From NCBI RefSeq assembly GCF_036507355.1, contig NZ_AP027877.1: a stretch of DNA of 64,000 nucleotides; one strand, written 5' to 3'. Position numbers and translations under genes: made by a program. This DNA comes from Escherichia coli. GTDB lineage: Bacteria > Pseudomonadota > Gammaproteobacteria > Enterobacterales > Enterobacteriaceae. The notes beneath the pieces were generated by a model. The model searched no databases and had not been told where the DNA came from. It saw only the letters and a list, made by a program, of their open reading frames with translations. Below, piece after piece: positions 1-64,000 of the stretch. How positions within the stretch are numbered: position 1 is the first letter of the stretch; each line of letters opens with the position of its first letter.

Positions 1-2411
1 TTATCTTTCAGCATCAGCCCCCATTGGCACTGAGTCAGCGCCCGGAGAAATAGTCTGACTAAAATATCATCACTACGTTTGCTTCCGACTTTTAGTTTCA
101 TATCAGAAAACACCGTCCGGCAATAGAGAAAATCACACCAGTCATCCCAGTCAGCCAGGGTCTTCAGTGTATGCGTTTGCCGCCAGTCGTCGAAAAGGGA
201 GCGTTGCTGCAGAGCCTCTTCCATATTATCCCACGGGCGGGAAAACATCAGTAGATGCCCTTCATTCATGGCGGGCCGTACGGGCTGGCGTTTGAAATCG
301 AATTCCAGATTAAGACGGATATCCTGTTCCCGGGATACCAGATCGCTTTCCGAGAGCCACATCTCACGCGTTGATATCAACGTACTTCGGGATAACGTCT
401 GACCGGGTAAACGATTAAGGTAAAGATCTACCATATAGTCGTTATAGTCACTGCGTGGAATATCGGCAGGAGGTTTGACGCCAGCCCTGGCATGAACAAC
501 AGGTTTTCCCTGAATCGCTTTATAGGTTAACTGCCCCCGGGTTTTCATGGCGATAAGCTGGCTGACCTCATGCTTACATGTCAACATTGATGAACCCGGA
601 TCAACAATATCGCACAGCGACTGGAAGCGGGAAGACAGTGGACCGCTCATGTTTATCTTGTCAAGTGGGCAATTTGTCAAAAAACCATCGGTTGTGACGC
701 TGACAACCGATGAATCAGAAGGCAAAGCATTCATGAGTTCCCCGACAACGGCGCGGATAAATCCCGTCACATGCGCAGCAAAGAATGGCTGAGTAACCGA
801 TGATGGTGGGAGGGATCTGTTTAATCCACGGGCAGTATCAAAGGCGGTTTTGGCGCGAAGGCCCTGAGCAAGTTTGCCATAAAGCGAGTTGCCAATTTCT
901 TTCCAGAATTTCTCCTCCAAAGAACCCTTAATATGGCGATTACGGTTCTCACGGACCTGTTGAACAAAGGGAAGAAACACCGATGTTGATTCGCTGTTAT
1001 GTGGGGAGGTGTCACAGATCCAGGGGACGATGATCCCATTATGGATCGTCATCTCTGCCCCGAGCGACAGAGCAAGTTCGATTTCAGGTGCCGTTGCCCA
1101 TGATTCGCCACTTAATGGAAAGAATAACCCATATTGATCGGTCCGAACCGGCAGGCTGGGATAGGGAACTGATTCCGGGAACCGAAATGTGACAAGCGCA
1201 AATCCCATCACATGCCCACAGTAATCGTCCGGATTTTTACTGAGGCGGATGTTTCCGTAATCGGGTATGAGGATATCTAATAGCCCGGTGGTATACGCTC
1301 CAGCCAGATCGTAGTCATACCAGTGATCAGACGGTGTAACCCCCATCATAAAACACTCATTGCGTCCGCCGTGGTAACAGTTGATCGGGAACGTTTCAAA
1401 CAACTCTCTTGAAGGAACACTGGCGGGGTTTTTAATCGTCCGGAATGCCTGTTTCTCCGTGAGCCAGAGTTCACGGGTTTTAATGTGTGTCCCAAGGCAG
1501 ACTTCAGGAGACATATTGTTTTCTTTAAGTGTTTTGGTGAACCGTGAAACTGCCATCGCCCCGATGGTGGCGGGGACACGATCAATCATCAGCTCCCGGG
1601 CGCAAAAATTGCGAACCTGTAAAGCATAACGAACCGCAATCTCGGCATCCCGCAGAGCATAGGCTTCAAACCCTGCTCTGTCGCCCAGAAGATATTCACG
1701 CATATTGGTTATGGAATAAGGTGCAGGAATGGTGAGTTTGGGAAGACCCAGTAATTCACCACATTCAGCCAGACCCATACCCCCGGGAGTGATAAGCAGT
1801 GTATCGATGAAAGCTACGTTACTGCAACGCGGAGGGGAAGTTCGTTTGTCAAACATTATCTGTTCAGTCTTTACGCGACGTTCCTGCTGTTCATCAAAAT
1901 CGATACCGTAACGATTTTTGAAGCTGCTGACAGTACCGCGTATTCCTTTCAGAAGAATTTTGTAGTCTGACCAGAAATTGGCAAAGGAGGCGATATCCGC
2001 ACGAATGAAATGCGCATATATATTAATAATACCGGGCCATTTTGTAATCACACCCGTTTCAAGAAGCGGTGTAATCGTTTGACAGAGAAATTCCTTAAAA
2101 GACAGTCGGGATTTTTTCTGTGAGTCAGGTGGATAGATAATGTTCGATATACCAGTGTTATCGGGTAAGACGACATAACTCTGATATGACAGAATATCAT
2201 TCTGTTGTGTTTCAGGATTGAAAACATATTCGGTATCAAAACCGATATGGAGTGTCAGGTCACTTGAAATAACAGATACTTTTTTTGATGCAGGTGGTAT
2301 CACAGGATAATCATCAAGCGTTTTAGGTCTTTTAAGATTGAGCGCTGGCTCTGAAGTCACGGACTGATACCCCGAGGCGGCAGCGAGGATATCCTGCAAA
2401 TTATGGCTCAT
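1..2411 (-). CDS. Primer-independent family B DNA polymerase (piPolB), first ~803 codons; 3' end runs off the left edge
   Basis: Absent from the ORF track because no stop lies in the window. My translation of the minus strand from ATG 2411 (SD GGAG at 2418-2421) stays open to position 1. Motifs read directly: ExoI HIGFDTEYVF, ExoIII YALRDAEIA, Pol A YDYDLAGAYTTG, Pol B KEIGNSLYGKLAQG, Pol C VSVTTDGFL (TTDG codons 684-695), and AMKTRGQLTY (KTRG codons 534-545). KTRG is the piPolB-specific substitute for KxY. Confidence 0.85.
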   Translation of the reverse strand, partial: MSHNLQDILAAASGYQSVTSEPALNLKRPKTLDDYPVIPPASKKVSVISSDLTLHIGFDTEYVFNPETQQNDILSYQSYVVLPDNTGISNIIYPPDSQKKSRLSFKEFLCQTITPLLETGVITKWPGIINIYAHFIRADIASFANFWSDYKILLKGIRGTVSSFKNRYGIDFDEQQERRVKTEQIMFDKRTSPPRCSNVAFIDTLLITPGGMGLAECGELLGLPKLTIPAPYSITNMREYLLGDRAGFEAYALRDAEIAVRYALQVRNFCARELMIDRVPATIGAMAVSRFTKTLKENNMSPEVCLGTHIKTRELWLTEKQAFRTIKNPASVPSRELFETFPINCYHGGRNECFMMGVTPSDHWYDYDLAGAYTTGLLDILIPDYGNIRLSKNPDDYCGHVMGFALVTFRFPESVPYPSLPVRTDQYGLFFPLSGESWATAPEIELALSLGAEMTIHNGIIVPWICDTSPHNSESTSVFLPFVQQVRENRNRHIKGSLEEKFWKEIGNSLYGKLAQGLRAKTAFDTARGLNRSLPPSSVTQPFFAAHVTGFIRAVVGELMNALPSDSSVVSVTTDGFLTNCPLDKINMSGPLSSRFQSLCDIVDPGSSMLTCKHEVSQLIAMKTRGQLTYKAIQGKPVVHARAGVKPPADIPRSDYNDYMVDLYLNRLPGQTLSRSTLISTREMWLSESDLVSREQDIRLNLEFDFKRQPVRPAMNEGHLLMFSRPWDNMEEALQQRSLFDDWRQTHTLKTLADWDDWCDFLYCRTVFSDMKLKVGSKRSDDILVRLFLRALTQCQWGLMLKD

Positions 2412-2422
2412 AGTTAACTCCG

Positions 2423-2450
2423 AAAAAATGCCGGGAGCTGTGTCCCGGCA
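2423..2450 (-). terminator. Intrinsic-terminator-like hairpin between orf212 and piPolB
   Basis: Minus strand reads UGCCGGGA-CACAGC-UCCCGGCA (8-bp GC-rich stem, 6-nt loop) followed directly by UUUUUU (2428-2423). The U-tract abuts the piPolB Shine-Dalgarno. Confidence 0.5.
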
Positions 2451-2457
2451 TAAAGAA

Positions 2458-3096
2458 TCAAGATTTAATAACATTTACTACAGATTTGAAAATATCGGTT
2501 TTGCGTGATTCATCATCTACATGGATAAAGGAAACGAGTTTCCTGCCTGCTTTAATCAGGATACCGCGTTGCGTCTTTTCCACAGACGGGGTAACGTGTG
2601 CAGATAACAGACAATGTTCATGTAAATGAAGAAACTTTTTTGAGGCGTAGCCGCCATGTAATCGGGCTTGAATGTCAAGATACATATCATCAAGAGAACC
2701 GGGTTCTCCTGATTCACTCAATACCGGATAACCCTTCTTATCAAAGAGGTTAAGGATAGATTTACTATCATGTTCGAACAGGGTAACACCGTAAATGTAT
2801 TTCATTCGAAAGGTGAGGGAATCGGTGGTGTAGACCTCCTCCTGACGATTGAAATTTTTGAGACGCCTGGCTAATTCATTAAAAACAGCACGAGCAGTAG
2901 CCGTGTCCTGCAGGGTGTAGGTATAAAGTACGAAGCCATCTGTGCCGATGAGCTTTACTAAGTTGTCCATAATCGTGATAGCGAGAACTAATGCAAAGGA
3001 TAGATATTTTTCATCGTTGTCTACAGCTGTGTTTGCTGCTTCAGGAAGAATGTTCAGTGCATTATTAGCATTATTTGCTGTGTTCTTAGTAACCAT
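2458..3096 (-). CDS. Hypothetical protein (212 aa), recombination/replication module of the element
   Basis: Intact ORF co-oriented with int, xis and piPolB. Its start overlaps the xis stop by 11 nt. It has an Asn/Ala-rich N-terminus and no motif I can assign. Confidence 0.6.
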   Translation of the reverse strand: MVTKNTANNANNALNILPEAANTAVDNDEKYLSFALVLAITIMDNLVKLIGTDGFVLYTYTLQDTATARAVFNELARRLKNFNRQEEVYTTDSLTFRMKYIYGVTLFEHDSKSILNLFDKKGYPVLSESGEPGSLDDMYLDIQARLHGGYASKKFLHLHEHCLLSAHVTPSVEKTQRGILIKAGRKLVSFIHVDDESRKTDIFKSVVNVIKS

Positions 3097-3286
3097 TTAT
3101 ATCACCTTTAAGTTTGTTTTGACGATGTGCATTTTCCCACTCAACAATATCATCAAGAGAGAATCGTATAGCCCGCCCAATTCTGATGAAGGGCGGGAGT
3201 TTTCCGGGGTTGCGCGATATATCTGACGCAACCGTGGATGCAGAAAGATTAAATCTTTCTGCGAACTGCTTAATGGTTAAATACAT
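3086..3286 (-). CDS. AlpA/MerR-like helix-turn-helix excisionase / transcriptional regulator (66 aa)
   Basis: The small protein MYLTIKQFAERFNLSASTV...IRIGRAIRFSLDDIVEWE has the typical AlpA-family pattern. It lies immediately downstream of the integrase on the same strand. Confidence 0.75.
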   Translation of the reverse strand: MYLTIKQFAERFNLSASTVASDISRNPGKLPPFIRIGRAIRFSLDDIVEWENAHRQNKLKGDINGY

Positions 3287-3436
3287 AAACCTCCGGTTTC
3301 AGAGAATAAGAAGCCACGCGGATTTAATATCAATCCACATTCTGTGATGACTTAATGCAGGGCCCTGCAGAAGCATGCAATGACAATACCGTCCTTAAAC
3401 GAGTGTTGCATCAATCACGAATCACAGATCATAGGT

Positions 3437-4564
3437 TCATTTTGTGTCATAACTTTCTATGACCTGAGAAACCACTGCGTGTGATGTCGCTGCATTGTGA
3501 AAAGCGTAGCGACGGGTCGCCGTGAGTGAATGGTGATTTAGCAGATGGGAAGCGATTGCAATATCCCCGGTCGCCTGTAGTACCCGGGTGGCAAAGGTAC
3601 GGCGCAGGTCATGCATCCGCAGGTTATCAATGTTGGCATCCCGACAAATACGGGCAAAGGTTGCACGCGGATATGCCAGAGGGCGGGCATTGTCGGTTAG
3701 TTGTGGAAAAATGTAAGTTTTGCTGAGCATCAGGTCCTGCTGGCACTGGACAACTGCAATGGCTGGAAGTGCAAGTGGGCAGGTGAAAGGGTGTCCGGAC
3801 TTTGTATCAGGCAGTATGAGTTGATGCATATCCGGGTGCCAGTACTCCCATTTCAGGGTACATACCTCACCAATACGCATCCCCGTATAAAGAGCAAGCA
3901 ATATAGAATCAGCTGCCGGTGTTTGCAGCGCTGTTGCTGCGTTAATAAAGCGCGGGATTTCTGTCGCTGACAGTGTGCGATAGCGAATGTTATTTTCTTT
4001 CAGATAGCGGACATGTGACATCGGGGAATGTGTGATCCATCCAGCACGTACTGCCAGAGAGCATATTTTGGACAATATTGCGAGGATACGGTTTACTGTT
4101 GACGGACGTAATTTTTCCCGTAAGCCAGCAGCATATTGTTCTAGTTCTCCTGCCGTGATGTCGCGAAGTTGCCGCTTGCCCCAGAACGGGCGAACGTAGA
4201 GGTTGAGTTTTGACAACTCTGACTGAGGACTCTTTTTATACAACTGCAAATCCGGTAGCCACAGGTCATTGATGGCCTGTTCCACAGTGAATCGACGGGA
4301 CTGAACAGCAAGGCGATTTTTATCGGCAAGCAGGTTCATCACATGCTGACGGGCATCCTCAATGCAGAGATGAGGGAATTCACCCAGTGTTTCATATATA
4401 CGTTGATTTTTGATGGTGGCGCGAAAGGCCAGCGTGATCCGTTTTGGATATACCAGTGCACGCAGGTTTTGGCACTGAATATCACGGTATTCCTGACAAC
4501 CCGTGAGGGGATGTGGAAGTTGGTGAATTGATTTGTTGCTGAAACGCAGATCCAGAATAGGCAT
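3437..4564 (-). CDS. Tyrosine site-specific recombinase (phage-type integrase), 375 aa
   Basis: Catalytic signature read in the translation: R in YTGMRIGE, HDLRRTF (H-x-x-R), LLNHHS (H), TRRYAF (Y nucleophile). SD GGAG lies upstream of the ATG. Confidence 0.9.
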   Translation of the reverse strand: MPILDLRFSNKSIHQLPHPLTGCQEYRDIQCQNLRALVYPKRITLAFRATIKNQRIYETLGEFPHLCIEDARQHVMNLLADKNRLAVQSRRFTVEQAINDLWLPDLQLYKKSPQSELSKLNLYVRPFWGKRQLRDITAGELEQYAAGLREKLRPSTVNRILAILSKICSLAVRAGWITHSPMSHVRYLKENNIRYRTLSATEIPRFINAATALQTPAADSILLALYTGMRIGEVCTLKWEYWHPDMHQLILPDTKSGHPFTCPLALPAIAVVQCQQDLMLSKTYIFPQLTDNARPLAYPRATFARICRDANIDNLRMHDLRRTFATRVLQATGDIAIASHLLNHHSLTATRRYAFHNAATSHAVVSQVIESYDTK

Positions 4565-4706
4565 CGTATTTCTCCTGTAAATGACACTGGAAAAATACGA
4601 TGTGAGGTTATAGTCTGCCAGTTACAGCTTTCACAGTTCATCAGGTGAAAAATGCTGATTCGGATATAATGGCAACACAATTCCATGTCGCCATTATATT
4701 AAGAAA

Positions 4707-5837
4707 CTACAGTTTCATGATCTTGTTCGCTATTTTTTCGAAGTAAACCTCATTCTTAAGAAGAGTGATATTGTTAGTTTGAACACCCAGACCACTGGAG
4801 GTTGACTGGAAGTTGAGTGAACCACTTATCACGGTGGACTTTCCTGATAAAAATGAAATCAACTCCTTGGAAGATGGTGCCCACTCAGGGTTTAAGAGTA
4901 ATGCAATGTAGATATATGTCTTACGAAGCAATTGTTCGATATCTTTTTTATACCCCGTAGTGTTTTGCTTACCTTTAATGCAAATTGATTTGATTATGAA
5001 CTCATCAGGGCTGGTTAAAGGCGTTTTAAACTTATTCAGTGATCCATCGTTATGAATGACTTCATAAGGCAGCATAGATAAAATGATCAATGCAATCATT
5101 TTAGGATGATAAAGGTAGTTATCACGAATGATTTTTCCTGCCTTCATTGTATTGAGTGTTGTTTGAATAAATACAAAAAGATATTCAGAGCAAAAGTAAC
5201 AAAACACAAGCCAGGATAGGTCAATGGCTGGAATGTTAATATCCTTAGGTAGTTTGTTTAGCCAGTATTCAGACTTCAAAAAGGTCCTGATTTCAACAGT
5301 ATATTCATGCATTTTTGCGCTGAAATCAAGCATTGCTACTTGACCTGATTGTTCCGTAACTGTGTGGTCTATAAATGTTAGTGTATTGCACATTTTATCC
5401 AGCGTGTTTTGAAAACAAGAAAGGAGTTCGGCATTATTATTACCATTAACCGCAGATGAAAGTTCAGTTGCAATAAATGCATCCAGTAGCATACAGATTT
5501 TTTTCGGAATGACATTTTTACGGGATTGCTGTGAATAGAAATATACTGCCAGTAAATTAAAGGCAGTGCACTCCTTTTTTAACCATTGTTCGAGCACTGG
5601 GACGTGCTGAAAAAAATTGATATGCTTAGCAGTAGATGCTGATGGAGATAGTACATGAAGAATATCTACAGCAGGCTTCATTTGCAATATTTGATCGGAT
5701 TCGGTAGTCGTCATTAGTTCCAGTAATTGCTGTTCAGAAAATAGTTTAGACAGGTGATCAATGTCTTTTTGGTATTGGTTAAGTTTTTTTAAATTCCCCG
5801 GTACACGGGTTACATTGTTTTTCATTTTCTCGAACAT
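4707..5837 (-). CDS. Hypothetical protein (376 aa), AT-rich orphan with hydrophobic segments
   Basis: Long intact ORF with a good SD (GAGGA, 7 nt before the ATG). No recognisable catalytic motif. Hydrophobic stretches include IDLSWLVFCYFCSEYLFVFIQTTL and MIALIILSMLPYEVI. Confidence 0.6.
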   Translation of the reverse strand: MFEKMKNNVTRVPGNLKKLNQYQKDIDHLSKLFSEQQLLELMTTTESDQILQMKPAVDILHVLSPSASTAKHINFFQHVPVLEQWLKKECTAFNLLAVYFYSQQSRKNVIPKKICMLLDAFIATELSSAVNGNNNAELLSCFQNTLDKMCNTLTFIDHTVTEQSGQVAMLDFSAKMHEYTVEIRTFLKSEYWLNKLPKDINIPAIDLSWLVFCYFCSEYLFVFIQTTLNTMKAGKIIRDNYLYHPKMIALIILSMLPYEVIHNDGSLNKFKTPLTSPDEFIIKSICIKGKQNTTGYKKDIEQLLRKTYIYIALLLNPEWAPSSKELISFLSGKSTVISGSLNFQSTSSGLGVQTNNITLLKNEVYFEKIANKIMKL

Positions 5838-6239
5838 AATTTTATCCTCGTTTGAATTAATACACTGATTTAAAAAGTAGCATGTCGTGTTAGCGAGGTA
5901 ATCCTAAAACGTGAATGGGATCAGGGGCAAGCTTGAATCTGCGTAAGGATATGGCTTAAATTTAATGGTGTAATTAGTGGATTAGAGGCTTATAGCTATT
6001 TAAATACAATAAGTTATGACGGTGTGTGGCGGGTGTAAATCGGTTAGTTTTTATGGTTAAAATATGAGCGCTATGAGGTTTCAGAGATGGTGGTGTTTAA
6101 ATTACATAAAACCAAGGCCTGATAATCAGTATCAATACCGGAACGATGTCATATGATTAACACTGTCTATGGCATTGATAATGATCTATGCAAGGCTGAA
6201 ATTAGCTCTGCTTCACGATGATATAGTGTTCTATAAAGA

Positions 6240-7475
6240 TTAAAAGGAAATAAACAGAGCCTTTCGCCGATGAATCAATGTGCTGATTTCCCTCAAATCA
6301 GCCTCAATACTACCAACATCACCAAAGACTTCACCTCTAATCTCACTTCGATTTTTCATGAAATTGGTGCTTAATAAGCTTTCTTTTTTTAATGCCATTA
6401 ATTTTGGTTTTATATCGTTATAGAAATGCTTACGGCTTACCCTGATGCTATGAATCGAGTAGTAAACTGTTTTATACATCAAAAATATAAGTAACTGGCC
6501 GAGAAGATATTCTTTTTCAATGTATTTATATTGAGAGGATTTTTCGCGTTTCGCCAGGTAGAAAACATGAGGTGCGATGATGGTGGGGATAAAATCCAGT
6601 GCTGGAGAGGTTTTGGTTTTTTCTGTTTCTCTTCCGGATTGAAGATGTTGAAGTACAGAGTATACAATGCTTAAAATTATGGCGTTACTTATATTATTAA
6701 TTGCAGTTGGGTAAATATGCAGATTGCTTATCAATTCTGAAAGGCAAAGTAAAACACCAGTGATGTTGGGTTTTCTGCCGGAGATTGTGGTGCTGTTGAA
6801 AATGTGACGATTCTTACGACTTATATTGACAAGTTTATGAGTGCAGAACTCTATATGTTCGACGATTTTATCTTGACTATTTTTAATGTATTTTGAAATG
6901 TTAGTGATCCGGCCATTCAACGTTAGTTCATCAAGCAATATATCATTTTTAATATTGCGAATTTCATCGCAATGTTCACATTGAGAAACTATCTCATGTA
7001 ATACATAACTCGAAGTATTGCGTGACGATGCTGATATGTAATCTAAAATGGAATGCTCGACTTTGATTTTTTGTTTGTATTTTTTAATGCACTGTTTGAT
7101 TGTTTTTTGTAGAGTATTTGAGATGTGTTTTTTATATTCTTTTAGAAAATCTTGCTCTAAAAAGAGTGAGGAGAAGATCAACTGCTGGCGAGATAATTTA
7201 ATCTCAGGCTTGATCAATTTAATCCGAAAAACTCTTCCCTCCAACTCATAGCTGAACATGGAAGATAAGTCATAGTGGGGTGATAAATGTTCGAGTAACG
7301 ACATTCGTGTATTCATTAGCCGCTTGAATTTATGGTCAGCATACATAAGTGTTTTTTTTATTTGCTCATCATAAAGTGGGCCGATAGCGCAGTTGGCAAT
7401 ACTCATTCTATCCGGAGACCTCCAGTCAGCAGGGGAATCACATTGACGGTCATCATTACTATCAAAGGGCATCAA
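6240..7475 (-). CDS. Hypothetical protein (411 aa), AT-rich orphan with Lys-rich helical N-half and hydrophobic C-half
   Basis: Long intact ORF transcribed divergently from hsdM. Segments GVLLCLSELISNL, AIILSIVYSVL, FIPTIIAPHVFYL and LLGQLLIFLMY look membrane-associated. Start is 7475 or 7472 (tandem ATG), with a weak SD. Confidence 0.55.
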   Translation of the reverse strand: MMPFDSNDDRQCDSPADWRSPDRMSIANCAIGPLYDEQIKKTLMYADHKFKRLMNTRMSLLEHLSPHYDLSSMFSYELEGRVFRIKLIKPEIKLSRQQLIFSSLFLEQDFLKEYKKHISNTLQKTIKQCIKKYKQKIKVEHSILDYISASSRNTSSYVLHEIVSQCEHCDEIRNIKNDILLDELTLNGRITNISKYIKNSQDKIVEHIEFCTHKLVNISRKNRHIFNSTTISGRKPNITGVLLCLSELISNLHIYPTAINNISNAIILSIVYSVLQHLQSGRETEKTKTSPALDFIPTIIAPHVFYLAKREKSSQYKYIEKEYLLGQLLIFLMYKTVYYSIHSIRVSRKHFYNDIKPKLMALKKESLLSTNFMKNRSEIRGEVFGDVGSIEADLREISTLIHRRKALFISF

Positions 7476-7778
7476 CGTTGCCGATTATGGATGATGTCAG
7501 CTTCACACACCAGTACGGGTGATATATGGATCATCATTACCCCAACGGCAGTTTTACACCATGGCTAATATGGATGCTATCTTACTAAGATAATTGGTTT
7601 TTAGCGAGTGACGAGCCAGGTTGTGTCAGTCTGTCTCATGTCGATATTACGGGGATGATGCAAACCTGAATGCTGCGATATTGGCGTGTCAGGGGAGGCA
7701 TCTTACGGTATCATTTACCGCAATTTTTAAGATGCAAAGCCCTGCATCGCTAGCTTTTTCTTCAGACCAGGATGATTC

Positions 7779-9302
7779 ATGAACGACAAAATCAGTCAGG
7801 ACACGATCAACAAAGCCCTGTGGGCCGCGTGTGATACGTTCCGTGGCACCATCAGTGCTGATACCTATAAAGACTTTATCCTTACCATGCTGTTCCTCAA
7901 GTACATTTCAGATGTCTGGCAGGATCACTACGACGAATATAAAGTGCAATATGGCGATGCGCCGGAACTGATTGAAGCGATGATGGCGAACGAGCGCTTC
8001 GTGTTGCCGAAAAGCGCCAGTTTCTATGCGTTGTACGAGCGACGTCATGAGCCGGGCAACGGTGAGCGTATCGATCAGGCGCTGCATGCGATTGAAGAAG
8101 CCAACGGCACCAAACTGAAAGATGCCGGGAAAAGTGTCTTCCAGGATATTTCGTTTAACACTGACCGTCTGGGCGAAGAAAAACAGAAGAACACCATCCT
8201 GCGTCAGTTGCTGGAAGACTTTGCCGGTGAAGATCTTAACCTGAAGCCAAGCCGTGTCGGTACGCTGGACGTTATCGGTAATGCTTACGAATATCTGATC
8301 AAAAACTTTGCTGCCAGCGGTGGGCAGAAAGCCGGGGAATTCTATACCCCGCCGGAAGTTTCGGACCTGATTGCTGAACTGCTCGATCCGCAACCGGGTG
8401 ATACCATCTGCGATCCGGCCTGTGGTTCGGGTTCATTGTTGATGAAGTGTGGGCGTAAAATTGTCTCCGGGCATGATAGTCGTAACTATGCATTGTTCGG
8501 TCAGGAAGCGATCGGTTCTACGTGGTCGCTGGCGAAAATGAATATGTTCCTGCACGGGGAAGACAACCATAAAATCGAGTGGGGCGATACCATTCGTAAC
8601 CCGAAGCTGCTCGATAAAAATGGCGACCTGATGCTGTTTGATATCGTGACCGCTAACCCACCGTTCAGCCTCGATAAGTGGGGCCATGACGAGGCCGAGA
8701 ACGATAAGTTTGGCCGTTTTCGTCGCGGTGTACCGCCGAAGACTAAAGGAGATTACGCTTTTATCTCGCATATGATCGAAACCCTGAAACCGGGAACTGG
8801 CCGTATGGGCGTAGTTGTGCCACACGGTGTGCTTTTCCGTGGCTCCAGCGAAGGTAAAATTCGCCAGAAACTGATCGACGAAAATTTGCTGGATGCGGTA
8901 ATTGGTCTGCCGGAAAAACTGTTCTACGGTACGGGGATTCCGGCTGCGATTCTGATTTTTAAAAAGCAGAAAGTTGATGACAAGGTGCTGTTTATCGATG
9001 CCAGCCGTGAATTCAAGGCAGGTAAAAACCAGAACCAGCTTAGCGAAGAAAACATTAAGAAAATCGTCAAGACCTACCGTGATGGCGATAACGTCGAGAA
9101 ATACGCCTATCTTGCCAGCCTGAAGGAAATTCAGGACAACGACTATAATCTCAATATCCCGCGCTATGTCGATACCTTTGAAGAAGAGGATGAGATTGAC
9201 CTGCTGGCGGTGCGAGCAGAACGCGAGCAACTGAAGGCGGAATTGGCGAAGCTGGAAACGGAGATGGCTGGATATTTGAAGGAGTTGGGTTATGGCTCGT
9301 GA
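7779..9302 (+). CDS. hsdM: Type I restriction-modification system, DNA methyltransferase subunit HsdM
   Basis: N6-adenine methylase motifs: DPACGSGSLL (AdoMet binding) and VTANPPFS (NPPF catalytic). The HsdM N-terminal domain pattern (LWAACDTFRG) is present. hsdS overlaps the 3' end by 11 nt. Confidence 0.95.
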   Translation: MNDKISQDTINKALWAACDTFRGTISADTYKDFILTMLFLKYISDVWQDHYDEYKVQYGDAPELIEAMMANERFVLPKSASFYALYERRHEPGNGERIDQALHAIEEANGTKLKDAGKSVFQDISFNTDRLGEEKQKNTILRQLLEDFAGEDLNLKPSRVGTLDVIGNAYEYLIKNFAASGGQKAGEFYTPPEVSDLIAELLDPQPGDTICDPACGSGSLLMKCGRKIVSGHDSRNYALFGQEAIGSTWSLAKMNMFLHGEDNHKIEWGDTIRNPKLLDKNGDLMLFDIVTANPPFSLDKWGHDEAENDKFGRFRRGVPPKTKGDYAFISHMIETLKPGTGRMGVVVPHGVLFRGSSEGKIRQKLIDENLLDAVIGLPEKLFYGTGIPAAILIFKKQKVDDKVLFIDASREFKAGKNQNQLSEENIKKIVKTYRDGDNVEKYAYLASLKEIQDNDYNLNIPRYVDTFEEEDEIDLLAVRAEREQLKAELAKLETEMAGYLKELGYGS

Positions 9303-10566
9303 TTCGCTTTACCCAGTGAGCGTTAAAGCTGGAAAACCGATCCTTGGAATGCTACCTACAGGATGGCAAAAGTTATCATTAGAAAAGTGCTTAAATATAG
9401 AGGCAAGAAAGGCATATATACAAGATAATCAAGAGTATGACTTAGTTACAGTAAAGCGCTCCAGAGGTGGCGTAATAAGACGTGAGCATCTTAAAGGAAA
9501 AGATATCTCCGTAAAAAGTCAATTCTATATTAAAGAAGGCGACTTTCTCATATCAAAACGACAAATTGTGCACGGTGCTTGCGGTCTTGTACCTAAAGAA
9601 CTTTCTGGCTCAATTGTATCGAATGAATATTGTGTGCTTACAGGGAAGTCCGGTTTTTATCTTCCTTATATGGAATTTCTATCGGAGTCTCTATATTTCC
9701 AGCAAACCTGCTTCCACTCTAGCATTGGTGTGCACATAGAGAAAATGATTTTTAAGTTAGATAGTTGGTTTAAGTGGCCATTTAATATCCCCCCACTGTC
9801 TGAACAAAAGAGAATCGTTAAAATCCTGTCAACCTGGGATAAGGCGATTTCGGTGACGGAAAAGCTTCTCACCAACAGTCAGCAGCAGAAAAAAGCCCTG
9901 ATGCAGCAATTGCTTACCGGGAAAAAACGCTTGCTGGATGAGAGGGGGGTGAGGTTTAGTGGGGAGTGGAAGAGAGTAAAACTGGGTGCGATAGCCGATA
10001 TGAACAGTGGAGGTACTCCGAAATCAACGGTTGAAGAGTATTATGGCGGGAATATCCCATGGGTATCTATTTCTGATATGACATCTAATGGAAAGTGGAT
10101 TGCTACAACTGAAAAATATCTGACTGAATTAGGATTGAACAGTTCATCCGCAAGAATATATCCAAAAAACTCGGTTCTTTATGCTATGTATGCTTCTATA
10201 GGTGAATGCAGCATTGCTGCTGTAAATTTAACATCTTCGCAGGCAATCTTGGGTATTAGACCAAAAGATTGTTTAAATTATGAGTTTTTATATTTCTATC
10301 TTACATCATTAAAAGAAAAAATAAAACTGCAAGGCCAGCAAGGTACACAGTCCAACCTAAACGCCGGAATGGTTAAAGAGTTTGAACTAGACTTACCCAG
10401 TATAAGAGAACAACAAAAAATCGCCGCCGTCCTGTCCGTCGCCGATGCCGAAATCTCCACGCTGGAGAAAAAACTCGCCTGCCTGAGAGATGAGAAAAAA
10501 GCCCTGATGCAACAGCTACTGACTGGCAAACGTCGTGTTAAGGTCGATGAGGCGGTTGCCGAATGA
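9292..10566 (+). CDS. hsdS: Type I R-M specificity subunit HsdS (two target-recognition domains)
   Basis: Two AT-rich variable halves are separated and followed by conserved helical repeats: QQKKALMQQLLTGKKRL and DEKKALMQQLLTGKRRV. Position is between hsdM and hsdR. Confidence 0.9.
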   Translation: MARDSLYPVSVKAGKPILGMLPTGWQKLSLEKCLNIEARKAYIQDNQEYDLVTVKRSRGGVIRREHLKGKDISVKSQFYIKEGDFLISKRQIVHGACGLVPKELSGSIVSNEYCVLTGKSGFYLPYMEFLSESLYFQQTCFHSSIGVHIEKMIFKLDSWFKWPFNIPPLSEQKRIVKILSTWDKAISVTEKLLTNSQQQKKALMQQLLTGKKRLLDERGVRFSGEWKRVKLGAIADMNSGGTPKSTVEEYYGGNIPWVSISDMTSNGKWIATTEKYLTELGLNSSSARIYPKNSVLYAMYASIGECSIAAVNLTSSQAILGIRPKDCLNYEFLYFYLTSLKEKIKLQGQQGTQSNLNAGMVKEFELDLPSIREQQKIAAVLSVADAEISTLEKKLACLRDEKKALMQQLLTGKRRVKVDEAVAE

Positions 10567-11246
10567 AACTGACGAAAAGCGGTCCACTGACTGACCGGGA
10601 AATCGACTGGCTGGAAGAAATATTAATGAAGTATGGAATGGATGATTCTGTACTCTGTTTCTCTGAGCTGGATGGATTGCTGACGGCGATTTTATCAGGT
10701 CCAAATATGGTTTCACCCAATATCTGGCTGAGTGCTATTTGGGGAGGAGGCGATTATCATCCGAAATGGTCATCTGAGAGAGAGATGGAGCGTTTTGTCA
10801 GTCTGTGTTTTCAGCATATGAACGATATCGCTGGTTGCCTTTATGACGCCCCTGAACTGTTTGAGCCGATTTTCAATGAGCGTGAGGTAAAGGGGGAAAA
10901 ATATACCATTGTGGAAGAGTGGTGTTTTGGTTATATGAAAGGAAAGTCACTGGATGACTGGTCTGGTCTTCCCGGTGAGTTACGGCCTTCTCTGGAAGTG
11001 ATCGCTCTTCATGGCGTGGAGAAGAATTTTCCTGTACTTGAGAAAATGACCAGAGAGCAGTTTGAGAAAAGTATTTCCCTTATTAAGCCTGCTGCACTGG
11101 CACTTTATCAGTACTGGTTGTCAGTGAGAATGTCAGAGGCATCATCCCGGCCTGTTCCAGTGAAGGGGGCAGAAAACATGCCCGGGCGAAATGACCCGTG
11201 TCCGTGTGGCAGCGGTAAAAAATTTAAGAAGTGCTGTCTGCATTGA
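10563..11246 (+). CDS. YecA-like (UPF0149) protein with C-terminal SEC-C metal-binding motif, embedded in the type I R-M operon
   Basis: Collinear with chromosomal YecA (20141-20806) along its whole length, with roughly half the residues identical by eye. The C-terminus [20 protein letters not shown] is a SEC-C zinc/iron-binding motif. Its ATG overlaps the hsdS stop (ATGA). Confidence 0.85.
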   Translation: MKLTKSGPLTDREIDWLEEILMKYGMDDSVLCFSELDGLLTAILSGPNMVSPNIWLSAIWGGGDYHPKWSSEREMERFVSLCFQHMNDIAGCLYDAPELFEPIFNEREVKGEKYTIVEEWCFGYMKGKSLDDWSGLPGELRPSLEVIALHGVEKNFPVLEKMTREQFEKSISLIKPAALALYQYWLSVRMSEASSRPVPVKGAENMPGRNDPCPCGSGKKFKKCCLH

Positions 11247-11295
11247 TGAATCTTCATGTGACCAGTAGCGAGTAGCGCCAGAAAGAAAAGGATTA

Positions 11296-14200
11296 ATGAT
11301 GAACCAGACGTACACGCCTAAATTCCAGGAAGAATACAGCGCCAAAATTCCGGCACTGACGTTACTGACCAGCCTCGGCTGGACGTTTTTATCTCCGAAA
11401 CAGATTATGGATTACCGGGGCTATAAACAGGATGAGGTGGTGCTGCGTCCGGTTCTGCGTGAAGAGCTGTCGAAGCGTTCCTTTATGGCGGGTGGCAAAA
11501 CCTGCCAGTTATCGGAAAAAGCACTGGATAACCTGATATCACAGGTCTGTTCTCCGGCGCTGAATGAAGGGCTGCTCAAAGCCAATGAACGGATGTATAA
11601 CCATCTGCTCTACGGTATCGCCGTCACGGAGTTTGTCGATGGCAAGAAGGTGAACCCCACCATTGCGCTGATCGACTGGGAACATCCGGAAAGTAACCAG
11701 TTCCATTTTACCGAAGAATTTACGGTATTGCGGTCAGGCGGTGTCGAAACCCGCAGGCCGGATATTGTGTGTTTTGTGAATGGTATCCCGCTGGCCGTCA
11801 TTGAAGCGAAAAGCCCGGCGGGTCACGGCAAGAAAGGGCCAACCATTGACGAAGGGATATCCCAGAGTATCCGCAATCAGCTCAACGACGAAATCCCGCA
11901 GCTGTTTGCTTACAGCCAGATATTACTGTCGATTAACGGGCATGACGGGCGCTACGGTACCTGTCATACACCAATGAAATTCTGGGCGGCATGGCGCGAA
12001 GAAGATATTACTTACGCGCAGATGTATGCGCTGCGCAACCATAAGTTATCGACTGAACAAATTCATGCGTTGTTTGATGATCGTCCTTCAGTCGATCTCA
12101 AATGGTATCAACAGTTAATCGATGGGGGGGAACTGGCAGTCAGCGGGCAGGATAAGCTGCTCATCAGTCTGCTTTCACCGGAACGTCTGCTGGAGATGAC
12201 CCGCTTCTTCACCCTGTTTGATAAAAAAACCGGAAAAATTGTTGCCCGCTATCAGCAGGTGTTCGGTATTAAAAGACTGCTGGAACGCATCAGTACCCGC
12301 AGACCAGACGGGGGCAGGGAAGGTGGGGTGATCTGGCATACCACGGGGTCAGGTAAATCTTACACCATGGTATTCCTCAGCAAGGCGCTGATTCTTCATG
12401 ACAGCCTGAAGCAGTGTCGTATTGTGGTGGTGACGGACCGCGTGGACCTTGAAGGGCAGCTCAGCGGCACTTTTGTCTCTGGTGGCGAACTGGCAGGGAA
12501 GGATGATAAGGCCAAAGCGATGGCAACCTCAGGTCAGAAGCTGGCACAGCAGATTGGCTCTGGTAAAGAACGTATAATCTTTACCCTTATCCAGAAATTT
12601 AACTCAGCGACAAAATTGCCTGAATGCGTCAACACCAGCCCCGACATCATCGTTCTGATTGATGAAGGACACCGTAGCCAGGGTGGTGAGAACCATGTGC
12701 GAATGAAACTGGCACTGCCGAACGCCGCCTTTGTGGCATTTACTGGTACGCCATTGCTAAAAGAAGATAAGACCACCAATAAATTCGGGCCGATTGTCCA
12801 CGCTTATACCATGCAGCGAGCGGTAGAAGATAAAGCCGTTACACCTTTGCTGTATGAAGAACGTATTCCCGACCTTGAGGTTAACGATCGGGCAATAGAT
12901 GCCTGGTTTGATCGTATTACCGATGGGTTAAGCGAAGCGCAAAAAGCCGACCTTAAGCGTAAATATGCCCGTAAAGGTGAGGTTTATAGTGCAGATGATC
13001 GCATCCGTCTGATCGCACTCGATATCGCCACGCACTTCTCGAAGAATATTGATGAGGGGCTGAAAGGCCAGCTTGCCTGCGACAGCAAGATTTCCGCCAT
13101 CAAATATAAAAAGTATCTTGATGAAGCCGGGTTGTTTGAGTCAGCAGTAGTTATCAGCCCGCCGGATACCCGGGAAGGGAATACCGAAGTGGATGAAAGC
13201 AAACTGCCGGAAGTGACGAAATGGTGGAAGGATAATGTCGGCACGCAGGATGAGTCTGTGTATACCCGTAATATCATCAGTCGTTTCGATACCGATGAGA
13301 AGCTCAAATTGCTGATAGTCGTTGATAAACTGCTCACCGGGTTTGATGAGCCGAAGAATACCGTGCTGTATATCGACAAGCCGCTTAAGTCCCACAACCT
13401 TATCCAGGCGATTGCGCGGGTGAACCGACTGCATCCACTAAAAAAGTTCGGTCTGCTGATTGATTATCGCGGTATTCTGGCTGAGCTGGACACGACTATC
13501 GGCAAATATCAGGACCTCGCCTCCCGAACTCAGGGCGGATACGATATCAAAGATATTGACGGGCTGTACAGCGCCATGAGCTCTGAATACAAGCGCCTGC
13601 CGCATCTGTATAACCAGCTGTGGGCCATATTTGCCGGTGTTAAAAACAAAAATGATACTGAGCAGTTACGTGCGGTACTGGTGCCTAAAATGGAAGAACG
13701 TGACGGAGAGATGGTCGATATCCATCAGAAAACCCGTGATGATTTCTTCGAGGCGTTAACGGCCTTTGCCGGATGCCTGAAAGTGGCACTGCAGTCCGCT
13801 ACCTTCTTCACCGACAAGAGCTTTACGGAACAAGACCGAAATCTCTATAAAGAAACCGTAAAACAGATGTCCAGCCTGCGCCAGTGGGCGATGCAGGTAA
13901 GTGGAGAGCAGGTCAATTATGACGACTACGCTGAGCAGGTGAAAAAACTGCTGGATAAGCATGTCACCGGCGTTGAGGTTCGTGAACCGGATGGCGTGTA
14001 TGAAGTCGGTAAAATGGGCAAGAGCGAAAAGCCCGAAGAGTGGGACAACAATAAAACCCGCAATGAAACCGACATCATTAAAACCCGCGTGACGAAGATG
14101 ATTGAGCAGGAATTGCGTGATGACCCGTATGCTCAGGAGGCATTTTCAAAACTCCTGCGTATGGCTATCGAAGAGGCTGAAAAACTGTTTGACCATCCGC

Positions 14201-14583
14201 TGAAACAGTACCTTTTGTTCCGTGAATTTGAAGAACAGGTTGAAGCCCGTAAGCTCAGCGATATCCCGGATGCACTGGCGGTAAACAAGCATGCTCAGGC
14301 GTATTACGGTGTATTTAAAAAAGAGCTACCTGAGGTTTTTGCGGTAAACGACGTTCAGGTGCAGGATAAGTGGACCAAGCTGGCTTTTGAAGTGGACAAC
14401 ATTATCGTCAAAGCGGTGGCAGAAAACTCCCTGAACCCCCAGGACATTGAGAAAGTCGTTAAGACAAGTCTGCTACCACTGCTGTTTACGGCCTGCCGGG
14501 AAATTGGTGCCGGAATGAATCAGGTTAACCGTATTGTGGAAACCATCATCCAGATACTGCGCGTTGGTTTGATGAAATCATGA
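11296..14583 (+). CDS. hsdR: Type I R-M restriction/translocase subunit HsdR (1095 aa)
   Basis: N-terminal PD-(D/E)xK nuclease motif (RPDIVCFVNGIPLAVIEAKSP). SF2 helicase motif I is TTGSGKSYT and motif II is VLIDEGHRSQ. Operon context with hsdM/hsdS. Confidence 0.95.
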   Translation: MMNQTYTPKFQEEYSAKIPALTLLTSLGWTFLSPKQIMDYRGYKQDEVVLRPVLREELSKRSFMAGGKTCQLSEKALDNLISQVCSPALNEGLLKANERMYNHLLYGIAVTEFVDGKKVNPTIALIDWEHPESNQFHFTEEFTVLRSGGVETRRPDIVCFVNGIPLAVIEAKSPAGHGKKGPTIDEGISQSIRNQLNDEIPQLFAYSQILLSINGHDGRYGTCHTPMKFWAAWREEDITYAQMYALRNHKLSTEQIHALFDDRPSVDLKWYQQLIDGGELAVSGQDKLLISLLSPERLLEMTRFFTLFDKKTGKIVARYQQVFGIKRLLERISTRRPDGGREGGVIWHTTGSGKSYTMVFLSKALILHDSLKQCRIVVVTDRVDLEGQLSGTFVSGGELAGKDDKAKAMATSGQKLAQQIGSGKERIIFTLIQKFNSATKLPECVNTSPDIIVLIDEGHRSQGGENHVRMKLALPNAAFVAFTGTPLLKEDKTTNKFGPIVHAYTMQRAVEDKAVTPLLYEERIPDLEVNDRAIDAWFDRITDGLSEAQKADLKRKYARKGEVYSADDRIRLIALDIATHFSKNIDEGLKGQLACDSKISAIKYKKYLDEAGLFESAVVISPPDTREGNTEVDESKLPEVTKWWKDNVGTQDESVYTRNIISRFDTDEKLKLLIVVDKLLTGFDEPKNTVLYIDKPLKSHNLIQAIARVNRLHPLKKFGLLIDYRGILAELDTTIGKYQDLASRTQGGYDIKDIDGLYSAMSSEYKRLPHLYNQLWAIFAGVKNKNDTEQLRAVLVPKMEERDGEMVDIHQKTRDDFFEALTAFAGCLKVALQSATFFTDKSFTEQDRNLYKETVKQMSSLRQWAMQVSGEQVNYDDYAEQVKKLLDKHVTGVEVREPDGVYEVGKMGKSEKPEEWDNNKTRNETDIIKTRVTKMIEQELRDDPYAQEAFSKLLRMAIEEAEKLFDHPLKQYLLFREFEEQVEARKLSDIPDALAVNKHAQAYYGVFKKELPEVFAVNDVQVQDKWTKLAFEVDNIIVKAVAENSLNPQDIEKVVKTSLLPLLFTACREIGAGMNQVNRIVETIIQILRVGLMKS

Positions 14584-15335
14584 GTGAAAAAGAATCGCCA
14601 TCAATGAAAGCGTTACGCATTGTCTATGGTGATGATGTCATCACCGTACAGTGTGTTCCGCGTCAGGTCGTAAAGGGCAGGGTGCTCATCAAGGTTTATC
14701 CGGACTGCCGGGTTGTGGCCTCTGTACCGCCTGAAACACCGGAGCACGAGGTATTGTCTGCGCTGAAAAAAAGAGGGCGCTGGATATACCAGCAACTGCG
14801 TGATTTCAGGGAGCAACAGACACACATTGTTCCGCGTCAGTATGTCAGCGGAGAAAGCCATTATTATCTCGGTAAGCAATATCAGTTGAAAGTGACAGAA
14901 GACGCTACTGTGCCGCAACGAGTGAAAATGTTGCGTGGGCGTCTGGAAGTGACTGTCAGACACAAATCGGCAGAAAAGATTAAAGCCTTGCTGGCTGAAT
15001 GGTATCGGGAACGTGCCAGAGATGTTTTTCAGCGCAGGCTTGATTTACTGATTCCGCAGACCCTTTGGGTCAGTGAGCGTCCTCCGATACGTCTGCGGGC
15101 GATGCAAACGCAATGGGGCAACTGTTCAGCAAAAGGCTGTCTGACCCTGAATCCATGGCTGGTTAAGGCATCCTCAGAATGTATCGATTATGTTTTGCTA
15201 CATGAGTTATGCCATGTGGCTGAGCACAACCACAGCGAGGAGTTTTACCGTCTGATGGGGCAGGTTATGCCTGGGTGGGAAAAGGTCAAGAAACGACTGG
15301 ATGGGATGGCTGGGATGTTGTTGGCTGATATGTAA
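14580..15335 (+). CDS. M48/DUF45 (YgjP-like) zinc metallopeptidase coupled to hsdR
   Basis: HExxH motif in YVLLHELCHVAEHNHSEEFY, followed by a WxxxK tail typical of DUF45. The ATG overlaps the hsdR stop (ATGA). Confidence 0.85.
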   Translation: MSEKESPSMKALRIVYGDDVITVQCVPRQVVKGRVLIKVYPDCRVVASVPPETPEHEVLSALKKRGRWIYQQLRDFREQQTHIVPRQYVSGESHYYLGKQYQLKVTEDATVPQRVKMLRGRLEVTVRHKSAEKIKALLAEWYRERARDVFQRRLDLLIPQTLWVSERPPIRLRAMQTQWGNCSAKGCLTLNPWLVKASSECIDYVLLHELCHVAEHNHSEEFYRLMGQVMPGWEKVKKRLDGMAGMLLADM

Positions 15336-15393
15336 CTTATCAATATGAGTTCTTAAGGGTTTGGTCAGTCTCGTTAATGTAGGGAGTATAATA

Positions 15394-17232
15394 ATGAGTA
15401 AGTTAGATAATAAAATTGAAGCACGCCATCGTAATTTGTTTGATGTTCTAAATGCGCAAAAATATACCGTTGATTACTTTCAGCGCGAGTATAGCTGGGG
15501 TGAGAAACATATTGAAGAGTTGGTTACAGACTTAACATCTGCGTTTCTCAATGAATACACCGTCGGTGATTCTCGGGAGCAGGGTGAAAACTACAATAAT
15601 TATTACTTAGGACCATTTGTTGTGAGTAGTAAAGATGGGAAACGGAGTATTATTGATGGTCAGCAACGACTGACTTCATTAACTTTATTTCTAATTTACC
15701 TCCATAACCTTCAGAAAGAACTTAAATATGAAGAGAAAATAGAATCAATGATTTTCTCCGAGTTACGTGGCAGCAAATCATTCAATATAGTAGTTGAAGA
15801 CAGAATACCTTGCATGGAAGCATTGTTTAATTTTGGTAGCTATAGTTTAGTTGATGGGGATGATGAGTCAACCCATAACATGGTGGAGAGATATCAGAAT
15901 ATCACAGATGCTTTTCCTGATGAATTAAAAGGTCAGGCTTTTCCTTTTTTTATCGACTGGCTTAAGTATAACGTTATTATGGTTGAGATAGTTGCCTATT
16001 CAGATGAAAACGCATATACCATCTTTGAGACTATGAATGACCGAGGATTAAATCTTACTCCGTCCGAAATGCTTAAAGGTTTTTTACTTTCACGCTTTCA
16101 TCAGGGAGATAAACGCCAAAAGGTAAATGAACTCTGGAAAAAAGCGATGATGGATTTAAAAAACTATGATAAAGATGAAGACCAACGTTTTTTCCAGTCA
16201 TGGTTGCGTGCTCAATATGCTGATACAATACGCCCGGGTAAAGCTGGTTCAAAAAATGAAGACTTTGAAAAAATAGGTACGCGTTTTCATAGCTGGGTTA
16301 GAGATAATCTTCAGGCGGTGGGATTGGACCCAGATAATGGTGAGACATTCGAACGATTTATACAAAAAAACTTTTTGTTTTATTTGAATGCCTATACACA
16401 AATACTGAATGCTGAGAGAGCATTAACGCACCAACTGGAATATGTATTTTATATCCACCATTGGGGTATTGCACCTACTTTAAGTTTCCCTTTGATGTTG
16501 GCTCCATTAAATGTAGGTGACAGTCCTGATGCTGTGATAGCCAAAATAAACCTGGTGGCGCGCTATATTGAAACATTTGTTGTTCGTCGTTCTGTTAATT
16601 TCCGAAAATTCTCTGCCAGTTCTATTCGTTACACAATGTACAGTCTTGTTAAAGAAATTCGTGGTAAAAGTATTGAAGAATTAAAAGATTTGTTATCTAA
16701 GAAGTTATCCGAAATGCCAGATACTTTTGCAGGAATGGAAGAGTTTCGTCTCCATGGTCAAAACTATCGTTTTGTGAAGTTTTTGCTTTCTCGTATAACT
16801 GCGTGGGTTGAGCAGCAAGCCGGAATGAGTACAACCTTCATTACATATTATCAGCCAGAACACGGTAAGCCATTTGAAGTCGAGCATATTTGGGCCGATA
16901 AATATGAACGTTACTCTGATGAGTTTGAACAAGAGCACGAATTTAACAATTACAGAAATCGCTTAGGTGATTTGGTTTTATTACCTAGAGGCTCAAACCA
17001 GTCATATGGTGATTTGTGTTACGATCAAAAGCAACCTCATTACATCAAAGAGAATCTCCTGGCTAAATCGTTATGCCCATTGGCATATATGAATAACCCT
17101 AATTTCAATCAGTTGAGAAATGTATTCGGATTGCCTTTCAAACCACATGATTCATTTAAAAAACAAGATGTCGATGAACGACAGTCTTTGTATAAAATAA
17201 TTTGTGAGAATATTTGGGACCATAATTTATAG
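15394..17232 (+). CDS. DUF262/DUF1524 two-domain nuclease, GmrSD-like type IV restriction enzyme
   Basis: The N-terminal DUF262 signature IIDGQQRLTSL is present. The C-terminal His-Me finger-like part reads FEVEHIWADK ... NRLGDLVLLPRGSNQSYGD. I chose ATG 15394 (SD AGGGAG 8 nt upstream) over the TTG at 15361 used in the ORF track. Confidence 0.85.
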   Translation: MSKLDNKIEARHRNLFDVLNAQKYTVDYFQREYSWGEKHIEELVTDLTSAFLNEYTVGDSREQGENYNNYYLGPFVVSSKDGKRSIIDGQQRLTSLTLFLIYLHNLQKELKYEEKIESMIFSELRGSKSFNIVVEDRIPCMEALFNFGSYSLVDGDDESTHNMVERYQNITDAFPDELKGQAFPFFIDWLKYNVIMVEIVAYSDENAYTIFETMNDRGLNLTPSEMLKGFLLSRFHQGDKRQKVNELWKKAMMDLKNYDKDEDQRFFQSWLRAQYADTIRPGKAGSKNEDFEKIGTRFHSWVRDNLQAVGLDPDNGETFERFIQKNFLFYLNAYTQILNAERALTHQLEYVFYIHHWGIAPTLSFPLMLAPLNVGDSPDAVIAKINLVARYIETFVVRRSVNFRKFSASSIRYTMYSLVKEIRGKSIEELKDLLSKKLSEMPDTFAGMEEFRLHGQNYRFVKFLLSRITAWVEQQAGMSTTFITYYQPEHGKPFEVEHIWADKYERYSDEFEQEHEFNNYRNRLGDLVLLPRGSNQSYGDLCYDQKQPHYIKENLLAKSLCPLAYMNNPNFNQLRNVFGLPFKPHDSFKKQDVDERQSLYKIICENIWDHNL

Positions 17233-17290
17233 CAAAGTTAGGGTGTTAATTAATCTGTAATGGCATCATGATTTTTAAAAGGAGGTTGAA

Positions 17291-18418
17291 TTGCGTTCTG
17301 AAACGTTTTTTGTCAAATTTATTGAACAACTGAAAGGTATTTCGGTTGAGGATGATGTTGAATTCAATTTTTTTGAATTGGGTGGTTCCGGATATCTCGA
17401 AAATCCAACTACGGATTTGATGGCTTTGTTTATGGGAGCCCAGAAAATGGTGCCGCCATGGTTGCTCAAAGCATTGCTATGTTGCCTGGATGATTCCCTC
17501 GATGTTGATGAAATTGATTTCACTTCTCTGGAGCTAATGAGAGAGGCCCGAACAGAAGATGGGAAATATATTGATATTCTTATCAGACATGATGAATTCA
17601 TTATAGGTATTGAGCATAAAGTTCTGGCTGATACATATAATCCTTTTCCCAGCTATGTAAGTCTCATTGATAGTTACGGCGGCAACAATCAAAAACTATT
17701 TCGCTGTATATTAAAGCCTGACGGTAACAGCGCTAAAGGCGTAGACGGTTGGCAACTGATCAATTATTCACTGCTGCTGGAAACCGCCATTCGACGTCTG
17801 GGGTTGGAGATGATGAATCAAGAGTTCAGCAAGTGGACTGTTTTTTATCAGGAGTTTTTAAGTCATCTTAAAAAATTGAGTGAGGTTAGTATGGATAAGG
17901 TATCTGATAAAAATGTGGAGTTTGTCACTGAAAATTTCTCAGCTTTGATAAAATCGGTTCAACTGCTGGAAATGTACCAAAATGCTATCACCGAGGAAGC
18001 TAAATCGGTTGTCTCAGAGGTATTGCCTGATATTCATATTGCAACAGGTATTAATAACTGGAAGGGTTACTATAAAGCAATTCATCTGATGCCGGGATGC
18101 TGGGGGCAAGGTAAAACAGGAATTACGTTAGTTTATCGCCCTTCAGAGGATGGACGAGATGAAGCTGAGTTCTACGTATATGGATGGATACATTCAGATG
18201 ATTACCCTGAAGTTAATGCACTAAAAGAAGAAATAAGAGTTGCTTTAAGTGCTGGAGATTTCATTCCAACAGCTAGCCCTGAGGACTATGAAGTATCAAT
18301 TACTGGGAAGGGGAAAGTGCTTGAACTGAGTTTTTGGGGGAATACGAGAAGCAAAAAAGATGCACTGGTTCTTCTTAAGGATATGACTAAGTGGATGGAC
18401 TCAAAAATAAGAACATAA
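17291..18418 (+). CDS. PD-(D/E)xK nuclease superfamily protein (PDDEXK_4-like), 375 aa
   Basis: The N-terminal FNFFELGGSGYLENPTTDLMALF pattern is followed by EDGKYIDILIRHDEFIIGIEHKV (D ... E-x-K core). TTG start with a strong SD (AAGGAGG, 5 nt spacing). Confidence 0.65.
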   Translation: MRSETFFVKFIEQLKGISVEDDVEFNFFELGGSGYLENPTTDLMALFMGAQKMVPPWLLKALLCCLDDSLDVDEIDFTSLELMREARTEDGKYIDILIRHDEFIIGIEHKVLADTYNPFPSYVSLIDSYGGNNQKLFRCILKPDGNSAKGVDGWQLINYSLLLETAIRRLGLEMMNQEFSKWTVFYQEFLSHLKKLSEVSMDKVSDKNVEFVTENFSALIKSVQLLEMYQNAITEEAKSVVSEVLPDIHIATGINNWKGYYKAIHLMPGCWGQGKTGITLVYRPSEDGRDEAEFYVYGWIHSDDYPEVNALKEEIRVALSAGDFIPTASPEDYEVSITGKGKVLELSFWGNTRSKKDALVLLKDMTKWMDSKIRT

Positions 18419-18522
18419 AGTAATATGACTGAGTGATGACGATCTTTTTTAAATTGTGGATTATTAGGCTGGTAATTGAAGCGCCGAATAGACAGATATT
18501 GGAATAAAAGGAGAATATTCAA

Positions 18523-19704
18523 ATGATTTATCAGTGTGATACTTGCAGTAGAACGACTTTTGAGGTTAATTGTCCCTGGTGTAGTGGAGTTTCGCCTGTA
18601 AAAACGTCTGCATGGGGTTCAGCATCATCGACCGCACAAGCAATAGGCATACAACGTATGACACCATTGAATCCATCGTTTTATCCCGAATTTCAGTATC
18701 GTTCAAAGGGTGTTCTAAAAGATCTATTTGGGAAAAAGAAAGAGCAAACTCAGCTTAATCAATTGCTTGAAAATGTTCTCAAAAAATACTCCAGTTTAAA
18801 AGATCCATATTTTACTAACTTCATTTACACTTCCAGATTCTCACATAATAATAAATCGGAAGCAGATTACTCAACAGATAATGGTACATACTCCGAATTA
18901 CAACTTTTCCGTGAGGTGTTGGTCAGAAAAGGGTTCAATGAGCTTGAGCAGTTACCTGAGCTATTAGATAAATTACTCCTTACCACGTCATTTAACGCTC
19001 TTTATTATGGTTTCGCTAAGGAAGTTAAACGGCATATTAAATCCACACTTACTGAATCCTTGAAGTCATGGATTGAGGAAGCGGGTACCACTTTTAGGGC
19101 AGATCTTTCATTGTTTCTATTCTATATATGGAGCAATAAAATAGAGTTCTCATCAGTAGAGTTCAATGAAAAAGCGGAGGCTACGCCTGGTGTTCCTTTA
19201 GTTTCATTTGATGAAGTTAAAAAATACTTAGCTGTGTGCGAACATATTTATTTTGATATTCTGGTTGATAGATTAGCTACACGGCTCGAACATTTTAACC
19301 CTAACAAATTCGTCACCATGTATTTAGTTGATGCAATGGACGGTTTCCAGTTTGAAGATTTCCTTGTGGAAGTATTCCAGACTATGGGCTATGACGTCAA
19401 AGAAACCAAGAGAACGCAAGATCAGGGGGCAGATCTCTTCGTCACTCGATTTGGTAAGGATATGGTTATTCAGGCGAAAAATTATTCTGGTTCTGTAGGT
19501 AACTCGGCGGTGCAGCAGGTGATCTCTGCTAAAACATTCTATGGTTGTGATGAGGCGATGGTTGTGACTAATTCCTACTTCACACGCTCTGCCAAAGAAT
19601 TAGCTGAATCAGCCTTGGTACGTTTGATCGACAGGGATGAACTGCAAAAGTATCTGGATGATTACAATCAGAAGATAATTGAAGATTTCCAGTCAAACTC
19701 GTAA
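18523..19704 (+). CDS. Mrr-like restriction endonuclease with N-terminal zinc ribbon (393 aa)
   Basis: N-terminus has CDTC-x11-CPWC (4-Cys ribbon). The C-terminal Mrr_cat-type domain reads DGFQFEDFLVEVFQTMGYDV...QGADLFV...VIQAKNYSGSVG...VVTNSYFT. SD AAGGAG lies upstream. Confidence 0.8.
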   Translation: MIYQCDTCSRTTFEVNCPWCSGVSPVKTSAWGSASSTAQAIGIQRMTPLNPSFYPEFQYRSKGVLKDLFGKKKEQTQLNQLLENVLKKYSSLKDPYFTNFIYTSRFSHNNKSEADYSTDNGTYSELQLFREVLVRKGFNELEQLPELLDKLLLTTSFNALYYGFAKEVKRHIKSTLTESLKSWIEEAGTTFRADLSLFLFYIWSNKIEFSSVEFNEKAEATPGVPLVSFDEVKKYLAVCEHIYFDILVDRLATRLEHFNPNKFVTMYLVDAMDGFQFEDFLVEVFQTMGYDVKETKRTQDQGADLFVTRFGKDMVIQAKNYSGSVGNSAVQQVISAKTFYGCDEAMVVTNSYFTRSAKELAESALVRLIDRDELQKYLDDYNQKIIEDFQSNS

Positions 19705-19889
19705 CTTTGCAGTCATATAGATATAGCAAAGGACAGGTAGGCCTCCGTGAGAGGGGGACTTACCTGTGCAGATTCTGTGCTCAAAGTTATCCAAGTCTAT
19801 CTATTTACTGCCAATTACAGTAAAATGAGTAAGCAATTACAGCAAAGTTTCGCAATGCACTGCTATGTAACTCATTGATCCTGCGTAGA

Positions 19890-19945
19890 ATTTAAAATCC
19901 CTCGGCGTTCGCGCTGTGCGGGTTCAAGTCCCGCTCCGGGTACCA
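19890..19945 (+). repeat. attR-type direct repeat: 3' 56 nt of tRNA-Leu(UAA) leuZ (anticodon loop to CCA), not a functional tRNA
   Basis: ATTTAAAATCCCTCGGCGTTCGCGCTGTGCGGGTTCAAGTCCCGCTCCGGGTACCA matches the 3' part of K-12 leuZ as I recall it. The sequence 5' of 19890 does not match the acceptor or D arm. Confidence 0.8.
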
Positions 19946-19988
19946 TGGGAAAGATAAGAATAAAATCAAAGCAATAAGCAGTGTCGTG

Positions 19989-20012
19989 AAACCACCTTCG
20001 GGTGGTTTTTTT
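19989..20012 (+). terminator. Rho-independent terminator of the glyW-cysT-leuZ tRNA operon
   Basis: AAACCACC-TTCG-GGTGGTTT hairpin followed by a T-run. Confidence 0.8.
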
Positions 20013-20140
20013 GTGCCTGCAACTTGTCGTTACACCCTCCTTAATTTTTAATCACCGGCAAAGCCACTCAAAAAGTATCTCTGATACGGACCGGCATGTA
20101 AGATAGGTGTTGGCGAGTTGAGATCCACAAGGAAAAGCGT

Positions 20141-20806
20141 ATGAAAACGGGACCGTTAAACGAAAGTGAGTTGGAATGGCTGGACGATATTCTGACCAAA
20201 TACAACACTGACCACGCCATCCTTGATGTGGCGGAGCTGGACGGTTTATTGACGGCGGTGTTGAGTTCTCCGCAAGAGATTGAACCGGCACAGTGGCTGG
20301 TTGCCGTGTGGGGTGGGGCTGACTATGTGCCGCGCTGGGCGTCAGAGAAAGAGATGACGCGCTTTATGAACCTGGCTTTTCAACATATGGCCGATACCGC
20401 AGAGCGTCTGAACGAATTCCCGGAGCAGTTTGAGCCGTTATTCGGCTTGCGAGAAGTTGATGGCAGCGAGCTGACGATTGTTGAGGAGTGGTGCTTTGGC
20501 TATATGCGGGGCGTGGCACTTTCTGACTGGTCAACATTGCCCGATTCGTTAAAACCAGCGCTGGAGGCGATAGCGCTGCACGGTACTGAGGAAAACTTCG
20601 AGCGGGTAGAGAAGATGTCGCCAGAAGCGTTTGAAGAGAGCGTAGATGCCATTCGACTGGCGGCGCTTGATCTACATGCGTACTGGATGGCGCATCCGCA
20701 GGAAAAAGCTGTTCAGCAACCGATCATAGCAGAAGAGAAACCGGGGCGTAACGATCCTTGCCCGTGCGGTAGTGGTAAGAAATTTAAGCAGTGCTGCCTG
20801 CATTAA
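20141..20806 (+). CDS. yecA: YecA, UPF0149 family protein with SEC-C metal-binding domain
   Basis: Translation matches recalled K-12 YecA ([21 protein letters not shown] ... [20 protein letters not shown]). Synteny next to leuZ and tyrP. Confidence 0.95.
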
Positions 20807-20867
20807 GAAGTCAAATTGGGTGTCAGCGTTAATTCTGGCACCCAATAAGGAATTTGAGGCTATCTAA

Positions 20868-22079
20868 TCACCCCACTTCTGGTAACAACCCTGCCGCAAT
20901 CAAAAATTGCACGCCAATCACAGCAATACCACAGAGAAACACCACCACCAGCGCCGGACGACCACCTTTGACCCGGTAACCCGCTTGAGGATTGTGCTTT
21001 CTGCTTTGCCAGGTCAACAGCGAAGGGATAATCAATGCCAGTACCGCCAGCGCCACACCGGCGTAACCCAGCGCCATCACAAATCCTCGTGGATAAAACA
21101 GTGCAAACGCCAACGGCGGCAGAAAGGTAATTGCACCAGTTTGCAATCTTCCACCAACGGTATTTGAACGCTGAAACAAATCAGCCAGATAATCAAATAA
21201 GCCTAACGCAACGCCGAGAAATGACGTGGCGAGGGCTAAATCAGCAAATAAATGCACTGCCAGCTCAACATGCGGAGAGGCCACCATTTCGCGTAACGCC
21301 TGTAACAGCCCGTTTAATCCGGCATGATTAGCCAGCAATCCCATAAAGGTTGTTGAATCAATGCTGCCAAGCGTCGCCACCTGCCAGAAAATATATGCCA
21401 CCAGGGGGATCGCACTACCGGTTATAAACACCCAGCGTAGCTTACGAATGTTGCCATCCATATAGCTGACAATACTCGGCACGCTACCGTGAAAACCAAA
21501 CGACGTAAAAATCACCGGGATTGCAGACAGTGCCAGCCCCTGTTGCAACGGCAGGGTTAAAAGATTCACTTTGTGAATATGCGGTAGCAGCAATACCAGC
21601 ATCACCACCAGAAAAATAATTTTGGCGCTGAACAGAAAACGGTTAAATAAATCGACCAGCGATGTTCCAACACAAACCACGCCACCGGCAACAAAAGTGA
21701 ACAACAGCACGCCAGCGGTTGCCGACATTGAAATACCTGTCCAGTCGCTGATGCTGGAGGCCAACAATTCACCGGCACCGCTGATGTATGCCGCAGTCAG
21801 AGCATACATTAAGAACATCATACTGAAGCCCGTCAGCCATTGACCGTAGCGTCCCAGATAGCGTTTTGCCAGCGTGCCCAGACCGGTATCTGCCGGAACA
21901 TGCTGGTACACCTCCAGCAGTAATAGCGCCGTGTAGCACATCAACGCCCAAAGCCCAATCAACAAGATTAACGTAACGCTAAAACCAACACCGGCCGCAG
22001 CCAGCGGCATTGCCAGCATGCCTGCGCCAATTGTGGTTCCCGCCACGATAAAAACACTTCCCAGGGTTCTGTTTTTCAC
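20868..22079 (-). CDS. tyrP: Tyrosine-specific transporter TyrP
   Basis: 403-aa polytopic protein [25 protein letters not shown]... matches recalled TyrP. Synteny. Confidence 0.97.
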
Positions 22080-22170
22080 GCTTTCTTCTGTCCTGACGAT
22101 CTTTATGAGTGATATCTGCGGCGCAGGTTAAGGCATAACGGCTGCTTCGTCAAACCGACGTTACATATGG

Positions 22171-22188
22171 TGTAAATATAAATGTACA
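22171..22188. promoter_or_regulatory. Putative TyrR box upstream of tyrP
   Basis: TGTAAATATAAATGTACA fits TGTAAA-N6-TTTACA with one mismatch. It lies ~90 bp upstream of the tyrP start. Confidence 0.5.
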
Positions 22189-22269
22189 ATAAAAAGCATT
22201 CAGTCCTGCGCTGGCGCAAAGTCTTCATAAGCGGCAATCGCTACGCTAGGCTTTTTTTGAGGAGGAACG

Positions 22270-22509
22270 ATGGACTCTATTCACGGTCATGAAGTGTTAA
22301 ATATGATGATTGAATCAGGCGAGCAATATACGCATGCCAGTCTGGAAGCTGCGATTAAAGCGCGTTTTGGTGAACAGGCACGTTTTCACACCTGCTCGGC
22401 AGAAGGGATGACAGCGGGAGAGCTGGTAGCGTTTCTGGCAGCAAAAGGCAAATTTATACCTTCAGAAGACGGTTTTTCGACCGATCAGAGTAAGATTTGC
22501 CGTCACTGA
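22270..22509 (+). CDS. yecH: YecH (DUF2492 family, 79 aa)
   Basis: Synteny between tyrP and ftnA. The sequence MDSIHGHEVLNMMIESGEQY is as recalled for YecH. Confidence 0.9.
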   Translation: MDSIHGHEVLNMMIESGEQYTHASLEAAIKARFGEQARFHTCSAEGMTAGELVAFLAAKGKFIPSEDGFSTDQSKICRH

Positions 22510-22545
22510 TTTGAAACGGCGGCAGAAACCTGCCGCCGGAGAGCA

Positions 22546-23043
22546 TTAGTTTTGTGTGTCGAGGGTAGAGAGTTCTTTGTCGATAAAATACAGACCTTCG
22601 CCGCTTTTGCCTGCCAGGCTTAATTTATCAATAATCGATTTGAACAGTTTCTCTTCTTCATGCTGCTCAGAAACATACCACTGCAGGAAATTAAATGTTG
22701 GGTAGTCCTGATTGGTCATTGCAGCATGAGCCAGTTCGTTAATTTTCTGGGTGATTAATTGTTCGTGTTTATAGGTTTCCTGGAATAATTCATCAAGTGA
22801 GGAATATTCAGCAAACGGAGATTCAACGGTATTAATACGCGGTAAATTGCCGGTATCAGTCAGGTAATCAAACAGACGCTGCATATGCGTCATCTCTTCC
22901 TGGGCGTGACGGCGCAGGAACGCGGCAGCACCTTCGAAGGTATGATAGCTGCACCAGGCGCTCATTTGCTGATAAAGCAGTGAAGAGTACAGTTCCAGGT
23001 TCATCTGCTCATTAAGTTTTTCAATCATTTCTGGTTTCAGCAT
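22546..23043 (-). CDS. ftnA: Ferritin FtnA
   Basis: [30 protein letters not shown]... is a ferritin-like diiron protein of 165 aa. I chose the K-12 start at 23043 rather than the upstream ATG at 23058. Confidence 0.95.
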
Positions 23044-23213
23044 GATAGTGCTCCACAAAGGTTATATTTGTTGCTGTGGCGTCACTATAATTTGTTATTT
23101 TATTATTTGCAAAAGGTAAAATATAAACTTCAATTATTAAAAATACGAATGGGAATAAAACGCATTACCGCTATTTCTTTAATCAGCGAAGATCCCCTCG
23201 CTGATTAAAATAT

Positions 23214-23537
23214 TTAGAGAAAGACAGGGAAGGCGGAATGATGGCACTGATATGACAAAGTGAATTCCGTATTCAAACATAAGGAACCCGCAAAAAGGCT
23301 ACAGTTGCCTACTGGCTGACCAAAGGGGATCGCGTGGGTATAGCCTTCCTGTTGGCATGCGCGATCGGCGATCCCGCGACTGACATAACGATCGGTATGG
23401 GCATGCTGCAAAAAAGCCTGGTCATAAACCAACCGTACAATACCTGTTGCCGCGTCAACTTCGCTCACATGGGCCTGGCGAGTAACCGTACACCCCGCCA
23501 GCGTTATTAATGAAAGAGTCAGAATCAGAAGTCTCAT
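23214..23537 (-). CDS. yecR: Lipoprotein YecR
   Basis: Lipobox LITLAGC in MRLLILTLSLITLAGCTV. Synteny with ftnA and azuC. Confidence 0.9.
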   Translation of the reverse strand: MRLLILTLSLITLAGCTVTRQAHVSEVDAATGIVRLVYDQAFLQHAHTDRYVSRGIADRACQQEGYTHAIPFGQPVGNCSLFAGSLCLNTEFTLSYQCHHSAFPVFL

Positions 23538-23799
23538 GGTCCAGCCAGAAGAGTAAGAGAAAGCACTATTTTACGCGTTACAGCGCTGCGACAATGGCCG
23601 GAAAAGACGCCTGGCAGGCGCTATTTCTTGCCATCTGTAGGTGTCAGAAATAGGGGGGCTGTTTTTTGATTATCATTTTTATAACATTAAAGGGGTATTT
23701 ATGTGATTTGTATCACATAAAGATTGATTTTTGTGATGGTTGTCATATTATAAGCGCAAAGACAATAACACCTGTATAACAAATGGTCGGAGTGCCGCG

Positions 23800-23886
23800 A
23801 TGAAACTGCGCAAAATCCTGAAAAGTATGTTCAATAACTATTGCAAGACGTTCAAAGACGTACCGCCAGGCAATATGTTCCGATAA
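23800..23886 (+). CDS. azuC: Small protein AzuC (28 aa), encoded on the dual-function AzuCR RNA
   Basis: Not in the ORF track because it is too short. I read ATG AAA CTG CGC ... = MKLRKILKSMFNNYCKTFKDVPPGNMFR, identical to recalled AzuC. It is followed by its terminator. Confidence 0.8.
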   Translation: MKLRKILKSMFNNYCKTFKDVPPGNMFR

Positions 23887-23890
23887 CAAA

Positions 23891-23914
23891 AAACCTGCTC
23901 CGGCAGGTTTTTTT
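23891..23914 (+). terminator. Rho-independent terminator of azuC/AzuCR
   Basis: CCTGC-TCCG-GCAGG hairpin followed by TTTTTTT. Confidence 0.75.
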
Positions 23915-24000
23915 GTGTCCTGATGACGGTGGATGTGACTATCGCTGAAGATGTGAAGCCGCTACTATAACGGCTTTCAAAATGCTATCAGGAGTTTACG

Positions 24001-24252
24001 ATGTCCCAGCCGCTGAATGCCGATCAGGAACTGGTTTCTGATGTGGTTGCTTGCCAGTTGGTTATCAAACAAATTCTGGATGTTCTCGATGTAATCGCGC
24101 CCGTTGAAGTTCGCGAAAAAATGTCCAGCCAGCTGAAGAATATCGACTTTACTAACCATCCCGCCGCCGCAGACCCGGTCACCATGCGGGCAATCCAAAA
24201 AGCCATCGCGCTGATTGAACTCAAGTTTACCCCACAGGGCGAATCCCATTAA
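24001..24252 (+). CDS. yecJ: YecJ (DUF2766 family, 83 aa)
   Basis: Synteny between azuC and ftnB. Intact ORF. Confidence 0.9.
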
Positions 24253-24330
24253 AAAACCGCTGCTTCAAAAAGATGAGGCAGCGGTTTCTCAAAAACTTCA
24301 TCGGCGCAATGCATTAGCGCCGATGTATGA

Positions 24331-24834
24331 TCAATGCAGCTGGTGTGACACGACATTCAGAACATGTTGGTCGGTCTGCACTGGGCACATACCAGCAAGT
24401 TTCGCACTGCGCACTTCATCAAGAATGGTTTGCAGCAACAGGCCATCATGCTGCTGTTCTTTTTCCAGATCGCGCAGGAAATTGACGGTTGAATCATCAT
24501 TCAGTTCTTTCGCTTCATCGGCTAACTGCGCCAGCGTGCTTGAACGTTGCTCGTATTCTTCCATCGTTTTTTGGAACAGTTCTTCCAGAGAGTTCAGTTT
24601 TTCACCGGGAACATCAATGGCTTTAACGATGGGGGTAGCGCCGACACTCTTCATAAAGTTAAACATGCGCATCATTTGGGTCACATTACTCTGTGCCTGG
24701 GCGCGAAGGAAAGTGGCGGTGCCGTTCAGACTCTGTTCAGAACACCAGTTACTCAGGTGAAGGTAGAGATTGGATGCGTAAAACTCGCGGTTCATTTGAG
24801 AGTTGAGTTTGAGAAGCATTCCAGCGGTTGCCAT
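24331..24834 (-). CDS. ftnB: Ferritin-like protein FtnB (YecI)
   Basis: 167-aa ferritin paralogue [30 protein letters not shown]. Synteny. Confidence 0.95.
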
Positions 24835-25630
24835 ACCTAATATCCTTATATCCAGAAGTGGAGAGGTGCAAGATAAATCAAAACACCATAATTACTGTTT
24901 GCAGAATAATTCCTTTCTGCCGGTCCGAAATGTGATCGTGGAGTCAATTCTGACGATGCTCTGAAATAAGAATAACGTCTGAACGGGTATAAGAAAATGC
25001 TTAAATCATCAAGTTTATATATTTTTACATTTCATTGATGAAATCAATGTAACTGCAATGAATTTTAATGATAGTGCTTTTTGTATCTTGTTGATATTAA
25101 TCGATGAATTTGAATTCATGATGAAGTGATGATTTTATAAAACGTTTTTTCATTTTTGCGAGATGGCTCTCATTATACGTGTTCTGTTAATTAATGAGCA
25201 CAGTGATAATTAATGGCGAAATGAATGACGCGCATTTTCCACATCTTTGAGTTGTGGTTATTACACCATTTCAAAAACTCAACGCCAGGTAATGCGGCCT
25301 ATTGACTGGTTAAAAAGAAGACATCCCGCATGGGTACCAAAGACAACAAGGATTTCCAGGCTAATCTTATGGATTAATCTGCTGTGCATTCGACAATTTG
25401 TCTGACAAATTGGCTTTCCCTTATGTCTTTTCCCGCTAAATTTATGCACGTTCTCACTGTAATTCTGCGATGTGATATTGCTCTCCTATGGAGAATTAAT
25501 TTCTCGCTAAAACTATGTCAACACAGTCACTTATCTTTTAGTTAAAAGGTAATGCTTTGTTTTCCGATTAATTTAACGAATGTCATTCGTTTTTGCCCTA
25601 CACAAAACGACACTAAAGCTGGAGAGAACC

Positions 25631-26620
25631 ATGCACAAATTTACTAAAGCCCTGGCAGCCATTGGTCTGGCAGCCGTTATGTCACAATCCGCTATGGCGG
25701 AGAACCTGAAGCTCGGCTTTCTGGTGAAGCAACCGGAAGAGCCGTGGTTCCAGACCGAATGGAAGTTTGCCGATAAAGCCGGGAAGGATTTAGGATTTGA
25801 GGTTATTAAGATTGCCGTGCCGGATGGCGAAAAAACATTGAACGCGATCGACAGCCTGGCCGCCAGTGGCGCAAAAGGTTTCGTTATTTGTACTCCGGAC
25901 CCGAAACTCGGCTCTGCCATCGTGGCGAAAGCGCGTGGCTACGATATGAAAGTCATTGCCGTGGATGACCAGTTTGTTAACGCCAAAGGTAAGCCAATGG
26001 ATACCGTTCCTCTGGTGATGATGGCGGCGACCAAAATTGGCGAACGTCAGGGCCAGGAACTGTATAAAGAGATGCAGAAACGTGGCTGGGATGTCAAAGA
26101 AAGCGCGGTGATGGCGATTACCTCCAACGAACTGGATACGGCTCGTCGCCGTACTACGGGTTCTATGGATGCGCTGAAAGCTGCAGGATTCCCGGAAAAA
26201 CAAATTTATCAGGTACCTACCAAATCTAACGACATCCCCGGGGCATTTGACGCTGCCAACTCAATGCTGGTTCAACATCCGGAAGTTAAACATTGGCTGA
26301 TCGTCGGTATGAACGACAGCACCGTGCTGGGCGGCGTACGCGCGACGGAAGGTCAGGGCTTTAAAGCGGCCGATATCATCGGTATCGGTATTAACGGTGT
26401 GGATGCGGTGAGCGAACTGTCTAAGGCACAGGCAACCGGCTTCTACGGTTCCCTGTTGCCAAGCCCGGACGTACATGGTTATAAGTCCAGCGAAATGCTT
26501 TACAACTGGGTAGCAAAAGGTGTTGAACCGACCAAATTCACCGAAGTTACCGACGTGGTGCTGATCACGCGTGACAACTTTAAAGAAGAACTGGAGAAAA
26601 AAGGTTTAGGCGGTAAGTAA
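25631..26620 (+). CDS. araF: L-arabinose ABC transporter periplasmic binding protein AraF
   Basis: MHKFTKALAAIGLAAVMSQSAMAENLKLGF... (signal peptide plus mature AraF). Start at ATG 25631 with SD GGAGAG. The 17-codon extension in the ORF track was rejected. Confidence 0.97.
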   Translation: MHKFTKALAAIGLAAVMSQSAMAENLKLGFLVKQPEEPWFQTEWKFADKAGKDLGFEVIKIAVPDGEKTLNAIDSLAASGAKGFVICTPDPKLGSAIVAKARGYDMKVIAVDDQFVNAKGKPMDTVPLVMMAATKIGERQGQELYKEMQKRGWDVKESAVMAITSNELDTARRRTTGSMDALKAAGFPEKQIYQVPTKSNDIPGAFDAANSMLVQHPEVKHWLIVGMNDSTVLGGVRATEGQGFKAADIIGIGINGVDAVSELSKAQATGFYGSLLPSPDVHGYKSSEMLYNWVAKGVEPTKFTEVTDVVLITRDNFKEELEKKGLGGK

Positions 26621-26689
26621 TTTGCCGGAAAAATTCCCCTCTGCATGATGCAGAGGGGGTGTGAACGACCAGTGATTCACGGAGACGTT

Positions 26690-45640: not shown

Positions 45641-45949
45641 AATGACTCCTGAAAAAACAAAATCGTGCCTCACACCTTAATGCGATTAGCCGATGGCGGA
45701 ACGACAAATTTTGTTAATTTTTATGAGTTCGGGCAACACCTTTATAGCAAACTGGCGTAGAGTCTGATTTCAGGCCCGATATAAAGTGGTAACGAGGCGT
45801 TCCAGCGCGGGCCAGGCTCTTACGGTGCGGCAGAATTTCCAGTATAATAGCCGCCTTTTTTCATTCAGTTGTGACATACAGCTAACGCTGCGACTTGGTC
45901 ACCTGCGCAGCAGGGGGCATCCGCCGGCAGCTAAGTTAAGGGATATCTC

Positions 45950-47722
45950 ATGCGTACAGAATATTGTGGACAGCTCCGTTTGTCCCACGTGGGGCAGCAG
46001 GTGACTCTGTGTGGTTGGGTCAACCGTCGTCGTGATCTTGGTAGCCTGATCTTCATCGATATGCGCGACCGCGAAGGTATCGTGCAGGTATTTTTCGATC
46101 CGGATCGTGCGGACGCGTTAAAGCTGGCCTCTGAACTGCGTAATGAGTTCTGCATTCAGGTCACGGGCACCGTACGTGCGCGTGACGAAAAAAATATTAA
46201 CCGCGATATGGCGACCGGAGAAATCGAAGTGCTGGCGTCCTCGCTGACTATCATCAACCGCGCAGATGTTCTGCCGCTTGACTCTAACCACGTCAACACC
46301 GAAGAAGCGCGTCTGAAATACCGCTACCTCGACCTGCGTCGCCCGGAAATGGCTCAGCGCCTGAAAACCCGCGCTAAAATCACCAGCCTGGTGCGCCGTT
46401 TTATGGATGACCACGGCTTCCTCGACATCGAAACTCCGATGCTGACCAAAGCCACGCCGGAAGGCGCGCGTGACTACCTGGTGCCTTCTCGTGTGCACAA
46501 AGGTAAATTCTACGCACTGCCGCAATCCCCACAGTTGTTCAAACAGCTGCTGATGATGTCCGGCTTTGACCGCTACTATCAGATCGTTAAATGCTTCCGT
46601 GACGAAGACCTGCGCGCTGATCGTCAGCCTGAATTTACTCAGATCGATGTGGAAACTTCTTTCATGACCGCGCCGCAAGTGCGTGAAGTGATGGAAGCGC
46701 TGGTGCGCCATCTGTGGCTGGAAGTGAAGGGCGTGGATCTGGGCGATTTCCCGGTAATGACCTTTGCGGAAGCCGAACGCCGTTATGGTTCTGATAAACC
46801 GGATCTGCGTAACCCGATGGAACTGACCGACGTTGCTGATCTGCTGAAATCTGTTGAGTTTGCAGTATTTGCAGGTCCGGCGAACGATCCGAAAGGTCGC
46901 GTTGCCGCTCTGCGTGTTCCGGGTGGCGCATCGCTGACCCGTAAGCAGATCGACGAATACGGTAACTTCGTTAAAATCTACGGCGCGAAAGGTCTGGCTT
47001 ACATCAAAGTTAACGAACGCGCGAAAGGTCTGGAAGGTATCAACAGCCCGGTAGCGAAGTTCCTTAATGCTGAAATCATCGAAGCCATCCTGGATCGTAC
47101 TGCCGCGCAAGATGGCGATATGATTTTCTTCGGTGCCGACAACAAGAAAATTGTTGCCGACGCGATGGGCGCACTGCGCCTGAAAGTGGGTAAAGACCTT
47201 GGTCTGACCGACGAAAGCAAATGGGCACCGCTGTGGGTTATCGACTTCCCGATGTTTGAAGACGACGGTGAAGGCGGCCTGACGGCAATGCACCATCCGT
47301 TCACCTCACCGAAAGACATGACGGCTGCAGAGCTGAAAGCTGCACCGGAAAATGCGGTGGCGAACGCTTACGATATGGTCATCAATGGTTACGAAGTGGG
47401 CGGTGGTTCAGTACGTATCCATAATGGTGATATGCAGCAGACGGTGTTTGGTATTCTGGGTATCAACGAAGAGGAACAGCGCGAGAAATTCGGCTTCCTG
47501 CTCGACGCTCTGAAATACGGTACTCCGCCGCACGCAGGTCTGGCATTCGGTCTTGACCGTCTGACCATGCTGCTGACCGGCACCGACAATATCCGTGACG
47601 TTATCGCCTTCCCGAAAACCACGGCGGCAGCGTGTCTGATGACTGAAGCTCCGAGCTTTGCTAACCCGGCTGCACTGGCTGAGCTGAGCATTCAGGTTGT
47701 GAAGAAGGCTGAGAATAACTGA
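45950..47722 (+). CDS. aspS: Aspartate--tRNA ligase AspS
   Basis: 590 aa, class II motifs ([27 protein letters not shown]). Matches recalled AspRS. Confidence 0.98.
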
Positions 47723-47839
47723 TATGACTCAAATACACGAAATCATTCGCGTTGCATCGAGGCGGCAACTGAGTGAACTCCCATGAGCATAGATAACTAT
47801 GTGAATGGGATGAGCGAAGGCAGTCAACGAAGAGGCAGC

Positions 47840-48292
47840 GTGAAGGATAAAGTGTATAAGCGTCCCGTTTCGATCTTAGTGGTCATCTACGCACAAGATA
47901 CGAAACGGGTGCTGATGTTGCAGCGGCGTGATGACCCCGATTTCTGGCAGTCGGTAACCGGCAGCGTGGAAGAGGGTGAAACCGCGCCGCAAGCTGCCAT
48001 GCGCGAAGTAAAGGAAGAGGTCACCATTGATGTTGTCGCTGAACAACTGACCTTAATTGACTGTCAGCGCACGGTAGAGTTTGAAATTTTTTCACATTTA
48101 CGTCATCGCTATGCGCCGGGCGTGACGCGTAATACGGAATCATGGTTCTGTCTTGCGCTTCCGCACGAGCGGCAGATCGTTTTCACTGAACATCTGGCTT
48201 ACAAGTGGCTTGATGCGCCTGCTGCGGCGGCGCTCACTAAGTCCTGGAGCAACCGGCAGGCGATTGAACAGTTTGTAATTAACGCTGCCTGA
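47840..48292 (+). CDS. nudB: Dihydroneopterin triphosphate pyrophosphatase NudB
   Basis: Nudix box [24 protein letters not shown] start at 47840 gives the 150-aa K-12 form. Confidence 0.9.
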
Positions 48293-48320
48293 ACAGGCAG
48301 GGCTATCTGGAGATATTTTT

Positions 48321-49061
48321 ATGGCAGGTCATAGTAAATGGGCCAACACCAGACATCGTAAAGCTGCGCAGGATGCTAAGCGCGGTAAAATCTTCACTAA
48401 AATCATTCGTGAGCTGGTAACCGCGGCTAAGCTGGGCGGTGGCGATCCGGACGCTAACCCGCGTCTGCGTGCAGCAATTGATAAAGCACTGTCTAACAAC
48501 ATGACCCGCGACACACTGAACCGCGCAATTGCACGTGGTGTGGGCGGTGATGATGATGCAAACATGGAAACCATCATCTACGAAGGTTACGGTCCTGGCG
48601 GCACGGCAATCATGATTGAATGTCTGTCTGACAACCGCAACCGTACCGTTGCTGAAGTGCGTCATGCATTCAGCAAATGTGGCGGTAACCTCGGTACTGA
48701 TGGTTCCGTAGCTTATCTGTTCAGCAAAAAAGGCGTCATCTCCTTCGAGAAAGGCGATGAAGACACCATCATGGAAGCAGCACTGGAAGCAGGTGCTGAA
48801 GACGTTGTGACCTATGATGACGGCGCGATTGATGTCTACACTGCATGGGAAGAAATGGGTAAAGTGCGCGACGCTCTGGAAGCGGCAGGTCTGAAAGCAG
48901 ACAGCGCGGAAGTTTCCATGATCCCGTCTACCAAAGCTGATATGGATGCAGAAACCGCACCGAAACTGATGCGTCTGATCGATATGCTGGAAGATTGCGA
49001 CGACGTGCAGGAAGTTTACCATAACGGTGAAATCTCTGATGAGGTCGCAGCGACTCTCTGA
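48321..49061 (+). CDS. yebC: YebC/PmpR family DNA-binding regulator
   Basis: [27 protein letters not shown]... is the hallmark N-terminus. 246 aa. Confidence 0.95.
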
Positions 49062-49095
49062 TGAGGCCTGCTAAACAGCAAAACGGAGACGCGTG

Positions 49096-49617
49096 ATGGC
49101 TATTATTCTCGGCATTGATCCGGGTTCGCGCGTGACCGGCTACGGTGTCATCCGCCAGGTAGGTAGGCAACTGTCCTACCTGGGTAGCGGATGCATACGC
49201 ACCAAAGTGGATGATTTACCGTCTCGTCTGAAACTCATCTATGCGGGCGTGACGGAAATCATCACCCAGTTCCAGCCTGATTATTTCGCCATTGAACAAG
49301 TCTTTATGGCAAAGAACGCTGACTCAGCCCTGAAACTGGGCCAGGCGCGCGGCGTGGCGATTGTGGCGGCGGTGAATCAGGAGTTGCCGGTATTTGAATA
49401 CGCGGCACGTCAGGTAAAGCAAACGGTGGTAGGTATTGGTAGTGCCGAAAAAAGCCAGGTGCAGCATATGGTCCGCACCTTGCTGAAACTGCCCGCTAAT
49501 CCACAGGCGGATGCCGCCGATGCGCTGGCGATTGCCATCACCCACTGCCACGTTAGTCAGAATGCGATGCAGATGAGCGAATCGCGGCTGAACCTGGCGA
49601 GAGGGCGACTGCGTTAA
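49096..49617 (+). CDS. ruvC: Holliday junction resolvase RuvC
   Basis: [19 protein letters not shown]... (catalytic D in GIDPG). 173 aa. SD GGAG 7 nt upstream. Confidence 0.95.
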
Positions 49618-49618
49618 G

Positions 49619-50221
49619 TTATACCGCCTCGGTCAGTTCCGGCTGAGGCGTTTCCACTCCCTCCGCATGAATCAACACCAAACCCGGATGATGCCACAAA
49701 CTGGCTGGCGTGACGGTTTTACGCTCCCACGGAATAGAACCCAGGAACCAGAATTTCCAGAAAGTGAGTTTTGCATTCGGATTTCTATTTAACAATTCTC
49801 CAAACGTCTCTATTTCACCCACCGGAATACATAGCGCTTCTTTATAAATATCAAAAACAAATTTTGAACAGAACTGGCGCGAAGATTCGTATTTAAAACC
49901 GGTGTGGTAAAGTTTGCGTAGCCGGGAGGGAACCTGTTCAACAATTCGTTGTTTTTGTTGTTCTGTCAGCCCAGCGTCTAATCGCTTTATAGCATAGCGT
50001 TGATTAGACGAACGTTTAATAAAACGAGATAGCGTGGTGATGGTTGAAAGGGGAACCCGGCTTTCTGCAACCAGGAAGTCTTCACCGTTATGACCGATAA
50101 TGATCCCGACGTGATTACTCCAGCAATTTGATGCAGCTGATATTTGACCAAATAAGGCAGCACCTATACATGTAAAGACGATATCTCCAATTTCATATTC
50201 AGCAGGGTAATTAATATTCAC
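49619..50221 (-). CDS. yebB: YebB (NlpC/P60-like/DUF830 family)
   Basis: GTG start at 50221 gives the 200-aa K-12 form ([16 protein letters not shown]...). The longer ORF to 50320 was rejected. Confidence 0.85.
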
Positions 50222-50428
50222 GTTGTCATTCCATGGAAATAGATACGAATATACGTAATAGCATAAAAAATTTATTTTTTCAGGAGGCGCAATGTATATT
50301 TTTATTACGCATTTCTTCACTGAATATGTAATATTAAAATATTTGCTTCCAATATAACCTGTAGAATAAATTATACTGTGCCATTTTTCAGTTCATCGAG
50401 ACACCTCGCAAGTTTTCTTCATCCTTCG

Positions 50429-50444
50429 CTGGATATCTATCCAG
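50429..50444. promoter_or_regulatory. LexA (SOS) box of the ruvAB operon
   Basis: CTGGATATCTATCCAG fits CTG-N10-CAG perfectly. It lies ~50 bp upstream of ruvA. Confidence 0.8.
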
Positions 50445-50495
50445 CATTTTTTTATCATACAGCATTATCTTTGATTCATTACGCAGGAGCGTCAT

Positions 50496-51107
50496 GTGAT
50501 AGGCAGACTCAGAGGCATCATCATTGAAAAACAACCCCCGCTGGTGTTAATTGAAGTGGGCGGCGTAGGCTATGAAGTGCATATGCCGATGACCTGTTTT
50601 TATGAACTCCCTGAAGCGGGTCAGGAAGCGATCGTTTTCACCCACTTTGTGGTGCGTGAAGACGCGCAACTGCTGTACGGTTTTAACAATAAACAAGAGC
50701 GCACGTTGTTCAAAGAGTTGATCAAAACCAACGGCGTCGGCCCGAAGTTGGCGCTGGCGATCCTCTCCGGAATGTCAGCGCAGCAGTTCGTTAATGCCGT
50801 TGAGCGTGAAGAAGTGGGGGCACTGGTGAAACTGCCGGGTATTGGCAAAAAAACCGCCGAACGCTTGATTGTTGAAATGAAAGACCGATTTAAAGGTTTG
50901 CATGGCGATCTCTTTACGCCAGCCGCCGACCTGGTACTCACGTCTCCTGCCAGCCCGGCGACCGACGATGCTGAACAAGAAGCGGTTGCCGCGCTGGTGG
51001 CGCTGGGCTATAAACCACAAGAAGCAAGCCGCATGGTGAGCAAAATCGCTCGCCCTGACGCCAGCAGTGAAACATTAATTCGCGAAGCCCTACGCGCCGC
51101 GTTATGA
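50496..51107 (+). CDS. ruvA: Holliday junction branch-migration protein RuvA
   Basis: GTG start, [28 protein letters not shown]..., 203 aa. Confidence 0.97.
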
Positions 51108-51112
51108 GGTAA

Positions 51113-52126
<1,014 letters not shown>

Positions 52127-52255
52127 GTCGGATTGGTCGCTCGCGCCGCATCTGACATTGGCAGTGTGCCTGATGCGACGCTATTCGCGTCTTATCAGGC
52201 ATATACCAGAGATAGCGAACCGTAGGTCGGATAAGGCGCTCGCGCCGCATCCGAC
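52127..52255. repeat. Cluster of three REP elements (BIME)
   Basis: GTCGGATTGGTCGCTCGCGCCGCATCTGAC, GCCTGATGCGACGCTATTCGCGTCTTATCAGGC and GTAGGTCGGATAAGGCGCTCGCGCCGCATCCGAC. Confidence 0.8.
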
Positions 52256-52274
52256 AAATGTGTTCAGCGACAGA

Positions 52275-53060
52275 TTAGCTGGCCTGCTTTTTCATCATAC
52301 TGATAATAAATAACAGTGCCGCACATAGCACCACCGACGGACCCGCCGGCGTATCGTAAAACGCGGAAAAGGTTAAACCGCCAGTTACTGCCACCATCCC
52401 CACCAAAACAGCGACACCAGCCATCTGTTCCGGCGTACGGGCAAAGCGACGCGCAGTAGCTGCAGGAATAATCAGCAACGAAGTAATAATCAACGCACCG
52501 ACAAATTTCATCGCTACACCAATCGTCAATGCCGTCACCAGCATCAACAACAATTTCACTCGCTGTAATTTCACACCATCAACAAACGCCAGATCCGGGC
52601 TAATCGTCATCGACAGCAAATTGCGCCATTGCCAGAACAAAATAGCCACCACGATGACCACGCCAATCGCAATAGAGATGAGATCTTCTGGCGTCACTGC
52701 CAGCAAATCACCGAACAGGTAAGCCATCAAATCAACACGAATGTTAGACATCAGACTAACGACCACCAGGCCCAGCGACAGGGCACTGTGCGCCATAATT
52801 CCTAATAATGTGTCGATCGCCAGCTGTGGACGTTTCTCCAGCCATACCAGACCGCCCGCCAGCAGCAGCGTAACGGCAATTACCGCATAGAATGGATTCA
52901 CGTCCAGCAACAAACCAAACGCGACGCCAAGTAATGAGGCATGAGCCAGCGTATCACCGAAATAAGACATACGACGCCAGACTACAAACGAACCCAGCGG
53001 ACCCGCGGCACAGGCGAGCATGATCCCGGCTAACCAACCGGGAAATAATAATTCAATCAT
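52275..53060 (-). CDS. znuB: Zinc ABC transporter permease ZnuB
   Basis: 261-aa polytopic permease. 4-nt overlap with the znuC stop. Confidence 0.95.
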
Positions 53061-53812
53061 GAGCGATCATTTCCCCGACGCAAAACAATTCGTCCCTGTA
53101 AATCGTGACGATGATTATGATGATGGCGATAGATACCCAGTTGTTCAGCACCACGAGGACCAAACATTGAAATAAACTCCGGATGCAGGGAAACAACTTC
53201 CGGTGTGCCGGAACAACAAATGTGGTGATTCAGGCACAGCACTTCATCGGTTTTTGCCATCACCAGATGCAGATCGTGAGAAACCATTAAAACGCCACAA
53301 TCCAGTTCACGACGCAGTTGGTCAATAAGGTCATATAACGCCACCTGGCCATTTACATCCACGCCTTGAGTGGGTTCATCCAGCACTAATAATTGCGGGC
53401 GATTTAACAATGCTCGCGCTAACAGTACACGCTGCGTTTCGCCACCAGAGAGCTTTTGCATCGGTGCGTTAATCAGGTGCCCGGCCTGGACACGTTTCAG
53501 TGCAGGCAAAATATCTTCTTTATGTGTACCAGGGCGTAAGCGTAAAAAACGGTTTACGGTCAGTGGCAACGTGGTGTCGAGATACAGCTTCTGCGGTACA
53601 TAGCCGATGCGCAGTTTTCCGTTGCGCTTGATAACCCCTTCATCGGGTGTTACCAGCCCGAGCACTACCCGTACCAGTGTCGACTTACCTGCGCCATTTG
53701 GCCCAAGTAAAGTCAAAATTTTTCCAGGTTTAAGTTCCAGCGACACATCAGAGAGGACGCGGCGTTGGCCAAAAGAAACCGAGACATTTTCCAGGGAAAC
53801 CAGACTTGTCAT
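53057..53812 (-). CDS. znuC: Zinc ABC transporter ATP-binding protein ZnuC
   Basis: Walker [10 protein letters not shown], signature LSGGETQR, Walker B LLVLDEP. Confidence 0.95.
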
Positions 53813-53837
53813 GTTAATTTTAGTCTTGCAGTAGTCA

Positions 53838-53857
53838 TGAAATGTTATAATATCACA
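53838..53857. promoter_or_regulatory. Zur operator in the divergent znuA / znuCB promoter region
   Basis: TGAAATGTTATAATATCACA is an AT-rich near-palindrome (GTTATAATATCAC core), as recalled for the Zur box. It sits between the znuC and znuA starts. Confidence 0.75.
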
Positions 53858-53890
53858 CTTCTCATATTCATTACGATGATTGGTCGCATT

Positions 53891-54823
53891 ATGTTACATA
53901 AAAAAACGCTTCTTTTCGCAGCATTATCCGCCGCTCTCTGGGAAGGTGCAACACAGGCCGCAGATGCCGCCGTTGTCGCTTCGCTTAAACCCGTTGGGTT
54001 CATCGCTTCTGCCATTGCTGATGGGGTAACAGAAACGGAGGTTTTACTTCCTGACGGCGCTTCAGAACATGATTATTCACTGCGTCCATCGGATGTAAAA
54101 CGCTTACAGAACGCGGACTTAGTCGTTTGGGTTGGCCCGGAGATGGAAGCGTTTATGCAAAAACCGGTAAGCAAATTACCAGAAGCGAAACAGGTAACGA
54201 TTGCGCAGCTAGAAGATGTGAAACCGCTACTAATGAAAAGTATTCACGGCGATGATGATGATCACGACCACGCGGAAAAAAGTGACGAAGATCACCATCA
54301 CGGCGATTTCAACATGCATCTTTGGCTTTCCCCAGAGATAGCGCGGGCTACAGCGGTTGCAATCCATGGAAAATTAGTGGAACTTATGCCGCAAAGTCGA
54401 GCCAAACTTGACGCCAACCTGAAGGATTTTGAGGCACAATTAGCCTCAACCGAAACGCAGGTTGGTAACGAGCTCGCGCCGTTCAAGGGGAAAGGTTATT
54501 TCGTTTTTCACGATGCTTACGGCTATTTCGAAAAACAGTTCGGACTGACACCGCTTGGTCATTTTACCGTTAACCCTGAGATTCAACCTGGCGCGCAGCG
54601 TTTACATGAAATAAGAACACAGTTGGTTGAGCAAAAAGCAACCTGCGTTTTTGCTGAGCCACAGTTCAGGCCAGCGGTCGTTGAGAGCGTCGCACGAGGG
54701 ACATCCGTTCGTATGGGAACGTTGGATCCCCTGGGGACGAATATCAAACTGGGTAAAACAAGCTATTCAGAATTCCTGAGTCAATTAGCCAACCAGTATG
54801 CGAGCTGCCTGAAAGGAGATTAA
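53891..54823 (+). CDS. znuA: Zinc ABC transporter periplasmic binding protein ZnuA
   Basis: [16 protein letters not shown]... signal peptide and His/Asp-rich loop [21 protein letters not shown]. Start at 53891. The 42-codon upstream extension crossing the Zur box was rejected. Confidence 0.95.
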
Positions 54824-54838
54824 TGAGGAAGTGATTAC

Positions 54839-56161
54839 GTGCAACAGATAGCCCGCTCTGTCGCCCTGGCGTTTAATAATTTACCGCGACCACACCGCGT
54901 TATGTTGGGGTCGCTCACCGTTCTTACTCTGGCCGTCGCTGTCTGGCGGCCCTATGTTTATCACCGCGATGCCACGCCAATTGTCAAAACCATTGAGCTG
55001 GAACAGAACGAAATTCGTTCGCTCTTACCTGAAGCCAGTGAGCCGATTGATCAAGCTGCACAAGAAGATGAAGCCATTCCCCAGGACGAACTGGATGACA
55101 AAATCGCCGGTGAAGCGGGCGTGCATGAATATGTTGTTTCCACTGGCGATACGCTAAGCAGCATTCTCAATCAGTATGGTATTGATATGGGTGATATCAC
55201 CCAACTGGCTGCGGCCGACAAAGAATTGCGTAACCTGAAAATCGGTCAACAACTCTCCTGGACATTAACCGCGGACGGCGAACTGCAGCGCCTCACCTGG
55301 GAAGTGTCTCGTCGTGAAACCCGAACCTATGACCGTACTGCCGCTAACGGTTTTAAAATGACCAGCGAAATGCAGCAAGGAGAGTGGGTTAACAATCTGC
55401 TGAAAGGTACCGTCGGGGGGAGCTTTGTTGCCAGCGCCAGAAACGCCGGTTTAACCAGCGCCGAAGTGAGCGCAGTGATTAAAGCCATGCAGTGGCAAAT
55501 GGATTTCCGCAAACTGAAAAAAGGCGATGAATTTGCGGTATTAATGTCTCGAGAAATGCTTGATGGTAAACGTGAGCAAAGCCAGCTGCTGGGCGTACGT
55601 TTGCGTTCAGAAGGTAAAGATTATTACGCTATCCGCGCTGAAGATGGCAAATTCTACGATCGTAACGGTACTGGTCTGGCGAAAGGATTCTTGCGATTCC
55701 CGACGGCGAAACAGTTCCGTATCTCGTCTAACTTTAACCCGCGTCGTACTAATCCGGTGACCGGTCGCGTTGCACCACACAGAGGTGTTGATTTCGCCAT
55801 GCCGCAGGGTACGCCAGTGCTTTCAGTGGGTGACGGTGAAGTGGTGGTTGCCAAACGCAGTGGCGCAGCAGGTTATTATGTGGCTATTCGTCATGGTCGC
55901 AGCTACACCACGCGTTATATGCACTTGCGCAAGATTCTGGTGAAACCGGGACAGAAGGTGAAACGTGGCGACCGTATCGCGCTTTCCGGTAATACCGGAC
56001 GTTCAACCGGGCCGCATCTGCACTATGAAGTATGGATAAACCAGCAGGCCGTAAACCCGCTGACGGCAAAACTGCCGCGTACCGAAGGGCTGACCGGCTC
56101 CGATCGTCGCGAATTCCTGGCGCAGGCCAAAGAGATTGTGCCGCAGCTACGGTTTGATTAA
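54839..56161 (+). CDS. mepM: Murein DD-endopeptidase MepM (YebA), LysM + M23 peptidase
   Basis: LysM segment ([17 protein letters not shown]) and M23 motifs HRGVDF and [11 protein letters not shown] start. 440 aa. Confidence 0.95.
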
Positions 56162-56176
56162 TTAACATCCATTCGC

Positions 56177-56207
56177 AGCCGGTACGCAGTCAGTACCGGC
56201 TTTTTTT
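56177..56207 (+). terminator. Rho-independent terminator of mepM
   Basis: AGCCGGTAC-GCAGTCA-GTACCGGCT followed by TTTTTTT. Confidence 0.8.
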
Positions 56208-56280
56208 ATTTGGTGCGGGGCAAGTTGCGCCGCTACACTATCACCAGATTGATTTTTGCCTTATCCGAAACTGGAAAAGC

Positions 56281-57252
56281 ATGGAAACGAAAAAAAATAA
56301 TAGCGAATACATTCCTGAGTTTGATAAATCCTTTCGCCACCCGCGCTACTGGGGAGCATGGCTGGGCGTAGCAGCGATGGCGGGTATCGCTTTAACGCCG
56401 CCAAAGTTCCGTGATCCCATTCTGGCACGGCTGGGACGTTTTGCCGGACGACTGGGAAAAAGCTCACGCCGTCGTGCGTTAATCAATCTGTCGCTCTGCT
56501 TTCCAGAACGTAGTGAAGCTGAACGCGAAGCGATTGTTGATGAGATGTTTGCCACCGCGCCGCAAGCGATGGCAATGATGGCTGAGTTGGCAATACGCGG
56601 GCCGGAGAAAATTCAGCCGCGCGTTGACTGGCAAGGGCTGGAGATCATCGAAGAGATGCGGCGTAATAACGAGAAAGTTATCTTTCTGGTGCCGCACGGT
56701 TGGGCCGTCGATATTCCTGCCATGCTGATGGCCTCGCAAGGGCAGAAAATGGCAGCGATGTTCCATAATCAGGGCAACCCGGTTTTTGATTATGTCTGGA
56801 ACACGGTGCGTCGTCGCTTTGGCGGTCGTCTGCATGCGAGAAATGACGGTATTAAACCATTCATCCAGTCGGTACGTCAGGGGTACTGGGGATATTATTT
56901 ACCCGATCAGGATCATGGCCCAGAGCACAGCGAATTTGTGGATTTCTTTGCCACCTATAAAGCGACGTTGCCCGCGATTGGTCGTTTGATGAAAGTGTGC
57001 CGTGCGCGCGTTGTACCGCTGTTTCCGATTTATGATGGCAAGACGCATCGTCTGACGATTCAGGTGCGCCCACCGATGGATGATCTGTTAGAGGCGGATG
57101 ATCATACGATTGCGCGGCGGATGAATGAAGAAGTCGAGATTTTTGTTGGTCCGCGACCAGAACAATACACCTGGATACTAAAATTACTGAAAACTCGCAA
57201 ACCGGGCGAAATCCAGCCGTATAAGCGCAAAGATCTTTATCCCATCAAATAA
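56281..57252 (+). CDS. lpxM: Lipid A myristoyl acyltransferase LpxM (MsbB)
   Basis: [29 protein letters not shown]... 323 aa. Late acyltransferase family (HGW motif in LVPHGWAVD). Confidence 0.95.
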
Positions 57253-57275
57253 AAAAGCCTCTCGCGAGGAGAGGC
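57251..57275 (-). terminator. Rho-independent terminator (reads as hairpin plus U-tract on the minus strand; downstream of pykA, abutting the lpxM stop)
   Basis: GCCTCTC-N5-GAGAGGC stem. The A6 run on the plus strand becomes the U-tract for minus-strand transcripts. Confidence 0.65.
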
Positions 57276-57340
57276 CTTCGCCTGATGATAAGTTCAAGTT
57301 TGCTTCAGAATATTCGAAATCTGTTGAACTATCATTGAAC

Positions 57341-57376
57341 TGTAGGCCGGATGTGGCGTTTTCGCCGCATCCGGCA
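57341..57376. repeat. REP element
   Basis: TGTAGGCCGGATGTGGCGTTTTCGCCGCATCCGGCA. Confidence 0.75.
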
Positions 57377-57382
57377 ACGTAC

Positions 57383-58825
57383 TTACTCTACCGTTAAAAT
57401 ACGCGTGGTATTAGTAGAACCCACGGTACTCATCACGTCGCCCTGGGTGACAATCACCAGGTCACCAGACATCAAGTAACCTTTATCGCGCAGCAGATTA
57501 ACCGCTTCGCTGGCAGCTGCTACGCCGTCATTAGCGCTATCAAAGTGCACCGGCGTAACGCCACGATAGAGAGCAGTCAGGTTCAGCGTACGTTCATGGC
57601 GCGACATGGCGAAAATTGGTAGACCAGAGCTGATACGGGAGGTCATCAGCGCGGTACGACCCGATTCGGTCATGGTAATGATCGCCGTAACGCCTTTCAG
57701 GTGGTTAGCTGCGTACATTGCTGACATGGCAATAGCTTCTTCCACATTGTCGAACTGAACGTCCAGACGGTGTTTAGAAACGTTGATGCTCGGGATTTTT
57801 TCCGCACCCAGGCAAACGCGCGCCATGGCTGCAACAGTTTCTGACGGATACTGCCCAGCGGCAGTTTCTGCAGACAGCATCACAGCGTCAGTACCATCCA
57901 GAACGGCGTTTGCTACGTCCATGACTTCTGCACGCGTCGGCATCGGGTTAGTAATCATTGACTCCATCATCTGGGTCGCCGTGATTACCGCTCGGTTTAG
58001 CTGACGCGCACGACGGATCAACGCTTTCTGAATGCCGACCAGTTCCGGGTCGCCAATTTCCACACCGAGGTCGCCACGTGCAACCATTACCACGTCAGAG
58101 GCGAGGATGATGTCATCCATTGCATCCTGGCTGCAAACGGCTTCCGCACGTTCAACCTTGGCAACAATTTTCGCATCACATCCTGCATCGCGTGCCAGGC
58201 GACGGGCATAGTTCAGATCTTCGCCACAGCGTGGGAAGGAGACAGCCAGGTAATCTACGCCAATCAACGCCGCAGTCTTAATGTCTGCTTTGTCTTTTTC
58301 GGTCAGCGCTTCAGCCGACAAACCGCCGCCAAGTTTGTTGATACCTTTATTGTTGGAGAGGGGACCACCGACGGTGACTTCGGTGAACACTTTCATGCCC
58401 TGAACTTCCAGTACTTTTAACTGGACGCGACCATCGTCCAGCAGCAGGATGTCACCAGGCACGACGTCAGCAGGCAGGCCTTTGTAGTCGATACCGACTT
58501 TTTCTTTGTCGCCTTCACCTTTACCCAGGTTGGCGTCGAGCAGGAATTTATCCCCAATATTGAGGAAAACTTTGCCTTCTTTAAAGGTGGATACACGGAT
58601 TTTGGGCCCCTGGAGGTCACCCAGAATAGCCACATGACGCCCCAGTTTTGCGGCAATCTCACGAACTTTATCCGCGCGCATTTTGTGATCTTCAGGCGAG
58701 CCGTGAGAAAAGTTCATACGTACAACGTTGGCACCCGCCGCGATAACTTTTTCAAGATTATTATCGCGATCTGTTGCTGGGCCTAACGTGGTAACGATTT
58801 TTGTTCTGCGAAGCCTTCTGGACAT
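57383..58825 (-). CDS. pykA: Pyruvate kinase II PykA
   Basis: [27 protein letters not shown]... 480 aa. Start at 58825. The 47-codon upstream extension overlapping hexR was rejected. Confidence 0.97.
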
Positions 58826-58952
58826 GTAATACTCCGTTGACTGAAACAACCAGGTGTTGCTTGAACATGAAATCCGAATGAAATAACGCCACGATGGCGA
58901 TAAATTAATCTCATTCGGATGTCGTATAAGATTAGAACAGTGACAGTCGCTT

Positions 58953-59822
58953 TTAGCGATCGTCACTTAAATTAAGTAACTGCTTATCAAAACGCGATTC
59001 CTTCAGCGCTTCCTTGACCCGCTTCAAGTTATCTCTGAATTTTGCACCGCGTCGCAAAGTAAATCCTGTCGCCAGCACATCTATCACGGTCAGCTGTGCA
59101 AGTCGAGAAACCATGGGCATATAAATGTCAGTATCTTCCGGTACGTCGAGGGTAATTGCCAGCGTTGCTTCCCGAGCGAGCGGGGTACCCGCAGAGGTGA
59201 GGGCAATCACCATAGCGTCGTTTTCGCGTGCCAGCTGCGCCAGCTCGACCAGATTTTTTGTTCTTCCGGTGTGAGAAATCAGCACCACCACGTCTCCGTC
59301 GCTACAATTCATACAACTCATGCGTTGCAGCACAATATCATCGGAGTACACCACCGGAACATTAAAACGAAAGAACTTATTCATCGCATCGTGGGCAACG
59401 GCGGCTGAAGAGCCTAATCCGAAAAAGGCGATTTTTTTTGCCTGAGTGAGCAAGTCGACGGCGCGGTTGATGGCAGATTTATCCAGTGAATGGCGGACAT
59501 GATCGAGCGTTGCCATTGCGGACTCAAATATTTTCCCCGTGTATGATTCAACGCTGTCATCTTCATTGACGTTGCGATTAACATAGGGAGTGCCATTCGC
59601 CAGACTTTGTGCCAGATGAAGTTTAAAATCAGGAAAACCGCGCGTGTCCATGCTGCGACAGAAACGATTCACCGTCGGTTCGCTAACATTGGCTTCCAGC
59701 GCCAGAGCAGCAATACTCGAATGGATCGCGTTATCGGGCGAAGCCAGAATGACCTCGGCAACTTTGCGCTCCGATTTGCTCAAATGTTCCAGCTGAGACT
59801 GGATTTTTTCCAGCATATTCAT
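58953..59822 (-). CDS. hexR: RpiR-family transcriptional regulator HexR (YebK)
   Basis: N-terminal HTH ([13 protein letters not shown]...[11 protein letters not shown]) plus a SIS domain. Divergent from zwf. Confidence 0.95.
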
Positions 59823-60096
59823 GATGTAAAGAGACTCACGGGTAATGACGATTTCCGCACTGAAAGAAATCGAAATGCAGTTTTGTCAGATATTACGCCT
59901 GTGTGCTGTGTTAATGACAAAAGCAGATAAAAAAGTTGTTATTTTTTTTCATAACATGATCAGTGTCAGATTTTTACCCAATGGAAAACGATGATTTTTT
60001 TATCAGTTTTGCCGCACTTTACGCGCTTTTACCGTAATCGCACGGGTGGATAAGCGTTTACAGTTTTCGCAAGCTCGTAAAAGCAGTACAGTGCAC

Positions 60097-60111
60097 CGTA
60101 AGAAAATTACA
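60097..60111. promoter_or_regulatory. Putative HexR operator in the zwf promoter
   Basis: CGTAAGAAAATTACA matches the recalled HexR palindrome TGTAAT-N3-ATTACA at 10 of its 12 defined (non-N) positions. It lies ~50 bp upstream of the zwf ATG. Confidence 0.45.
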
Positions 60112-60159
60112 AGTATACCCTGGCTTAAGTACCGGGTTAGTTAACTTAAGGAGAATGAC

Positions 60160-61635
60160 ATGGCGGTAACGCAAACAGCCCAGGCCTGTGACCTGGTCAT
60201 TTTCGGCGCGAAAGGCGACCTTGCGCGTCGTAAATTGCTGCCTTCCCTGTATCAACTGGAAAAAGCCGGTCAGCTCAACCCGGACACCCGGATTATCGGC
60301 GTAGGGCGTGCTGACTGGGATAAAGCGGCATATACCAAAGTTGTCCGCGAGGCGCTCGAAACTTTCATGAAAGAAACCATTGATGAAGGTTTATGGGACA
60401 CCCTGAGTGCACGTCTGGATTTTTGTAATCTCGATGTCAATGACACTGCTGCATTCAGCCGTCTCGGCGCGATGCTGGATCAAAAAAATCGTATCACCAT
60501 TAACTACTTTGCCATGCCGCCCAGCACTTTTGGCGCAATTTGCAAAGGGCTTGGCGAGGCAAAACTGAATGCTAAACCGGCACGCGTAGTCATGGAGAAA
60601 CCGCTGGGGACGTCGCTGGCGACCTCGCAGGAAATCAACGATCAGGTTGGCGAATACTTCGAGGAGTGCCAGGTTTACCGTATCGACCACTATCTTGGTA
60701 AAGAAACGGTGCTGAACCTGTTGGCGCTGCGTTTTGCTAACTCCCTGTTTGTGAATAACTGGGACAATCGCACCATTGATCATGTTGAGATTACCGTGGC
60801 AGAAGAAGTGGGGATCGAAGGGCGCTGGGGCTATTTTGATAAAGCCGGTCAGATGCGCGACATGATCCAGAACCACCTGCTGCAAATTCTTTGCATGATT
60901 GCGATGTCTCCGCCGTCTGACCTGAGCGCAGACAGCATCCGCGATGAAAAAGTGAAAGTACTGAAGTCTCTGCGCCGCATCGACCGCTCCAACGTACGCG
61001 AAAAAACCGTACGCGGGCAATATACTGCGGGCTTCGCCCAGGGCAAAAAAGTGCCGGGATATCTGGAAGAAGAGGGCGCGAATAAGAGCAGCAATACAGA
61101 AACCTTCGTGGCGATCCGCGTCGACATTGATAACTGGCGCTGGGCCGGTGTGCCATTCTACCTGCGTACTGGTAAACGTCTGCCGACCAAATGTTCTGAA
61201 GTCGTGGTCTATTTCAAAACACCTGAACTGAATCTGTTTAAAGAGTCGTGGCAGGATCTGCCGCAGAATAAACTGACTATCCGTCTGCAACCTGATGAAG
61301 GCGTGGATATCCAGGTACTGAATAAAGTTCCTGGCCTTGACCACAAACATAACCTGCAAATCACCAAGCTGGATCTGAGCTATTCAGAAACCTTTAATCA
61401 GACGCATCTGGCGGATGCCTATGAACGTTTGCTGCTGGAAACCATGCGTGGTATTCAGGCACTGTTTGTACGTCGCGATGAAGTGGAAGAAGCCTGGAAA
61501 TGGGTAGACTCCATTACTGAGGCGTGGGCGATGGACAATGATGCGCCGAAACCGTATCAGGCCGGAACCTGGGGACCCGTTGCCTCGGTGGCGATGATTA
61601 CCCGTGATGGTCGTTCCTGGAATGAGTTTGAGTAA
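60160..61635 (+). CDS. zwf: Glucose-6-phosphate 1-dehydrogenase Zwf
   Basis: NADP-binding motif [15 protein letters not shown] and active-site motif RIDHYLGKE. 491 aa. Confidence 0.98.
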
Positions 61636-61656
61636 TATCTGCGCTTATCCTTTATG

Positions 61657-61675
61657 GTTATTTTACCGGTAACAT
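61657..61675. promoter_or_regulatory. Perfect 10-bp palindrome TTACCGGTAA with a GntR-operator-like right half (GGTAACAT)
   Basis: Seen directly at 61663-61672. Assignment to GntR control of edd-eda rests on resemblance to the recalled ATGTTACC-GGTAACAT-type operator. It lies upstream of the zwf terminator, so the role is uncertain. Confidence 0.3.
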
Positions 61676-61714
61676 GATCTTGCACAGATTGTAGAACAAT
61701 TTTTACACTTTCAG

Positions 61715-61747
61715 GCCTCGTGCGGATTCACCCACGAGGCTTTTTTT
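61715..61747 (+). terminator. Rho-independent terminator of zwf
   Basis: GCCTCGTG-N10-CACGAGGC followed by TTTTTTT. Confidence 0.8.
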
Positions 61748-61869
61748 ATTACACTGACTGAAACGTTTTTGCCCTATGAGCTCCGGTTACAGGCGTTTCA
61801 CTCATAAATCCTCTGAATGAAACGCGTTGTGAATCATCCTGCTCTGACAACTCAATTTCAGGAGCCTTT

Positions 61870-63681
61870 ATGAATCCACAATTGTTACGCGTAACAAATC
61901 GAATCATTGAACGTTCGCGCGAGACTCGCTCTGCTTATCTCGCCCGGATAGAACAAGCGAAAACGTCGACCGTTCATCGTTCGCAGTTGGCATGCGGTAA
62001 CCTGGCACACGGTTTCGCTGCCTGCCAGCCAGAAGACAAAGCCTCTTTGAAAAGCATGTTGCGTAACAATATCGCCATCATCACCTCCTATAACGACATG
62101 CTCTCCGCGCACCAGCCTTATGAACACTATCCAGAAATCATTCGTAAAGCCCTGCATGAAGCGAATGCGGTTGGTCAGGTTGCGGGTGGTGTTCCGGCGA
62201 TGTGTGATGGTGTCACCCAGGGGCAGGATGGAATGGAATTGTCGCTGCTAAGCCGCGAAGTGATAGCGATGTCTGCGGCGGTCGGGCTGTCCCATAACAT
62301 GTTTGATGGTGCTCTGTTCCTCGGGGTGTGCGACAAGATTGTCCCGGGTCTGACGATGGCAGCCCTGTCGTTTGGTCATTTGCCTGCGGTGTTTGTGCCG
62401 TCTGGACCGATGGCAAGCGGTTTGCCAAATAAAGAAAAAGTGCGTATTCGCCAGCTTTATGCCGAAGGTAAAGTGGACCGCATGGCCTTACTGGAGTCAG
62501 AAGCCGCGTCTTACCATGCGCCGGGAACATGTACTTTCTACGGTACTGCCAACACCAACCAGATGGTGGTGGAGTTTATGGGGATGCAGTTGCCAGGCTC
62601 TTCTTTTGTTCATCCGGATTCTCCGCTGCGCGATGCTTTGACCGCTGCCGCTGCGCGTCAGGTTACACGCATGACCGGTAATGGTAATGAATGGATGCCG
62701 ATCGGTAAGATGATCGATGAGAAAGTGGTGGTGAACGGTATCGTTGCACTGCTGGCGACCGGTGGTTCCACTAACCACACCATGCACCTGGTGGCGATGG
62801 CGCGCGCGGCCGGTATTCAGATTAACTGGGATGACTTCTCTGACCTTTCTGATGTTGTACCGCTGATGGCACGTCTCTACCCGAACGGTCCGGCCGATAT
62901 TAACCACTTCCAGGCGGCAGGTGGCGTACCGGTTCTGGTGCGTGAACTGCTCAAAGCAGGCCTGCTGCATGAAGATGTCAATACGGTGGCAGGCTTTGGT
63001 CTGTCTCGTTATACCCTTGAACCATGGCTGAATAATGGTGAACTGGACTGGCGGGAAGGAGCGGAAAAATCACTCGACAGCAATGTGATCGCTTCCTTCG
63101 AACAACCTTTCTCTCATCATGGTGGGACAAAAGTGTTAAGCGGTAACCTGGGCCGTGCGGTTATGAAAACCTCTGCCGTGCCGGTTGAGAACCAGGTGAT
63201 TGAAGCGCCAGCGGTTGTTTTTGAAAGCCAGCATGACGTTATGCCGGCCTTTGAAGCGGGTTTGCTGGACCGCGATTGTGTCGTTGTTGTCCGTCATCAG
63301 GGGCCAAAAGCGAACGGAATGCCAGAATTACATAAACTCATGCCGCCACTTGGTGTATTATTGGACCGGTGTTTCAAAATTGCGTTAGTTACCGATGGAC
63401 GACTCTCCGGCGCTTCAGGTAAAGTGCCGTCAGCTATCCACGTAACACCAGAAGCCTACGATGGCGGGCTGCTGGCAAAAGTGCGCGACGGGGACATCAT
63501 TCGTGTGAATGGACAGACAGGCGAACTGACGCTGCTGGTAGACGAAGCGGAACTGGCTGCTCGCGAACCGCACATTCCTGACCTGAGCGCGTCACGCGTG
63601 GGAACAGGACGTGAATTATTCAGCGCCTTGCGTGAAAAACTGTCCGGTGCCGAACAGGGCGCAACCTGTATCACTTTTTAA
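61870..63681 (+). CDS. edd: Phosphogluconate dehydratase Edd
   Basis: 603 aa, IlvD/Edd family (CDKIVPG motif). [24 protein letters not shown] as recalled. Confidence 0.98.
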
Positions 63682-63717
63682 GACGACAAATTTGTAATCA
63701 GGCGAGAGAAAACTCTG

Positions 63718-64000
63718 ATGAAAAACTGGAAAACAAGTGCAGAATCAATCCTGACCACCGGCCCGGTTGTACCGGTTATCGTGGTAAAAAAACTGGAACA
63801 CGCGGTGCCGATGGCAAAAGCGTTGGTTGCTGGTGGGGTGCGCGTTCTGGAAGTGACTCTGCGTACCGAGTGTGCAGTTGACGCTATCCGTGCTATCGCC
63901 AAAGAAGTGCCTGAAGCGATTGTGGGTGCCGGTACGGTGCTGAATCCACAGCAGCTGGCAGAAGTCACTGAAGCGGGTGCACAGTTCGCAATTAGCCCGG
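63718..64000 (+). CDS. eda: KHG/KDPG aldolase Eda, first 94 codons; continues beyond the right edge
   Basis: Not in the ORF track because it is edge-truncated. My translation from ATG 63718 reads [51 protein letters not shown]..., as recalled for Eda. Confidence 0.95.

What the first reader, a model, noticed from the sequence alone, without database searches (positions are those of the whole stretch)
1..19945. Pipolin (piPolB-encoding self-replicating element) at tRNA-Leu with a stacked defence cargo
Seen: an edge-truncated ~803-codon minus-strand ORF carries family-B polymerase motifs, including the unusual TTD (motif C) and KTRG. A tyrosine recombinase and an AlpA-like excisionase lie just upstream on the same strand. 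The accessory block stops exactly at a 56-nt copy of the 3' half of tRNA-Leu(UAA), after which K-12 synteny resumes (terminator, yecA). Established: primer-independent PolB (piPolB) genes define pipolins (Redrejo-Rodriguez et al. 2017), and in E. coli these integrate at a tRNA-Leu gene bounded by direct repeats. Inference: the window holds the right ~20 kb of such an element. Its cargo half is a defence island: type I R-M with two accessory genes, GmrSD-like, PD-(D/E)xK, Mrr-like and two orphan genes. An element that can make its own primers and also carries at least five nuclease-bearing proteins is the most unusual biology in the window.
Basis: partly seen in the sequence, partly recalled or inferred. 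Interest (0 to 1): 0.8.

Follow-up and report, generated by a model that had tools for sequence, protein, structure and literature searches.

The report
Known E. coli pipolin with defence cargo
The first 20 kb of the window are the right-hand three quarters of a pipolin, a mobile island that carries its own primer-independent DNA polymerase and a load of restriction-type defence genes. It sits at the leuZ tRNA gene of E. coli, and this kind of element, this insertion site and this cargo have all been published already.

Summary
Window 1-2411 (-) encodes the first 803 of 866 residues of a piPolB. Every residue mutated in the characterised E. coli enzyme sits at the same number (D59/E61, D368, K613/H614, K623/R625, plus TTD). 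Upstream on the same strand lie a 212-aa orphan, an HTH_17 excisionase, a tyrosine recombinase and two more orphans. On the + strand lie hsdM-hsdS-yecA-like-hsdR-YgjP peptidase, a GmrSD, a PD-(D/E)xK protein and an Mrr-like nuclease.

The island ends at 19889/19890. The repeat there is 133 bp (19890-20022), not 56 nt. It covers the tRNA-Leu 3' half, the 3'ETS-leuZ sRNA and its terminator. K-12 synteny follows at 98.5% identity.

Complete genomes with the same element show the missing ~6.6 kb: an intact leuZ/att copy, a second integrase, DUF2787 and IS1. The whole unit is ~26.6 kb. piPolB DNA occurs in 294 of 5426 complete E. coli genomes.

- The 376-aa orphan belongs to the conserved core, not the cargo.
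- None of the orphans has a detectable function.
- In vivo excision and replication remain unproven.

Pipolins at leuZ (2017, 2020) and their role as defence islands carrying type I RM, PDC-S12, PDC-S26 and HEC-06 (NAR 2024) are published. Verdict: already known, low interest.

The parts
1..2411 (-). piPolB (primer-independent family-B DNA polymerase), codons 1-803 of 866. The last 63 codons lie off the left edge of the window.
   Evidence: Open frame. 100% identical to WP_053266087.1 residues 1-803. D59/E61, D368, K613/H614, K623-T-R625-G and TTD573 are at the published positions. Sub-threshold DNA_pol_B_2 hit. 71-72% identical to the polymerases of Serratia and Edwardsiella pipolins, which keep the same motifs.
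2458..3096 (-). orf212, an orphan of the conserved pipolin core lying between the excisionase and piPolB. Function unknown.
   Evidence: No hit in Pfam, PHROGs, NCBIfam or PADLOC. Found in the same position at 29% and 46% identity in Serratia and Edwardsiella pipolins. Named 'hypothetical protein' in every source.
3086..3286 (-). Excisionase-type HTH protein (Xis).
   Evidence: Pfam HTH_17 E 5.9e-9. PHROG 66 'excisionase and transcriptional regulator'. TIGR01764 'excise' below its cut-off.
3437..4564 (-). Tyrosine recombinase, the 'IntP2'-type integrase of enterobacterial pipolins.
   Evidence: Phage_integrase E 1.6e-21 and Phage_int_M. PHROG 1 integrase E 8.8e-50. Candidate tyrosine-recombinase catalytic motifs are visible in the sequence by eye (MRIGE, HDLRRTF, LNHHS, RRY). 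The pairing with an adjacent excisionase near piPolB is as described in PMC11551731.
4707..5837 (-). orf376, an orphan of the pipolin core and the first gene of the co-oriented string that ends in piPolB. Function unknown.
6240..7472 (-). orf410 (probably 388 aa starting from M23 at 7406), an orphan at the border between core and cargo. Function unknown.
   Evidence: Only a weak, sub-threshold AbiJ_NTD4 hit (E 0.006). 13 homologue clusters, all from Enterobacterales where a source name is given. Present in the Edwardsiella pipolin (58% identity) but absent from the Serratia one. AF2 pLDDT 40, so the model is unusable. GC content about 35%.
7779..9302 (+). hsdM, type I R-M methyltransferase.
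   Evidence: N6_Mtase E 4e-107 and HsdM_N. PADLOC MTase_I E 3e-133.
9292..10566 (+). hsdS, type I specificity subunit.
   Evidence: Methylase_S, two stretches. PADLOC Specificity_I E 1e-213. Replaced by other specificity variants in otherwise near-identical elements.
10563..11246 (+). YecA-like protein (UPF0149 + SEC-C) embedded in the R-M operon. It matches the PADLOC candidate PDC-S12.
   Evidence: UPF0149 E 1.8e-30 and SEC-C. PDC-S12 E 2.4e-99. 57% identical to the chromosomal YecA at 20141-20806. Overlaps the hsdS stop codon by 4 nt.
11296..14583 (+). hsdR, type I restriction endonuclease and translocase.
   Evidence: HSDR_N, SWI2_SNF2, T1R_D3-like and ResIII. PADLOC REase_I, score 1363 bits.
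14580..15335 (+). YgjP-like (M48/WLM-type) zinc metallopeptidase, overlapping the hsdR stop codon by 4 nt.
   Evidence: YgjP-like E 3e-58. HELCH (HExxH) motif at residue 208. Travels with the R-M module in the Edwardsiella pipolin at about 96% DNA identity.
15394..17232 (+). GmrSD-family type IV (modification-dependent) restriction enzyme. The ORF could begin at 15361; RefSeq starts it at 15394.
   Evidence: GmrSD_N E 4.6e-33 and GmrSD_C E 6.9e-8. DGQQR motif present. Best PADLOC models are HEC-06, E 5e-41.
17291..18418 (+). PD-(D/E)xK nuclease-family protein, PADLOC candidate PDC-S26.
   Evidence: PDDEXK_4 E 5e-13. PDC-S26 E 1e-50.
18523..19704 (+). Mrr-like restriction endonuclease. It has a C-terminal Mrr_cat domain and an N-terminal CxxC...CxxC zinc-ribbon region of unknown role.
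   Evidence: Mrr_cat E 7e-30. A possible D...QxK catalytic motif (GADL...QAK) is read by eye from the sequence. Partial PADLOC hits to ZorD, PDC-S02 and mREase_IV limited to the nuclease domain.
19705..19889 (.). Non-coding right terminus of the element. It is a candidate recombinase arm-site region.
   Evidence: Window 19752-19880 matches at about 79-87% identity in genomes sampled from the lower ranks. Serratia element: 90% over 19765-20022. That it binds a recombinase is inference only.
19890..20022 (+). att direct repeat, the copy distal to the intact tRNA. It comprises 56 nt of the tRNA-Leu(UAA) 3' half (19890-19945), the 3'ETS-leuZ sRNA and its intrinsic terminator.
   Evidence: Alignment with the K-12 empty site and with both att copies of RM14721. 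Pattern uniqueness in the window. This copy is identical to K-12. The tRNA-proximal copy in the one relative aligned (RM14721) is the element's own variant, so the crossover lay within 19890-19952. Published papers call the tRNA-overlapping copy attR, so in that convention this copy is 'attL'.

Best explanation
Window 1-19889, together with the att copy at 19890-20022, is the right-hand ~20 kb of an approximately 26.6-kb pipolin integrated into the 3' half of leuZ (tRNA-Leu UAA).

The element has two modules. The first is a core written on the minus strand: orf410?-orf376-IntP2 recombinase-excisionase-orf212-piPolB. It continues off the window with IS1, DUF2787, two small genes and an IntSXT-type integrase next to leuZ. 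The second is a plus-strand cargo module made only of restriction-type defences:
- a type I R-M operon (hsdMSR), which attacks unmodified DNA, with two translationally coupled extras, a YecA-like PDC-S12 protein and a YgjP peptidase;
- a GmrSD enzyme and an Mrr-like enzyme, both from families of type IV, modification-dependent restriction enzymes;
- a PD-(D/E)xK protein (PDC-S26) of unknown target.

Integration happened by tyrosine-recombinase crossover within the 63 nt shared by the element's att and leuZ. The element supplied a new tRNA 3' half, 3'ETS and terminator at the proximal junction. The original chromosomal copy was pushed to the distal junction, which is the one seen here.

What is shown here: gene content, motifs, boundaries, synteny and patchy distribution. 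What is established elsewhere, in vitro only: the orthologous polymerase synthesises primers de novo and replicates DNA (PMC5695915). What is inferred: that this copy can still excise and replicate as a circle, which integrase does the work, and that each cargo gene is active.
For: Polymerase identity and motifs. Recombinase and excisionase. att and empty-site alignment.

Complete elements in RM14721, KH_005 and HKUOPY1, with leuZ, IntSXT-type integrase, DUF2787 and IS1 to the left. The unit length of 26,587 bp in HKUOPY1 comes.

Patchy distribution: piPolB DNA in 294 of 5426 genomes, always chromosomal. The full 20 kb is found in 78 genomes.

Core string conserved across genera: piPolB 71-72% and IntP2 69-78% identical. 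The type I R-M/YecA/YgjP block is about 90-96% identical in DNA between E. coli and Edwardsiella elements whose cores are only about 70% identical. This indicates recent cargo exchange.

Cargo downstream of the R-M varies between otherwise identical elements: SIR2, mza, a deaminase or BrxU-like genes. Low GC content (35-41%) in the orphans and the type IV block.

Literature: pipolins at Leu-tRNA with att repeats. Bimodular defence islands with Type I RM, PDC-S12, PDC-S26 and HEC-06.
Against: The second att copy, leuZ and the IntSXT integrase are not in the window, so the completeness of this particular copy is inferred from near-identical relatives.

Those relatives carry an IS1, a frameshifted gene next to leuZ, and lack the WYL/GTPase genes that Serratia and Edwardsiella pipolins have. 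Mobility may therefore be impaired.

No excised-circle junction was found in the JGI metagenome contigs. That negative has no positive control, and the genome-contig scan was uninformative.

The literature itself says the biological role of piPolB is still unclear.

One island at leuZ (strain ampC_0069) has lost the whole core and keeps only related cargo, and genomes sampled from the lower ranks share just the terminal ~120 nt. The core is therefore dispensable for keeping the island in the chromosome.
Confidence: 0.93

Rival explanations
1. The island is a fixed, decaying pipolin remnant. It is an immobile defence island kept by selection on its cargo, and piPolB and the recombinases no longer move or replicate it. 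The polymerase may instead serve host DNA-damage tolerance.
For: Relatives with the same element have an IS1 and a deletion of WYL/GTPase genes between piPolB and DUF2787, plus a frameshifted gene next to leuZ (versus 34, 35). A core-less derivative that retains related R-M/GmrSD cargo at leuZ exists (strain ampC_0069). No circular junction was found. Published work reports a damage-tolerance phenotype and an unclear role for piPolB, and clonal groups in which mobility cannot be detected.
Against: All core ORFs in the window are intact. piPolB is 100% identical between strains of different origin. Both att copies are well preserved. Published cophylogeny shows incongruence between pipolins and hosts in phylogroups A and B1, which implies transfer.
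Confidence: 0.35
2. The polymerase belongs to another self-synthesising or protein-primed element (casposon, polinton-like, or phi29/Bam35-type) rather than to a pipolin.
For: The only Pfam hit is a weak one to DNA_pol_B_2, the 'organellar and viral' protein-primed family.
Against: KTRG replaces KxY and TTD replaces DTD, and the KH-X8-KTRG spacing and all mutagenised residues share numbering with the characterised piPolB. Within the window there is no Cas1 and no recognisable terminal protein or capsid gene; tyrosine recombinases and tRNA direct repeats are found instead.
Confidence: 0.01
3. The two or three orphans (orf376, orf410, orf212) are themselves a new defence system, as the first reader's 'cargo' label implies.
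For: orf410 has a faint AbiJ_NTD4 hit (E 0.006). GC content is low. It lies next to the defence cargo.
Against: There is no PADLOC hit. orf376 and orf212 keep a fixed position inside the recombinase-polymerase string in distant pipolins whose cargo differs completely. That is the behaviour of core genes, not of exchangeable cargo.
Confidence: 0.1

Closest known systems
E. coli pipolins at leuZ, with strain 3-373-03_S1_C2 as reference (Redrejo-Rodriguez 2017, PMC5695915; Flament-Simon 2020, PMC7385651)
   Same: The polymerase is 866 aa with identical numbering of D59/E61, D368, K613/H614 and K623/R625. Integration is at Leu-tRNA with conserved att direct repeats. A tyrosine recombinase sits next to an excisionase, and R-M components are present.
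   Different: This copy lacks the UDG reported as frequent, at least within the window.
Pipolins of complete genomes RM14721 (NZ_CP027105), HKUOPY1 (NZ_CP019961) and KH_005 (NZ_CM174518)
   Same: RM14721 and HKUOPY1 have the window's gene order and KH_005 shares it through the R-M module. DNA identity over the collinear parts is 96-100%, and piPolB is 100% identical in RM14721 and KH_005.
   Different: RM14721 has an extra SIR2 gene before att. HKUOPY1 and KH_005 carry other hsdS specificity variants. KH_005 lacks the PD-(D/E)xK and Mrr genes.
Enterobacterial pipolins as bimodular defence islands (Mateo-Caceres & Redrejo-Rodriguez 2024, PMC11551731)
   Same: The core lies near the integration site (IntSXT, DUF2787, IntP2+Exc, piPolB, orphans) and the cargo is distal. 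Type I RM and PDC-S12 are named there as frequent cargo, PDC-S26 among the most frequent systems, and HEC-06 as a rare one. Cargo is exchanged between elements.
   Different: Nothing material differs. This element lacks the WYL gene named there as a core marker, judging from its relatives.
Casposons and polintons (self-synthesising transposons with PolB)
   Same: They are integrative elements that encode their own family-B polymerase.
   Different: Within the window there is no Cas1 or retroviral-type integrase and no Pfam match to any transposase. Instead there are tyrosine recombinases, tRNA-derived direct repeats, and a KTRG/TTD polymerase.
tRNA-integrating genomic islands and P4-like satellite defence hotspots
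   Same: The 3' half of a tRNA is duplicated as att, the integrase lies next to the tRNA, and defence cargo is variable and of low GC content.
   Different: This element carries a replicative polymerase with primase activity and has no phage-satellite genes (PHROGs scan).

Membership tests
Pipolin (piPolB-encoding mobile element) | A piPolB gene: a family-B polymerase with exonuclease motifs, motif A aspartate, TTD motif C, and KH-X8-KTRG in place of KxY. | tested here: met
   DTE59-61, D368, TTD573, K613-H614 and K623-T-R-G are at exactly the published residue numbers. Only 803 of 866 codons lie inside the window.
Pipolin (piPolB-encoding mobile element) | Two att-like direct repeats flanking the element, one of them overlapping a tRNA gene. 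| tested here: inconclusive
   One copy is present (19890-20022). The tRNA-overlapping copy lies off the window. In RM14721 it was aligned directly to the window's att copy; KH_005 and HKUOPY1 show an intact leuZ at the equivalent position, about 6.6 kb left of the window's first base.
Pipolin (piPolB-encoding mobile element) | E. coli type: integration at the Leu-tRNA gene (leuZ) between pgsA-glyW-cysT and yecA. | tested here: met
   A 56-nt leuZ 3' half is followed by the 3'ETS, the terminator and yecA, 98.5% identical to K-12 from 19890 onward.
Pipolin (piPolB-encoding mobile element) | Gammaproteobacterial core genes: IntSXT, IntP2 (+Exc), DUF2787 and orphan proteins. | tested here: inconclusive
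   IntP2-type recombinase, excisionase and orphans are in the window. IntSXT-type integrase and DUF2787 are seen only in relatives' left arms. I did not test whether my orphans are the two used in the published model.
Pipolin (piPolB-encoding mobile element) | Self-replication or excision of the element in vivo. | not testable with these tools
   Only in vitro polymerase and primase activity of the orthologue is published. Junction scans were negative or uninformative.
Type I restriction-modification system | HsdM, HsdS and HsdR encoded together. | tested here: met
   Pfam and PADLOC hits have E-values from 1e-41 to 0. The genes are contiguous on one strand.
GmrSD type IV restriction enzymes | N-terminal DUF262 with DGQQR, plus a C-terminal DUF1524 His-Me nuclease. 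| tested here: met
   GmrSD_N E 4.6e-33 and GmrSD_C E 6.9e-8. DGQQR present. Substrate (glucosyl-hmC DNA) not tested.
Mrr type IV restriction enzymes | Mrr_cat PD-(D/E)xK domain plus an N-terminal winged-helix domain that reads modification. | tested here: not met
   The Mrr_cat domain is present (E 7e-30). The N-terminal 260 residues match no Mrr_N model and begin with a CxxC...CxxC zinc ribbon. It is Mrr-like in its nuclease domain only.
PADLOC candidates PDC-S12 and PDC-S26 | Match to the candidate-family HMM. | tested here: met
   PDC-S12 E 2.4e-99 and PDC-S26 E 1e-50. These families are candidates in PADLOC and their defence activity was not tested here.
Casposon | Cas1 integrase together with PolB. 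| tested here: not met
   No Cas1 domain in any ORF of 1-20000. The relatives' left arms encode a tyrosine integrase instead.

The most novel reading that the evidence does not exclude
orf376 and orf212 are unrecognised parts of the pipolin's excision or replication machinery, for example origin recognition or a polymerase accessory factor. Both are found only in pipolins. Both are locked in a co-oriented string with IntP2, Xis and piPolB from Escherichia to Serratia and Edwardsiella. They evolve faster than the enzymes around them (29-69% identity against 69-78%). The orf376 family has only 6 full-length clusters among 1.84 billion representative proteins. If true, they could explain how a primer-independent PolB is directed to its own element.
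Probability: 0.3. Interest if true: 0.5.

Novelty: already known. Interest (0 to 1): 0.2.

Why it matters
As a discovery it matters little. Pipolins, their leuZ site in E. coli and their role as defence-gene reservoirs are published, and this exact element occurs in dozens of sequenced strains.

It is still a clean example of three things:
- Cargo turnover: the R-M block is 90-96% identical between elements whose cores are about 70% identical.
- Core-less derivatives that keep only the defences.
- Three conserved core orphans that nobody has characterised.

The open questions are experimental: whether E. coli pipolins excise and replicate, and what piPolB does in vivo.

Tried and rejected

Profile searches of both orphan families against PDB sequences found nothing. 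phmmer of piPolB against the PDB found no solved relative.

An HMM search of the orf376 family against 1.84 billion representatives found only a handful of full-length relatives.

Scans for an excised-circle (attP) junction gave 0 hits in the JGI metagenome contigs with two patterns and 0 in the GTDB representative genomes. The positive control for the integrated junction also gave 0 in the GTDB set, although the pattern does match the window. That collection simply lacks this element, so these negatives say little.

Repeat and promoter scans inside the island showed nothing beyond the usual HsdS internal repeat.

The 115-aa ORF at 4339-4686 overlaps the recombinase gene in another frame, has no hits and is not annotated in RefSeq. 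I treated it as spurious.

The casposon or protein-primed PolB reading was rejected on motifs.

I checked whether the element's variant of 3'ETS-leuZ disrupts RyhB pairing. The predicted pairing core lies in the invariant part of the repeat.

Full report
OBSERVATION

The minus strand is open from 2411 to the left edge of the window. The 803 translated residues are identical to the first 803 of an 866-aa RefSeq protein, WP_053266087.1, annotated as 'DNA polymerase'. The sequence contains DTE at 59-61, YDLAGAYT with D368, TTD at 573, and KH at 613-614 followed eight residues later by KTRG at 623-626.

These are exactly the residues, with the same numbering, that were mutated in the characterised piPolB of E. 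coli 3-373-03_S1_C2: D59A/E61A, D368A, K613A, H614A, K623A and R625A. KH-X8-KTRG is the motif that replaces KxY in this group (PMC5695915). Pfam gives only a sub-threshold DNA_pol_B_2 hit, as expected for a separate PolB branch. No solved structure is related by sequence.

GENE CONTENT

On the minus strand, going upstream from the polymerase:
- orf212 at 2458-3096, with no family hit.
- An HTH_17 excisionase at 3086-3286.
- A tyrosine recombinase at 3437-4564.
- orf376 at 4707-5837.
- orf410 at 6240-7472.

On the plus strand:
- hsdM at 7779-9302 and hsdS at 9292-10566.
- A UPF0149/SEC-C YecA paralogue at 10563-11246, which matches the PADLOC candidate PDC-S12.
- hsdR at 11296-14583.
- A YgjP-like HExxH peptidase at 14580-15335.
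- A GmrSD enzyme at 15394-17232, whose best PADLOC models are HEC-06.
- A PDDEXK_4 protein at 17291-18418, which matches PDC-S26.
- An Mrr_cat protein at 18523-19704.

That makes four cargo proteins with nuclease domains.

BOUNDARY

ARAGORN finds no tRNA in the window. Window 19890-19945 is an exact copy of leuZ positions 32-87. I aligned the K-12 empty site, the window, and both junctions of a complete relative. It runs about 133 bp (19890-20022) through the annotated sRNA 3'ETS-leuZ and its terminator.

The window's copy is identical to K-12. In the relative whose junctions were aligned (RM14721), the copy next to the intact leuZ is an element-specific variant with 3 substitutions and a 2-nt deletion. 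The crossover therefore occurred inside the first 63 identical bases. The element brought its own tRNA 3' half, spacer and terminator.

From 19890 onward the window matches K-12 at 98.5% identity.

A note on naming: published pipolin papers call the tRNA-overlapping copy attR. In that convention the copy in this window is 'attL'.

THE MISSING LEFT ARM

Three complete genomes carry the same element over the parts they share with the window: RM14721, KH_005 and HKUOPY1. piPolB is 100% identical in the first two, and collinear DNA identity ranges from 96 to 100%.

In all three, piPolB is followed leftwards by a small ORF, IS1, a hypothetical gene, DUF2787, two small genes, an IntSXT-type integrase, a frameshifted gene, and then an intact leuZ-cysT-glyW-pgsA. 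HKUOPY1 has the window's exact gene order. Its att-to-att unit is 26,587 bp, of which about 6.6 kb would lie left of the window.

A near-clone of the source exists as draft assembly GCA_905398635.1 (1 mismatch in 20.5 kb). Many drafts with the same hsdS allele break their contigs at the IS1.

DISTRIBUTION

piPolB DNA is present in 294 of 5426 complete E. coli genomes and is always chromosomal. The two orphans are present in 234 genomes, the GmrSD-PDDEXK-Mrr block in 150, and the whole 20 kb in 78. K-12 has the empty site. The block is therefore accessory, and its parts have different frequencies.

CORE VERSUS CARGO

In Serratia marcescens and Edwardsiella tarda the string orf376-IntP2-xis-orf~200-piPolB recurs in the same order and orientation. 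Protein identities to the window are:
- piPolB: 71-72%
- IntP2: 69-78%
- orf376: 43-69%
- orf212: 29-46%

The Serratia cargo is entirely different. orf376 and orf212 are therefore core genes, not defence cargo. orf410 is present in Edwardsiella but absent in Serratia.

By contrast, the hsdM-to-YgjP block is about 90-96% identical in DNA between the E. coli and Edwardsiella elements, whose cores are only about 70% identical. This is a clear sign of recent cargo exchange.

Downstream of the R-M operon, otherwise identical elements carry SIR2, mza, a deaminase, or BrxU-like genes plus a helicase.

In one genome examined (strain ampC_0069) the island at leuZ has lost the whole core and keeps related R-M/GmrSD cargo between IS and intron debris and the distal att. 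Genomes sampled from the lower ranks share only the terminal ~120 nt of the element.

WHAT IS KNOWN

All of this matches the published picture.
- piPolB and pipolins: PMC5695915.
- E. coli pipolins at Leu-tRNA with conserved att repeats, one recombinase paired with an excisionase, and R-M genes: PMC7385651.
- An annotation pipeline: PMC9710591.
- The 2024 description of enterobacterial pipolins as bimodular defence islands. There, Type I RM, PDC-S12, PDC-S26 and HEC-06 are named cargo, and IntSXT is proposed as the main integrase: PMC11551731.

MECHANISM AND ITS LIMITS

Shown here: anatomy, motifs, boundary and distribution. Established elsewhere, in vitro only: primer-independent synthesis by the orthologue. 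Inferred: that this copy still excises and replicates.

Several points weigh against mobility. Relatives have an IS1 and a deletion in the left arm, and a frameshifted gene next to leuZ. Core-less derivatives exist. The authors themselves state that piPolB's biological role is unclear.

My scans for an attP junction found nothing. The control shows that at least one of the collections lacks the element altogether.

ORPHANS

No family library recognises orf212, orf376 or orf410. Their homologues come only from Enterobacterales where a source name is given. AF2 models were poor or uninformative. PDB profile searches were empty. Their function remains unknown. The conserved position of orf376 and orf212 inside the recombinase-polymerase string is the only lead.

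VERDICT

The feature is an already known kind of element, and indeed an already sequenced one. Interest is low. The remaining questions are experimental.

Noticed in passing
window 32481-32977: There is a clean 14.5-kb deletion relative to K-12 (K-12 1963502-1978013). It removes most of flhD, all of flhC, motAB, cheAW, tar, tap, cheRBYZ and flhB, and the 5' three quarters of flhA, so the host should be non-motile. None of 5426 complete E. coli genomes has this junction. Draft assembly GCA_905398635.1 has it, with 1 mismatch in 20.5 kb. K-12's IS1H upstream of flhD is also absent.
   Followed up: partly
window 19946-20012; L001 7423-7487: Pipolin integration duplicates the sRNA sponge 3'ETS-leuZ. 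The native copy ends up behind a promoterless tRNA fragment at the distal att. The functional glyW-cysT-leuZ operon now ends in the element's own variant (G>C, A>C and a 2-nt deletion in the A-rich 5' part). The predicted RyhB pairing core lies in the invariant part, and the whole-length duplex energies are -45.8 versus -43.6 kcal/mol. Any effect on processing or Hfq binding is untested.
   Followed up: partly
window 10563-11246 and 20141-20806: The YecA-like gene embedded in the type I R-M operon is 57% identical to the chromosomal yecA, which happens to be the first gene outside the island, 9 kb away. Both match the NCBIfam or Pfam YecA models. The role of a YecA paralogue between hsdS and hsdR is unknown.
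   Followed up: partly
L026/L027 (E. coli ampC_0069, NZ_CP046396.1 2097056-2114000): This is a pipolin-derived island at leuZ with no piPolB, integrases or orphans. Transposase fragments and a group II intron sit where the core would be. They are followed by type I R-M with the YecA-like gene, a cold-shock-domain protein, the YgjP peptidase and a DUF262 protein, up to the distal att.
   Followed up: partly
L005 1-2081 (Serratia marcescens JAUJUX010000001.1): In the Serratia locus a second IntSXT-type integrase gene and a 246-aa gene lie just beyond the pipolin's distal att-like sequence (90% identical to window 19765-20022). This suggests a tandem island at the same site.
   Followed up: no
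window 37724-38031 and 41967-42009: The only Rfam hits in the window at gathering threshold are the MicL sRNA (inside cutC) and ES036/CssrF. Both are ordinary core-genome features. The partial tRNA and 3'ETS-leuZ are not picked up by Rfam.
   Followed up: no

What the first reader, a model, noticed from the sequence alone, without database searches (positions are those of the whole stretch)
2411..2460. Intrinsic terminator placed directly against the piPolB ribosome-binding site
Seen: on the minus strand, the 46-nt gap between the orf212 stop (2458) and the piPolB ATG (2411) holds an 8-bp GC-rich hairpin (2429-2450), a U6 tract (2423-2428) and then immediately the SD GGAG (2418-2421). There is no room for a promoter between terminator and start codon. 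Inference: piPolB can only be expressed by read-through of this terminator from the int-xis-orf212 transcript. That would keep a potentially mutagenic, primer-independent polymerase at very low levels, or tie its expression to an antitermination or excision signal.
Basis: inference. Interest (0 to 1): 0.5.

Follow-up and report, generated by a model that had tools for sequence, protein, structure and literature searches.

The report
Terminator hairpin abutting the piPolB start
A textbook transcription-terminator hairpin sits between a small conserved gene and the primer-independent DNA polymerase gene of this E. coli mobile element, so the polymerase can only be transcribed by read-through; the same layout recurs in most distantly related elements of this kind, but it is an ordinary type of control, not a new one.

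Summary
On the minus strand the layout is: orf212 stop 2460-2458, 8-9 bp GC-rich hairpin 2451/2450-2429/2428, U6 2428-2423, GGAG 2421-2418, piPolB ATG 2411. It folds far better than shuffles (z -3.5). All 26 close relatives examined keep the T6-SD-ATG block, and all but one keep an intact stem.

The layout also recurs well beyond E. coli. In 23 of 30 diverged piPolB lineages (33-73% identity), a hairpin of unrelated sequence ends a median 21 nt before the start codon. In 18 of these it carries a T-run. It usually follows a small co-directional gene related to the C-terminal repeat of orf212.

Read-through dependence is therefore supported. No promoter fits in the gap, and no TSS-compatible site was found.

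"Very low levels" and "antitermination" are not supported:
- The stop codon lies only 6-7 nt from the stem. Published E. coli data show that translating ribosomes almost abolish termination at that spacing.
- There are no nut/ops/antiterminator features.
- A sister clade keeps the hairpin but has lost the U-tract.

Best reading: an operon-internal, partial, probably translation-gated terminator. It is a new member of a known kind. It has not been described for pipolins and can be tested directly.

The parts
2429..2451 (-). Terminator hairpin: 5' arm (A)UGCCGGGA 2451/2450-2443, loop CACAGC 2442-2437, 3' arm UCCCGGCA 2436-2429
   Evidence: Read directly. Top hit of the terminator scan. dG -14.5/-15.6 kcal/mol. 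P(pair) 0.97 in the nascent RNA. Six gap variants occur in 26 close relatives and 5 of them keep a -16 to -20 kcal/mol stem.
2423..2428 (-). U6 tract immediately 3' of the stem (the first U can close a ninth pair)
   Evidence: Invariant in all 26 close relatives. Absent in the 72% sister clade.
2418..2421 (-). Shine-Dalgarno GGAG of piPolB, 6 nt before the ATG and 1 nt after the U-tract
   Evidence: Invariant in close relatives. The same order, T-run then GGAG/AGGA/GAGG then ATG, is seen in many distant lineages.
1..2411 (-). piPolB coding sequence (5' 803 codons; it runs off the window). Start codon at 2411-2409.
   Evidence: Open frame with PolB motifs. 99-100% identical to 866-aa E. coli proteins, including one that UniRef names primer-independent DNA polymerase PolB. 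RefSeq CDS starts at the same ATG.
2458..3096 (-). orf212, the conserved partner gene upstream of piPolB. Its stop codon TGA 2460-2458 lies 6-7 nt from the hairpin.
   Evidence: No Pfam or NCBIfam match. A 31%-identical homologue occupies the same position in the 72% clade. The C-terminal repeat aligns with the small-protein family that precedes piPolB in 22 distant loci (hhalign E 8.8e-5, probability 60%). The AF2 model shows three beta3-alpha repeats.
3086..3286 (-). Excisionase-like HTH gene (xis). It overlaps the orf212 start by 11 nt, so xis and orf212 form one translationally coupled unit feeding the terminator.
   Evidence: Pfam HTH_17, E 5.9e-9. The overlap and the AGGTG SD were read.
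3437..4564 (-). Tyrosine recombinase (IntP2-type integrase), upstream of xis across a 150-nt gap
   Evidence: Pfam Phage_integrase, E 1.6e-21. The IntP2-excisionase pair next to piPolB is described in PMC11551731.
2455..2462 (-). UUGAUUCU (contains the orf212 UGA). It is predicted to pair weakly with the SD region GGAGUUAA (2421-2414) in read-through RNA.
   Evidence: MFE structure. P(unpaired) of GGAG is 0.02-0.24. The pairing is not conserved in allele B or in other lineages, so it is listed as doubtful.

Best explanation
The element is an operon-internal (intercistronic) Rho-independent terminator. It lies between the xis-orf212 unit and piPolB.

Transcription enters from a promoter upstream of xis, or possibly upstream of int. 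RNA polymerase meets the hairpin and U6 tract 35 nt after the orf212 stop codon. A fraction of transcripts end there. Only read-through transcripts carry the piPolB RBS, which begins 1 nt after the U-tract.

The terminator therefore sets the ratio of the conserved small partner protein to the polymerase, and it keeps stray or untranslated transcripts out of piPolB.

In this E. coli element the stop codon is only 6-7 nt from the stem. A ribosome finishing orf212 close behind the polymerase should mask the 5' arm and suppress termination. The most likely behaviour is thus translation-gated read-through: piPolB mRNA is made roughly in proportion to how actively orf212 is being translated, rather than through a constant strong block.

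Shown here: the anatomy, the folding, the lack of room for a promoter, and the conservation of the layout. Inferred: that termination occurs in vivo, how efficient it is, and the ribosome gating.
For: Anatomy and thermodynamics.

No promoter-like site with a TSS between hairpin and SD. The best minus-strand candidate lies in the int-xis gap, near 3333-3303.

Close relatives. There are 282/5426 complete E. coli genomes with the region, plus Citrobacter, Franconibacter and Intestinirhabdus. Among 26 sequences there are six gap variants. The differences fall in the loop (a G6-G8 run, indels) or are U-A to U-G changes. T6-CGGAG-N6-ATG is invariant.

Distant relatives. Among 30 piPolB lineages (<65% identity to each other), 23 have a hairpin ending 0-60 nt before the start codon, 18 of them with >=4 T and 15 with >=5 T. 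The sense-strand background per 60 nt is 0.18, 0.044 and 0.021 respectively (binomial p ~2e-17). Other co-directional 30-150 nt gaps in the same loci give 6/23 and 3/23 (Fisher p = 0.014 and 0.005).

The common layout is stop, a median of 19 nt, hairpin, then a median of 21 nt containing the T-run and SD, then ATG. Predicted start codons agree with independent gene calls in 9 of 12 cases. The one large disagreement (L100) moves a strong terminator to 15 nt before the start.

The stems are unrelated in sequence between lineages. Within the 72% clade one pair changes U-A to C-G.

Ribosome gating: experimental TE-distance relation in E. coli (PMC4824070).

Precedents: T1 between rpsU and dnaG (PMC7863352) and internal terminators that set ABC-importer stoichiometry (PMC9045158).
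Against: - No transcript data exist for any pipolin in the searchable literature. Termination in vivo is therefore unproven.
- The 72% sister clade (Scandinavium, Buttiauxella, Enterobacter, second Intestinirhabdus copy) keeps a -14 to -16 kcal/mol hairpin at the same place, but it is followed by CACCUGAAUAAG with no U-run. L039 has only AUUUCCCC. Something other than canonical termination may therefore be what is conserved.
- Terminator-like hairpins are not rare in short co-directional gaps of this kind of DNA: 6/23 in the loci and 2/8 in the window. The enrichment is real but only about 2-4 fold.
- One natural E. coli variant (L011) carries a stem-breaking G>A (dG -8.4), apparently tolerated.
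- Plasmid pipolins of Firmicutes and Fusobacteria lack the upstream gene and have long upstream non-coding regions. The design is not universal.
Confidence: 0.58

Rival explanations
1. Tight terminator plus dedicated antitermination. The hairpin stops essentially all transcripts, piPolB is silent in the integrated state, and a specific factor lets polymerase through only on induction or excision. The factor could be element-encoded (orf212 itself, for instance) or a host N/Q/RfaH-like system.
Against: boxA-like and ops-like matches are at or below the chance level (26 against 31.7 expected; 55 against 40.9, none exact). No alternative antiterminator structure exists: forcing the 5' arm upstream costs 8-14 kcal/mol. 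No Rfam cis-regulatory family matches. The 6-7 nt stop-to-stem spacing predicts ribosome-mediated read-through without any factor (PMC4824070). Nothing in the orf212 model indicates RNA binding.
Confidence: 0.12
2. RNA-stability or processing hairpin. The conserved function is to protect the 3' end of the xis-orf212 mRNA, or the 5' end of a processed piPolB mRNA, from exonucleases or RNase E. This would create differential stability of the operon segments, as REP or intercistronic stem-loops do. The U-tract in the E. coli clade would be secondary.
For: The 72% clade conserves position and stability of the hairpin, including a compensatory U-A to C-G change, while lacking a U-tract. L022 and several other lineages have hairpins without adjacent T-runs. 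Internal terminators are reported to influence upstream transcript stability as well (PMC9045158).
Against: In 18 of 23 lineages with a hairpin it is followed by >=4 T, often T6-T8, sometimes with an upstream A-run. That is the signature of intrinsic terminators, not of stability hairpins. In the window element the U6 is invariant among relatives. The two functions are not mutually exclusive.
Confidence: 0.15
3. DNA-level element. The inverted repeat is a protein-binding palindrome or a single-strand origin or priming site for the element's own replication by piPolB.
For: It lies next to the polymerase gene. piPolB primes well on poly-dT templates (PMC5695915).
Against: piPolB shows no strong template-sequence requirement for priming, and its discoverers propose multiple or random origins. 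The stems are unrelated in sequence between lineages, which argues against a conserved protein-recognition site. The T-run is strand-specific, lying on the sense strand 3' of the stem, as expected for an RNA signal. On the opposite strand only 3 of 30 lineages have a hairpin with >=5 T.
Confidence: 0.04
4. Ordinary operon-end terminator. xis-orf212 and piPolB are separate units, piPolB is effectively not expressed (a decaying or silent gene), and the closeness to the RBS is incidental.
For: Terminator-like hairpins occur in about a quarter of short co-directional gaps in these loci. Some E. coli pipolin piPolB genes are frameshifted or truncated (PMC11551731).
Against: piPolB is intact and highly conserved across hundreds of genomes. 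The tight spacing of about 20 nt between hairpin and start codon, together with an SD, recurs across lineages that share only 33-49% polymerase identity. That is not expected for an incidental arrangement or for a dead gene.
Confidence: 0.08

Closest known systems
[quoted passage not shown]
   Same: A conserved Rho-independent terminator inside an operon, directly upstream of a DNA-priming enzyme gene. Read-through sets the level of the downstream replication and transcription genes (PMC7863352, citing Versalovic et al. 1993). Both are partial terminators with no promoter between terminator and downstream gene.
   Different: T1 belongs to a chromosomal housekeeping operon, and that operon also has internal promoters further downstream. 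Here the context is a mobile element, the upstream gene is an orphan protein, and the hairpin is only 6-7 nt from the stop codon and 1 nt from the SD. There is no sequence relationship.
Ribosome-repressed terminators close to stop codons (lambda tR2 position series; pyrBI attenuator)
   Same: The stop codon lies within a few nucleotides of the terminator stem, so the coupled ribosome blocks hairpin folding. In E. coli, TE is <10% at 5-8 bp and ~90% at >30 bp, and the repression disappears when translation is uncoupled (PMC4824070). The window spacing is 6-7 nt. Other pipolin lineages have a median of 19 nt, which falls in the graded part of that curve.
   Different: Those are engineered constructs or short leader peptides with programmed pausing. 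Here the upstream ORF is a full 212-aa gene, and no pause site or UTP-sensing logic is evident. Gating has not been measured for this element.
Internal intrinsic terminators that set operon stoichiometry (for example downstream of SBP genes in clostridial ABC-importer operons)
   Same: A stem-loop after the first, more abundantly needed gene prematurely ends part of the transcripts, giving high upstream and low downstream expression. Some such internal terminators have U-poor tails (PMC9045158), like the 72% clade here.
   Different: The organisms and gene functions differ. Stoichiometry between orf212-type proteins and piPolB is hypothetical, because the function of orf212 is unknown.
Phage lambda tR1 upstream of the replication genes O and P, overcome by N/nut antitermination (own knowledge)
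   Same: The replication genes of a mobile element are placed behind a terminator, so replication is tied to a regulatory decision.
   Different: tR1 is Rho-dependent and is overcome by a dedicated nut/N system. No boxA/boxB or ops feature is present here, and the terminator is intrinsic.

Membership tests
Rho-independent (intrinsic) terminator | G+C-rich stem of about 5-14 bp with a short loop (3-8 nt) on the transcribed strand | tested here: met
   8-9 bp with 6 G-C pairs, loop 6 nt, dG -14.5/-15.6 kcal/mol.
Rho-independent (intrinsic) terminator | Run of U residues immediately 3' of the stem | tested here: met
   UUUUUU at 2428-2423, directly after the stem. Invariant in 26 close relatives. 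Not met in the 72% sister clade.
Rho-independent (intrinsic) terminator | Hairpin is the dominant fold of the nascent RNA when the polymerase is at the U-tract | tested here: met
   Mean pair probability 0.97-0.98 with 58-158 nt of upstream context. Competing folds are 8-14 kcal/mol worse.
Rho-independent (intrinsic) terminator | Generates RNA 3' ends in vivo or in vitro | not testable with these tools
   No transcriptome or Term-seq data for pipolin-bearing strains were found in the library.
Operon-internal partial terminator (attenuating intercistronic terminator) | Flanked by co-directional genes with no promoter between terminator and downstream start codon | tested here: met
   There are 11 nt between the U-tract and the ATG. 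No sigma-70-like site places a TSS in 2412-2428. The same tight spacing (median 21 nt) is seen in 22 lineages.
Operon-internal partial terminator (attenuating intercistronic terminator) | Measurable read-through giving lower downstream than upstream transcript level | not testable with these tools
   Requires RNA-seq, qRT-PCR or reporter fusions.
Ribosome-mediated attenuation (pyrBI type or stop-codon-proximal terminator) | Upstream ORF ends within the ribosome footprint of the terminator 5' arm (<= about 10-15 nt) | tested here: met
   The stop codon ends at 2458 and the stem starts at 2451/2450, a spacing of 6-7 nt. It is also 6-12 nt in L039, L063, L086, L048 and L052. The median over lineages is 19 nt, so this is not general.
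Ribosome-mediated attenuation (pyrBI type or stop-codon-proximal terminator) | Termination efficiency responds to translation of the upstream ORF | not testable with these tools
   Known for lambda tR2 constructs in E. coli (PMC4824070). Not measured for this element.
Leader-peptide or riboswitch-type attenuator | Mutually exclusive antiterminator structure, or a match to a known cis-regulatory RNA family | tested here: not met
   No competitive alternative fold. No Rfam match at E <= 10 other than two spurious snoRNA hits on the other strand.
Processive antitermination systems (lambda N/nut, rrn boxA, RfaH/ops) | boxA (YGCTCTTTAAC) or ops (GGCGGTAGNNTG) element upstream of the terminator on the sense strand | tested here: not met
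   boxA gives 26 matches at <= 2 mismatches against 31.7 expected. For ops the only nearby sense-strand hit (2557-2568) has 2 mismatches, including the core, and window-wide counts (55) are only marginally above the shuffle mean (40.9; largest 56).
REP or other repeated extragenic palindromes | Multiple copies of the palindrome in the genome region | tested here: not met
   A single copy in 64 kb at <= 3 mismatches.

The most novel reading that the evidence does not exclude
'Small beta-rich partner protein - terminator - piPolB' is an ancestral regulatory module of proteobacterial pipolins. In this reading the terminator is a translation-gated (or partner-protein-gated) switch, so the primer-independent polymerase is transcribed only while the excision and partner genes are being actively translated. 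That would tie replication of the element to its activation. It would also explain why pipolins appear silent and non-excising under laboratory conditions.
Probability: 0.2. Interest if true: 0.6.

Novelty: new member of a known kind. Interest (0 to 1): 0.42.

Why it matters
Pipolins are widespread defence-island-carrying elements. Their hallmark polymerase has been characterised only in vitro or by forced expression. When and how piPolB is expressed in its native context, and whether pipolins replicate at all, remain open questions.

The three main pipolin papers do not mention a promoter, a terminator or an operon structure. This work shows two things. piPolB lies behind a conserved terminator with no promoter of its own. 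It is also preceded in most proteobacterial lineages by a related small gene.

Together these give a concrete, cheap experimental handle: junction qRT-PCR, Term-seq, and reporter fusions with stem or stop-codon-position mutants. They also nominate the orf212-type protein as a functional partner of the polymerase.

For general bacterial gene regulation this is one more example of a known device, not a new principle.

Tried and rejected
1. Promoter inside the gap or overlapping the hairpin. Only weak matches were found (TTTTTT-17-CATAAT, -10 at 2405-2400). Their transcripts would start after the ATG, so this was rejected.
2. boxA/nut and ops antitermination signals are at chance level.
3. Known RNA families gave no match.
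4. REP-like repeat: there is only a single copy.
5. Antiterminator alternative fold: energetically excluded.
6. SD sequestration by pairing with the stop-codon region, which would imply translational coupling. It is predicted for this allele but is not conserved in allele B or in 15 other lineages, so it was dropped as a general mechanism.
7. Hairpin plus T-run as a piPolB priming site or origin. piPolB has no strong template requirement, and the stems are unrelated between lineages.
9. The first piPolB homologue search returned only 99-100% identical proteins and was useless for diversity. The representative search plus the metagenome scan solved this.
10. Formal covariation statistics were not attempted, because hairpins of different lineages cannot be aligned and selecting them as hairpins would make the test circular.
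11. No conserved sigma-70 promoter could be identified in the int-xis gap.
Full report
**1. The observation**

- orf212 ends with TGA at 2460-2458.
- The stem UGCCGGGA / UCCCGGCA occupies 2450-2443 and 2436-2429, with the loop CACAGC at 2442-2437.
- Six U follow at 2428-2423, then C, then GGAG at 2421-2418, six more bases, and ATG at 2411.
- A ninth A-U pair (2451-2428) is possible.

The frame from 2411 is open for 803 codons to the window edge and is a piPolB. It is 99-100% identical to 866-aa E. coli proteins, one of which UniRef names primer-independent DNA polymerase PolB. RefSeq uses the same ATG.

The site is the best of 12 terminator-like sites in the first 8 kb, where shuffles give 6.4 +/- 3.0. 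The hairpin has dG about -15 kcal/mol. The 66-nt region folds with z = -3.5, and none of 200 shuffles folds as well. The stem pairs have probability 0.97 in the nascent RNA. The sequence occurs once in the window and matches no Rfam family.

**2. Surroundings**

On the same strand the order is:
- a 376-aa orphan ORF (4707-5837);
- a tyrosine recombinase (3437-4564; Phage_integrase);
- a 150-nt gap;
- an HTH_17 excisionase (3086-3286);
- orf212 (2458-3096), which overlaps the xis stop by 11 nt and has its own AGGTG SD;
- the 46-nt gap;
- piPolB.

This is the IntP2-excisionase-piPolB arrangement described for enterobacterial pipolins (PMC11551731). Neither the tool scan nor my PWM scan finds a sigma-70-like site on this strand between 3100 and 2412 that could start a transcript downstream of the hairpin. 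With 11 nt between the U-tract and the ATG there is no room for one. Every piPolB mRNA must therefore cross the hairpin.

**3. Conservation in close relatives**

The region is present in 282 of 5426 complete E. coli genomes, always on the chromosome. It is also found in Citrobacter, Franconibacter and Intestinirhabdus.

Twenty-six sequences show six variants of the gap.
- Two main alleles differ in the loop (CACAGC against a G6-G8 run plus ACAAAC or ACGAAC) and by a U-A to U-G change at the stem base.
- Five variants fold at -16 to -20 kcal/mol.
- One (L011) has a stem-breaking G>A (-8.4 to -9.1).
- The block T6-CGGAG-TTAACT-ATG is invariant.

**4. Conservation in distant relatives**

I collected diverged piPolB loci in three steps: a scan of species-representative genomes, a representative-protein search, and a metagenome scan with a 30-sequence piPolB alignment.

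*The 72-73% identity clade.* This clade comprises Scandinavium, two Buttiauxella, an Enterobacter MAG and a second Intestinirhabdus copy. It has the same gene order and an orf212 homologue of 31% identity. At the same place it carries a different hairpin, AGCGGUGUC-GAUAUU-GACACCGCU (-14 to -16 kcal/mol), and one member has a U-A to C-G compensatory change. This hairpin is followed by CACCUGAAUAAG, so there is no U-tract.

*The wider set.* Across 57 loci below 80% identity, grouped into 30 lineages at 65% identity:
- 23 lineages have a hairpin (dG <= -7) ending 0-60 nt before the predicted start codon;
- 18 of them have >=4 T and 15 have >=5 T in the tail.

Typical examples are:
- AAGGGCCUCUAAAGAGGCCCUU-UUUUAUGGAA...AUG;
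- AAAAGCCCUGCUUCACAGCAGGGCUUUU-UUUUUGAGG...AUG;
- GACCCCUUCCCUGCAUACAGGGAAGGGGUC-AUUUUGUUUGGAG...AUG.

Several further members (L049, L050, L053, L070) have long-loop hairpins with T-runs that my finder missed. Correcting the L100 start to the database gene call places its -26.8 kcal/mol terminator 15 nt before the start.

The common layout is stop codon, a median of 19 nt, hairpin, then a median of 21 nt holding the T-run and SD, then ATG. Start predictions match independent gene calls in 9 of 12 testable cases, and 2 more differ by 3 codons.

**5. Controls**

| Comparison | Any hairpin | >=4 T | >=5 T | Source |
|---|---|---|---|---|
| piPolB upstream gap | 23/30 | 18/30 | 15/30 | |
| Sense-strand background, rate per 60 nt | 0.18 | 0.044 | 0.021 | |
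| Other co-directional gaps (30-150 nt), same loci | 11/23 | 6/23 | 3/23 | |
| Co-directional gaps in the window | 3/8 | 2/8 | 2/8 | |

- Against the sense-strand background the binomial p is about 2e-17 for >=4 T.
- Against the stricter control of other co-directional gaps, one-sided Fisher p is 0.014 for >=4 T and 0.005 for >=5 T.
- On the antisense strand of the same regions only 3 of 30 lineages show a hairpin with >=5 T.

The feature is therefore enriched about 2-4 fold over comparable gaps and is strand-specific. Intercistronic terminator-like hairpins are nevertheless not rare in this kind of DNA.

Plasmid pipolins of Staphylococcus, Fusobacterium and Limosilactobacillus lack the upstream gene and have long non-coding leaders. 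pLME300 does, curiously, have a large hairpin plus T6 touching its annotated ATG. The layout is thus typical of the integrated proteobacterial elements and is not universal.

**6. The upstream gene**

In 22 distant loci the ORF before the hairpin belongs to one family of 80-150-aa proteins. A profile-profile comparison aligns the core of that family with the C-terminal repeat of orf212 (residues 159-210; E 8.8e-5, probability 60%).

The conserved unit therefore seems to be 'small partner protein - hairpin - piPolB'. What the partner protein does remains unknown.

**7. Mechanism**

The simplest explanation is an operon-internal partial terminator. Two documented examples are T1 between rpsU and dnaG (PMC7863352) and the internal terminators that set ABC-importer stoichiometry (PMC9045158).

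- The orf212 stop codon is 6-7 nt from the stem. In E. coli, lambda tR2 placed 5-8 bp behind a stop codon was almost completely repressed by the trailing ribosome (TE <10%). TE rose gradually to ~0.9 beyond 30 bp, and the repression vanished when translation was uncoupled (PMC4824070). This terminator should therefore be leaky when orf212 is well translated and efficient on untranslated transcripts. That makes it a translation gate rather than a fixed strong block. In other lineages the spacing (median 19 nt) falls in the graded part of that curve.
- Nothing indicates factor-dependent antitermination. boxA and ops searches are at chance level, and there is no competing antiterminator fold.

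The predicted pairing of the SD with the stop-codon region in this allele is not conserved, and I do not rely on it.

The U-tract-less sister clade keeps alive a rival in which the hairpin's conserved role is RNA stability or processing. A DNA-level role is unlikely for three reasons: piPolB needs no specific template sequence (PMC5695915), the stems differ in sequence between lineages, and the T-run is strand-specific.

**8. Novelty and verdict**

Read-through dependence and conservation hold. 'Very low expression' and 'antitermination' do not follow from the evidence.

As a device this is a new member of a well-known kind. What is new is its recognition as a recurrent feature of pipolins. 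The three main pipolin papers contain no mention of a terminator or operon structure, and no promoter of the element, and no pipolin transcript data were found.

It matters mainly because it makes the open question of native piPolB expression directly testable. The decisive experiments are Term-seq or junction qRT-PCR, in vitro termination, and reporters with stem mutants or a shifted stop codon.

Noticed in passing
window 3356-3369 (both strands), in the int-xis gap: A perfect 14-bp palindrome, TGCAGGGCCCTGCA, occurs once in the window. It is conserved (TGCAGGGCCCGGCA) in the 72%-identity pipolin clade, although the rest of the gap is diverged. It could be an operator for the promoter of the xis-orf212-piPolB unit, or an RNA hairpin.
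   Followed up: partly
window 2458-3096 (-); L016 3334-3936; upstream ORFs of 22 metagenome loci (for example L022 1367-1732, L063 2426-2719): orf212 is built of three beta3-alpha repeats (AF2 pLDDT 77). Its last repeat is related to a family of 80-150-aa proteins encoded immediately upstream of piPolB in many distant pipolins (hhalign E 8.8e-5). This is a candidate conserved partner of the polymerase. It has no family annotation and only weak PH-like/LytTR-like fold matches.
   Followed up: partly
L001 4194-4243, L004, L010, L032 (E. coli allele B of the hairpin): The loop and 5' arm of the alternative hairpin allele contain a G-run whose length varies between strains (G6, G7, G8). It is a slippage-prone homopolymer inside the terminator and could modulate stem and loop geometry.
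   Followed up: no
L011 about 3955-4000 (E. coli SCPM-O-B-8794): A natural G>A substitution in the 3' arm (CCCGACAU) weakens the hairpin from about -15.6 to -8.4 kcal/mol. This provides a ready-made natural stem mutant for comparison of piPolB expression.
   Followed up: no
L010 1-446 (E. coli O145 RM10425-C1): An IS3-family element has replaced most of orf212, and the match starts at query base 33. The last part of orf212, the hairpin and an annotated piPolB are left intact. In this strain piPolB is cut off from the xis-orf212 promoter.
   Followed up: no
L107 about 585-633 (Limosilactobacillus fermentum plasmid pLME300): In this plasmid-type pipolin a long hairpin followed by T6 (GGGUCUCCUUCUUUCG...CGUAAAGAAAGGGGAC-UUUUUU) directly touches the annotated piPolB ATG, with the only SD-like GGGGA inside the 3' arm. 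The start-codon annotation was not verified.
   Followed up: no
window 7779-19704 (+) and 20868 onward: Beyond the pipolin core lies a defence cluster: type I R-M (HsdM, HsdS, HsdR), a YgjP-like peptidase, GmrSD, a PD-(D/E)XK nuclease and an Mrr-type endonuclease. From about 20.9 kb there are chromosomal-looking genes (Trp/Tyr permease, a periplasmic sugar-binding protein and an ABC ATPase). ARAGORN finds no tRNA gene anywhere in the 64 kb, so the tRNA attachment end of the element is not in this window.
   Followed up: partly
window 4707-5837 (-) and 6240-7475 (-): These are two large orphan ORFs upstream of the integrase. The 376-aa one has a 402-aa counterpart at the same position in the Scandinavium-type pipolin (L016 503-1711). 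The 411-aa one has only a sub-threshold AbiJ_NTD4 hit (E 0.006).
   Followed up: no
window 29243-29270 (+) and 56177-56201 (+): Two other co-directional intergenic gaps in the window carry terminator-like hairpins with T-runs (dG -19.2 and -16.0). This shows that intercistronic terminators are not unusual in this genome region.
   Followed up: no

What the first reader, a model, noticed from the sequence alone, without database searches (positions are those of the whole stretch)
4707..7475. Two tandem AT-rich orphan genes (376 and 411 aa) between integrase and R-M: candidate undescribed defence or abortive-infection genes
Seen: two long intact minus-strand ORFs in the most AT-rich DNA of the island, separated by a ~400-bp ORF-free gap. 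The second is transcribed divergently from hsdM across a 303-bp shared intergenic region. Neither has any catalytic or family motif I recognise. Both contain hydrophobic helix-like segments, for example LSWLVFCYFCSEYLFVFI in the first and GVLLCLSELISNL, FIPTIIAPHVFYL and LLGQLLIFLMY in the second. By eye the two proteins share collinear short patches: LHVLSPSAS / LEHLSPHYD; VLEQWLKKE / FLEQDFLKEYKK; ALIILS / AIILS; KTPLTSPDEFI / KTKTSPALDFI; YKKDIEQLL / YKYIEKEYLL. This suggests they are very divergent paralogues. Inference: the position inside a defence-cargo module, horizontal-transfer composition, predicted membrane association and lack of annotation make these the best candidates here for a genuinely new system.
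Basis: partly seen in the sequence, partly recalled or inferred. Interest (0 to 1): 0.75.

Follow-up and report, generated by a model that had tools for sequence, protein, structure and literature searches.

The report
Hypervariable orphan genes at pipolin junction
Two real but unannotated protein genes sit at the seam between the conserved core and the swappable defence cargo of a known E. coli mobile element (a pipolin); one occurs in every such element examined, in very different versions, which hints at a role in genetic conflict, but its function is unknown and the idea of a membrane-bound paralogue pair does not hold.

Summary
Both ORFs are real. They are intact, far longer than chance allows, under purifying selection (dN/dS about 0.15) and lie in the most AT-rich DNA of the island.

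The island is a known element, an E. coli pipolin: piPolB with the KH-X8-KTRG motif, inserted at tRNA-Leu/yecA and bounded by 133-bp att repeats.

The proteins are not detectable paralogues (hhalign probability 0.2%; Smith-Waterman z = 0.2). No segment reaches a transmembrane hydropathy threshold.

Neither protein matches Pfam, NCBIfam, PADLOC, PHROGs, PDB or BFVD.

ORF-A (376 aa) is a pipolin-only family. In all 40 loci whose contig reaches that far, it lies directly upstream of IntP2-AlpA-orf212-piPolB. It exists as at least 7 allele classes sharing at most 47% identity. These are swapped as a cassette between backbones that are 93-100% identical, including within E. coli.

ORF-B occurs only with one ORF-A lineage and lies inside the same replaceable cassette (window 4654-7518). 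It diverges with the backbone, not with the cargo.

Best reading, by inference: an allele-specific conflict or recognition protein fixed at the core/cargo junction. A role in the pipolin life cycle is nearly as likely.

The parts
4707..5837 (-). ORF-A: 376 aa, 43 kDa, pI 8.7, all-alpha, soluble. A pipolin-specific orphan family, type-1 allele here.
6240..7406 (-). ORF-B: 388 aa from the probable ATG at 7406 (the longest ORF runs to TTG 7475, 411 aa). 45 kDa, pI 9.5. An orphan family found only with type-1/1b ORF-A.
   Evidence: dN/dS 0.14. The AlphaFold model is unusable (pLDDT 39). It lies directly upstream of ORF-A in more than 25 loci.
4654..7518 (.). Replaceable cassette: ORF-B, the gap, ORF-A and 54 bp of 3' flank. 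In other E. coli and Citrobacter pipolins it is replaced by a 1.25-kb segment holding a single ORF-A allele with 43% identity.
   Evidence: DNA breakpoints between the window and L025. The same arrangement occurs in 18 complete E. coli genomes. The L007/L021 breakpoints lie 23 bp upstream of the hsdM ATG and 68 bp after the ORF-A stop.
5838..6239 (.). ORF-free 402-bp spacer between ORF-B and ORF-A (GC 0.36). Its length varies: about 509 bp in many metagenome copies.
7407..7778 (.). Divergent intergenic region between ORF-B and hsdM. The hsdM-proximal ~260 bp is kept across cassette types.
4664..4699 (-). 14-bp inverted repeat (hairpin, -21.6 kcal/mol) starting 8 nt after the ORF-A stop. Probably the terminator of the ORF-A transcription unit.
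   Evidence: The Edwardsiella allele has a hairpin followed by a T-run at the same place.
4629..4642 (-). GATGAACTGTGAAA motif marking the start of the conserved backbone, upstream of IntP2.
   Evidence: The 11-mer ATGAACTGTGA sits at this position in all 37 loci where it was found. One exact 14-mer copy occurs in L001.
3437..4564 (-). IntP2-type tyrosine recombinase (375 aa), the fixed downstream neighbour of ORF-A.
   Evidence: Pfam Phage_integrase 1.6e-21. Synteny.
3086..3286 (-). AlpA/HTH_17 excisionase-like gene.
2458..3096 (-). 212-aa orphan of the core block.
1..2411 (-). piPolB, N-terminal 803 codons; the rest runs off the window.
   Evidence: L001 annotation. Invariant D368, K613, H614, K623-T-R-G626 match the KH-X8-KTRG motif.
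7779..15335 (+). Cargo: hsdM, hsdS, a YecA-like SEC-C protein, hsdR and an M48/YgjP-like peptidase.
19890..20022 (+). Distal att-like direct repeat. It is 96% identical to the 3' part of tRNA-Leu plus flank and marks the end of the pipolin.

Best explanation
SHOWN.
- The two ORFs are genuine protein genes inside an E. coli pipolin. A pipolin is an integrative element that encodes piPolB; this one sits at tRNA-Leu/yecA. The ORFs lie exactly where the conserved IntP2-AlpA-orf212-piPolB block meets the exchangeable defence cargo.
- ORF-A belongs to a family found only in pipolins and always directly upstream of IntP2.
- It has its own Shine-Dalgarno sequence and, in several alleles, its own terminator-like hairpin.
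- It exists as at least 7 old allele classes sharing at most 47% identity. These classes are exchanged as a cassette between backbones that are 93-100% identical.
- Its N-terminal (1-40) and C-terminal (291-330) parts are conserved. The central helices (about 121-190) are hypervariable.
- ORF-B is an unrelated, basic orphan. It occurs only with the type-1/1b ORF-A lineage and lies inside the same replaceable cassette. A relative with 45% identity fills the same slot upstream of an integrase in a pipolin-like island that lacks piPolB.

INFERRED.
- ORF-A is a soluble recognition protein at a conflict interface.
- The variable centre would recognise a variable foreign partner, such as a protein of a phage or a rival mobile element.
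- The conserved ends would provide a common output or assembly function. This would give the pipolin allele-specific immunity or exclusion, in the manner of a single-gene defence or abortive-infection protein.
- ORF-B would be a lineage-specific accessory of that function.
- The biochemical activity is unknown.
For: - Real genes: ORF length against shuffles. dN/dS is 0.15 and 0.14 against Edwardsiella and 0.24-0.26 within type 1.
- Pipolin identity.
- Fixed position: every locus that holds ORF-A and reaches far enough shows ORF-A followed by IntP2, and then AlpA, orf212 and piPolB as far as the contig runs.
- Decoupled identity, given as ORF-A / IntP2 / piPolB: 44/93/100 (L007 vs L021), 37/100/100 (L019 vs L025), 37/97/99 (window vs L025).
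- Sharp DNA breakpoints at the ends of the cassette.
- Polymorphism within E. coli: 233 genomes carry type 1 and 18 carry the P0014-type allele, which shares 43% identity, on the same backbone.
- Seven allele classes.
- Conserved ends and variable centre.
- Synonymous divergence is 3 times higher than in the adjacent IntP2 and is patchy along the gene (0.02-0.53). This fits old alleles reshuffled by recombination.
- The cassette stays at 33-39% GC in hosts with different genome GC, while IntP2 and piPolB stay at 47-51%.
- Its non-core neighbours are R-M or other defence-associated genes in most contexts: type I R-M, a UvrD/methylase/ResIII set, dynamin-like GTPases.
Against: - No match to any PADLOC or PHROG model.
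- The family never occurs intact outside pipolins: none in 50,697 phages, and among 72,556 plasmids only an IS1-cut 97-aa remnant in two Klebsiella plasmids. Proven defence genes are usually spread across many kinds of elements (my own knowledge).
- Strict linkage to IntP2/piPolB fits a life-cycle role equally well.
- Gene-wide pairwise dN/dS stays below 1, so positive selection is not demonstrated.
- All occurrences share one evolutionary context, so adjacency to defence genes is not independent evidence.
- The ORF-A model is only moderate (pLDDT 64.7) and the ORF-B model is unusable, so fold-based negatives are weak.
Confidence: 0.4

Rival explanations
1. ORF-A is a pipolin life-cycle factor. 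It would act as an immunity-region-like regulator or sensor that controls IntP2/AlpA/piPolB expression, or the neighbouring cargo promoter. The closest analogies are the Stl repressors of SaPIs and phage immunity modules. Its alleles would swap together with their own cis sites.
For: - Complete linkage to, and the same orientation as, IntP2-AlpA-orf212-piPolB, with restriction to pipolins.
- The swapped segment includes ORF-A's own upstream and downstream non-coding DNA. In pipolins without ORF-B it reaches to 23 bp from the hsdM start codon, so it carries a promoter region with it.
- Deep allelic divergence next to an integrase is typical of immunity regions and Stl genes (my own knowledge).
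- In one genome, Intestinirhabdus alba, two co-resident pipolins carry different ORF-A alleles.
Against: - No HTH or other DNA-binding domain appears in Pfam or in the fold searches.
- Backbones that are 100% identical tolerate ORF-A alleles sharing 37% identity. An allele-specific protein-protein partnership with IntP2, AlpA or piPolB is therefore unlikely.
- The conserved IntP2 upstream motif and hairpin lie outside the cassette.
- ORF-A appears to end in its own terminator-like hairpin.
Confidence: 0.3
2. ORF-A, with or without ORF-B, is an anti-defence or establishment factor that protects the pipolin when it enters a new host. Examples would be anti-restriction, or relief of the element's own R-M. 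It would diversify against host defences.
For: - Allelic diversity together with a conserved slot.
- R-M genes are nearly always present somewhere in the same element.
- It forms an independent transcription unit.
Against: - The proteins are basic (pI 8.7 and 9.5), unlike the acidic DNA-mimic anti-restriction proteins (my own knowledge).
- The pair persists in a Salmonella pipolin whose visible cargo side has no R-M (L054).
- No homology to known anti-defence families.
Confidence: 0.1
3. One reading: two very divergent paralogous, membrane-associated cargo genes that together form a new defence or abortive-infection system.
For: - The orphan pair sits next to R-M genes and is AT-rich.
- ORF-A type 1 and ORF-B always co-occur.
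- A weak AbiJ_NTD4 hit for ORF-B (E = 0.005).
Against: - Paralogy is not above chance.
- There is no transmembrane signal.
- Six of the seven ORF-A allele classes occur without ORF-B.
- A relative of ORF-B occurs without ORF-A (L006 and L050).
- The genes track the backbone, not the cargo.
- The AbiJ hit is 17.5 bits against a cutoff of 34 and appears in 1 of 6 family members.
Confidence: 0.05
4. The ORFs are functionless hitch-hikers or decaying remnants that are kept only because they lie next to the core.
For: - Truncated variants exist: P0006, P0007, P0012, P0013 and P0021-26; L026, L048; a frameshift in the L025 MAG.
- Low GC.
Against: - Reading frames of 376-382 codons stay intact in 33-39% GC DNA across seven allele classes and at least ten genera.
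- dN/dS is 0.14-0.26.
- Strongly conserved motifs, for example KTYIYIALL.
Confidence: 0.03

Closest known systems
Pipolins of Enterobacterales (piPolB elements at tRNA-Leu; PMC5695915, PMC7385651, PMC11551731)
   Same: The window carries one. It has piPolB with KH-X8-KTRG and att repeats at tRNA-Leu. Strain RM14721, which matches window 1-22000 at 99.1% identity, adds the IntSXT end with DUF2787 to the IntP2-excisionase core. The defence-rich cargo module is also present. The papers already note many orphan genes and a two-module layout.
   Different: In the text I could read, the papers do not name or analyse these two genes. The core genes they name are piPolB, IntSXT, IntP2, DUF2787, WYL and 'two orphan proteins'. 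ORF-A's strict position at the junction and its cassette-like allelic replacement are not described there.
Defence hotspots of P4-like satellites and P2-like prophages (my own knowledge; Rousset et al. 2022, not read here)
   Same: A fixed slot next to an integrase, flanked by conserved element genes, whose content varies between otherwise similar elements. The content is AT-rich.
   Different: Those hotspots hold unrelated defence systems that also occur elsewhere. Here a single homologous family fills the slot in every element, as deeply diverged alleles, and is found nowhere else.
SaPI Stl repressors and phage immunity regions (my own knowledge)
   Same: The gene lies directly upstream of int in the same orientation. 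Alleles differ greatly between otherwise similar elements and are exchanged together with their flanking non-coding DNA.
   Different: No detectable HTH. The protein is larger (376 aa). The conserved int regulatory motif lies outside the cassette. No divergent lytic or replication operon faces it.
AbiJ (Pfam AbiJ_NTD4, PF18863)
   Same: Only a weak local similarity in ORF-B residues 113-227 (E = 0.006).
   Different: Far below the gathering score (17.5 against 34 bits) and present in 1 of 6 family members. It is not a member.

Membership tests
Pipolin (the element that contains the finding) | Encodes a piPolB, a family-B polymerase with the KH-X8-KTRG motif in place of KxY | tested here: met
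   In the 866-aa protein, K613, H614, K623, T624, R625, G626 and D368 are invariant. The numbering is the same as in the characterised E. coli enzyme. Pfam DNA_pol_B_2 is only faint.
Pipolin (the element that contains the finding) | Integrated at tRNA-Leu and bounded by att-like direct repeats | tested here: met
   A 133-bp repeat at 96% identity: L001 8868-8998, overlapping tRNA-Leu, and L001 37149-37281. The distal copy in the window is at 19890-20022.
Pipolin (the element that contains the finding) | Gammaproteobacterial core: IntSXT, DUF2787, WYL, IntP2 plus excisionase | tested here: met
   IntSXT, DUF2787, IntP2 and AlpA are present in L001 and related loci. WYL is present in Serratia, Edwardsiella, Hafnia, Lelliottia and Salmonella loci. 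No WYL gene is annotated in L001, where an IS1 lies between DUF2787 and piPolB.
Known or candidate anti-phage defence families (PADLOC-DB 2.0) | Significant match to a defence-protein HMM | tested here: not met
   No family at E <= 1 for either protein.
AbiJ | AbiJ N-terminal domain at or above Pfam's gathering score, conserved across the family | tested here: not met
   17.5 bits against a cutoff of 34; 1 of 6 ORF-B members.
Integral membrane proteins | At least one uncharged hydrophobic segment of about 19 residues (Kyte-Doolittle >= 1.6), or a dedicated transmembrane prediction | tested here: not met
   Maxima are 1.51 and 1.43, and nearly all of the top segments contain charged residues. 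The ORF-A segment is a bundle helix in the model. DeepTMHMM was not available.
Paralogous pair (ORF-A and ORF-B as one family) | Sequence or profile similarity above chance | tested here: not met
   BLASTP E = 2. Smith-Waterman z = 0.23 and 0.47. hhalign probability 0.2%. No cross-hit in the exhaustive profile search. A structural comparison was not possible because the ORF-B model has pLDDT 39.
Repressors of the Stl or phage-immunity type | A DNA-binding (HTH) domain | tested here: not met
Repressors of the Stl or phage-immunity type | Adjacent to int, highly divergent alleles, swapped with flanking DNA | tested here: met
Toxin-antitoxin pair | Two small, tightly linked or overlapping genes that always occur together | tested here: not met
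   Proteins of 376 and 388 aa are separated by 402 bp. ORF-A mostly occurs without ORF-B.

The most novel reading that the evidence does not exclude
ORF-A founds a new pipolin-specific family of single-protein immune or exclusion sensors. It would be built into the element's backbone and kept as ancient alleles by frequency-dependent selection. Each allele would recognise a different phage or rival-element trigger through its hypervariable central helices. ORF-B would be an add-on module for one allele lineage. This would be a defence function that belongs to the core of a defence island rather than to its cargo.
Probability: 0.25. Interest if true: 0.7.

Novelty: new variant of a known kind. 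Interest (0 to 1): 0.4.

Why it matters
Pipolins were recently recognised as widespread defence islands. What their core genes do, apart from piPolB and the integrases, is unknown, and so is why the elements persist.

A gene that is present in every IntP2-type pipolin examined, yet replaced by deeply diverged alleles on near-identical backbones, is a concrete handle on pipolin biology. It could define immunity or exclusion groups, a built-in defence function, or a regulatory switch.

It also gives a precise molecular landmark for the core/cargo boundary where module exchange happens. That landmark is the motif ATGAACTGTGA, 54-68 bp downstream of the ORF-A stop.

The result is also a caution. 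Being next to defence genes here reflects one fixed architecture, not independent enrichment.

Tried and rejected
- The AbiJ_NTD4 hit for ORF-B is noise: sub-threshold and in 1 of 6 members.
- Other Pfam hits differ from member to member, so they are chance.
- The 'GKxNxTG' stretch of ORF-A is not a P-loop. G289 and K290 are not invariant once distant alleles are added.
- 'SGRxPNITG' in ORF-B against 'SGRNNLTG' in one ORF-A allele (P0034) lies in a different order relative to the other patches. This is my own reading of the sequences. It does not rescue the paralogy, which hhalign puts at probability 0.2%.
- The secondary-structure order looks loosely similar in the two models (helix, hairpin, long helix). 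The ORF-B model has pLDDT 39, so I give this no weight.
- Profile searches against PDB sequences found nothing.
- The conserved motif upstream of IntP2 is not a LexA box by my reading: the CTG...CAG spacing is 9 in some loci and the CAG is absent in others.
- Distant piPolB loci from IMG/VR (L029-L031) have a different layout. Their 380-aa ORF is unrelated to both ORF-A and IntP2.
- The 275-aa orphan upstream of ORF-A in L013 is unrelated to ORF-B.
- No paper mentions the RefSeq accessions of these proteins. No supplementary files of the NAR 2024 paper are held.
- No Rfam family and no significant repeat lies in 4400-7900. Promoter-like sites are not above shuffle expectation.
Full report
1. 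THE OBSERVATION

The window has two intact minus-strand ORFs at 4707-5837 (376 aa, ORF-A) and 6240-7475 (411 aa from a TTG, ORF-B).
- The longest stop-free run in this 35-36% GC stretch is 414 codons. In 500 shuffles the mean was 91 and the maximum 183.
- GC is 0.36 and 0.35, against about 0.50 for the integrase, hsdM and hsdR. The eight lowest-GC 1-kb windows of the island all start between 4751 and 6501.
- The 402-bp spacer holds no ORF above 35 aa and no Rfam match.
- ORF-A has a GAGGA Shine-Dalgarno sequence.
- ORF-B most likely starts at ATG 7406, giving 388 aa. The five more divergent homologues and one E. coli variant begin there, and only that codon has a GGAGG upstream.
- Both genes are under purifying selection: dN/dS is 0.15 and 0.14 against Edwardsiella tarda orthologues, compared with 0.10 for the integrase.

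So the descriptive part of the finding is correct.

Paralogy:
- BLASTP finds nothing (best E = 2).
- The Smith-Waterman score is inside the shuffle distribution. Local z = 0.23, with 363 of 1000 shuffles at least as high. Global z = 0.47. Even the hand-picked C-terminal stretch reaches only z = 1.3.
- Profile-profile comparison of the two families gives probability 0.2%.
- An exhaustive HMMER search with the ORF-A profile against 1.84 billion representatives found no ORF-B-like protein.

Membrane association:
- The best 19-residue hydropathy means are 1.51 and 1.43, and nearly all of the top segments carry charged residues.

3. WHAT THE ISLAND IS

The same DNA occurs in hundreds of E. coli chromosomes, between the tRNA-Gly/Cys/Leu cluster and yecA.
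- The gene running off the left end of the window encodes an 866-aa polymerase. Its invariant residues D368, K613, H614 and K623-T-R-G626 reproduce, with the same numbering, the KH-X8-KTRG signature of the characterised primer-independent PolB (PMC5695915).
- A 133-bp direct repeat overlaps the 3' part of tRNA-Leu and recurs at window 19890-20022.

The element is therefore a pipolin. These have been described as two-module defence islands, with a conserved core near the integration site and an exchangeable, defence-rich cargo (PMC7385651, PMC11551731). Those papers mention many orphan genes. In the text available to me they do not single out these two.

4. NO KNOWN FAMILY OR FOLD

- Pfam, NCBIfam, PADLOC and PHROGs give nothing significant.
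- Scanning every family member gives only inconsistent noise. The AbiJ_NTD4 hit is 17.5 bits against a cutoff of 34 and appears in 1 of 6 members.
- Profiles find nothing among PDB sequences.
- The ORF-B model is unusable (pLDDT 39).
- Both families are tiny: 18 and 13 clusters among 5.8 billion proteins. Every named source organism and genome record for them is from Enterobacterales.
- ORF-A has 6 full-length 50%-identity clusters among 1.84 billion representatives.

5. CONTEXT IS THE INFORMATIVE EVIDENCE

In every locus that holds an ORF-A relative and reaches IntP2 (40 of 40), ORF-A lies directly upstream of IntP2 in the same orientation. AlpA/HTH_17, a ~210-aa orphan and piPolB follow as far as each contig runs. 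The loci come from E. coli, Citrobacter, Franconibacter, Intestinirhabdus, Enterobacter, Buttiauxella, Serratia, Hafnia, Lelliottia, Edwardsiella, Salmonella and metagenomes.

The other side varies:
- type I R-M in most loci;
- a UvrD/PD-(D/E)XK, methylase and ResIII set in Serratia;
- dynamin-like GTPases in L015 and L016;
- unrelated genes in Salmonella L054 and in L013.

Neither protein is encoded in 50,697 phage records. In 72,556 plasmids there is only a 97-aa ORF-A stump, cut by IS1, beside an exported copy of the type I R-M in two Klebsiella plasmids.

Compared with Edwardsiella, ORF-A (68%) and ORF-B (59%) have diverged like IntP2 (69%) and piPolB (67%). The adjacent hsdM is 100% identical. 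The genes therefore travel with the backbone, not with the recently exchanged cargo.

6. ORF-A IS HYPERVARIABLE AND IS REPLACED AS A CASSETTE

There are at least seven allele classes sharing at most 47% identity. Identity of ORF-A is decoupled from its neighbours. Values are ORF-A / IntP2 / piPolB:
- 44/93/100 for L007 vs L021;
- 37/100/100 for L019 vs L025;
- 37/97/99 for the window vs L025.

DNA comparisons show sharp breakpoints.
- Between L007 and L021, similarity ends 23 bp upstream of the hsdM start codon and resumes 68 bp after the ORF-A stop.
- Between the window and L025, it ends at window 7519 and resumes at 4653.
- The whole ORF-B plus ORF-A segment (2.87 kb) is therefore allelic to a 1.25-kb segment holding one ORF-A of the P0014 type, which shares 43% identity with the window's ORF-A.

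Both states occur within E. coli. Of 5,426 complete genomes, 276-297 carry the backbone, 233 carry type-1 ORF-A, 248 carry ORF-B, and 18 carry the P0014-type allele without ORF-B.

Other properties:
- Across allele classes the N-terminal 40 and C-terminal 291-330 residues are conserved (mean pairwise identity 0.5-0.7). Residues 121-190 are at about 0.2.
- Within type 1, dN/dS is 0.24-0.26. Synonymous divergence is about three times that of the adjacent IntP2 (0.25 against 0.075) and is patchy along the gene (0.02-0.53). This indicates old, recombining alleles rather than simple fast drift.
- The cassette stays at 33-39% GC in all hosts.

7. ORF-B

It is found only with type-1/1b ORF-A, always between ORF-A and the cargo. 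This includes a Salmonella pipolin whose visible cargo has no R-M.

Its one distant relative (45% identity; L006 and L050) sits directly upstream of a different tyrosine recombinase and a DUF927 primase, in a pipolin-like island without piPolB that also carries IntSXT and DUF2787. ORF-B-type genes can therefore occupy the same slot as ORF-A.

It is basic (pI 9.5).

8. TRANSCRIPTION UNITS

A stable hairpin follows the ORF-A stop (window 4664-4699, -21.6 kcal/mol). The Edwardsiella allele has a hairpin followed by a T-run at the same place.

The conserved backbone begins at the motif GATGAACTGTGAAA (window 4629-4642). Its core 11-mer is found once upstream of IntP2 in 37 of 37 loci.

ORF-A is therefore probably transcribed separately from IntP2.

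9. INTERPRETATION

Shown:
- real, pipolin-restricted genes;
- a fixed position at the core/cargo junction;
- deep allelic polymorphism with cassette exchange;
- conserved ends with a variable centre;
- soluble and helical;
- no known domain.

Inferred: such a pattern is what one expects of a recognition protein at a conflict interface. I rate an allele-specific immunity or exclusion function as the most likely reading (about 0.4).

A life-cycle or regulatory role, in the manner of an immunity region, is nearly as likely (about 0.3). Complete linkage to IntP2/piPolB and absence from all other element types are unusual for defence genes. Two co-resident pipolins in Intestinirhabdus alba carry different alleles.

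10. NOVELTY AND SCORE

The element is known and the genes are unannotated orphans. What appears new is a single homologous family fixed at the junction but exchanged as ancient alleles. That is a variant of the 'hotspot next to an integrase' theme rather than a new category.

Interest is moderate (0.4). The case would rise to about 0.7 if an allele-specific defence or exclusion phenotype were shown.

Noticed in passing
window 4562-4602 (minus strand); same position in L002, L005, L007, L012, L016, L021, L023: The Shine-Dalgarno sequence and start codon of the IntP2 integrase are sequestered in a hairpin of -12 to -24 kcal/mol. It is kept in all eight loci examined. The sequence differs in the divergent loci (L012, L016) but a hairpin still forms. 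This suggests translational control of the integrase.
   Followed up: partly
window 4629-4642 and 3422-3432; L012 1329/2541, L015 11361/12576, L016 11362/12577: The 11-mer ATGAACTGTGA lies 60-75 nt upstream of the IntP2 start in 37 of 37 loci. A second exact copy lies just after the IntP2 stop, upstream of alpA, in L012, L015 and L016. In L016 it is part of a direct repeat of about 22 nt. The window has a degenerate copy, ATGATCTGTGA. It is possibly an operator or promoter element shared by int and alpA. By my reading it is not a LexA box.
   Followed up: partly
window 10563-11246 (+) and 20141-20806 (+): A YecA-like UPF0149/SEC-C gene is embedded between hsdS and hsdR of the pipolin's type I R-M. 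The same arrangement occurs in Edwardsiella and on a Klebsiella plasmid. The host gene flanking the pipolin's distal att site is yecA itself.
   Followed up: no
L027 (Klebsiella quasipneumoniae plasmid pKqu-1, NZ_CP097647.1) 1-9002: The pipolin-type type I R-M (hsdM-hsdS-YecA-like...hsdR) sits on an IncFIB plasmid together with a 97-aa 5' remnant of ORF-A cut by IS1. This is a footprint of cargo export from a pipolin to a plasmid.
   Followed up: partly
L006 and L050 (metagenome contigs): A pipolin-like island with IntSXT (47% identity) and DUF2787 (43-45%) but no piPolB. A DUF927 primase and a different integrase take the place of piPolB and IntP2, with an ORF-B relative directly upstream.
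   Followed up: partly
L017 and L021 (Intestinirhabdus alba BIT-B35, scaffolds 46 and 51): One genome carries two pipolin backbones (IntP2 78% and piPolB 72% identical to each other) with different ORF-A alleles (37% identity). The NAR 2024 paper reports finding no pipolin 'reinfection' in Enterobacterales.
   Followed up: no
window about 19705-19890 against L001 35310-36809: Strain RM14721 carries a SIR2-family gene between the Mrr-like endonuclease and the distal att repeat. The window lacks it, a difference of about 1.76 kb.
   Followed up: no
window 5838-6239 against L034-L049: The spacer between ORF-B and ORF-A is 402 bp in the window but about 509 bp in many metagenome and genome copies, so there is an indel of about 107 bp.
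   Followed up: no
E. coli complete genomes: The searches found slightly more matching places than genomes for ORF-A (254 places in 250 genomes) and ORF-B (281 in 269). In the search with the whole 4500-7800 region, strain GD33 (NZ_CP076646.1) has two places. I did not check whether these are second pipolins or fragments.
   Followed up: no

What the first reader, a model, noticed from the sequence alone, without database searches (positions are those of the whole stretch)
10563..11246. YecA-like SEC-C metal-binding protein inserted between hsdS and hsdR of a type I R-M operon
Seen: a 227-aa ORF whose ATG overlaps the hsdS stop (ATGA) lies 49 bp upstream of hsdR. The operon therefore reads hsdM-hsdS-X-hsdR-M48 with 11-nt, 4-nt and 4-nt overlaps. 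X has the full UPF0149/YecA architecture and ends in [20 protein letters not shown], the SecA-type metal-binding domain. Established: the slot between type I R-M genes is a known landing site for auxiliary defence genes (for example the anticodon nuclease PrrC), and the SEC-C domain of SecA/YecA has been reported to bind metal and contact SecB or ribosomes. Inference: a YecA-type protein made in fixed ratio with R-M subunits could be a sensor or effector, or a regulator of restriction linked to translation or secretion status. I know of no description of that role.
Basis: partly seen in the sequence, partly recalled or inferred. Interest (0 to 1): 0.7.

Follow-up and report, generated by a model that had tools for sequence, protein, structure and literature searches.

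The report
YecA chaperone paralogue inside R-M operon
A second, diverged copy of the ribosome- and SecB-binding chaperone YecA is fixed directly behind hsdS in a mobile type I restriction-modification operon found in about 8% of complete E. coli genomes and hundreds of Klebsiella plasmids; it is already listed as an untested defence candidate (PADLOC PDC-S12), and nobody has shown what it does.

Summary
A 227-aa ORF (10563-11246) overlaps the hsdS stop (ATGA) and lies 49 nt upstream of hsdR, in an hsdM-hsdS-X-hsdR-M48 operon. X has a full UPF0149 domain and a SecA-type metal-binding domain, and it passes the NCBIfam YecA equivalog cut-off.

X is not the housekeeping gene. That copy (221 aa, 57% identical) sits 9 kb downstream, at the tRNA-Leu site where this pipolin island is integrated. 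X belongs to a monophyletic, Enterobacterales-restricted clade (73-100% identity). Every member examined sits immediately after hsdS with the ATGA junction kept. None of 71 housekeeping copies does.

The clade is under purifying selection (dN/dS about 0.1) and has lost about 15 net negative charges relative to housekeeping YecA. X is optional: nearly identical operons lack it, and some carry a copy without the metal-binding domain.

The embedding is already catalogued as PADLOC PDC-S12, untested, and that HMM scores housekeeping YecA higher than X.

My best reading (about 0.35) is a dedicated AscA-type chaperone or adaptor that tunes assembly or timing of the R-M complex. A PrrC-like or stand-alone defence role is not excluded.

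The parts
7779..9302 (+). hsdM, type I methyltransferase subunit (507 aa)
   Evidence: Pfam N6_Mtase 4e-107 and HsdM_N; TIGR00497 hsdM 283 bits
9292..10566 (+). hsdS, specificity subunit (424 aa; basic, pI 9.3, net charge +16)
   Evidence: Pfam Methylase_S, two stretches; PADLOC Specificity_I 1e-213; charge
10563..10566 (+). ATGA junction where the X start codon overlaps the hsdS stop (translational coupling)
   Evidence: Sequence; the same ATGA junction is present in 14/14 X-clade loci
10563..11246 (+). X, an R-M-embedded YecA/AscA paralogue (227 aa)
   Evidence: NF007704 357 bits; PADLOC PDC-S12 2.4e-99; 57% identical to housekeeping YecA; AF2 pLDDT 90.3
10605..11117 (+). UPF0149 (YecA/YgfB) helical domain of X, residues 15-185
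   Evidence: Pfam PF03695 1.8e-30; Foldseek hits 4gyt (prob 1.00) and 1izm YgfB (prob 0.99)
11187..11237 (+). SecA-like metal-binding domain (SEC-C motif, [13 protein letters not shown]), residues 209-225
   Evidence: Pfam PF02810 2.3e-10; PDB hits to YchJ-C and SecA metal-binding domain peptides
11296..14583 (+). hsdR, restriction/translocase subunit (1095 aa)
   Evidence: HSDR_N, SWI2_SNF2 and T1R_D3-like domains; TIGR00348 461 bits; only distantly related to EcoR124I HsdR
14580..15335 (+). YgjP-like M48/SprT-type metallopeptidase, overlapping the hsdR stop by 4 nt
   Evidence: Pfam YgjP-like 3e-58; present with hsdR whether or not X is present; the same companion gene occurs in the EPEC RptR-RM-DarTG2-M48 island
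20141..20806 (+). Housekeeping yecA (221 aa) next to tyrP; the paralogue used as comparator, not part of the operon
   Evidence: 57% identity to X; annotated yecA in the syntenic E. coli locus; net charge -22 against -7 for X

Best explanation
X is a paralogue of the holdase chaperone YecA (AscA) carried on mobile elements. It was captured once by one family of Enterobacterales type I R-M operons and has since been kept directly behind hsdS, translationally coupled to it. It is an optional accessory, not a core subunit and not an enzyme.

Proposed mechanism. The conserved SecA-type metal-binding domain places X on the ribosome, and possibly on SecB. The remodelled, much less acidic UPF0149 domain holds a newly made R-M subunit. 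The basic HsdS made just before X from the same mRNA is the most obvious client, and HsdR is the alternative. X would thereby tune how fast, or how much, restriction-proficient complex assembles. That would matter most when the operon arrives in a new, unmethylated host on a plasmid or pipolin.

Shown here: family membership, paralogy, clade-wide linkage and coupling, purifying selection, the charge shift, and dispensability.

Inferred: ribosome and SecB binding (by homology to E. coli YecA), the identity of the client, and the effect on assembly or timing.
For: Domain architecture and invariant family motifs, including the metal-binding domain, are retained. The model is confident, has a YgfB-like fold and no catalytic fold. 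Published data on the 57%-identical paralogue: the metal-binding domain binds SecB (Kd about 150 nM) and 70S ribosomes, and the protein prevented citrate synthase aggregation in vitro; its authors assign chaperone activity to the N-terminal domain.

X always directly follows hsdS with a conserved ATGA junction. Other cargo (a cold-shock-domain/Cys-rich protein, GmrSD) is inserted after X, never between hsdS and X. No X-clade member was seen outside an hsd context, and 0/71 housekeeping copies are R-M-linked.

dN/dS is 0.08-0.19 with dS up to more than 1. The clade-wide net charge is -3 to -8, against -13 to -25 for housekeeping copies; HsdS carries +16. X is present in 419/552 E. coli genomes and 348/377 plasmids that carry this hsdR family.
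Against: Operons with 97-98% identical HsdM and HsdR and intact ORFs lack X (C. amalonaticus L051, E. coli 3R, at least 51 E. coli genomes). A lineage carries X without its metal-binding domain in an otherwise intact operon. The enzyme therefore cannot depend on X.

In Providencia, X and GmrSD remain intact beside an IS-disrupted hsdS. The linkage has a single origin, so co-inheritance explains part of it. No interaction data exist, and no multimer prediction could be run. Most characterised genes in this slot are independent defence modules.
Confidence: 0.35

Rival explanations
1. X is a defence module in its own right. It could be stand-alone, as PADLOC's PDC-S12 label implies. Or it could be PrrC-like: held inactive by the R-M complex and released when a phage anti-restriction protein disables the complex. 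Released X would then block translation, nascent-chain maturation or Sec export through its ribosome- and SecB-binding domain.
For: X occupies the same slot as PrrC and DarTG2. Seven embedded candidate systems were confirmed as anti-phage in the guilt-by-embedding study. X is optional for the R-M enzyme. It persists with GmrSD beside a degraded hsdS in Providencia. The surface-charge remodelling suggests a new partner. The host already has housekeeping YecA, so X must add something.
Against: X has no nuclease, NTPase, toxin or pore domain. It has never been tested. The PDC-S12 HMM scores housekeeping YecA higher (365 against 330 bits), so that label carries no functional information. Tight translational coupling to hsdS is unusual for independent cargo.
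Confidence: 0.25
2. X is a hitch-hiking general chaperone. As a second YecA copy it benefits the mobile element or host in a generic way, or not at all. It stays behind hsdS only because of tight linkage to a locus under balancing selection.
For: The clade has a single origin. dS at X is higher than at hsdM or hsdR, as expected for a segment linked to hypervariable hsdS. X is dispensable.
Against: dN/dS is about 0.1 over saturating dS. The ATGA junction is kept in 14/14 loci. X survives repeated insertion and deletion of neighbouring cargo. Every clade member shows the directional charge shift. X is present in 76-92% of operons of this family.
Confidence: 0.15
3. X regulates transcription of the operon, acting as a functional analogue of type II C proteins. 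Like the UPF0149 proteins MtvS1 and YgfB, it would bind RNA polymerase, or like P. aeruginosa YgfB an antiterminator. hsdR expression would then follow hsdM/hsdS expression with a delay.
For: The UPF0149 proteins MtvS1 and E. coli YgfB bind RNAP (shown for MtvS1) and are needed for stationary-phase expression of CRISPR-Cas loci. YgfB acts against the antiterminator AlpA. X lies immediately upstream of hsdR.
Against: X is a YecA-type protein (57% identical to YecA, with the metal-binding domain), not a YgfB-type protein. It has no HTH. The promoter and terminator scans show no clear internal signal (12 promoter-like sites against 11 expected). X-less operons have hsdR 21-43 nt after hsdS with no apparent need for X.
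Confidence: 0.08
4. X targets or tethers the R-M complex to the Sec translocon and inner membrane through SecB and SecA, placing restriction where phage DNA enters the cell.
For: The SecB-binding residues of the metal-binding domain are conserved, and YecA binds SecB. From my own recollection, not checked here, older reports describe membrane association of type I enzymes.
Against: This is pure inference with no supporting data here. The lineage lacking the metal-binding domain keeps the operon intact.
Confidence: 0.05

Closest known systems
E. coli YecA (AscA), housekeeping UPF0149 + SecA-like metal-binding domain chaperone (bioRxiv 10.1101/2020.07.21.215244; 10.1101/613315)
   Same: Same two-domain architecture and all invariant motifs. 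57% identical. Passes the NCBIfam YecA equivalog model. Nearly identical metal-binding sequence.
   Different: X is a paralogue, not the orthologue; the orthologue is in the same window at 20141-20806. X sits in an R-M operon on mobile elements rather than next to tyrP. Its net charge is -7 (clade range -3 to -8) against about -21. It forms a separate clade with 100/100 bootstrap support.
PADLOC-DB PDC-S12, a phage defence candidate from 'guilt by embedding' (Payne et al., bioRxiv 10.1101/2024.01.29.577857)
   Same: Full-length HMM match (2.4e-99). Embedded in a type I R-M system, which is the criterion that defined the PDC candidates.
   Different: PDC-S12 is only a computational candidate with no reported test. 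Its HMM scores housekeeping YecA higher than X, so it does not separate the embedded clade from the housekeeping gene.
PrrC anticodon nuclease in the EcoprrI type I R-M locus
   Same: Same slot between hsdS and hsdR. Optional add-on to a type I system (for its near-exclusive embedding).
   Different: PrrC has ATPase and nuclease domains. X has no catalytic domain. Physical masking by the R-M enzyme is known for PrrC (established knowledge) and unknown for X.
EPEC RptR-HsdM-HsdS-DarTG2-HsdR-M48 island (PMC12255303)
   Same: Same operon layout, with cargo between hsdS and hsdR and an M48 peptidase after hsdR. That island is experimentally active against phages.
   Different: The cargo there is a toxin-antitoxin pair. 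An RptR repressor lies upstream there, and no such ORF precedes hsdM here.
YgfB / MtvS1, UPF0149 proteins that act on the transcription machinery (PMC13627669; PMC9998450)
   Same: Same fold family (Foldseek 1izm prob 0.99). They set a precedent for a UPF0149 protein controlling a defence system (CRISPR-Cas).
   Different: They lack the SecA-like metal-binding domain, are only distantly related to X in sequence, and are chromosomal stand-alone genes.
SecB-like chaperones of toxin-antitoxin-chaperone (TAC) systems (from my own knowledge: Bordes et al. 2011; not checked here)
   Same: A paralogue of a Sec-pathway chaperone recruited into a mobile addiction or defence operon as a dedicated partner.
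   Different: Different fold (SecB rather than UPF0149). The client there is an antitoxin. This is an analogy only.

Membership tests
YecA/AscA family (NCBIfam NF007704; UPF0149 + SEC-C) | N-terminal UPF0149 domain | tested here: met
   PF03695 E=1.8e-30, TIGR02292 6e-37. The AF2 model matches 4gyt and 1izm.
YecA/AscA family (NCBIfam NF007704; UPF0149 + SEC-C) | C-terminal SecA-like metal-binding domain, CxCx8C(C/H) with the conserved Ser | tested here: met
   [15 protein letters not shown]02810 2.3e-10. PDB hits to SecA and YchJ metal-binding peptides.
YecA/AscA family (NCBIfam NF007704; UPF0149 + SEC-C) | Score above the curated equivalog cut-off | tested here: met
   357 bits against a cut-off of 149.
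YecA/AscA family (NCBIfam NF007704; UPF0149 + SEC-C) | Orthology: conserved chromosomal position next to tyrP | tested here: not met
   That position holds a separate 221-aa yecA in the same window. X is 57% identical and forms its own clade. X is a paralogue.
YecA/AscA family (NCBIfam NF007704; UPF0149 + SEC-C) | Binding of SecB and ribosomes through the metal-binding domain; holdase activity | not testable with these tools
   Shown only for E. coli YecA. The binding-surface residues are conserved in X.
PADLOC PDC-S12 (phage defence candidate) | Match to HMM PDLC04917 | tested here: met
   2.4e-99, full length. Housekeeping YecA scores higher, 3e-110.
PADLOC PDC-S12 (phage defence candidate) | Embedded within a BREX, DISARM or type I R-M system | tested here: met
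   Lies between hsdS and hsdR.
PADLOC PDC-S12 (phage defence candidate) | Anti-phage activity | not testable with these tools
   No experimental test was found in the literature searched.
PrrC-type R-M-guarded abortive-infection effectors | Gene located between hsdS and hsdR | tested here: met
PrrC-type R-M-guarded abortive-infection effectors | Catalytic effector domain (nuclease or NTPase) | tested here: not met
   Only UPF0149 and SEC-C are detected. The fold search finds only YgfB-like structures.
PrrC-type R-M-guarded abortive-infection effectors | Physical masking by the R-M complex and activation by a phage anti-restriction factor | not testable with these tools
   Requires biochemistry or multimer modelling.
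YgfB/MtvS1 RNAP-associated regulators | UPF0149 fold | tested here: met
   1izm prob 0.99, TM 0.66 normalised to the target.
YgfB/MtvS1 RNAP-associated regulators | Residues that contact the beta-prime coiled-coil; RNAP binding | not tested
R-M controller proteins (C proteins, RptR) | Helix-turn-helix DNA-binding domain | tested here: not met
   X has no HTH family hit. There is no small regulator ORF upstream of hsdM.

The most novel reading that the evidence does not exclude
X is a non-enzymatic functional partner of the type I enzyme that couples restriction to the translation and secretion machinery. One version is a PrrC-style guard that is released when phage anti-restriction proteins disable the complex and then shuts down ribosomes or Sec export. 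The other is the first dedicated 'establishment timer' for a type I system, a chaperone that delays HsdR assembly in a naive host. Either would be a new mode of R-M control and a new job for the YecA family.
Probability: 0.25. Interest if true: 0.8.

Novelty: new variant of a known kind. Interest (0 to 1): 0.5.

Why it matters
Control of type I R-M systems after horizontal transfer is understood for only a few families (from my own knowledge: ClpXP-dependent alleviation and HsdR assembly control). The family here has no solved structure of its own; the nearest solved HsdR is EcoR124I, distantly related. It is very common on clinically important Klebsiella plasmids and E. coli pipolins.

A dedicated paralogue of a ribosome- and SecB-binding chaperone, fixed behind hsdS, gives a simple genetic handle. 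Natural operons with and without X, and with X lacking its metal-binding domain, already exist. They can be used to ask whether chaperones tune restriction, or whether a non-enzymatic protein can act as a defence module.

There is also a practical point. PADLOC's PDC-S12 model hits housekeeping yecA at least as strongly as the embedded copy, so PDC-S12 counts in genome surveys are probably inflated by a housekeeping gene.

Tried and rejected
(1) Recent capture of the neighbouring chromosomal yecA. Rejected: X is only 55-60% identical to every Enterobacterales YecA and branches at the base of that radiation. The proximity follows from the pipolin's tRNA-Leu integration site between pgsA and yecA.

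(2) Independent captures in other taxa. The distant (25-33%) plasmid-borne YecA-family genes of Xanthomonas, Pseudomonas and Burkholderia are not next to hsd genes, so they give no support.

(3) Phage-borne copies. The IMG/VR scan gave five loci, four of them with 52-57%-identical (housekeeping-level) copies. This was uninformative.

(4) An internal promoter or terminator explaining conservation of X. The promoter scan is at background, 12 found against 11.1 expected; the terminator-like excess (15 against 7.2) was not followed up.

(5) An RptR-like regulator upstream of hsdM. None was found.

(6) The supplementary tables of the embedding paper, searched for the PDC-S12 definition. The stored text is truncated and the entry is not present.

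(7) Co-purification data for AscA, searched for Hsd proteins. The supplements are not held.

(8) Alignment of the junctions of operons with and without X gave no clean insertion scar.

(9) A fused-chain AlphaFold run to mimic a multimer was considered and not run.
Full report
**Observation.** The ORF map confirms the finding exactly.
- hsdM is 7779-9302 and hsdS is 9292-10566, an 11-nt overlap.
- X is 10563-11246 (227 aa). Its ATG overlaps the hsdS TGA as ATGA.
- A 49-nt spacer separates X from hsdR (11296-14583).
- A YgjP-like M48 peptidase gene (14580-15335) overlaps hsdR by 4 nt.

Pfam, NCBIfam and PADLOC identify the four flanking genes as HsdM, HsdS, HsdR and a YgjP/M48 peptidase. X matches UPF0149 (E=1.8e-30) and SEC-C (E=2.3e-10). 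It scores 357 bits on the NCBIfam YecA equivalog model, whose cut-off is 149. Its C-terminus aligns with solved SecA and YchJ metal-binding peptides.

**What X is.** An AlphaFold2 model built on a 49-sequence alignment is confident (mean pLDDT 90.3, pTM 0.80). It shows a helical domain with one beta hairpin, a disordered linker and the small metal-binding knuckle. Foldseek against the PDB finds only the two solved UPF0149 proteins: Legionella lpg0076 (4gyt, prob 1.00) and H. influenzae YgfB (1izm, prob 0.99). Nothing enzymatic appears.

**Genomic setting.** The window is E. coli chromosome. The best match (98.7% over the whole operon) is strain RM14721. There the operon lies in a pipolin-type island (piPolB polymerase, tyrosine recombinases, DUF2787) integrated at the glyW-cysT-leuZ tRNA cluster. 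The first chromosomal gene after the island is the housekeeping yecA, followed by tyrP. In the window these are 20141-20806 and 20868-22079. The pipolin literature names this site 'tRNA-Leu between pgsA and yecA'. The window therefore holds two YecA genes 9 kb apart, and that proximity is an accident of the integration site.

**Paralogy.**
- X is 57% identical to the housekeeping copy.
- In the 5.8-billion-protein search the hits split cleanly. One group is 73-99% identical to X. After a gap, housekeeping YecA proteins of Enterobacterales follow at 60% or below.
- In a neighbour-joining tree the X group is monophyletic in 100/100 bootstraps and branches at the base of the Enterobacterales YecA radiation. 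X is therefore an old paralogue, not a recent copy of the neighbouring gene.
- All invariant family positions are retained: [18 protein letters not shown] and GRNDPCxCGSGKK.
- Surface charge has changed. Net charge is -3 to -8 in all 11 X-clade sequences, against -13 to -25 (mean -21) in 73 housekeeping sequences, with no overlap. The roughly 16 charge-raising substitutions are spread over the N-terminal domain and include Q223K in the metal-binding domain.
- HsdS, translated just upstream of X, is strongly basic (+16, pI 9.3).

**Linkage survey.**
- *Species level.* A scan of one genome per GTDB species returned 9 X-clade loci: Franconibacter, a Klebsiella michiganensis plasmid, Intestinirhabdus, Enterobacter, Buttiauxella, Pseudescherichia, an Enterobacterales MAG, Morganella and Citrobacter freundii. 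It also returned 71 housekeeping loci. All 9 X-clade genes sit immediately after hsdS. None of the 71 housekeeping genes does, although two lie within 10 kb of an R-M island at the same integration site.
- *Further contexts.* Loci fetched through exact-protein look-ups agree.
- *Junction.* The ATGA hsdS/X junction is present in 14/14 loci.
- *Complete E. coli genomes.* X DNA is in 419 of 5426 and the hsdR family in 552. A direct hsdS-hsdR junction without X covers at least 80% of the probe in 51. One of these, strain 3R, has four intact annotated genes with hsdR starting 21 nt after hsdS.
- *Plasmids.* X is in 348 records and the hsdR family in 377. Almost all are conjugative Klebsiella plasmids, so these counts are highly clonal.
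- *Slot contents.* The slot is a cargo hotspot. Most copies in the 80-90%-identity class, which is about half of the E. coli copies, have an uncharacterised protein of about 595 aa (cold-shock-like domain plus a Cys-rich region) between X and hsdR. In Morganella and Providencia a GmrSD (HEC-06-like) enzyme follows X. In every case X keeps its place directly after hsdS.
- *Dispensability.* X-less operons have 97-98% identical HsdM and HsdR. One lineage carries a 182-aa X without the metal-binding domain in an otherwise intact operon.
- *Decay.* In Providencia, X and GmrSD are intact beside an hsdS remnant cut by an IS element.

**Selection.** Within the X clade dN/dS is 0.08-0.19 while dS reaches 0.8 to more than 2. 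Against the same loci, omega is about 0.02 for hsdM and about 0.05 for hsdR. dS at X is roughly twice that of the flanking enzyme genes in the closest group. So X is a constrained protein, but evolves 5-10 times faster at the amino-acid level than the enzyme subunits. It belongs to the older, recombining hsdS-proximal segment of the operon.

**What is already known.**
- PADLOC-DB contains X as PDC-S12 (2.4e-99, full length).
- The PDC set comes from Payne et al. (bioRxiv 2024). They collected genes embedded in BREX, DISARM and type I R-M loci and kept 145 untested candidates. The seven systems they confirmed were Hma-embedded candidates, not PDCs.
- The PDC-S12 HMM scores the housekeeping YecA of this window higher (365 bits) than X (330 bits). 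This fits the paper's method of building models from all RefSeq homologues in a cluster. PDC-S12 hits therefore do not separate the embedded clade from a housekeeping gene.
- Only four papers in the library mention PDC-S12, and the three listed by the search are genome or pipolin surveys. No paper links YecA to restriction.
- For housekeeping YecA, two preprints report that the metal-binding domain binds iron or zinc, SecB (Kd about 150 nM) and 70S ribosomes. [quoted passage not shown]
- Other UPF0149 proteins act through protein-protein contacts with the transcription machinery. P. aeruginosa YgfB counteracts the antiterminator AlpA. Francisella MtvS1 binds RNAP, and MtvS1 and E. coli YgfB are needed for stationary-phase CRISPR-Cas expression.
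- The EPEC RptR-HsdM-HsdS-DarTG2-HsdR-M48 island has the same layout, with other cargo in the slot, and is experimentally active against phages.

**Interpretation.** The data establish five points.
- X is a functional protein under selection.
- It is a specialised paralogue of a ribosome- and SecB-binding chaperone.
- Its link to hsdS is clade-wide and involves translational coupling.
- It has a single origin.
- The R-M enzyme does not need it.

I favour a dedicated chaperone or adaptor (confidence 0.35). In this model X uses the conserved metal-binding domain to sit at the ribosome. Its remodelled N-terminal domain holds a nascent R-M subunit, with basic HsdS the most obvious client, and so tunes assembly or timing of restriction after transfer. 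Only the homology-based parts of this model are supported; the client and the effect are inferred.

The main rival (0.25) is that X is cargo like its neighbours, either a stand-alone defence gene or a PrrC-style guarded effector acting on ribosomes or Sec. Dispensability and the precedents for this slot support that view. The absence of any catalytic domain and the tight coupling to hsdS argue against it. The other readings are hitch-hiking (0.15), an RNAP-linked regulator (0.08) and membrane targeting (0.05).

**Novelty and score.** The family, the annotation and the fact of embedding are all on record, so the observation itself is not new. What is new here:
- separation of the embedded clade from housekeeping YecA;
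- its strict position directly after hsdS;
- the clade-wide charge shift;
- the natural variants without X or without the metal-binding domain;
- the weakness of the PDC-S12 model.

I rate it a new variant of a known kind, with interest 0.5. It is common, clinically widespread, easy to test and mechanistically open, but no evidence for a striking mechanism exists yet.

Noticed in passing
window 20141-20806 (+): Housekeeping yecA lies 9 kb from its R-M-embedded paralogue because the pipolin integrates at tRNA-Leu next to yecA. PADLOC's PDC-S12 HMM scores this housekeeping gene higher (365 bits) than the embedded one (330 bits), so PDC-S12 calls in genome surveys are probably mostly housekeeping yecA.
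   Followed up: yes
L002 10704-12491 (+); also L003-L007, L098 3801-5585: A protein of about 595 aa occupies the slot between X and hsdR in most copies of the 80-90%-identity class, about half of the E. coli copies. It has a sub-threshold cold-shock-domain match at the N-terminus and a Cys-rich (zinc-finger-like) C-terminal region. It has no PADLOC hit and no Pfam hit above threshold. It is an uncharacterised embedded candidate in its own right.
   Followed up: partly
window 15361-19704 (+): Three further defence-type genes follow the operon: a GmrSD/DUF262 enzyme (PADLOC HEC-06/Orf5-like, 15361-17232), a PDDEXK_4 nuclease (PDC-S26, 17291-18418) and an Mrr-type restriction endonuclease (18523-19704). 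All are low-GC (36-39%) pipolin cargo.
   Followed up: partly
window 4707-5837 (-) and 6240-7475 (-): Two large AT-rich ORFs (376 and 411 aa; regional GC about 35%) lie between the integrase and hsdM. They have no Pfam match and are annotated 'hypothetical' in the syntenic E. coli locus.
   Followed up: no
L090-L093 (Providencia), X at 9001-9684 of L090-L092 (4971-5654 of L093): X and a GmrSD gene remain intact next to a 60-87-aa hsdS remnant cut by IS elements, beside a split EcoR124-like hsdR. X outlives its R-M operon in this lineage.
   Followed up: partly
L096 8001-8549: A 182-aa X variant lacking the SEC-C metal-binding domain sits in an otherwise intact hsdM-hsdS-X-hsdR-YgjP operon, seen on 6 contigs. 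It is a natural truncation mutant that could be used experimentally.
   Followed up: partly
L002/L003 X, C-terminus: X from L002 and L003, two loci that carry the cold-shock-domain gene after X, has CQC instead of CPC in the metal-binding motif (GRNDPCQCGSG). The cysteines are kept.
   Followed up: no
L082-L084 (Xanthomonas, Pseudomonas syringae and Burkholderia plasmids): Distant (25-30% identical) YecA-family genes are common on plant-pathogen plasmids (113 Xanthomonas records) and are not R-M-linked. In P. syringae the gene precedes a HipA-family kinase and a DUF3037 gene.
   Followed up: partly
L094 1808-5824 and L096 146-4797: In CP4-57-like islands of Citrobacter-type genomes, the X-bearing R-M operon sits directly next to two ArdB/KlcA-type anti-restriction genes (PF03230), RadC and a CbtA/CbeA toxin-antitoxin pair.
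   Followed up: no

What the first reader, a model, noticed from the sequence alone, without database searches (positions are those of the whole stretch)
14580..15335. DUF45/M48 zinc metallopeptidase translationally coupled to HsdR
Seen: the ATG of a 251-aa HExxH protein (LLHELCHVAEHNH) overlaps the hsdR stop codon. Established: YgjP-like DUF45 peptidase genes are frequently annotated next to type I R-M genes, but their role is not experimentally settled as far as I know. Separately, HsdR proteolysis by ClpXP underlies restriction alleviation in classic systems. Inference: a dedicated peptidase made 1:1 with HsdR may control HsdR levels or activate an effector after phage interference with the R-M complex.
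Basis: partly seen in the sequence, partly recalled or inferred. Interest (0 to 1): 0.4.

Follow-up and report, generated by a model that had tools for sequence, protein, structure and literature searches.

The report
Zinc peptidase gene coupled to HsdR
A small zinc-hydrolase gene of unknown role sits directly behind the DNA-cutting subunit gene of a type I restriction system; the pairing recurs in bacteria, an archaeon and a phage and is already annotated and published, but nobody has tested what the enzyme does.

Summary

The hsdR link is strong. hsdR lies directly upstream in 80 of 80 species-representative loci. It is also adjacent in every informative distant homologue checked (25-54% identity), including an archaeon, cyanobacteria and a gut phage. 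In complete E. coli genomes the two genes co-occur (552 versus 540 of 5426).

The "M48" label is loose. The 1:1 stoichiometry claim has no support. "Activating an effector" is disfavoured, because the cargo between hsdS and hsdR varies or is absent.

The arrangement is already published (EPEC RptR-RMS-DarTG-M48 island, NAR 2025) without a functional test. My best guess, which is inferred and not shown, is a self-encoded protease that controls or clears HsdR complexes, giving restriction alleviation that does not depend on host ClpXP.

The parts
7779..9302 (+). hsdM (type I methyltransferase subunit), first gene of the operon
   Evidence: Pfam N6_Mtase E 4e-107 and HsdM_N
9292..10566 (+). hsdS (specificity subunit); overlaps hsdM by 11 nt
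   Evidence: Pfam Methylase_S, two stretches
10563..11246 (+). YecA-like protein (UPF0149 + SEC-C). It is the variable cargo in the hsdS-hsdR slot and is not a conserved partner of the peptidase
   Evidence: Pfam and NCBIfam hits, PADLOC PDC-S12. Present in the slot in only 14 of 71 related loci. 57% identical to the chromosomal yecA at 20141-20806
11296..14583 (+). hsdR (1095 aa; nuclease-translocase subunit)
   Evidence: Pfam HSDR_N, SWI2_SNF2 and T1R_D3-like; TIGR00348 hsdR; PADLOC REase_I 1363 bits. Only distantly related to the EcoR124I and EcoKI HsdR
14580..14583 (+). ATGA: peptidase start codon overlapping the hsdR stop codon
   Evidence: Read directly from the sequence. Tight juxtaposition is conserved in 76 of 80 related loci
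14580..15335 (+). YgjP-like/DUF45 zinc metallohydrolase gene (251 aa), the last conserved gene of the hsd module
   Evidence: PF01863 E 3e-58, profile positions 3-205 of 207. 99% identical RefSeq cluster named 'M48 family metallopeptidase'. AF2 pLDDT 95.7
14607..15059 (+). N-terminal domain (about residues 10-160): two four-strand-plus-long-helix modules, basic, with no solved structural relative
15072..15332 (+). Catalytic zincin domain (about residues 165-251) of minigluzincin type
15201..15233 (+). Metal-binding and catalytic motif H208-E209-x-x-H212-x5-H218
   Evidence: H208, E209, H212, H218 and W179 are the only invariant columns in 127 representatives at 31-60% identity

Best explanation
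SHOWN.
- The ORF is an intact gene for a soluble, basic protein of 251 aa. It belongs to the YgjP-like (Pfam PF01863, formerly DUF45) family of zinc metallohydrolases.
- It has a minigluzincin-type catalytic domain with an invariant HExxHx5H site. In front of that is a family-specific N-terminal domain of about 150 aa.
- It is the conserved last gene of a widespread type I restriction-modification layout: hsdM-hsdS-[variable cargo]-hsdR-DUF45. It starts on or within a few bases of the hsdR stop codon.
- The hsdR-DUF45 pair stays together in Proteobacteria, cyanobacteria, Firmicutes, a haloarchaeon and a gut phage, while everything around it changes.

INFERRED.
- The enzyme works on the restriction complex itself. 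Most likely it is a latent protease, made in small amounts by reinitiation after HsdR.
- I propose that it cleaves HsdR when HsdR is locked on DNA. That happens during translocation from unmodified sites on the host's own chromosome, or in dead-end complexes after cleavage.
- That would give this mobile type I family its own restriction alleviation and complex clearance, independent of the host. ClpXP plays this role for the classical IA and IB enzymes, which lack the gene.
- The basic N-terminal domain would supply binding to DNA or to HsdR.
For: Identity and active site:
- PF01863, 197.6 bits against a cut-off of 26.
- The only invariant columns in 127 divergent relatives are W179, H208, E209, H212 and H218.

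Linkage to hsdR:
- hsdR is directly upstream in 80 of 80 species-representative loci. In 76 of 80 every possible start lies within 60 nt of the hsdR stop.
- Distant homologues (25-54% identity) lie directly behind hsdR in Acetobacter, Phyllobacterium, Sinorhizobium, Vibrio, Enterobacter, an E. coli IncY plasmid, Haloquadratum and a gut phage.
- Two plasmids keep an intact DUF45 gene behind a truncated hsdR remnant, and in a Paenibacillus locus the two genes are convergent neighbours.
- In complete E. coli genomes hsdR of this family is in 552 and DUF45 in 540 of 5426.

Specificity for HsdR rather than the cargo: the slot is 18-6520 nt with changing content.

Basic charge: all 127 relatives have pI above 8, with a median of 9.9.

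Context from the literature:
- HsdR is the known proteolytic control point in types IA and IB. The ClpXP-independent mechanism of EcoR124I (type IC) is described as unresolved (PMC3874165 and PMC12707154).
- The K-12 EcoKI locus has no DUF45.
- The nearest characterised folds after the minigluzincins are Spartan and Wss1. PMC7213743 describes Spartan as cleaving proteins cross-linked to DNA.
Against: - There is no direct evidence for peptidase activity, for HsdR as the substrate, or for physical contact.
- There were no HsdR-DUF45 fusions among the best 150 of 22,109 family clusters.
- The similarity to Spartan and Wss1 is confined to the generic zincin core, and their DNA-binding modules are absent.
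- In ArdC, a zincin protein that acts on type I systems, protease activity was dispensable (PMC7213743).
- From memory, the only activity reported for E. coli YgjP is weak UTP hydrolysis.
- In a sample of 8 divergent plasmid HsdR genes, 5 had no DUF45 next to them, so the gene is not generally required.
- I found no HsdR sequence feature that tracks DUF45. The C-terminal RVGL tail is clade-specific, and the HsdR C-domain was found in 450 plasmid records against 567 for DUF45.
Confidence: 0.35

Rival explanations
1. Counter-counter-defence. The basic protease binds and degrades acidic DNA-mimic anti-restriction proteins of the Ocr or ArdA type that jam the HsdM2S core, and so restores restriction.
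For: All family members are strongly basic. The gene travels with a restriction system that DNA mimics are known to target (literature quoted in PMC12429846). It sits in defence islands next to other anti-phage genes.
Against: The gene is tied to hsdR, not to hsdM or hsdS, which are what the mimics bind. When cargo separates the modules, the gene stays with hsdR. T7 was still only partly restricted by the EPEC island that contains the gene (PMC12255303). There is no experimental hint for this role.
Confidence: 0.12
2. Trigger of a linked effector, following the PrrC logic. When a phage disables the restriction complex, the peptidase is released or activated, and it cleaves an antitoxin or pro-toxin encoded in the hsdS-hsdR slot (here the YecA-like protein).
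For: The slot often holds toxins or abortive-infection modules: AbiE with Fic (L095), DarTG2 (PMC12255303) and nucleases. The closest solved relatives were deposited as metallopeptidase zymogens (PDB titles), so a latent, triggered enzyme is conceivable.
Against: The cargo is hypervariable, and YecA-like is present in only 14 of 71 loci. Loci with no cargo still carry DUF45 (L088, L096, and 4-6 of 71). Cargo-bearing type I loci without DUF45 also exist. One conserved protease is unlikely to have co-evolved substrates in unrelated cargo proteins.
Confidence: 0.08
3. Assembly or maturation factor, or a non-proteolytic role. The protein trims or chaperones newly made HsdR, or acts as a structural or regulatory subunit, or hydrolyses a small molecule such as a nucleotide.
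Against: Strict invariance of the HExxHx5H residues over 127 relatives at 31-60% identity argues that catalysis is selected. The closest relatives are bona fide peptidases. K-12 YgjP is only 25% identical over 60 residues and lacks the N-terminal domain, so its reported activity transfers poorly.
Confidence: 0.15
4. Passenger gene. The gene is co-transcribed with hsdR for historical reasons and has a housekeeping or selfish function unrelated to restriction.
For: Two plasmids retain an intact DUF45 ORF after hsdR was truncated (L086, L089). PADLOC 2.0 and NCBIfam have no model for it. Many type I systems do without it.
Against: Adjacency has been kept from Proteobacteria to a haloarchaeon and a phage while both proteins diverged to about 25-35% identity and the flanks were replaced. 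The two genes co-occur almost one to one in E. coli. This is hard to explain without a functional link.
Confidence: 0.05

Closest known systems
EPEC E2348/69 'RRDM' defence island (RptR-HsdM-HsdS-DarT-DarG-HsdR-M48 metallopeptidase; NAR 2025, PMC12255303)
   Same: The layout is the same: hsdM, hsdS, cargo in the slot, hsdR, then a predicted Zn metallopeptidase as the last gene. The paper's neighbourhood analysis also shows the peptidase conserved next to type I genes.
   Different: The cargo here is a YecA-like protein, not DarTG2. There is no rptR-like regulator upstream of hsdM in the window. The paper did not dissect the peptidase's role. I could not measure sequence identity to the EPEC protein.
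Minigluzincins (proabylysin 4JIU, projannalysin 4JIX, selecase 4QHF)
   Different: They are archaeal single-domain proteins of about 105-110 aa with no known partner. This protein has an extra 150-aa N-terminal domain and a fixed genomic partner. From memory, they are latent through a C-terminal tail or through oligomerisation. Whether that applies here could not be tested.
SprT/Spartan and Wss1 (WLM) proteases that repair DNA-protein crosslinks
   Different: Neither Pfam model reaches its gathering score. The zinc-binding/DNA-binding subdomain of Spartan and the SUMO/ubiquitin modules of Wss1 are absent. DNA dependence is untested.
ClpXP-mediated restriction alleviation of type IA/IB HsdR
   Same: In both, proteolysis of HsdR is the proposed control point, and that control protects the host chromosome and allows establishment in new hosts (PMC3874165, PMC12707154, PMC4231737).
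   Different: ClpXP is a host ATP-dependent housekeeping protease encoded elsewhere. Here the candidate is a small ATP-independent zincin encoded in the operon. There is no experimental link yet.
ArdC (R388 anti-restriction protein with a metalloprotease domain)
   Different: ArdC is encoded by the invader and acts against restriction. It has an ssDNA-binding domain, its third ligand is Glu, and its protease activity was not needed for function.
E. coli K-12 YgjP (the protein that gives PF01863 its name)
   Same: It belongs to the same Pfam family and has the same HExxHx5H motif (HELAHLKEKEH).
   Different: It is 167 aa and matches only profile positions 146-200. Identity is 25% over 60 residues. 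It lies between rlmG and ygjQ, not near any hsd gene.

Membership tests
Pfam PF01863 YgjP-like (DUF45) metallopeptidase domain | Full-length match to the family profile above the gathering score | tested here: met
   197.6 bits against a cut-off of 26; residues 35-241 match profile positions 3-205 of 207
Pfam PF01863 YgjP-like (DUF45) metallopeptidase domain | Intact HExxH zinc site with a third ligand | tested here: met
   H208, E209, H212 and H218 are present and invariant in 127 relatives
Pfam PF01863 YgjP-like (DUF45) metallopeptidase domain | Peptidase (or any hydrolase) activity | not testable with these tools
   Needs biochemistry. The literature searches found no paper that characterises an hsdR-linked member
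MEROPS/Pfam M48 (Ste24/HtpX/BepA) peptidases, the name used by NCBI | Match to the Peptidase_M48 profile | tested here: not met
   Only YgjP-like, WLM and SprT-like were reported at E <= 0.001. There was no NCBIfam hit
MEROPS/Pfam M48 (Ste24/HtpX/BepA) peptidases, the name used by NCBI | Closest structural relatives are M48 members; Glu as third zinc ligand (the ligand rule is from my own knowledge) | tested here: not met
Minigluzincins (proabylysin/projannalysin/selecase) | Compact zincin catalytic fold of about 100 residues with HExxH and a downstream His | tested here: met
Minigluzincins (proabylysin/projannalysin/selecase) | Stand-alone single-domain protein of about 105-110 aa | tested here: not met
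   The protein is 251 aa, with an extra N-terminal domain that has no solved relative
Minigluzincins (proabylysin/projannalysin/selecase) | Latency through the C-terminal tail or through oligomerisation | not testable with these tools
Beyond L240 the tail is poorly conserved
SprT-like / WLM (Spartan, Wss1) proteases | Profile match above the gathering score | tested here: not met
   WLM 25.6 bits against 26.0; SprT-like 23.5 against 25.6. Both are just below threshold and cover only the motif region
SprT-like / WLM (Spartan, Wss1) proteases | DNA-binding module and DNA-dependent proteolysis | tested here: inconclusive
   Nothing matches the Spartan zinc-binding subdomain, and the alignments cover only the catalytic core. 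The protein is basic (pI 9.4, family median 9.9), which permits DNA binding but does not show it
Type I restriction-modification operon (accessory component) | Co-directional hsdM, hsdS and hsdR with the gene inside the same gene string | tested here: met
   No + strand terminator-like site was found between hsdR and the gene or just after it
Type I restriction-modification operon (accessory component) | Conserved adjacency to hsdR across lineages | tested here: met
   80 of 80 loci, all 10 informative DUF45 plasmid hits, 3 further DUF45-bearing loci reached from HsdR hits, and a phage
Type I restriction-modification operon (accessory component) | Translational coupling to hsdR, and a requirement for restriction or modification | not testable with these tools
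   Only the overlap geometry is visible. Five of 8 sampled divergent HsdR genes lack the gene, so it is not universally required

The most novel reading that the evidence does not exclude
The DUF45 protein is an unrecognised fourth component of a large share of type I restriction systems in bacteria, archaea and phages. It would be a self-encoded, DNA- or HsdR-docked zincin that destroys its own HsdR when the enzyme attacks unmodified host DNA or stalls after cleavage. This would make it the ClpXP-independent restriction-alleviation factor that lets these mobile systems enter naive hosts safely.
Probability: 0.25. Interest if true: 0.7.

Novelty: already known. Interest (0 to 1): 0.38.

Why it matters
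Type I enzymes are dangerous to their own host whenever sites are unmethylated. This happens on entry into a new cell and after DNA damage or recombination. For the classical IA and IB families the safeguard is ClpXP degradation of HsdR. For EcoR124I (type IC) the reviews call the mechanism unresolved.

A conserved zinc hydrolase gene sits directly behind hsdR in about 10% of complete E. coli genomes. It is also on some 350 Klebsiella conjugative plasmids and in an archaeon and a phage. That makes it an obvious and cheap candidate to test for this role.

If it controls HsdR, it would explain how these very mobile systems establish themselves. It would add a component to defence-system annotation, since PADLOC has no model for it. 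It might also give a handle for switching type I restriction off in hard-to-transform strains.

If it has no phenotype, a very common "M48/SprT" annotation next to hsdR can be treated as an accessory of unknown role. At present the gene itself is ordinary and already annotated. Only its function is open.

Tried and rejected
- The first AlphaFold run used 13 close homologues and gave pLDDT 65. I discarded it. A 127-sequence alignment gave 95.7.
- The afdb_sample library was unavailable. BFVD gave only weak hits to SprT-like catalytic cores and no full-length viral relative.
- PADLOC and NCBIfam have no model for the protein.
- I looked for HsdR-DUF45 fusions as evidence of contact. There were none among the best 150 of 22,109 clusters; all are about 200-320 aa.
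- I looked for an HsdR feature that tracks DUF45. The conserved C-terminal ...QITRVGL tail holds only in the close clade and is lost in HsdRs at 26-35% identity that still have DUF45.
- The HsdR C-terminal 346 aa is detectable in 450 plasmid records against 567 for DUF45, so there is no clean one-to-one domain correlation.
- I tested internal duplication of the N-terminal domain. The result is only a weak 22-column hhalign match, P 3e-4.
- Assignment to a type I family stayed unresolved. HsdR matches the EcoR124I HsdR (type IC) only over the motor domain (E 4e-32) and barely matches EcoKI. A Klebsiella paper calls the plasmid-borne Klebsiella systems type IC, but I could not verify that it means this system.
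- Titheradge 2001 and Makarova 2011 are not held in the library. My memory that COG1451 was listed there as linked to type I systems is therefore unverified.
- The literature searches for DUF45, YgjP, COG1451, M48 or SprT together with hsdR found no functional study.
- Rejected readings: true M48 membership; 1:1 stoichiometry deduced from the overlap; a dedicated activator of the YecA-like protein.
Full report
**1. The observation**

The window carries a co-directional gene string:
- hsdM, 7779-9302
- hsdS, 9292-10566
- a YecA-like gene, 10563-11246
- hsdR, 11296-14583
- the ORF in question, 14580-15335

The sequence reads ...AAATC-ATG-A-GTG..., so the ATG at 14580 overlaps the hsdR TGA at 14581-14583. 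The product is 251 aa and contains LLHELCHVAEHNH at residues 206-218. RefSeq annotates the same start in a 98.7% identical E. coli chromosome and calls the product "M48 family metallopeptidase".

A second in-frame ATG (M9, 14604) lies 20 nt after the stop. The 83%-identical sister clade has no such internal start and uses a TAATG overlap, so the upstream ATG is probably real. Either start keeps the two genes tightly juxtaposed.

**2. Is it more than chance?**

A 4-nt overlap in one genome is commonplace (my own knowledge). The pairing is far too conserved to be chance.
- A scan of one genome per species returned 80 loci. These are mostly Gammaproteobacteria, with some Betaproteobacteria such as Nitrosomonas, Iodobacter and Deefgea. 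The DUF45 protein is 60-98% identical in them.
- All 80 have an hsdR homologue immediately upstream on the same strand.
- In 69 of 80 loci every possible start lies within 25 nt of the hsdR stop, and in 76 of 80 within 60 nt.
- 56 of 80 have an overlapping start candidate, and 27 have an ATG in the ATGA or TAATG configuration.
- The three real exceptions have gaps of 83, 726 and 1463 nt.

Distant homologues found by tblastn in plasmids (25-54% identity) show the same arrangement.
- They come from Acetobacter, Enterobacter, Phyllobacterium, an E. coli IncY plasmid and the archaeon Haloquadratum walsbyi. The spacing runs from an 8-nt overlap to an 8-nt gap.
- For Neotabrizicola and Oscillatoria the match itself overlaps an annotated HsdR.
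- Two plasmids that seemed to lack hsdR carry a truncated hsdR 3' remnant abutting an intact DUF45 ORF. In a Paenibacillus replicon the two genes are convergent neighbours about 100 nt apart.
- A human-gut phage genome carries hsdS-hsdR-DUF45 with an 8-nt overlap.

In the 5426 complete E. coli genomes, hsdR of this family is present in 552 and the DUF45 gene in 540. The same pair, about 97-99% identical at protein level, sits on some 350 Klebsiella plasmids, most of them conjugative.

**3. What the protein is**

*Family.* Pfam gives a full-length match to YgjP-like, formerly DUF45 (PF01863, E 3e-58). WLM and SprT-like hits fall just below threshold, and there is no Peptidase_M48 hit. NCBIfam and PADLOC 2.0 have no model for it. 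The only solved relatives by sequence are the archaeal proabylysin (E 5.5e-6) and, very weakly, projannalysin.

*Family size.* The family is very large: 22,109 clusters at 50% identity with E <= 1e-3. The best 150 are almost all stand-alone proteins of about 200-320 aa apart from a few truncated fragments, and none is fused to HsdR. In 127 representatives at 31-60% identity, the only invariant columns are W179, H208, E209, H212 and H218. That is an HExxHx5H metal site under strict selection.

*Structure.* With that alignment AlphaFold gives pLDDT 95.7.
- The N-terminal 150 residues form two modules of four strands plus a long helix. They have no solved relative and show only a faint sign of internal duplication.
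- Every family member is basic, with a median pI of 9.9.

*Relation to YgjP.* E. coli K-12 YgjP gives the family its name, yet it is only 25% identical over 60 residues. It matches only the last quarter of the Pfam model and lies nowhere near hsd genes.

In summary, this is a minigluzincin-type zincin with a family-specific N-terminal domain. "M48" and "SprT" are convenience labels, not memberships.

**4. The surroundings**

The window is an E. coli island between a tyrosine integrase (3437-4564, minus strand) and the chromosomal yecA. Downstream of the peptidase lie a GmrSD-type enzyme, a PD-(D/E)XK protein (PADLOC candidate PDC-S26) and an Mrr-like nuclease.

Across related loci the hsdM-hsdS pair and the hsdR-DUF45 pair are stable. 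The stretch between hsdS and hsdR is not: it is 18-6520 nt long, with a median of about 2 kb. Its contents include:
- YecA-like protein, in 14 of 71 loci
- a cold-shock-domain protein
- AAA ATPases and GTPases
- GIY-YIG and PD-(D/E)XK nucleases
- DUF262 proteins
- Fic plus AbiE

Some loci have nothing in the slot.

A small sample of divergent plasmid HsdR genes gave DUF45 behind 3 of 8. Slot cargo also occurred in four of the five loci that lack DUF45. DUF45 is therefore an optional partner of particular HsdR lineages. It is not tied to any cargo, and it is not needed by type I systems in general. The K-12 EcoKI locus (type IA) has none.

**5. What is already known**

A 2025 paper describes the EPEC "RRDM" island as RptR-HsdM-HsdS-DarT-DarG-HsdR-"M48-family Zn metallopeptidase". 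It shows that the whole island protects against phages, and its neighbourhood analysis shows the peptidase conserved next to type I genes. All mentions of M48 in the text are descriptive, and no mutant of it is reported (PMC12255303).

Two large reviews of type I and host-dependent restriction do not mention any peptidase partner. They state that ClpXP degrades HsdR in types IA and IB, and that the ClpXP-independent alleviation of EcoR124I remains unresolved (PMC3874165 and PMC12707154).

ArdC of plasmid R388 is a precedent and also a warning. It is a Spartan/IrrE-like zincin that counteracts HsdRMS, yet its protease activity was dispensable (PMC7213743).

I found no functional study of an hsdR-linked DUF45 protein in ten full-text searches.

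**6. How it most likely works**

Shown:
- an intact, strongly conserved metallohydrolase site
- a peptidase-type fold
- basic charge
- fixed adjacency to hsdR, usually touching it, while all other neighbours change

Inferred: the enzyme acts on the restriction complex, and specifically on HsdR. The most economical model is a latent protease made at low level by reinitiation after HsdR. It would cleave HsdR locked on DNA, either while HsdR translocates from unmodified host sites or after cleavage. That would be a host-independent version of ClpXP-mediated restriction alleviation, useful to a system that lives on plasmids, islands and phages. I put this at about 0.35.

Rivals:
- degradation of acidic DNA-mimic anti-restriction proteins (0.12)
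- a trigger of slot-encoded effectors (0.08), disfavoured by the variable or absent cargo
- a maturation, structural or small-molecule role (0.15)
- a mere passenger (0.05)

The remainder is "something else".

There is no clear Shine-Dalgarno sequence in the 15 nt before the ATG, which suggests less DUF45 than HsdR, if anything.

**7. Verdict**

The finding is real and correctly described, apart from the M48 label and the stoichiometry claim. The gene and its association with hsdR are already annotated and published, so the object itself is not new. What remains open, and cheaply testable, is its function.

My added value here is fourfold:
- the breadth of the linkage (bacteria, an archaeon, a phage; 80 of 80 loci; about 10% of complete E. 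coli genomes)
- the structural assignment (minigluzincin core plus a novel N-terminal domain, HExxHx5H)
- the uncoupling from slot cargo
- the observation that the gene follows HsdR rather than HsdM or HsdS

Interest is moderate.

Noticed in passing
window 10563-11246 and 20141-20806: The island's slot gene encodes a YecA-like protein (PADLOC candidate PDC-S12). It is 57% identical to the chromosomal yecA, which lies right at the island's edge, so the island carries a diverged copy of the gene it sits next to.
   Followed up: partly
window 10566-11296; loci L082-L084, L093-L101: The stretch between hsdS and hsdR is a hypervariable cargo slot of 18-6520 nt. Its contents across genomes include YecA-like, cold-shock-domain, AAA ATPase, GTPase, GIY-YIG, DUF3800, DUF262 and PD-(D/E)XK proteins and Fic plus AbiE. 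Cargo also occurs in type I loci that lack the peptidase.
   Followed up: partly
L086:1890-3280 and L089:5886-7732: Two plasmids keep an intact DUF45 ORF directly behind a truncated 3' remnant of hsdR. The peptidase gene has outlived its partner, or the deletions are recent.
   Followed up: partly
L090:7001-10540: In a Paenibacillus megaplasmid, hsdR and the DUF45 gene are convergent and about 100 nt apart, not co-directional. Adjacency is kept without any translational coupling.
   Followed up: no
L102:1691-6726 (phage PV036457.1): A 64-kb human-gut phage genome carries hsdS, hsdR (with a HindI-like C-terminal domain) and a DUF45 gene that overlaps hsdR by 8 nt. This is a phage-borne type I system with the same accessory gene.
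   Followed up: partly
window 14607-15059 (protein residues 10-160): The N-terminal half of the peptidase consists of two similar modules of four strands plus a long helix. It has no solved structural relative. hhalign aligns residues 42-64 with 119-140 (P 3e-4), which hints at an internal duplication.
   Followed up: partly
window 15361-19704: Three further nuclease-type defence genes follow the peptidase directly on the same strand: a GmrSD-like DUF262 protein, a PDDEXK_4 protein (PADLOC PDC-S26), and a 393-aa Mrr-like protein whose catalytic domain is C-terminal. The E. coli RM14721 locus (98.7% identical over the hsdM-to-Mrr stretch) has an extra SIR2 gene between Mrr and yecA that the window lacks.
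   Followed up: no
L091:7961-8464 (E. coli K-12 ygjP): The protein that gives Pfam PF01863 its name matches only profile positions 146-200 of 207. The 'YgjP-like' model is in effect a model of the roughly 240-aa hsdR-linked form.
   Followed up: yes
window 14613-14963 (- strand): A 116-aa GTG-initiated ORF lies antisense inside the peptidase gene. It is not annotated in the near-identical E. coli locus L001 and is probably spurious.
   Followed up: no

What the first reader, a model, noticed from the sequence alone, without database searches (positions are those of the whole stretch)
15394..19704. Three consecutive stand-alone nuclease genes downstream of the R-M operon (GmrSD-like, PD-(D/E)xK, Zn-ribbon Mrr-like)
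Seen: three co-oriented AT-rich genes with short gaps (58 and 104 bp), each with its own strong SD. (1) DUF262 (DGQQR) plus a DUF1524 His-Me finger. (2) A 375-aa protein with a PDDEXK_4-like N-terminus and a D...ExK core. (3) A 393-aa protein with a CxxC...CxxC ribbon and a C-terminal Mrr catalytic domain. Established: GmrSD and Mrr families are modification-dependent type IV restriction enzymes. Inference: either three independent type IV-like enzymes stacked to cover different phage DNA modifications, or a cooperating multi-gene module. The middle PD-(D/E)xK protein has a ~230-aa C-terminal region of unknown function that could be a sensor.
Basis: partly seen in the sequence, partly recalled or inferred. 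Interest (0 to 1): 0.65.

Follow-up and report, generated by a model that had tools for sequence, protein, structure and literature searches.

The report
Three independent nuclease genes on pipolin
Three neighbouring nuclease genes sit at the end of a known E. coli mobile defence island (a pipolin); comparison with other genomes indicates they are separate single-gene cassettes, not one cooperating three-gene machine, so the locus is fairly ordinary.

Summary
Three co-oriented, AT-rich genes lie at 15394-17232, 17291-18418 and 18523-19704, with gaps of 58 and 104 bp.

The genes are the last cargo of an E. coli pipolin, a piPolB element integrated in tRNA-Leu next to yecA. They lie downstream of a type I R-M operon.

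Comparative genomics argues against a conserved trio. Gene 1 occupies a variable slot: it is in 158 E. coli genomes, against 211 for gene 2 and 219 for gene 3. Genes 2 and 3 are adjacent only within one Enterobacteriaceae pipolin lineage (gene 2 at 80% identity or more). Twenty loci with more diverged gene 2 homologues carry no gene 3. About eleven contexts of gene 3 homologues (52-86% identity) carry no gene 2. Some E. coli strains have lost one of the two.

PADLOC labels gene 1 HEC-06-like (a family with experimental antiphage support) and gene 2 PDC-S26 (an untested candidate). A published pipolin survey already lists both labels. Gene 3 lacks the Mrr N-terminal winged helix, so only its nuclease domain is Mrr-like. 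Modification dependence is inferred for gene 1 alone.

Verdict: stacked single-gene defence cassettes, of low-to-moderate interest.

The parts
15394..17232 (+). Gene 1: a 612-aa GmrSD-family protein. It has a DUF262/ParB-like NTPase domain with DGQQR at 88-92 and a DUF1524 His-Me nuclease domain with E497-H498. It occupies a variable cassette slot.
   Evidence: Pfam GmrSD_N 4e-33 and GmrSD_C 7e-8. Best PADLOC hit is HEC-06, 4e-41. Motif positions. Nearest solved relative by sequence is DndI 9jfl, 1e-9. Present in 158 of 5426 E. coli genomes, against 211 for gene 2 and 219 for gene 3. Absent from L002-L004 and L007-L012, which still carry genes 2 and 3.
17291..18418 (+). Gene 2: a 375-aa protein. 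It has an N-terminal PD-(D/E)xK nuclease domain (PDDEXK_4; E37, D95, E108-x-K110), a helical linker at 159-244 and a C-terminal alpha/beta domain at 250-375. PADLOC classes it as the candidate PDC-S26.
18523..19704 (+). Gene 3: a 393-aa protein. It has an N-terminal CxxC..CxxC zinc ribbon (C5, C8, C17, C20), a conserved helical region of unknown function, and a C-terminal Mrr-type PD-(D/E)xK nuclease domain (D304, Q317-A-K319).
19890..19945 (+). The 3' part of tRNA-Leu. This is the att repeat that marks the right end of the pipolin; yecA follows at 20141-20806.
   Evidence: The sequence ...GGTTCAAGTCCCGCTCCGGGTACCA is read. ARAGORN finds no complete tRNA. Megablast matches annotated tRNA-Leu in 5424 of 5426 E. 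coli genomes, often at two places per genome. Pipolins integrate at tRNA-Leu between pgsA and yecA (PMC11551731, PMC7385651).
7779..15335 (+). Upstream neighbours, which are context and not part of the trio: a type I R-M operon of hsdM, hsdS, an embedded YecA-like gene, hsdR and an M48/YgjP-like peptidase.
   Evidence: Pfam, RefSeq annotation.

Best explanation
The three genes are autonomous single-gene nuclease cassettes. They are stacked at the attR end of an E. coli pipolin, a piPolB-encoding element integrated in tRNA-Leu next to yecA, directly downstream of the element's type I R-M operon.

Gene 1 is a GmrSD-family enzyme, closest to PADLOC's HEC-06. Its ParB-like DUF262 NTPase domain (DGQQR) most likely controls a DUF1524 His-Me nuclease that cuts incoming phage DNA. 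By analogy with GmrSD and BrxU, the target is probably modified DNA that escapes the neighbouring type I R-M.

Gene 2 (PDC-S26) is a PD-(D/E)xK nuclease with a helical linker and a separate C-terminal alpha/beta domain. That domain plausibly acts as the recognition or regulatory module.

Gene 3 is a zinc-ribbon and helical N-terminal module fused to an Mrr-type nuclease domain. The N-terminal module presumably supplies target recognition in place of the winged helix of canonical Mrr.

Shown here: domain content, conserved catalytic residues, island context, and the lack of conserved linkage. Inferred: antiphage function for genes 2 and 3, modification dependence for gene 1, and the sensor roles of the non-catalytic domains.
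For: Domains and motifs.

Island context.
- A truncated piPolB-like gene at the left end of the window, named 'DNA polymerase' by some sources.
- A tyrosine integrase.
- A tRNA-Leu att fragment at 19890-19945.
- yecA, tyrP and ftnA to the right.
- The pipolin survey reports Type I RM and PDC-S26 as frequent, and HEC-06, mza and hhe as rarer, defence cargo of Enterobacterales pipolins.

HEC-06 gave phage resistance that was lost on mutating DGQQR and the EH nuclease motif.

Independence of the three genes.
- Gene 1 is absent from many islands that keep genes 2 and 3. Its slot holds other short genes or IS1. The slot downstream of gene 3 holds MZA or a dCTP deaminase, and the upstream neighbourhood can be a CBASS operon instead of the type I R-M.
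- Twenty loci with gene 2 homologues of 24-77% identity have no gene 3, gene 1 or hsdR within 8 kb, and no conserved neighbour at all. One of them is a solitary copy directly after uvrC-pgsA in Kluyvera.
- Gene 3 homologues of 52-86% identity stand alone in Yersinia, Kosakonia (inside a lambdoid prophage), Pantoea, Dickeya, Klebsiella, Pseudomonas, Paraburkholderia and four IMG/VR contigs, one of which probably duplicates the Kosakonia prophage.
- E. coli AH21 keeps genes 1 and 2 with gene 3 almost wholly deleted. Strain 0H15 keeps genes 1 and 3 without gene 2. Neither gene is therefore needed to tolerate the other.
Against: - Within the pipolin lineage, genes 2 and 3 stay adjacent and intact even when the neighbours change. 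In Pantoea sp. M_9 hsdR and M48 have decayed to fragments, yet gene 2 (80% identity) and gene 3 (88%) are intact. In Enterobacter kobei a CBASS operon lies upstream instead of the R-M. This could reflect a lineage-specific functional pairing.
- No intrinsic terminator was detected between the genes on the + strand, so co-transcription is possible.
- No experiment bears on genes 2 and 3. PDC-S26 and PDC-S02 are guilt-by-embedding candidates only.
- The HEC-06 HMM's best stretch covers only residues 1-266 of gene 1. Its identity to the tested HEC-06 protein is unknown.
Confidence: 0.7

Rival explanations
1. Genes 2 and 3 form a lineage-specific two-gene system, for example a heteromeric nuclease or a sensor-effector pair. 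Gene 1 is a separate insertion upstream.
For: Every locus with gene 2 at 80% identity or more also has gene 3 immediately downstream, with a similar spacer of roughly 85-110 bp. This covers 14 loci in about 10 genera. It includes loci where the R-M has decayed or is replaced by CBASS. The pipolin survey singles out PDC-S26 as the one frequent defence gene that has not been recently exchanged.
Against: The linkage does not extend past one mobile-element lineage. It is explained by shared descent and a position next to attR. Gene 2 homologues at 77% identity or less (20 loci) and gene 3 homologues at 86% or less (about 11 contexts) are always solitary. Natural E. coli variants lack one or the other. 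Each protein carries its own complete catalytic motif plus a non-catalytic domain.
Confidence: 0.15
2. All three genes act with the type I R-M as one co-regulated operon-level unit. In this reading the nucleases are accessory subunits or back-up effectors that depend on HsdMSR.
For: All genes share one orientation with short gaps, and no terminator was detected. Payne et al. report that embedded and associated defence genes are co-oriented with the host system in 96.7% of cases, and suggest co-regulation.
Against: Genes 2 and 3 occur intact without a functional R-M. Gene 3 occurs in prophages and in unrelated islands. Gene 2 occurs alone. Co-transcription would not imply functional dependence.
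Confidence: 0.05
3. Genes 2 and/or 3 are not defence genes. Instead they serve the mobile element itself, for example in excision, replication or recombination processing at the att end, or as addiction/exclusion functions.
For: They sit next to attR, and within pipolins gene 2 is not a recently exchanged gene. Gene 3 is unusually conserved for a defence gene: 60-65% identity over its full length between E. coli and Pseudomonas or Paraburkholderia. No experiment links either family to phage resistance.
Against: Both families occur outside pipolins, in typical defence or moron positions. Gene 3 lies between recE/recT/kilR and cI in a lambdoid prophage, and next to RelE/MqsA and radical-SAM genes. 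Gene 2 lies in many unrelated contexts. The PADLOC candidate models for gene 2 were built from genes embedded in BREX, DISARM and type I R-M systems.
Confidence: 0.1

Closest known systems
GmrSD-family type IV restriction enzymes, in particular PADLOC's HEC-06 (Payne et al. 2024 preprint), plus BrxU, SspE and DndI
   Same: Gene 1 has the DUF262 domain with DGQQR and the DUF1524 domain with the (D/E)H His-Me motif in one polypeptide of about 600 aa. It sits beside a type I R-M, as reported for GmrSD-like genes. HEC-06 is its best PADLOC family.
   Different: It is only distantly related by sequence to solved members: DndI at 1e-9, with BrxU and SspE not detected at E<=0.01. It lies downstream of the R-M, not embedded within it. 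Its substrate preference is unknown.
PADLOC phage-defence candidate PDC-S26 (Pfam PDDEXK_4, PF14281)
   Same: Gene 2 matches PDC-S26 HMMs at 1e-50 over most of its length. It has the invariant E..D..ExK core. It is a stand-alone gene, as the 'S' (single-gene) label implies. PDC-S26 is already reported as frequent cargo of Enterobacterales pipolins.
Mrr (E. coli K-12 type IV methyl-dependent restriction enzyme) and other Mrr_cat-bearing nucleases (MspJI/AspBHI, the ZorD nuclease domain, type ISP enzymes)
   Same: The C-terminal domain of gene 3 is a clear Mrr_cat fold with D..QxK. Its structural neighbours are AF1548, AspBHI, MspJI and LlaBIII.
   Different: It has no Mrr_N winged-helix domain and no SRA-like domain. 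Instead it has a CxxC..CxxC ribbon and a conserved helical region with no detectable relatives. It is therefore not a member of the Mrr type IV family in the strict sense.
Pipolins of Enterobacterales as defence islands (de Toro/Redrejo-Rodriguez group, NAR 2024; Sci Rep 2020)
   Same: Same integration site (tRNA-Leu between pgsA and yecA), a piPolB-like gene, tyrosine recombinases, and type I R-M plus PDC-S26 plus HEC-06 cargo.
   Different: In the text I read, that survey does not mention the gene 3 family. It also does not address whether the adjacent genes cooperate.

Membership tests
GmrSD family (type IV restriction) | N-terminal DUF262/ParB-like domain with the DGQQR NTP-hydrolysis motif | tested here: met
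   PF03235 at 4.4e-33, residues 17-231. DGQQR at 88-92.
GmrSD family (type IV restriction) | C-terminal DUF1524 His-Me finger nuclease with the (D/E)H..N motif, in the same polypeptide | tested here: met
   PF07510 at 6.6e-8, residues 485-558. EVEH at 495-498, followed by NRLGDL and GSN.
GmrSD family (type IV restriction) | Cleavage depends on DNA modification (hmC, glucosyl-hmC, 5mC or phosphorothioate) | not testable with these tools
   This needs biochemistry or phage assays. It is not reported for HEC-06 in the text I read.
HEC-06 (PADLOC) | Match to the HEC-06 HMMs over the whole protein | tested here: inconclusive
   It is the best PADLOC family at 4.1e-41, but the best stretch covers only residues 1-266 of the query, and the match is split into 2-3 stretches. 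Identity to the tested protein is unknown.
PDDEXK_4 / PDC-S26 | PF14281 domain with a conserved PD-(D/E)xK core | tested here: met
   PF14281 at 5.4e-13. PDC-S26 at 1e-50, residues 8-300. E37, D95, E108 and K110 are invariant in 26 sequences down to 29% identity.
PDDEXK_4 / PDC-S26 | Antiphage activity | not testable with these tools
   PDC models are guilt-by-embedding candidates. No validation was found in the literature searched.
Mrr (type IV methyl-dependent restriction enzyme) | Mrr_cat PD-(D/E)xK domain with D..(Q/E)xK | tested here: met
Mrr (type IV methyl-dependent restriction enzyme) | N-terminal winged-helix (Mrr_N) DNA-recognition domain | tested here: not met
   No Pfam family other than the Mrr_cat-type ones was found at E<=0.1. 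The N-terminus is a CxxC..CxxC ribbon plus helices, with no structural or sequence relatives found.
Multi-gene defence system (conserved trio or pair) | Co-occurrence and adjacency of the components maintained across diverged homologues and different genomic contexts | tested here: not met
   The trio occurs only in part of one pipolin lineage. The pair occurs only where gene 2 is at least 80% identical. Twenty diverged gene 2 loci and about 11 gene 3 contexts are solitary.
Pipolin (piPolB mobile element) | A piPolB gene, a tyrosine recombinase, and att repeats overlapping tRNA-Leu | tested here: met
   An 803-aa open frame running off the window start has a weak PF03175 hit (E 0.005, below the cut-off) and cluster names of 'DNA polymerase'. 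Integrase. tRNA-Leu fragment. The piPolB identity rests on weak sequence evidence plus the published description.

The most novel reading that the evidence does not exclude
Gene 3 may represent an undescribed, widely spread single-gene defence family. It would combine a zinc ribbon, a strongly conserved helical N-terminal module and an Mrr-type nuclease. The N-terminal module would recognise something other than DNA methylation, which could explain the unusual 60-65% full-length conservation from E. coli to Pseudomonas and Paraburkholderia. Within pipolins it may additionally have acquired gene 2 (PDC-S26) as a working partner.
Probability: 0.15. Interest if true: 0.5.

Novelty: new member of a known kind. 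Interest (0 to 1): 0.28.

Why it matters
The locus is a clear example of modular stacking in a defence island. A type I R-M attacks unmodified foreign DNA. It is followed by a GmrSD-like enzyme that probably attacks modified DNA, and then by two further stand-alone nucleases. All sit on a pipolin that moves between enterobacterial genera.

The practical value is modest. The locus provides two compact, untested single-gene candidates (PDC-S26, and the zinc-ribbon/Mrr-type family) carried by a few per cent of complete E. coli genomes (211 and 219 of 5426), which could be cloned and tested directly. It does not reveal a new kind of system, and a published pipolin survey has already catalogued most of it.

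Tried and rejected
- Conserved trio: rejected. Gene 1 is a variable insert.
- Conserved gene 2-gene 3 pair beyond the pipolin lineage: not found. I used tblastn, all-vs-all BLASTP clustering of neighbours, and HMM searches with family profiles.
- The 334-aa gene upstream of gene 3 in Pseudomonas as a cryptic gene 2 relative: no hit with the gene 2 profile.
- Solved structural relatives by sequence for genes 2 and 3, using single sequences and profiles: none.
- NCBIfam: no family for any of the three genes.
- PHROGs: only domain-level hits of unknown function.
- Plasmids: no nucleotide match to the trio. Only one full-length gene 3 homologue, on a Burkholderia megaplasmid.
- Phage records: only Mrr_cat domain-level hits.
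- Literature search by RefSeq protein accessions: nothing.
- Structure prediction of the gene 3 N-terminus: low confidence (pLDDT 30-60), so no fold assignment was possible.
- One Pfam call on small slot ORFs failed because of wrong coordinates and was not repeated.
- P0006 (Providencia) could not be located on a contig.


Full report
**1. Observation**

The window carries three co-oriented ORFs:
- 15394-17232, 612 aa from the ATG (an upstream in-frame TTG at 15361 is unlikely to be used);
- 17291-18418, 375 aa, TTG start;
- 18523-19704, 393 aa.

The gaps between them are 58 and 104 nt. Each start is preceded by a purine-rich Shine-Dalgarno-like sequence: GGGAG, AGGAGG and AAGGAG. GC falls to 0.37-0.41 here, against about 0.50 in the flanks.

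- Gene 1: GmrSD_N 4e-33 and GmrSD_C 7e-8.
- Gene 2: PDDEXK_4 5e-13, N-terminal 166 residues.
- Gene 3: Mrr_cat 7e-30, residues 270-377.

- Gene 1 has DGQQR at 88-92 and EVEH at 495-498.
- Gene 2 has E37, D95 and E108-x-K110, invariant in 26 homologues down to 29% identity.
- Gene 3 has C5, C8, C17 and C20, and D304..Q317-A-K319, invariant in 35 homologues.

**2. Where the genes sit**

The window is E. coli chromosome. The 4.5-kb stretch is 100% identical to strain HKUOPY1, where RefSeq annotates the same three CDS.

Upstream lie hsdM, hsdS, a YecA-like paralogue, hsdR and an M48/YgjP-like peptidase. Further left lie two unknown genes, a tyrosine integrase, a 212-aa unknown, and an 803-aa open frame that runs off the window. 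That frame has a weak B-family polymerase hit, and its full-length 866-aa cluster is named 'DNA polymerase' by some sources.

Immediately after gene 3, at 19890-19945, lies the 3' part of a tRNA-Leu without the rest of the tRNA. Chromosomal yecA, tyrP and ftnA follow.

This matches the published description of E. coli pipolins. These are piPolB elements integrated at tRNA-Leu between pgsA and yecA, with the tRNA-overlapping repeat called attR (PMC7385651; PMC11551731). The same survey lists Type I RM and PDC-S26 as frequent defence cargo of Enterobacterales pipolins, and HEC-06, mza and hhe as rarer cargo.

PADLOC HMMs give the same labels here:
- Gene 1 is best matched by HEC-06 (4e-41).
- Gene 2 is matched by PDC-S26 (1e-50).
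- Gene 3 has only domain-level matches to its nuclease domain (ZorD nuclease domain, PDC-S02, mREase_IV).

**3. Is it a trio, a pair, or three singles?**

*In E. coli complete genomes (5426).* Gene 1 is present at 80% coverage or more in 158 genomes, gene 2 in 211, gene 3 in 219, and the whole stretch in 150.

Islands without gene 1 keep hsdR, M48, gene 2 and gene 3. The slot between M48 and gene 2 then holds short hypothetical genes or IS1. The slot after gene 3 may hold an MZA system or an anti-phage dCTP deaminase. Gene 1 is therefore a swappable cassette.

*In other genera.* A scan of one genome per species with a profile of gene 2 gave 28 loci.
- The eight loci with gene 2 at 95% identity or more (Buttiauxella, Citrobacter, Klebsiella, Intestinirhabdus, Enterobacter, Scandinavium) all carry gene 3. 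Seven also carry hsdR and M48; the eighth (Intestinirhabdus) is a short contig that begins within M48. Only the two Buttiauxella loci carry gene 1.
- The twenty loci with gene 2 at 24-77% identity carry no gene 3, no Mrr_cat protein, no gene 1 and no hsdR within 8 kb. This was checked by tblastn and by family HMMs.
- All-vs-all clustering of their neighbours finds no shared gene beyond species-level synteny.
- In Kluyvera, the 77% homologue sits alone directly after uvrC-pgsA.

*Gene 3 contexts.* Gene 3 has 405 detected homologues. The best 120 listed are all at least 59% identical, nearly all over almost the full length. The contexts I fetched show it alone in:
- Yersinia (86%);
- Kosakonia (84%), inside a lambdoid prophage between recE/recT/kilR and the cI-type repressor;
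- Pantoea cypripedii (83%), next to RelE/MqsA, DUF6119 and radical-SAM genes;
- Dickeya (81%), among Rhs genes;
- Klebsiella (79%), Pseudomonas (65%) and Paraburkholderia (61%);
- four IMG/VR contigs (52-84%), one of which (84%) probably duplicates the Kosakonia prophage.

*Exceptions.* There are two, and both belong to the same lineage.
- Pantoea sp. M_9 has gene 2 at 80% and gene 3 at 88%, behind decayed fragments of hsdR and M48.
- Enterobacter kobei has gene 2 at 89% with gene 3, behind a CBASS operon.

*Natural loss variants.* E. coli AH21 has lost nearly all of gene 3 but keeps genes 1 and 2. Strain 0H15 lacks gene 2 but keeps genes 1 and 3. Neither product is therefore needed to neutralise the other.

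*Conclusion.* The trio is not a conserved unit. The gene 2-gene 3 adjacency is confined to one mobile-element lineage. It is most simply explained by shared descent at the attR end of the pipolin. That fits the survey's remark that PDC-S26 is the one frequent defence gene not recently exchanged.

**4. What each protein looks like**

*Gene 1.* It has the complete GmrSD architecture. Its closest solved relative by sequence is the phosphorothioate-sensing DndI (9jfl, 1e-9). BrxU and SspE are not detected at E<=0.01. HEC-06, its best PADLOC family, protected against phages, and mutation of DGQQR or the EH motif abolished that protection. The text I read does not show modification dependence for HEC-06.

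*Gene 2.* The AlphaFold2 model is good (mean pLDDT 82.7). It shows a PD-(D/E)xK core at residues 81-158, long helices at 159-244, and a separate alpha/beta domain at 250-375.
- These scores are too low and too scattered to name a function. A recognition or regulatory role is an inference.
- The wider family is sizeable: 978 clusters (50% identity) at E<=1e-10, mostly 340-400 aa.

**5. Mechanism, and how sure**

The best-supported reading is a stack of independent effectors behind a type I R-M.
- Gene 1 probably covers phages whose modified DNA evades the R-M. This rests on analogy with GmrSD and BrxU (established for those enzymes, cited) and is inferred here.
- Genes 2 and 3 are stand-alone nucleases. 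Their non-catalytic domains presumably gate or target cleavage. Their triggers are unknown.
- I put 0.7 on 'three autonomous cassettes', 0.15 on a lineage-specific gene 2-gene 3 partnership, 0.05 on dependence on the R-M, and 0.1 on a non-defence role for genes 2 and/or 3.
- No terminator was found between the genes. Co-transcription is therefore possible, but it would not by itself mean cooperation.

**6. Comparison with what is known, and novelty**

- Gene 1 is a member of the GmrSD family: both defining domains and motifs are met, and modification dependence is untestable here.
- Gene 2 is a member of PDDEXK_4 / PDC-S26.
- Gene 3 works like an Mrr-type nuclease, but it fails the membership test for Mrr proper because it has no Mrr_N.
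- The island type and two of the three labels are already in the literature.
- What is not described, as far as I could find, is the gene 3 family as such and the C-terminal domain of gene 2.

I rate the finding as a new member of a known kind, with interest about 0.28. The most novel reading still open is that the gene 3 family is an undescribed single-gene defence with a new recognition module, possibly working with gene 2 in pipolins. I give that a probability of about 0.15 and an interest of about 0.5 if true.

Noticed in passing
window 10563-11246 (+): A YecA-like paralogue (UPF0149 plus SEC-C motif, 57% identical to the chromosomal YecA at 20141-20806) is embedded between hsdS and hsdR of the pipolin's type I R-M. 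Its start overlaps the hsdS stop. Some relatives lack it (L004, L007, L012). Others carry an extra, roughly 615-aa 'cold shock domain-containing protein' between it and hsdR (L002; probably also L005, L006, L008 and L010, judging by the gap).
   Followed up: partly
window 14580-15335 (+): An M48/YgjP-like metallopeptidase overlaps the hsdR stop codon by 4 nt and travels with hsdR in all close relatives. In Pantoea sp. M_9 (L040) both have decayed to fragments, while genes 2 and 3 stay intact.
   Followed up: partly
window 19890-19945, and 19985-20012: A 3' fragment of tRNA-Leu (the attR repeat of the pipolin) with no complete tRNA in the window. It is followed by a GC-rich hairpin with a T-run that looks like the tRNA operon terminator.
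   Followed up: yes
window 1-7475 (- strand): The pipolin backbone: a truncated piPolB-like gene (3-2411), a 212-aa unknown, a tyrosine integrase (3437-4564), a 376-aa unknown (4707-5837) and a 411-aa unknown with a faint AbiJ_NTD4 hit (6240-7475). The two unknowns next to the R-M could be further defence candidates.
   Followed up: no
window 9292-10566 versus L001, L003, L004, L007 and others: hsdS is only 34-54% identical between otherwise 97-99% identical R-M operons. This indicates swapping of specificity subunits or target-recognition domains between pipolins.
   Followed up: no
L003 10807-18437; L004 10894-12663; L045 1-3497: The slots around genes 2 and 3 in related pipolins hold other defence systems: MZA (mzaA-E), an anti-phage dCTP deaminase, and a CBASS operon (SMODS, Cap2-like ThiF, JAB, Saf_2TM-SAVED). 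This illustrates cassette exchange around a constant gene 2-gene 3 block.
   Followed up: partly
L043 5001-6179 (Kosakonia oryzae), L046: An 84% homologue of gene 3 lies inside a lambdoid prophage, between recE/recT/kilR and the cI-type repressor. This is a typical moron or defence position.
   Followed up: partly
gene 3 family, alignment A2: Gene 3 homologues are unusually conserved for a putative defence protein: 60-65% identity over the full length between E. coli and Pseudomonas or Paraburkholderia. This includes the N-terminal region of unknown function, and it remains unexplained.
   Followed up: partly
window 32001-33000, 38001-39000 and 50001-51000: Further low-GC patches (0.38-0.45) in the rest of the window may mark other horizontally acquired segments. 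I did not examine them.
   Followed up: no
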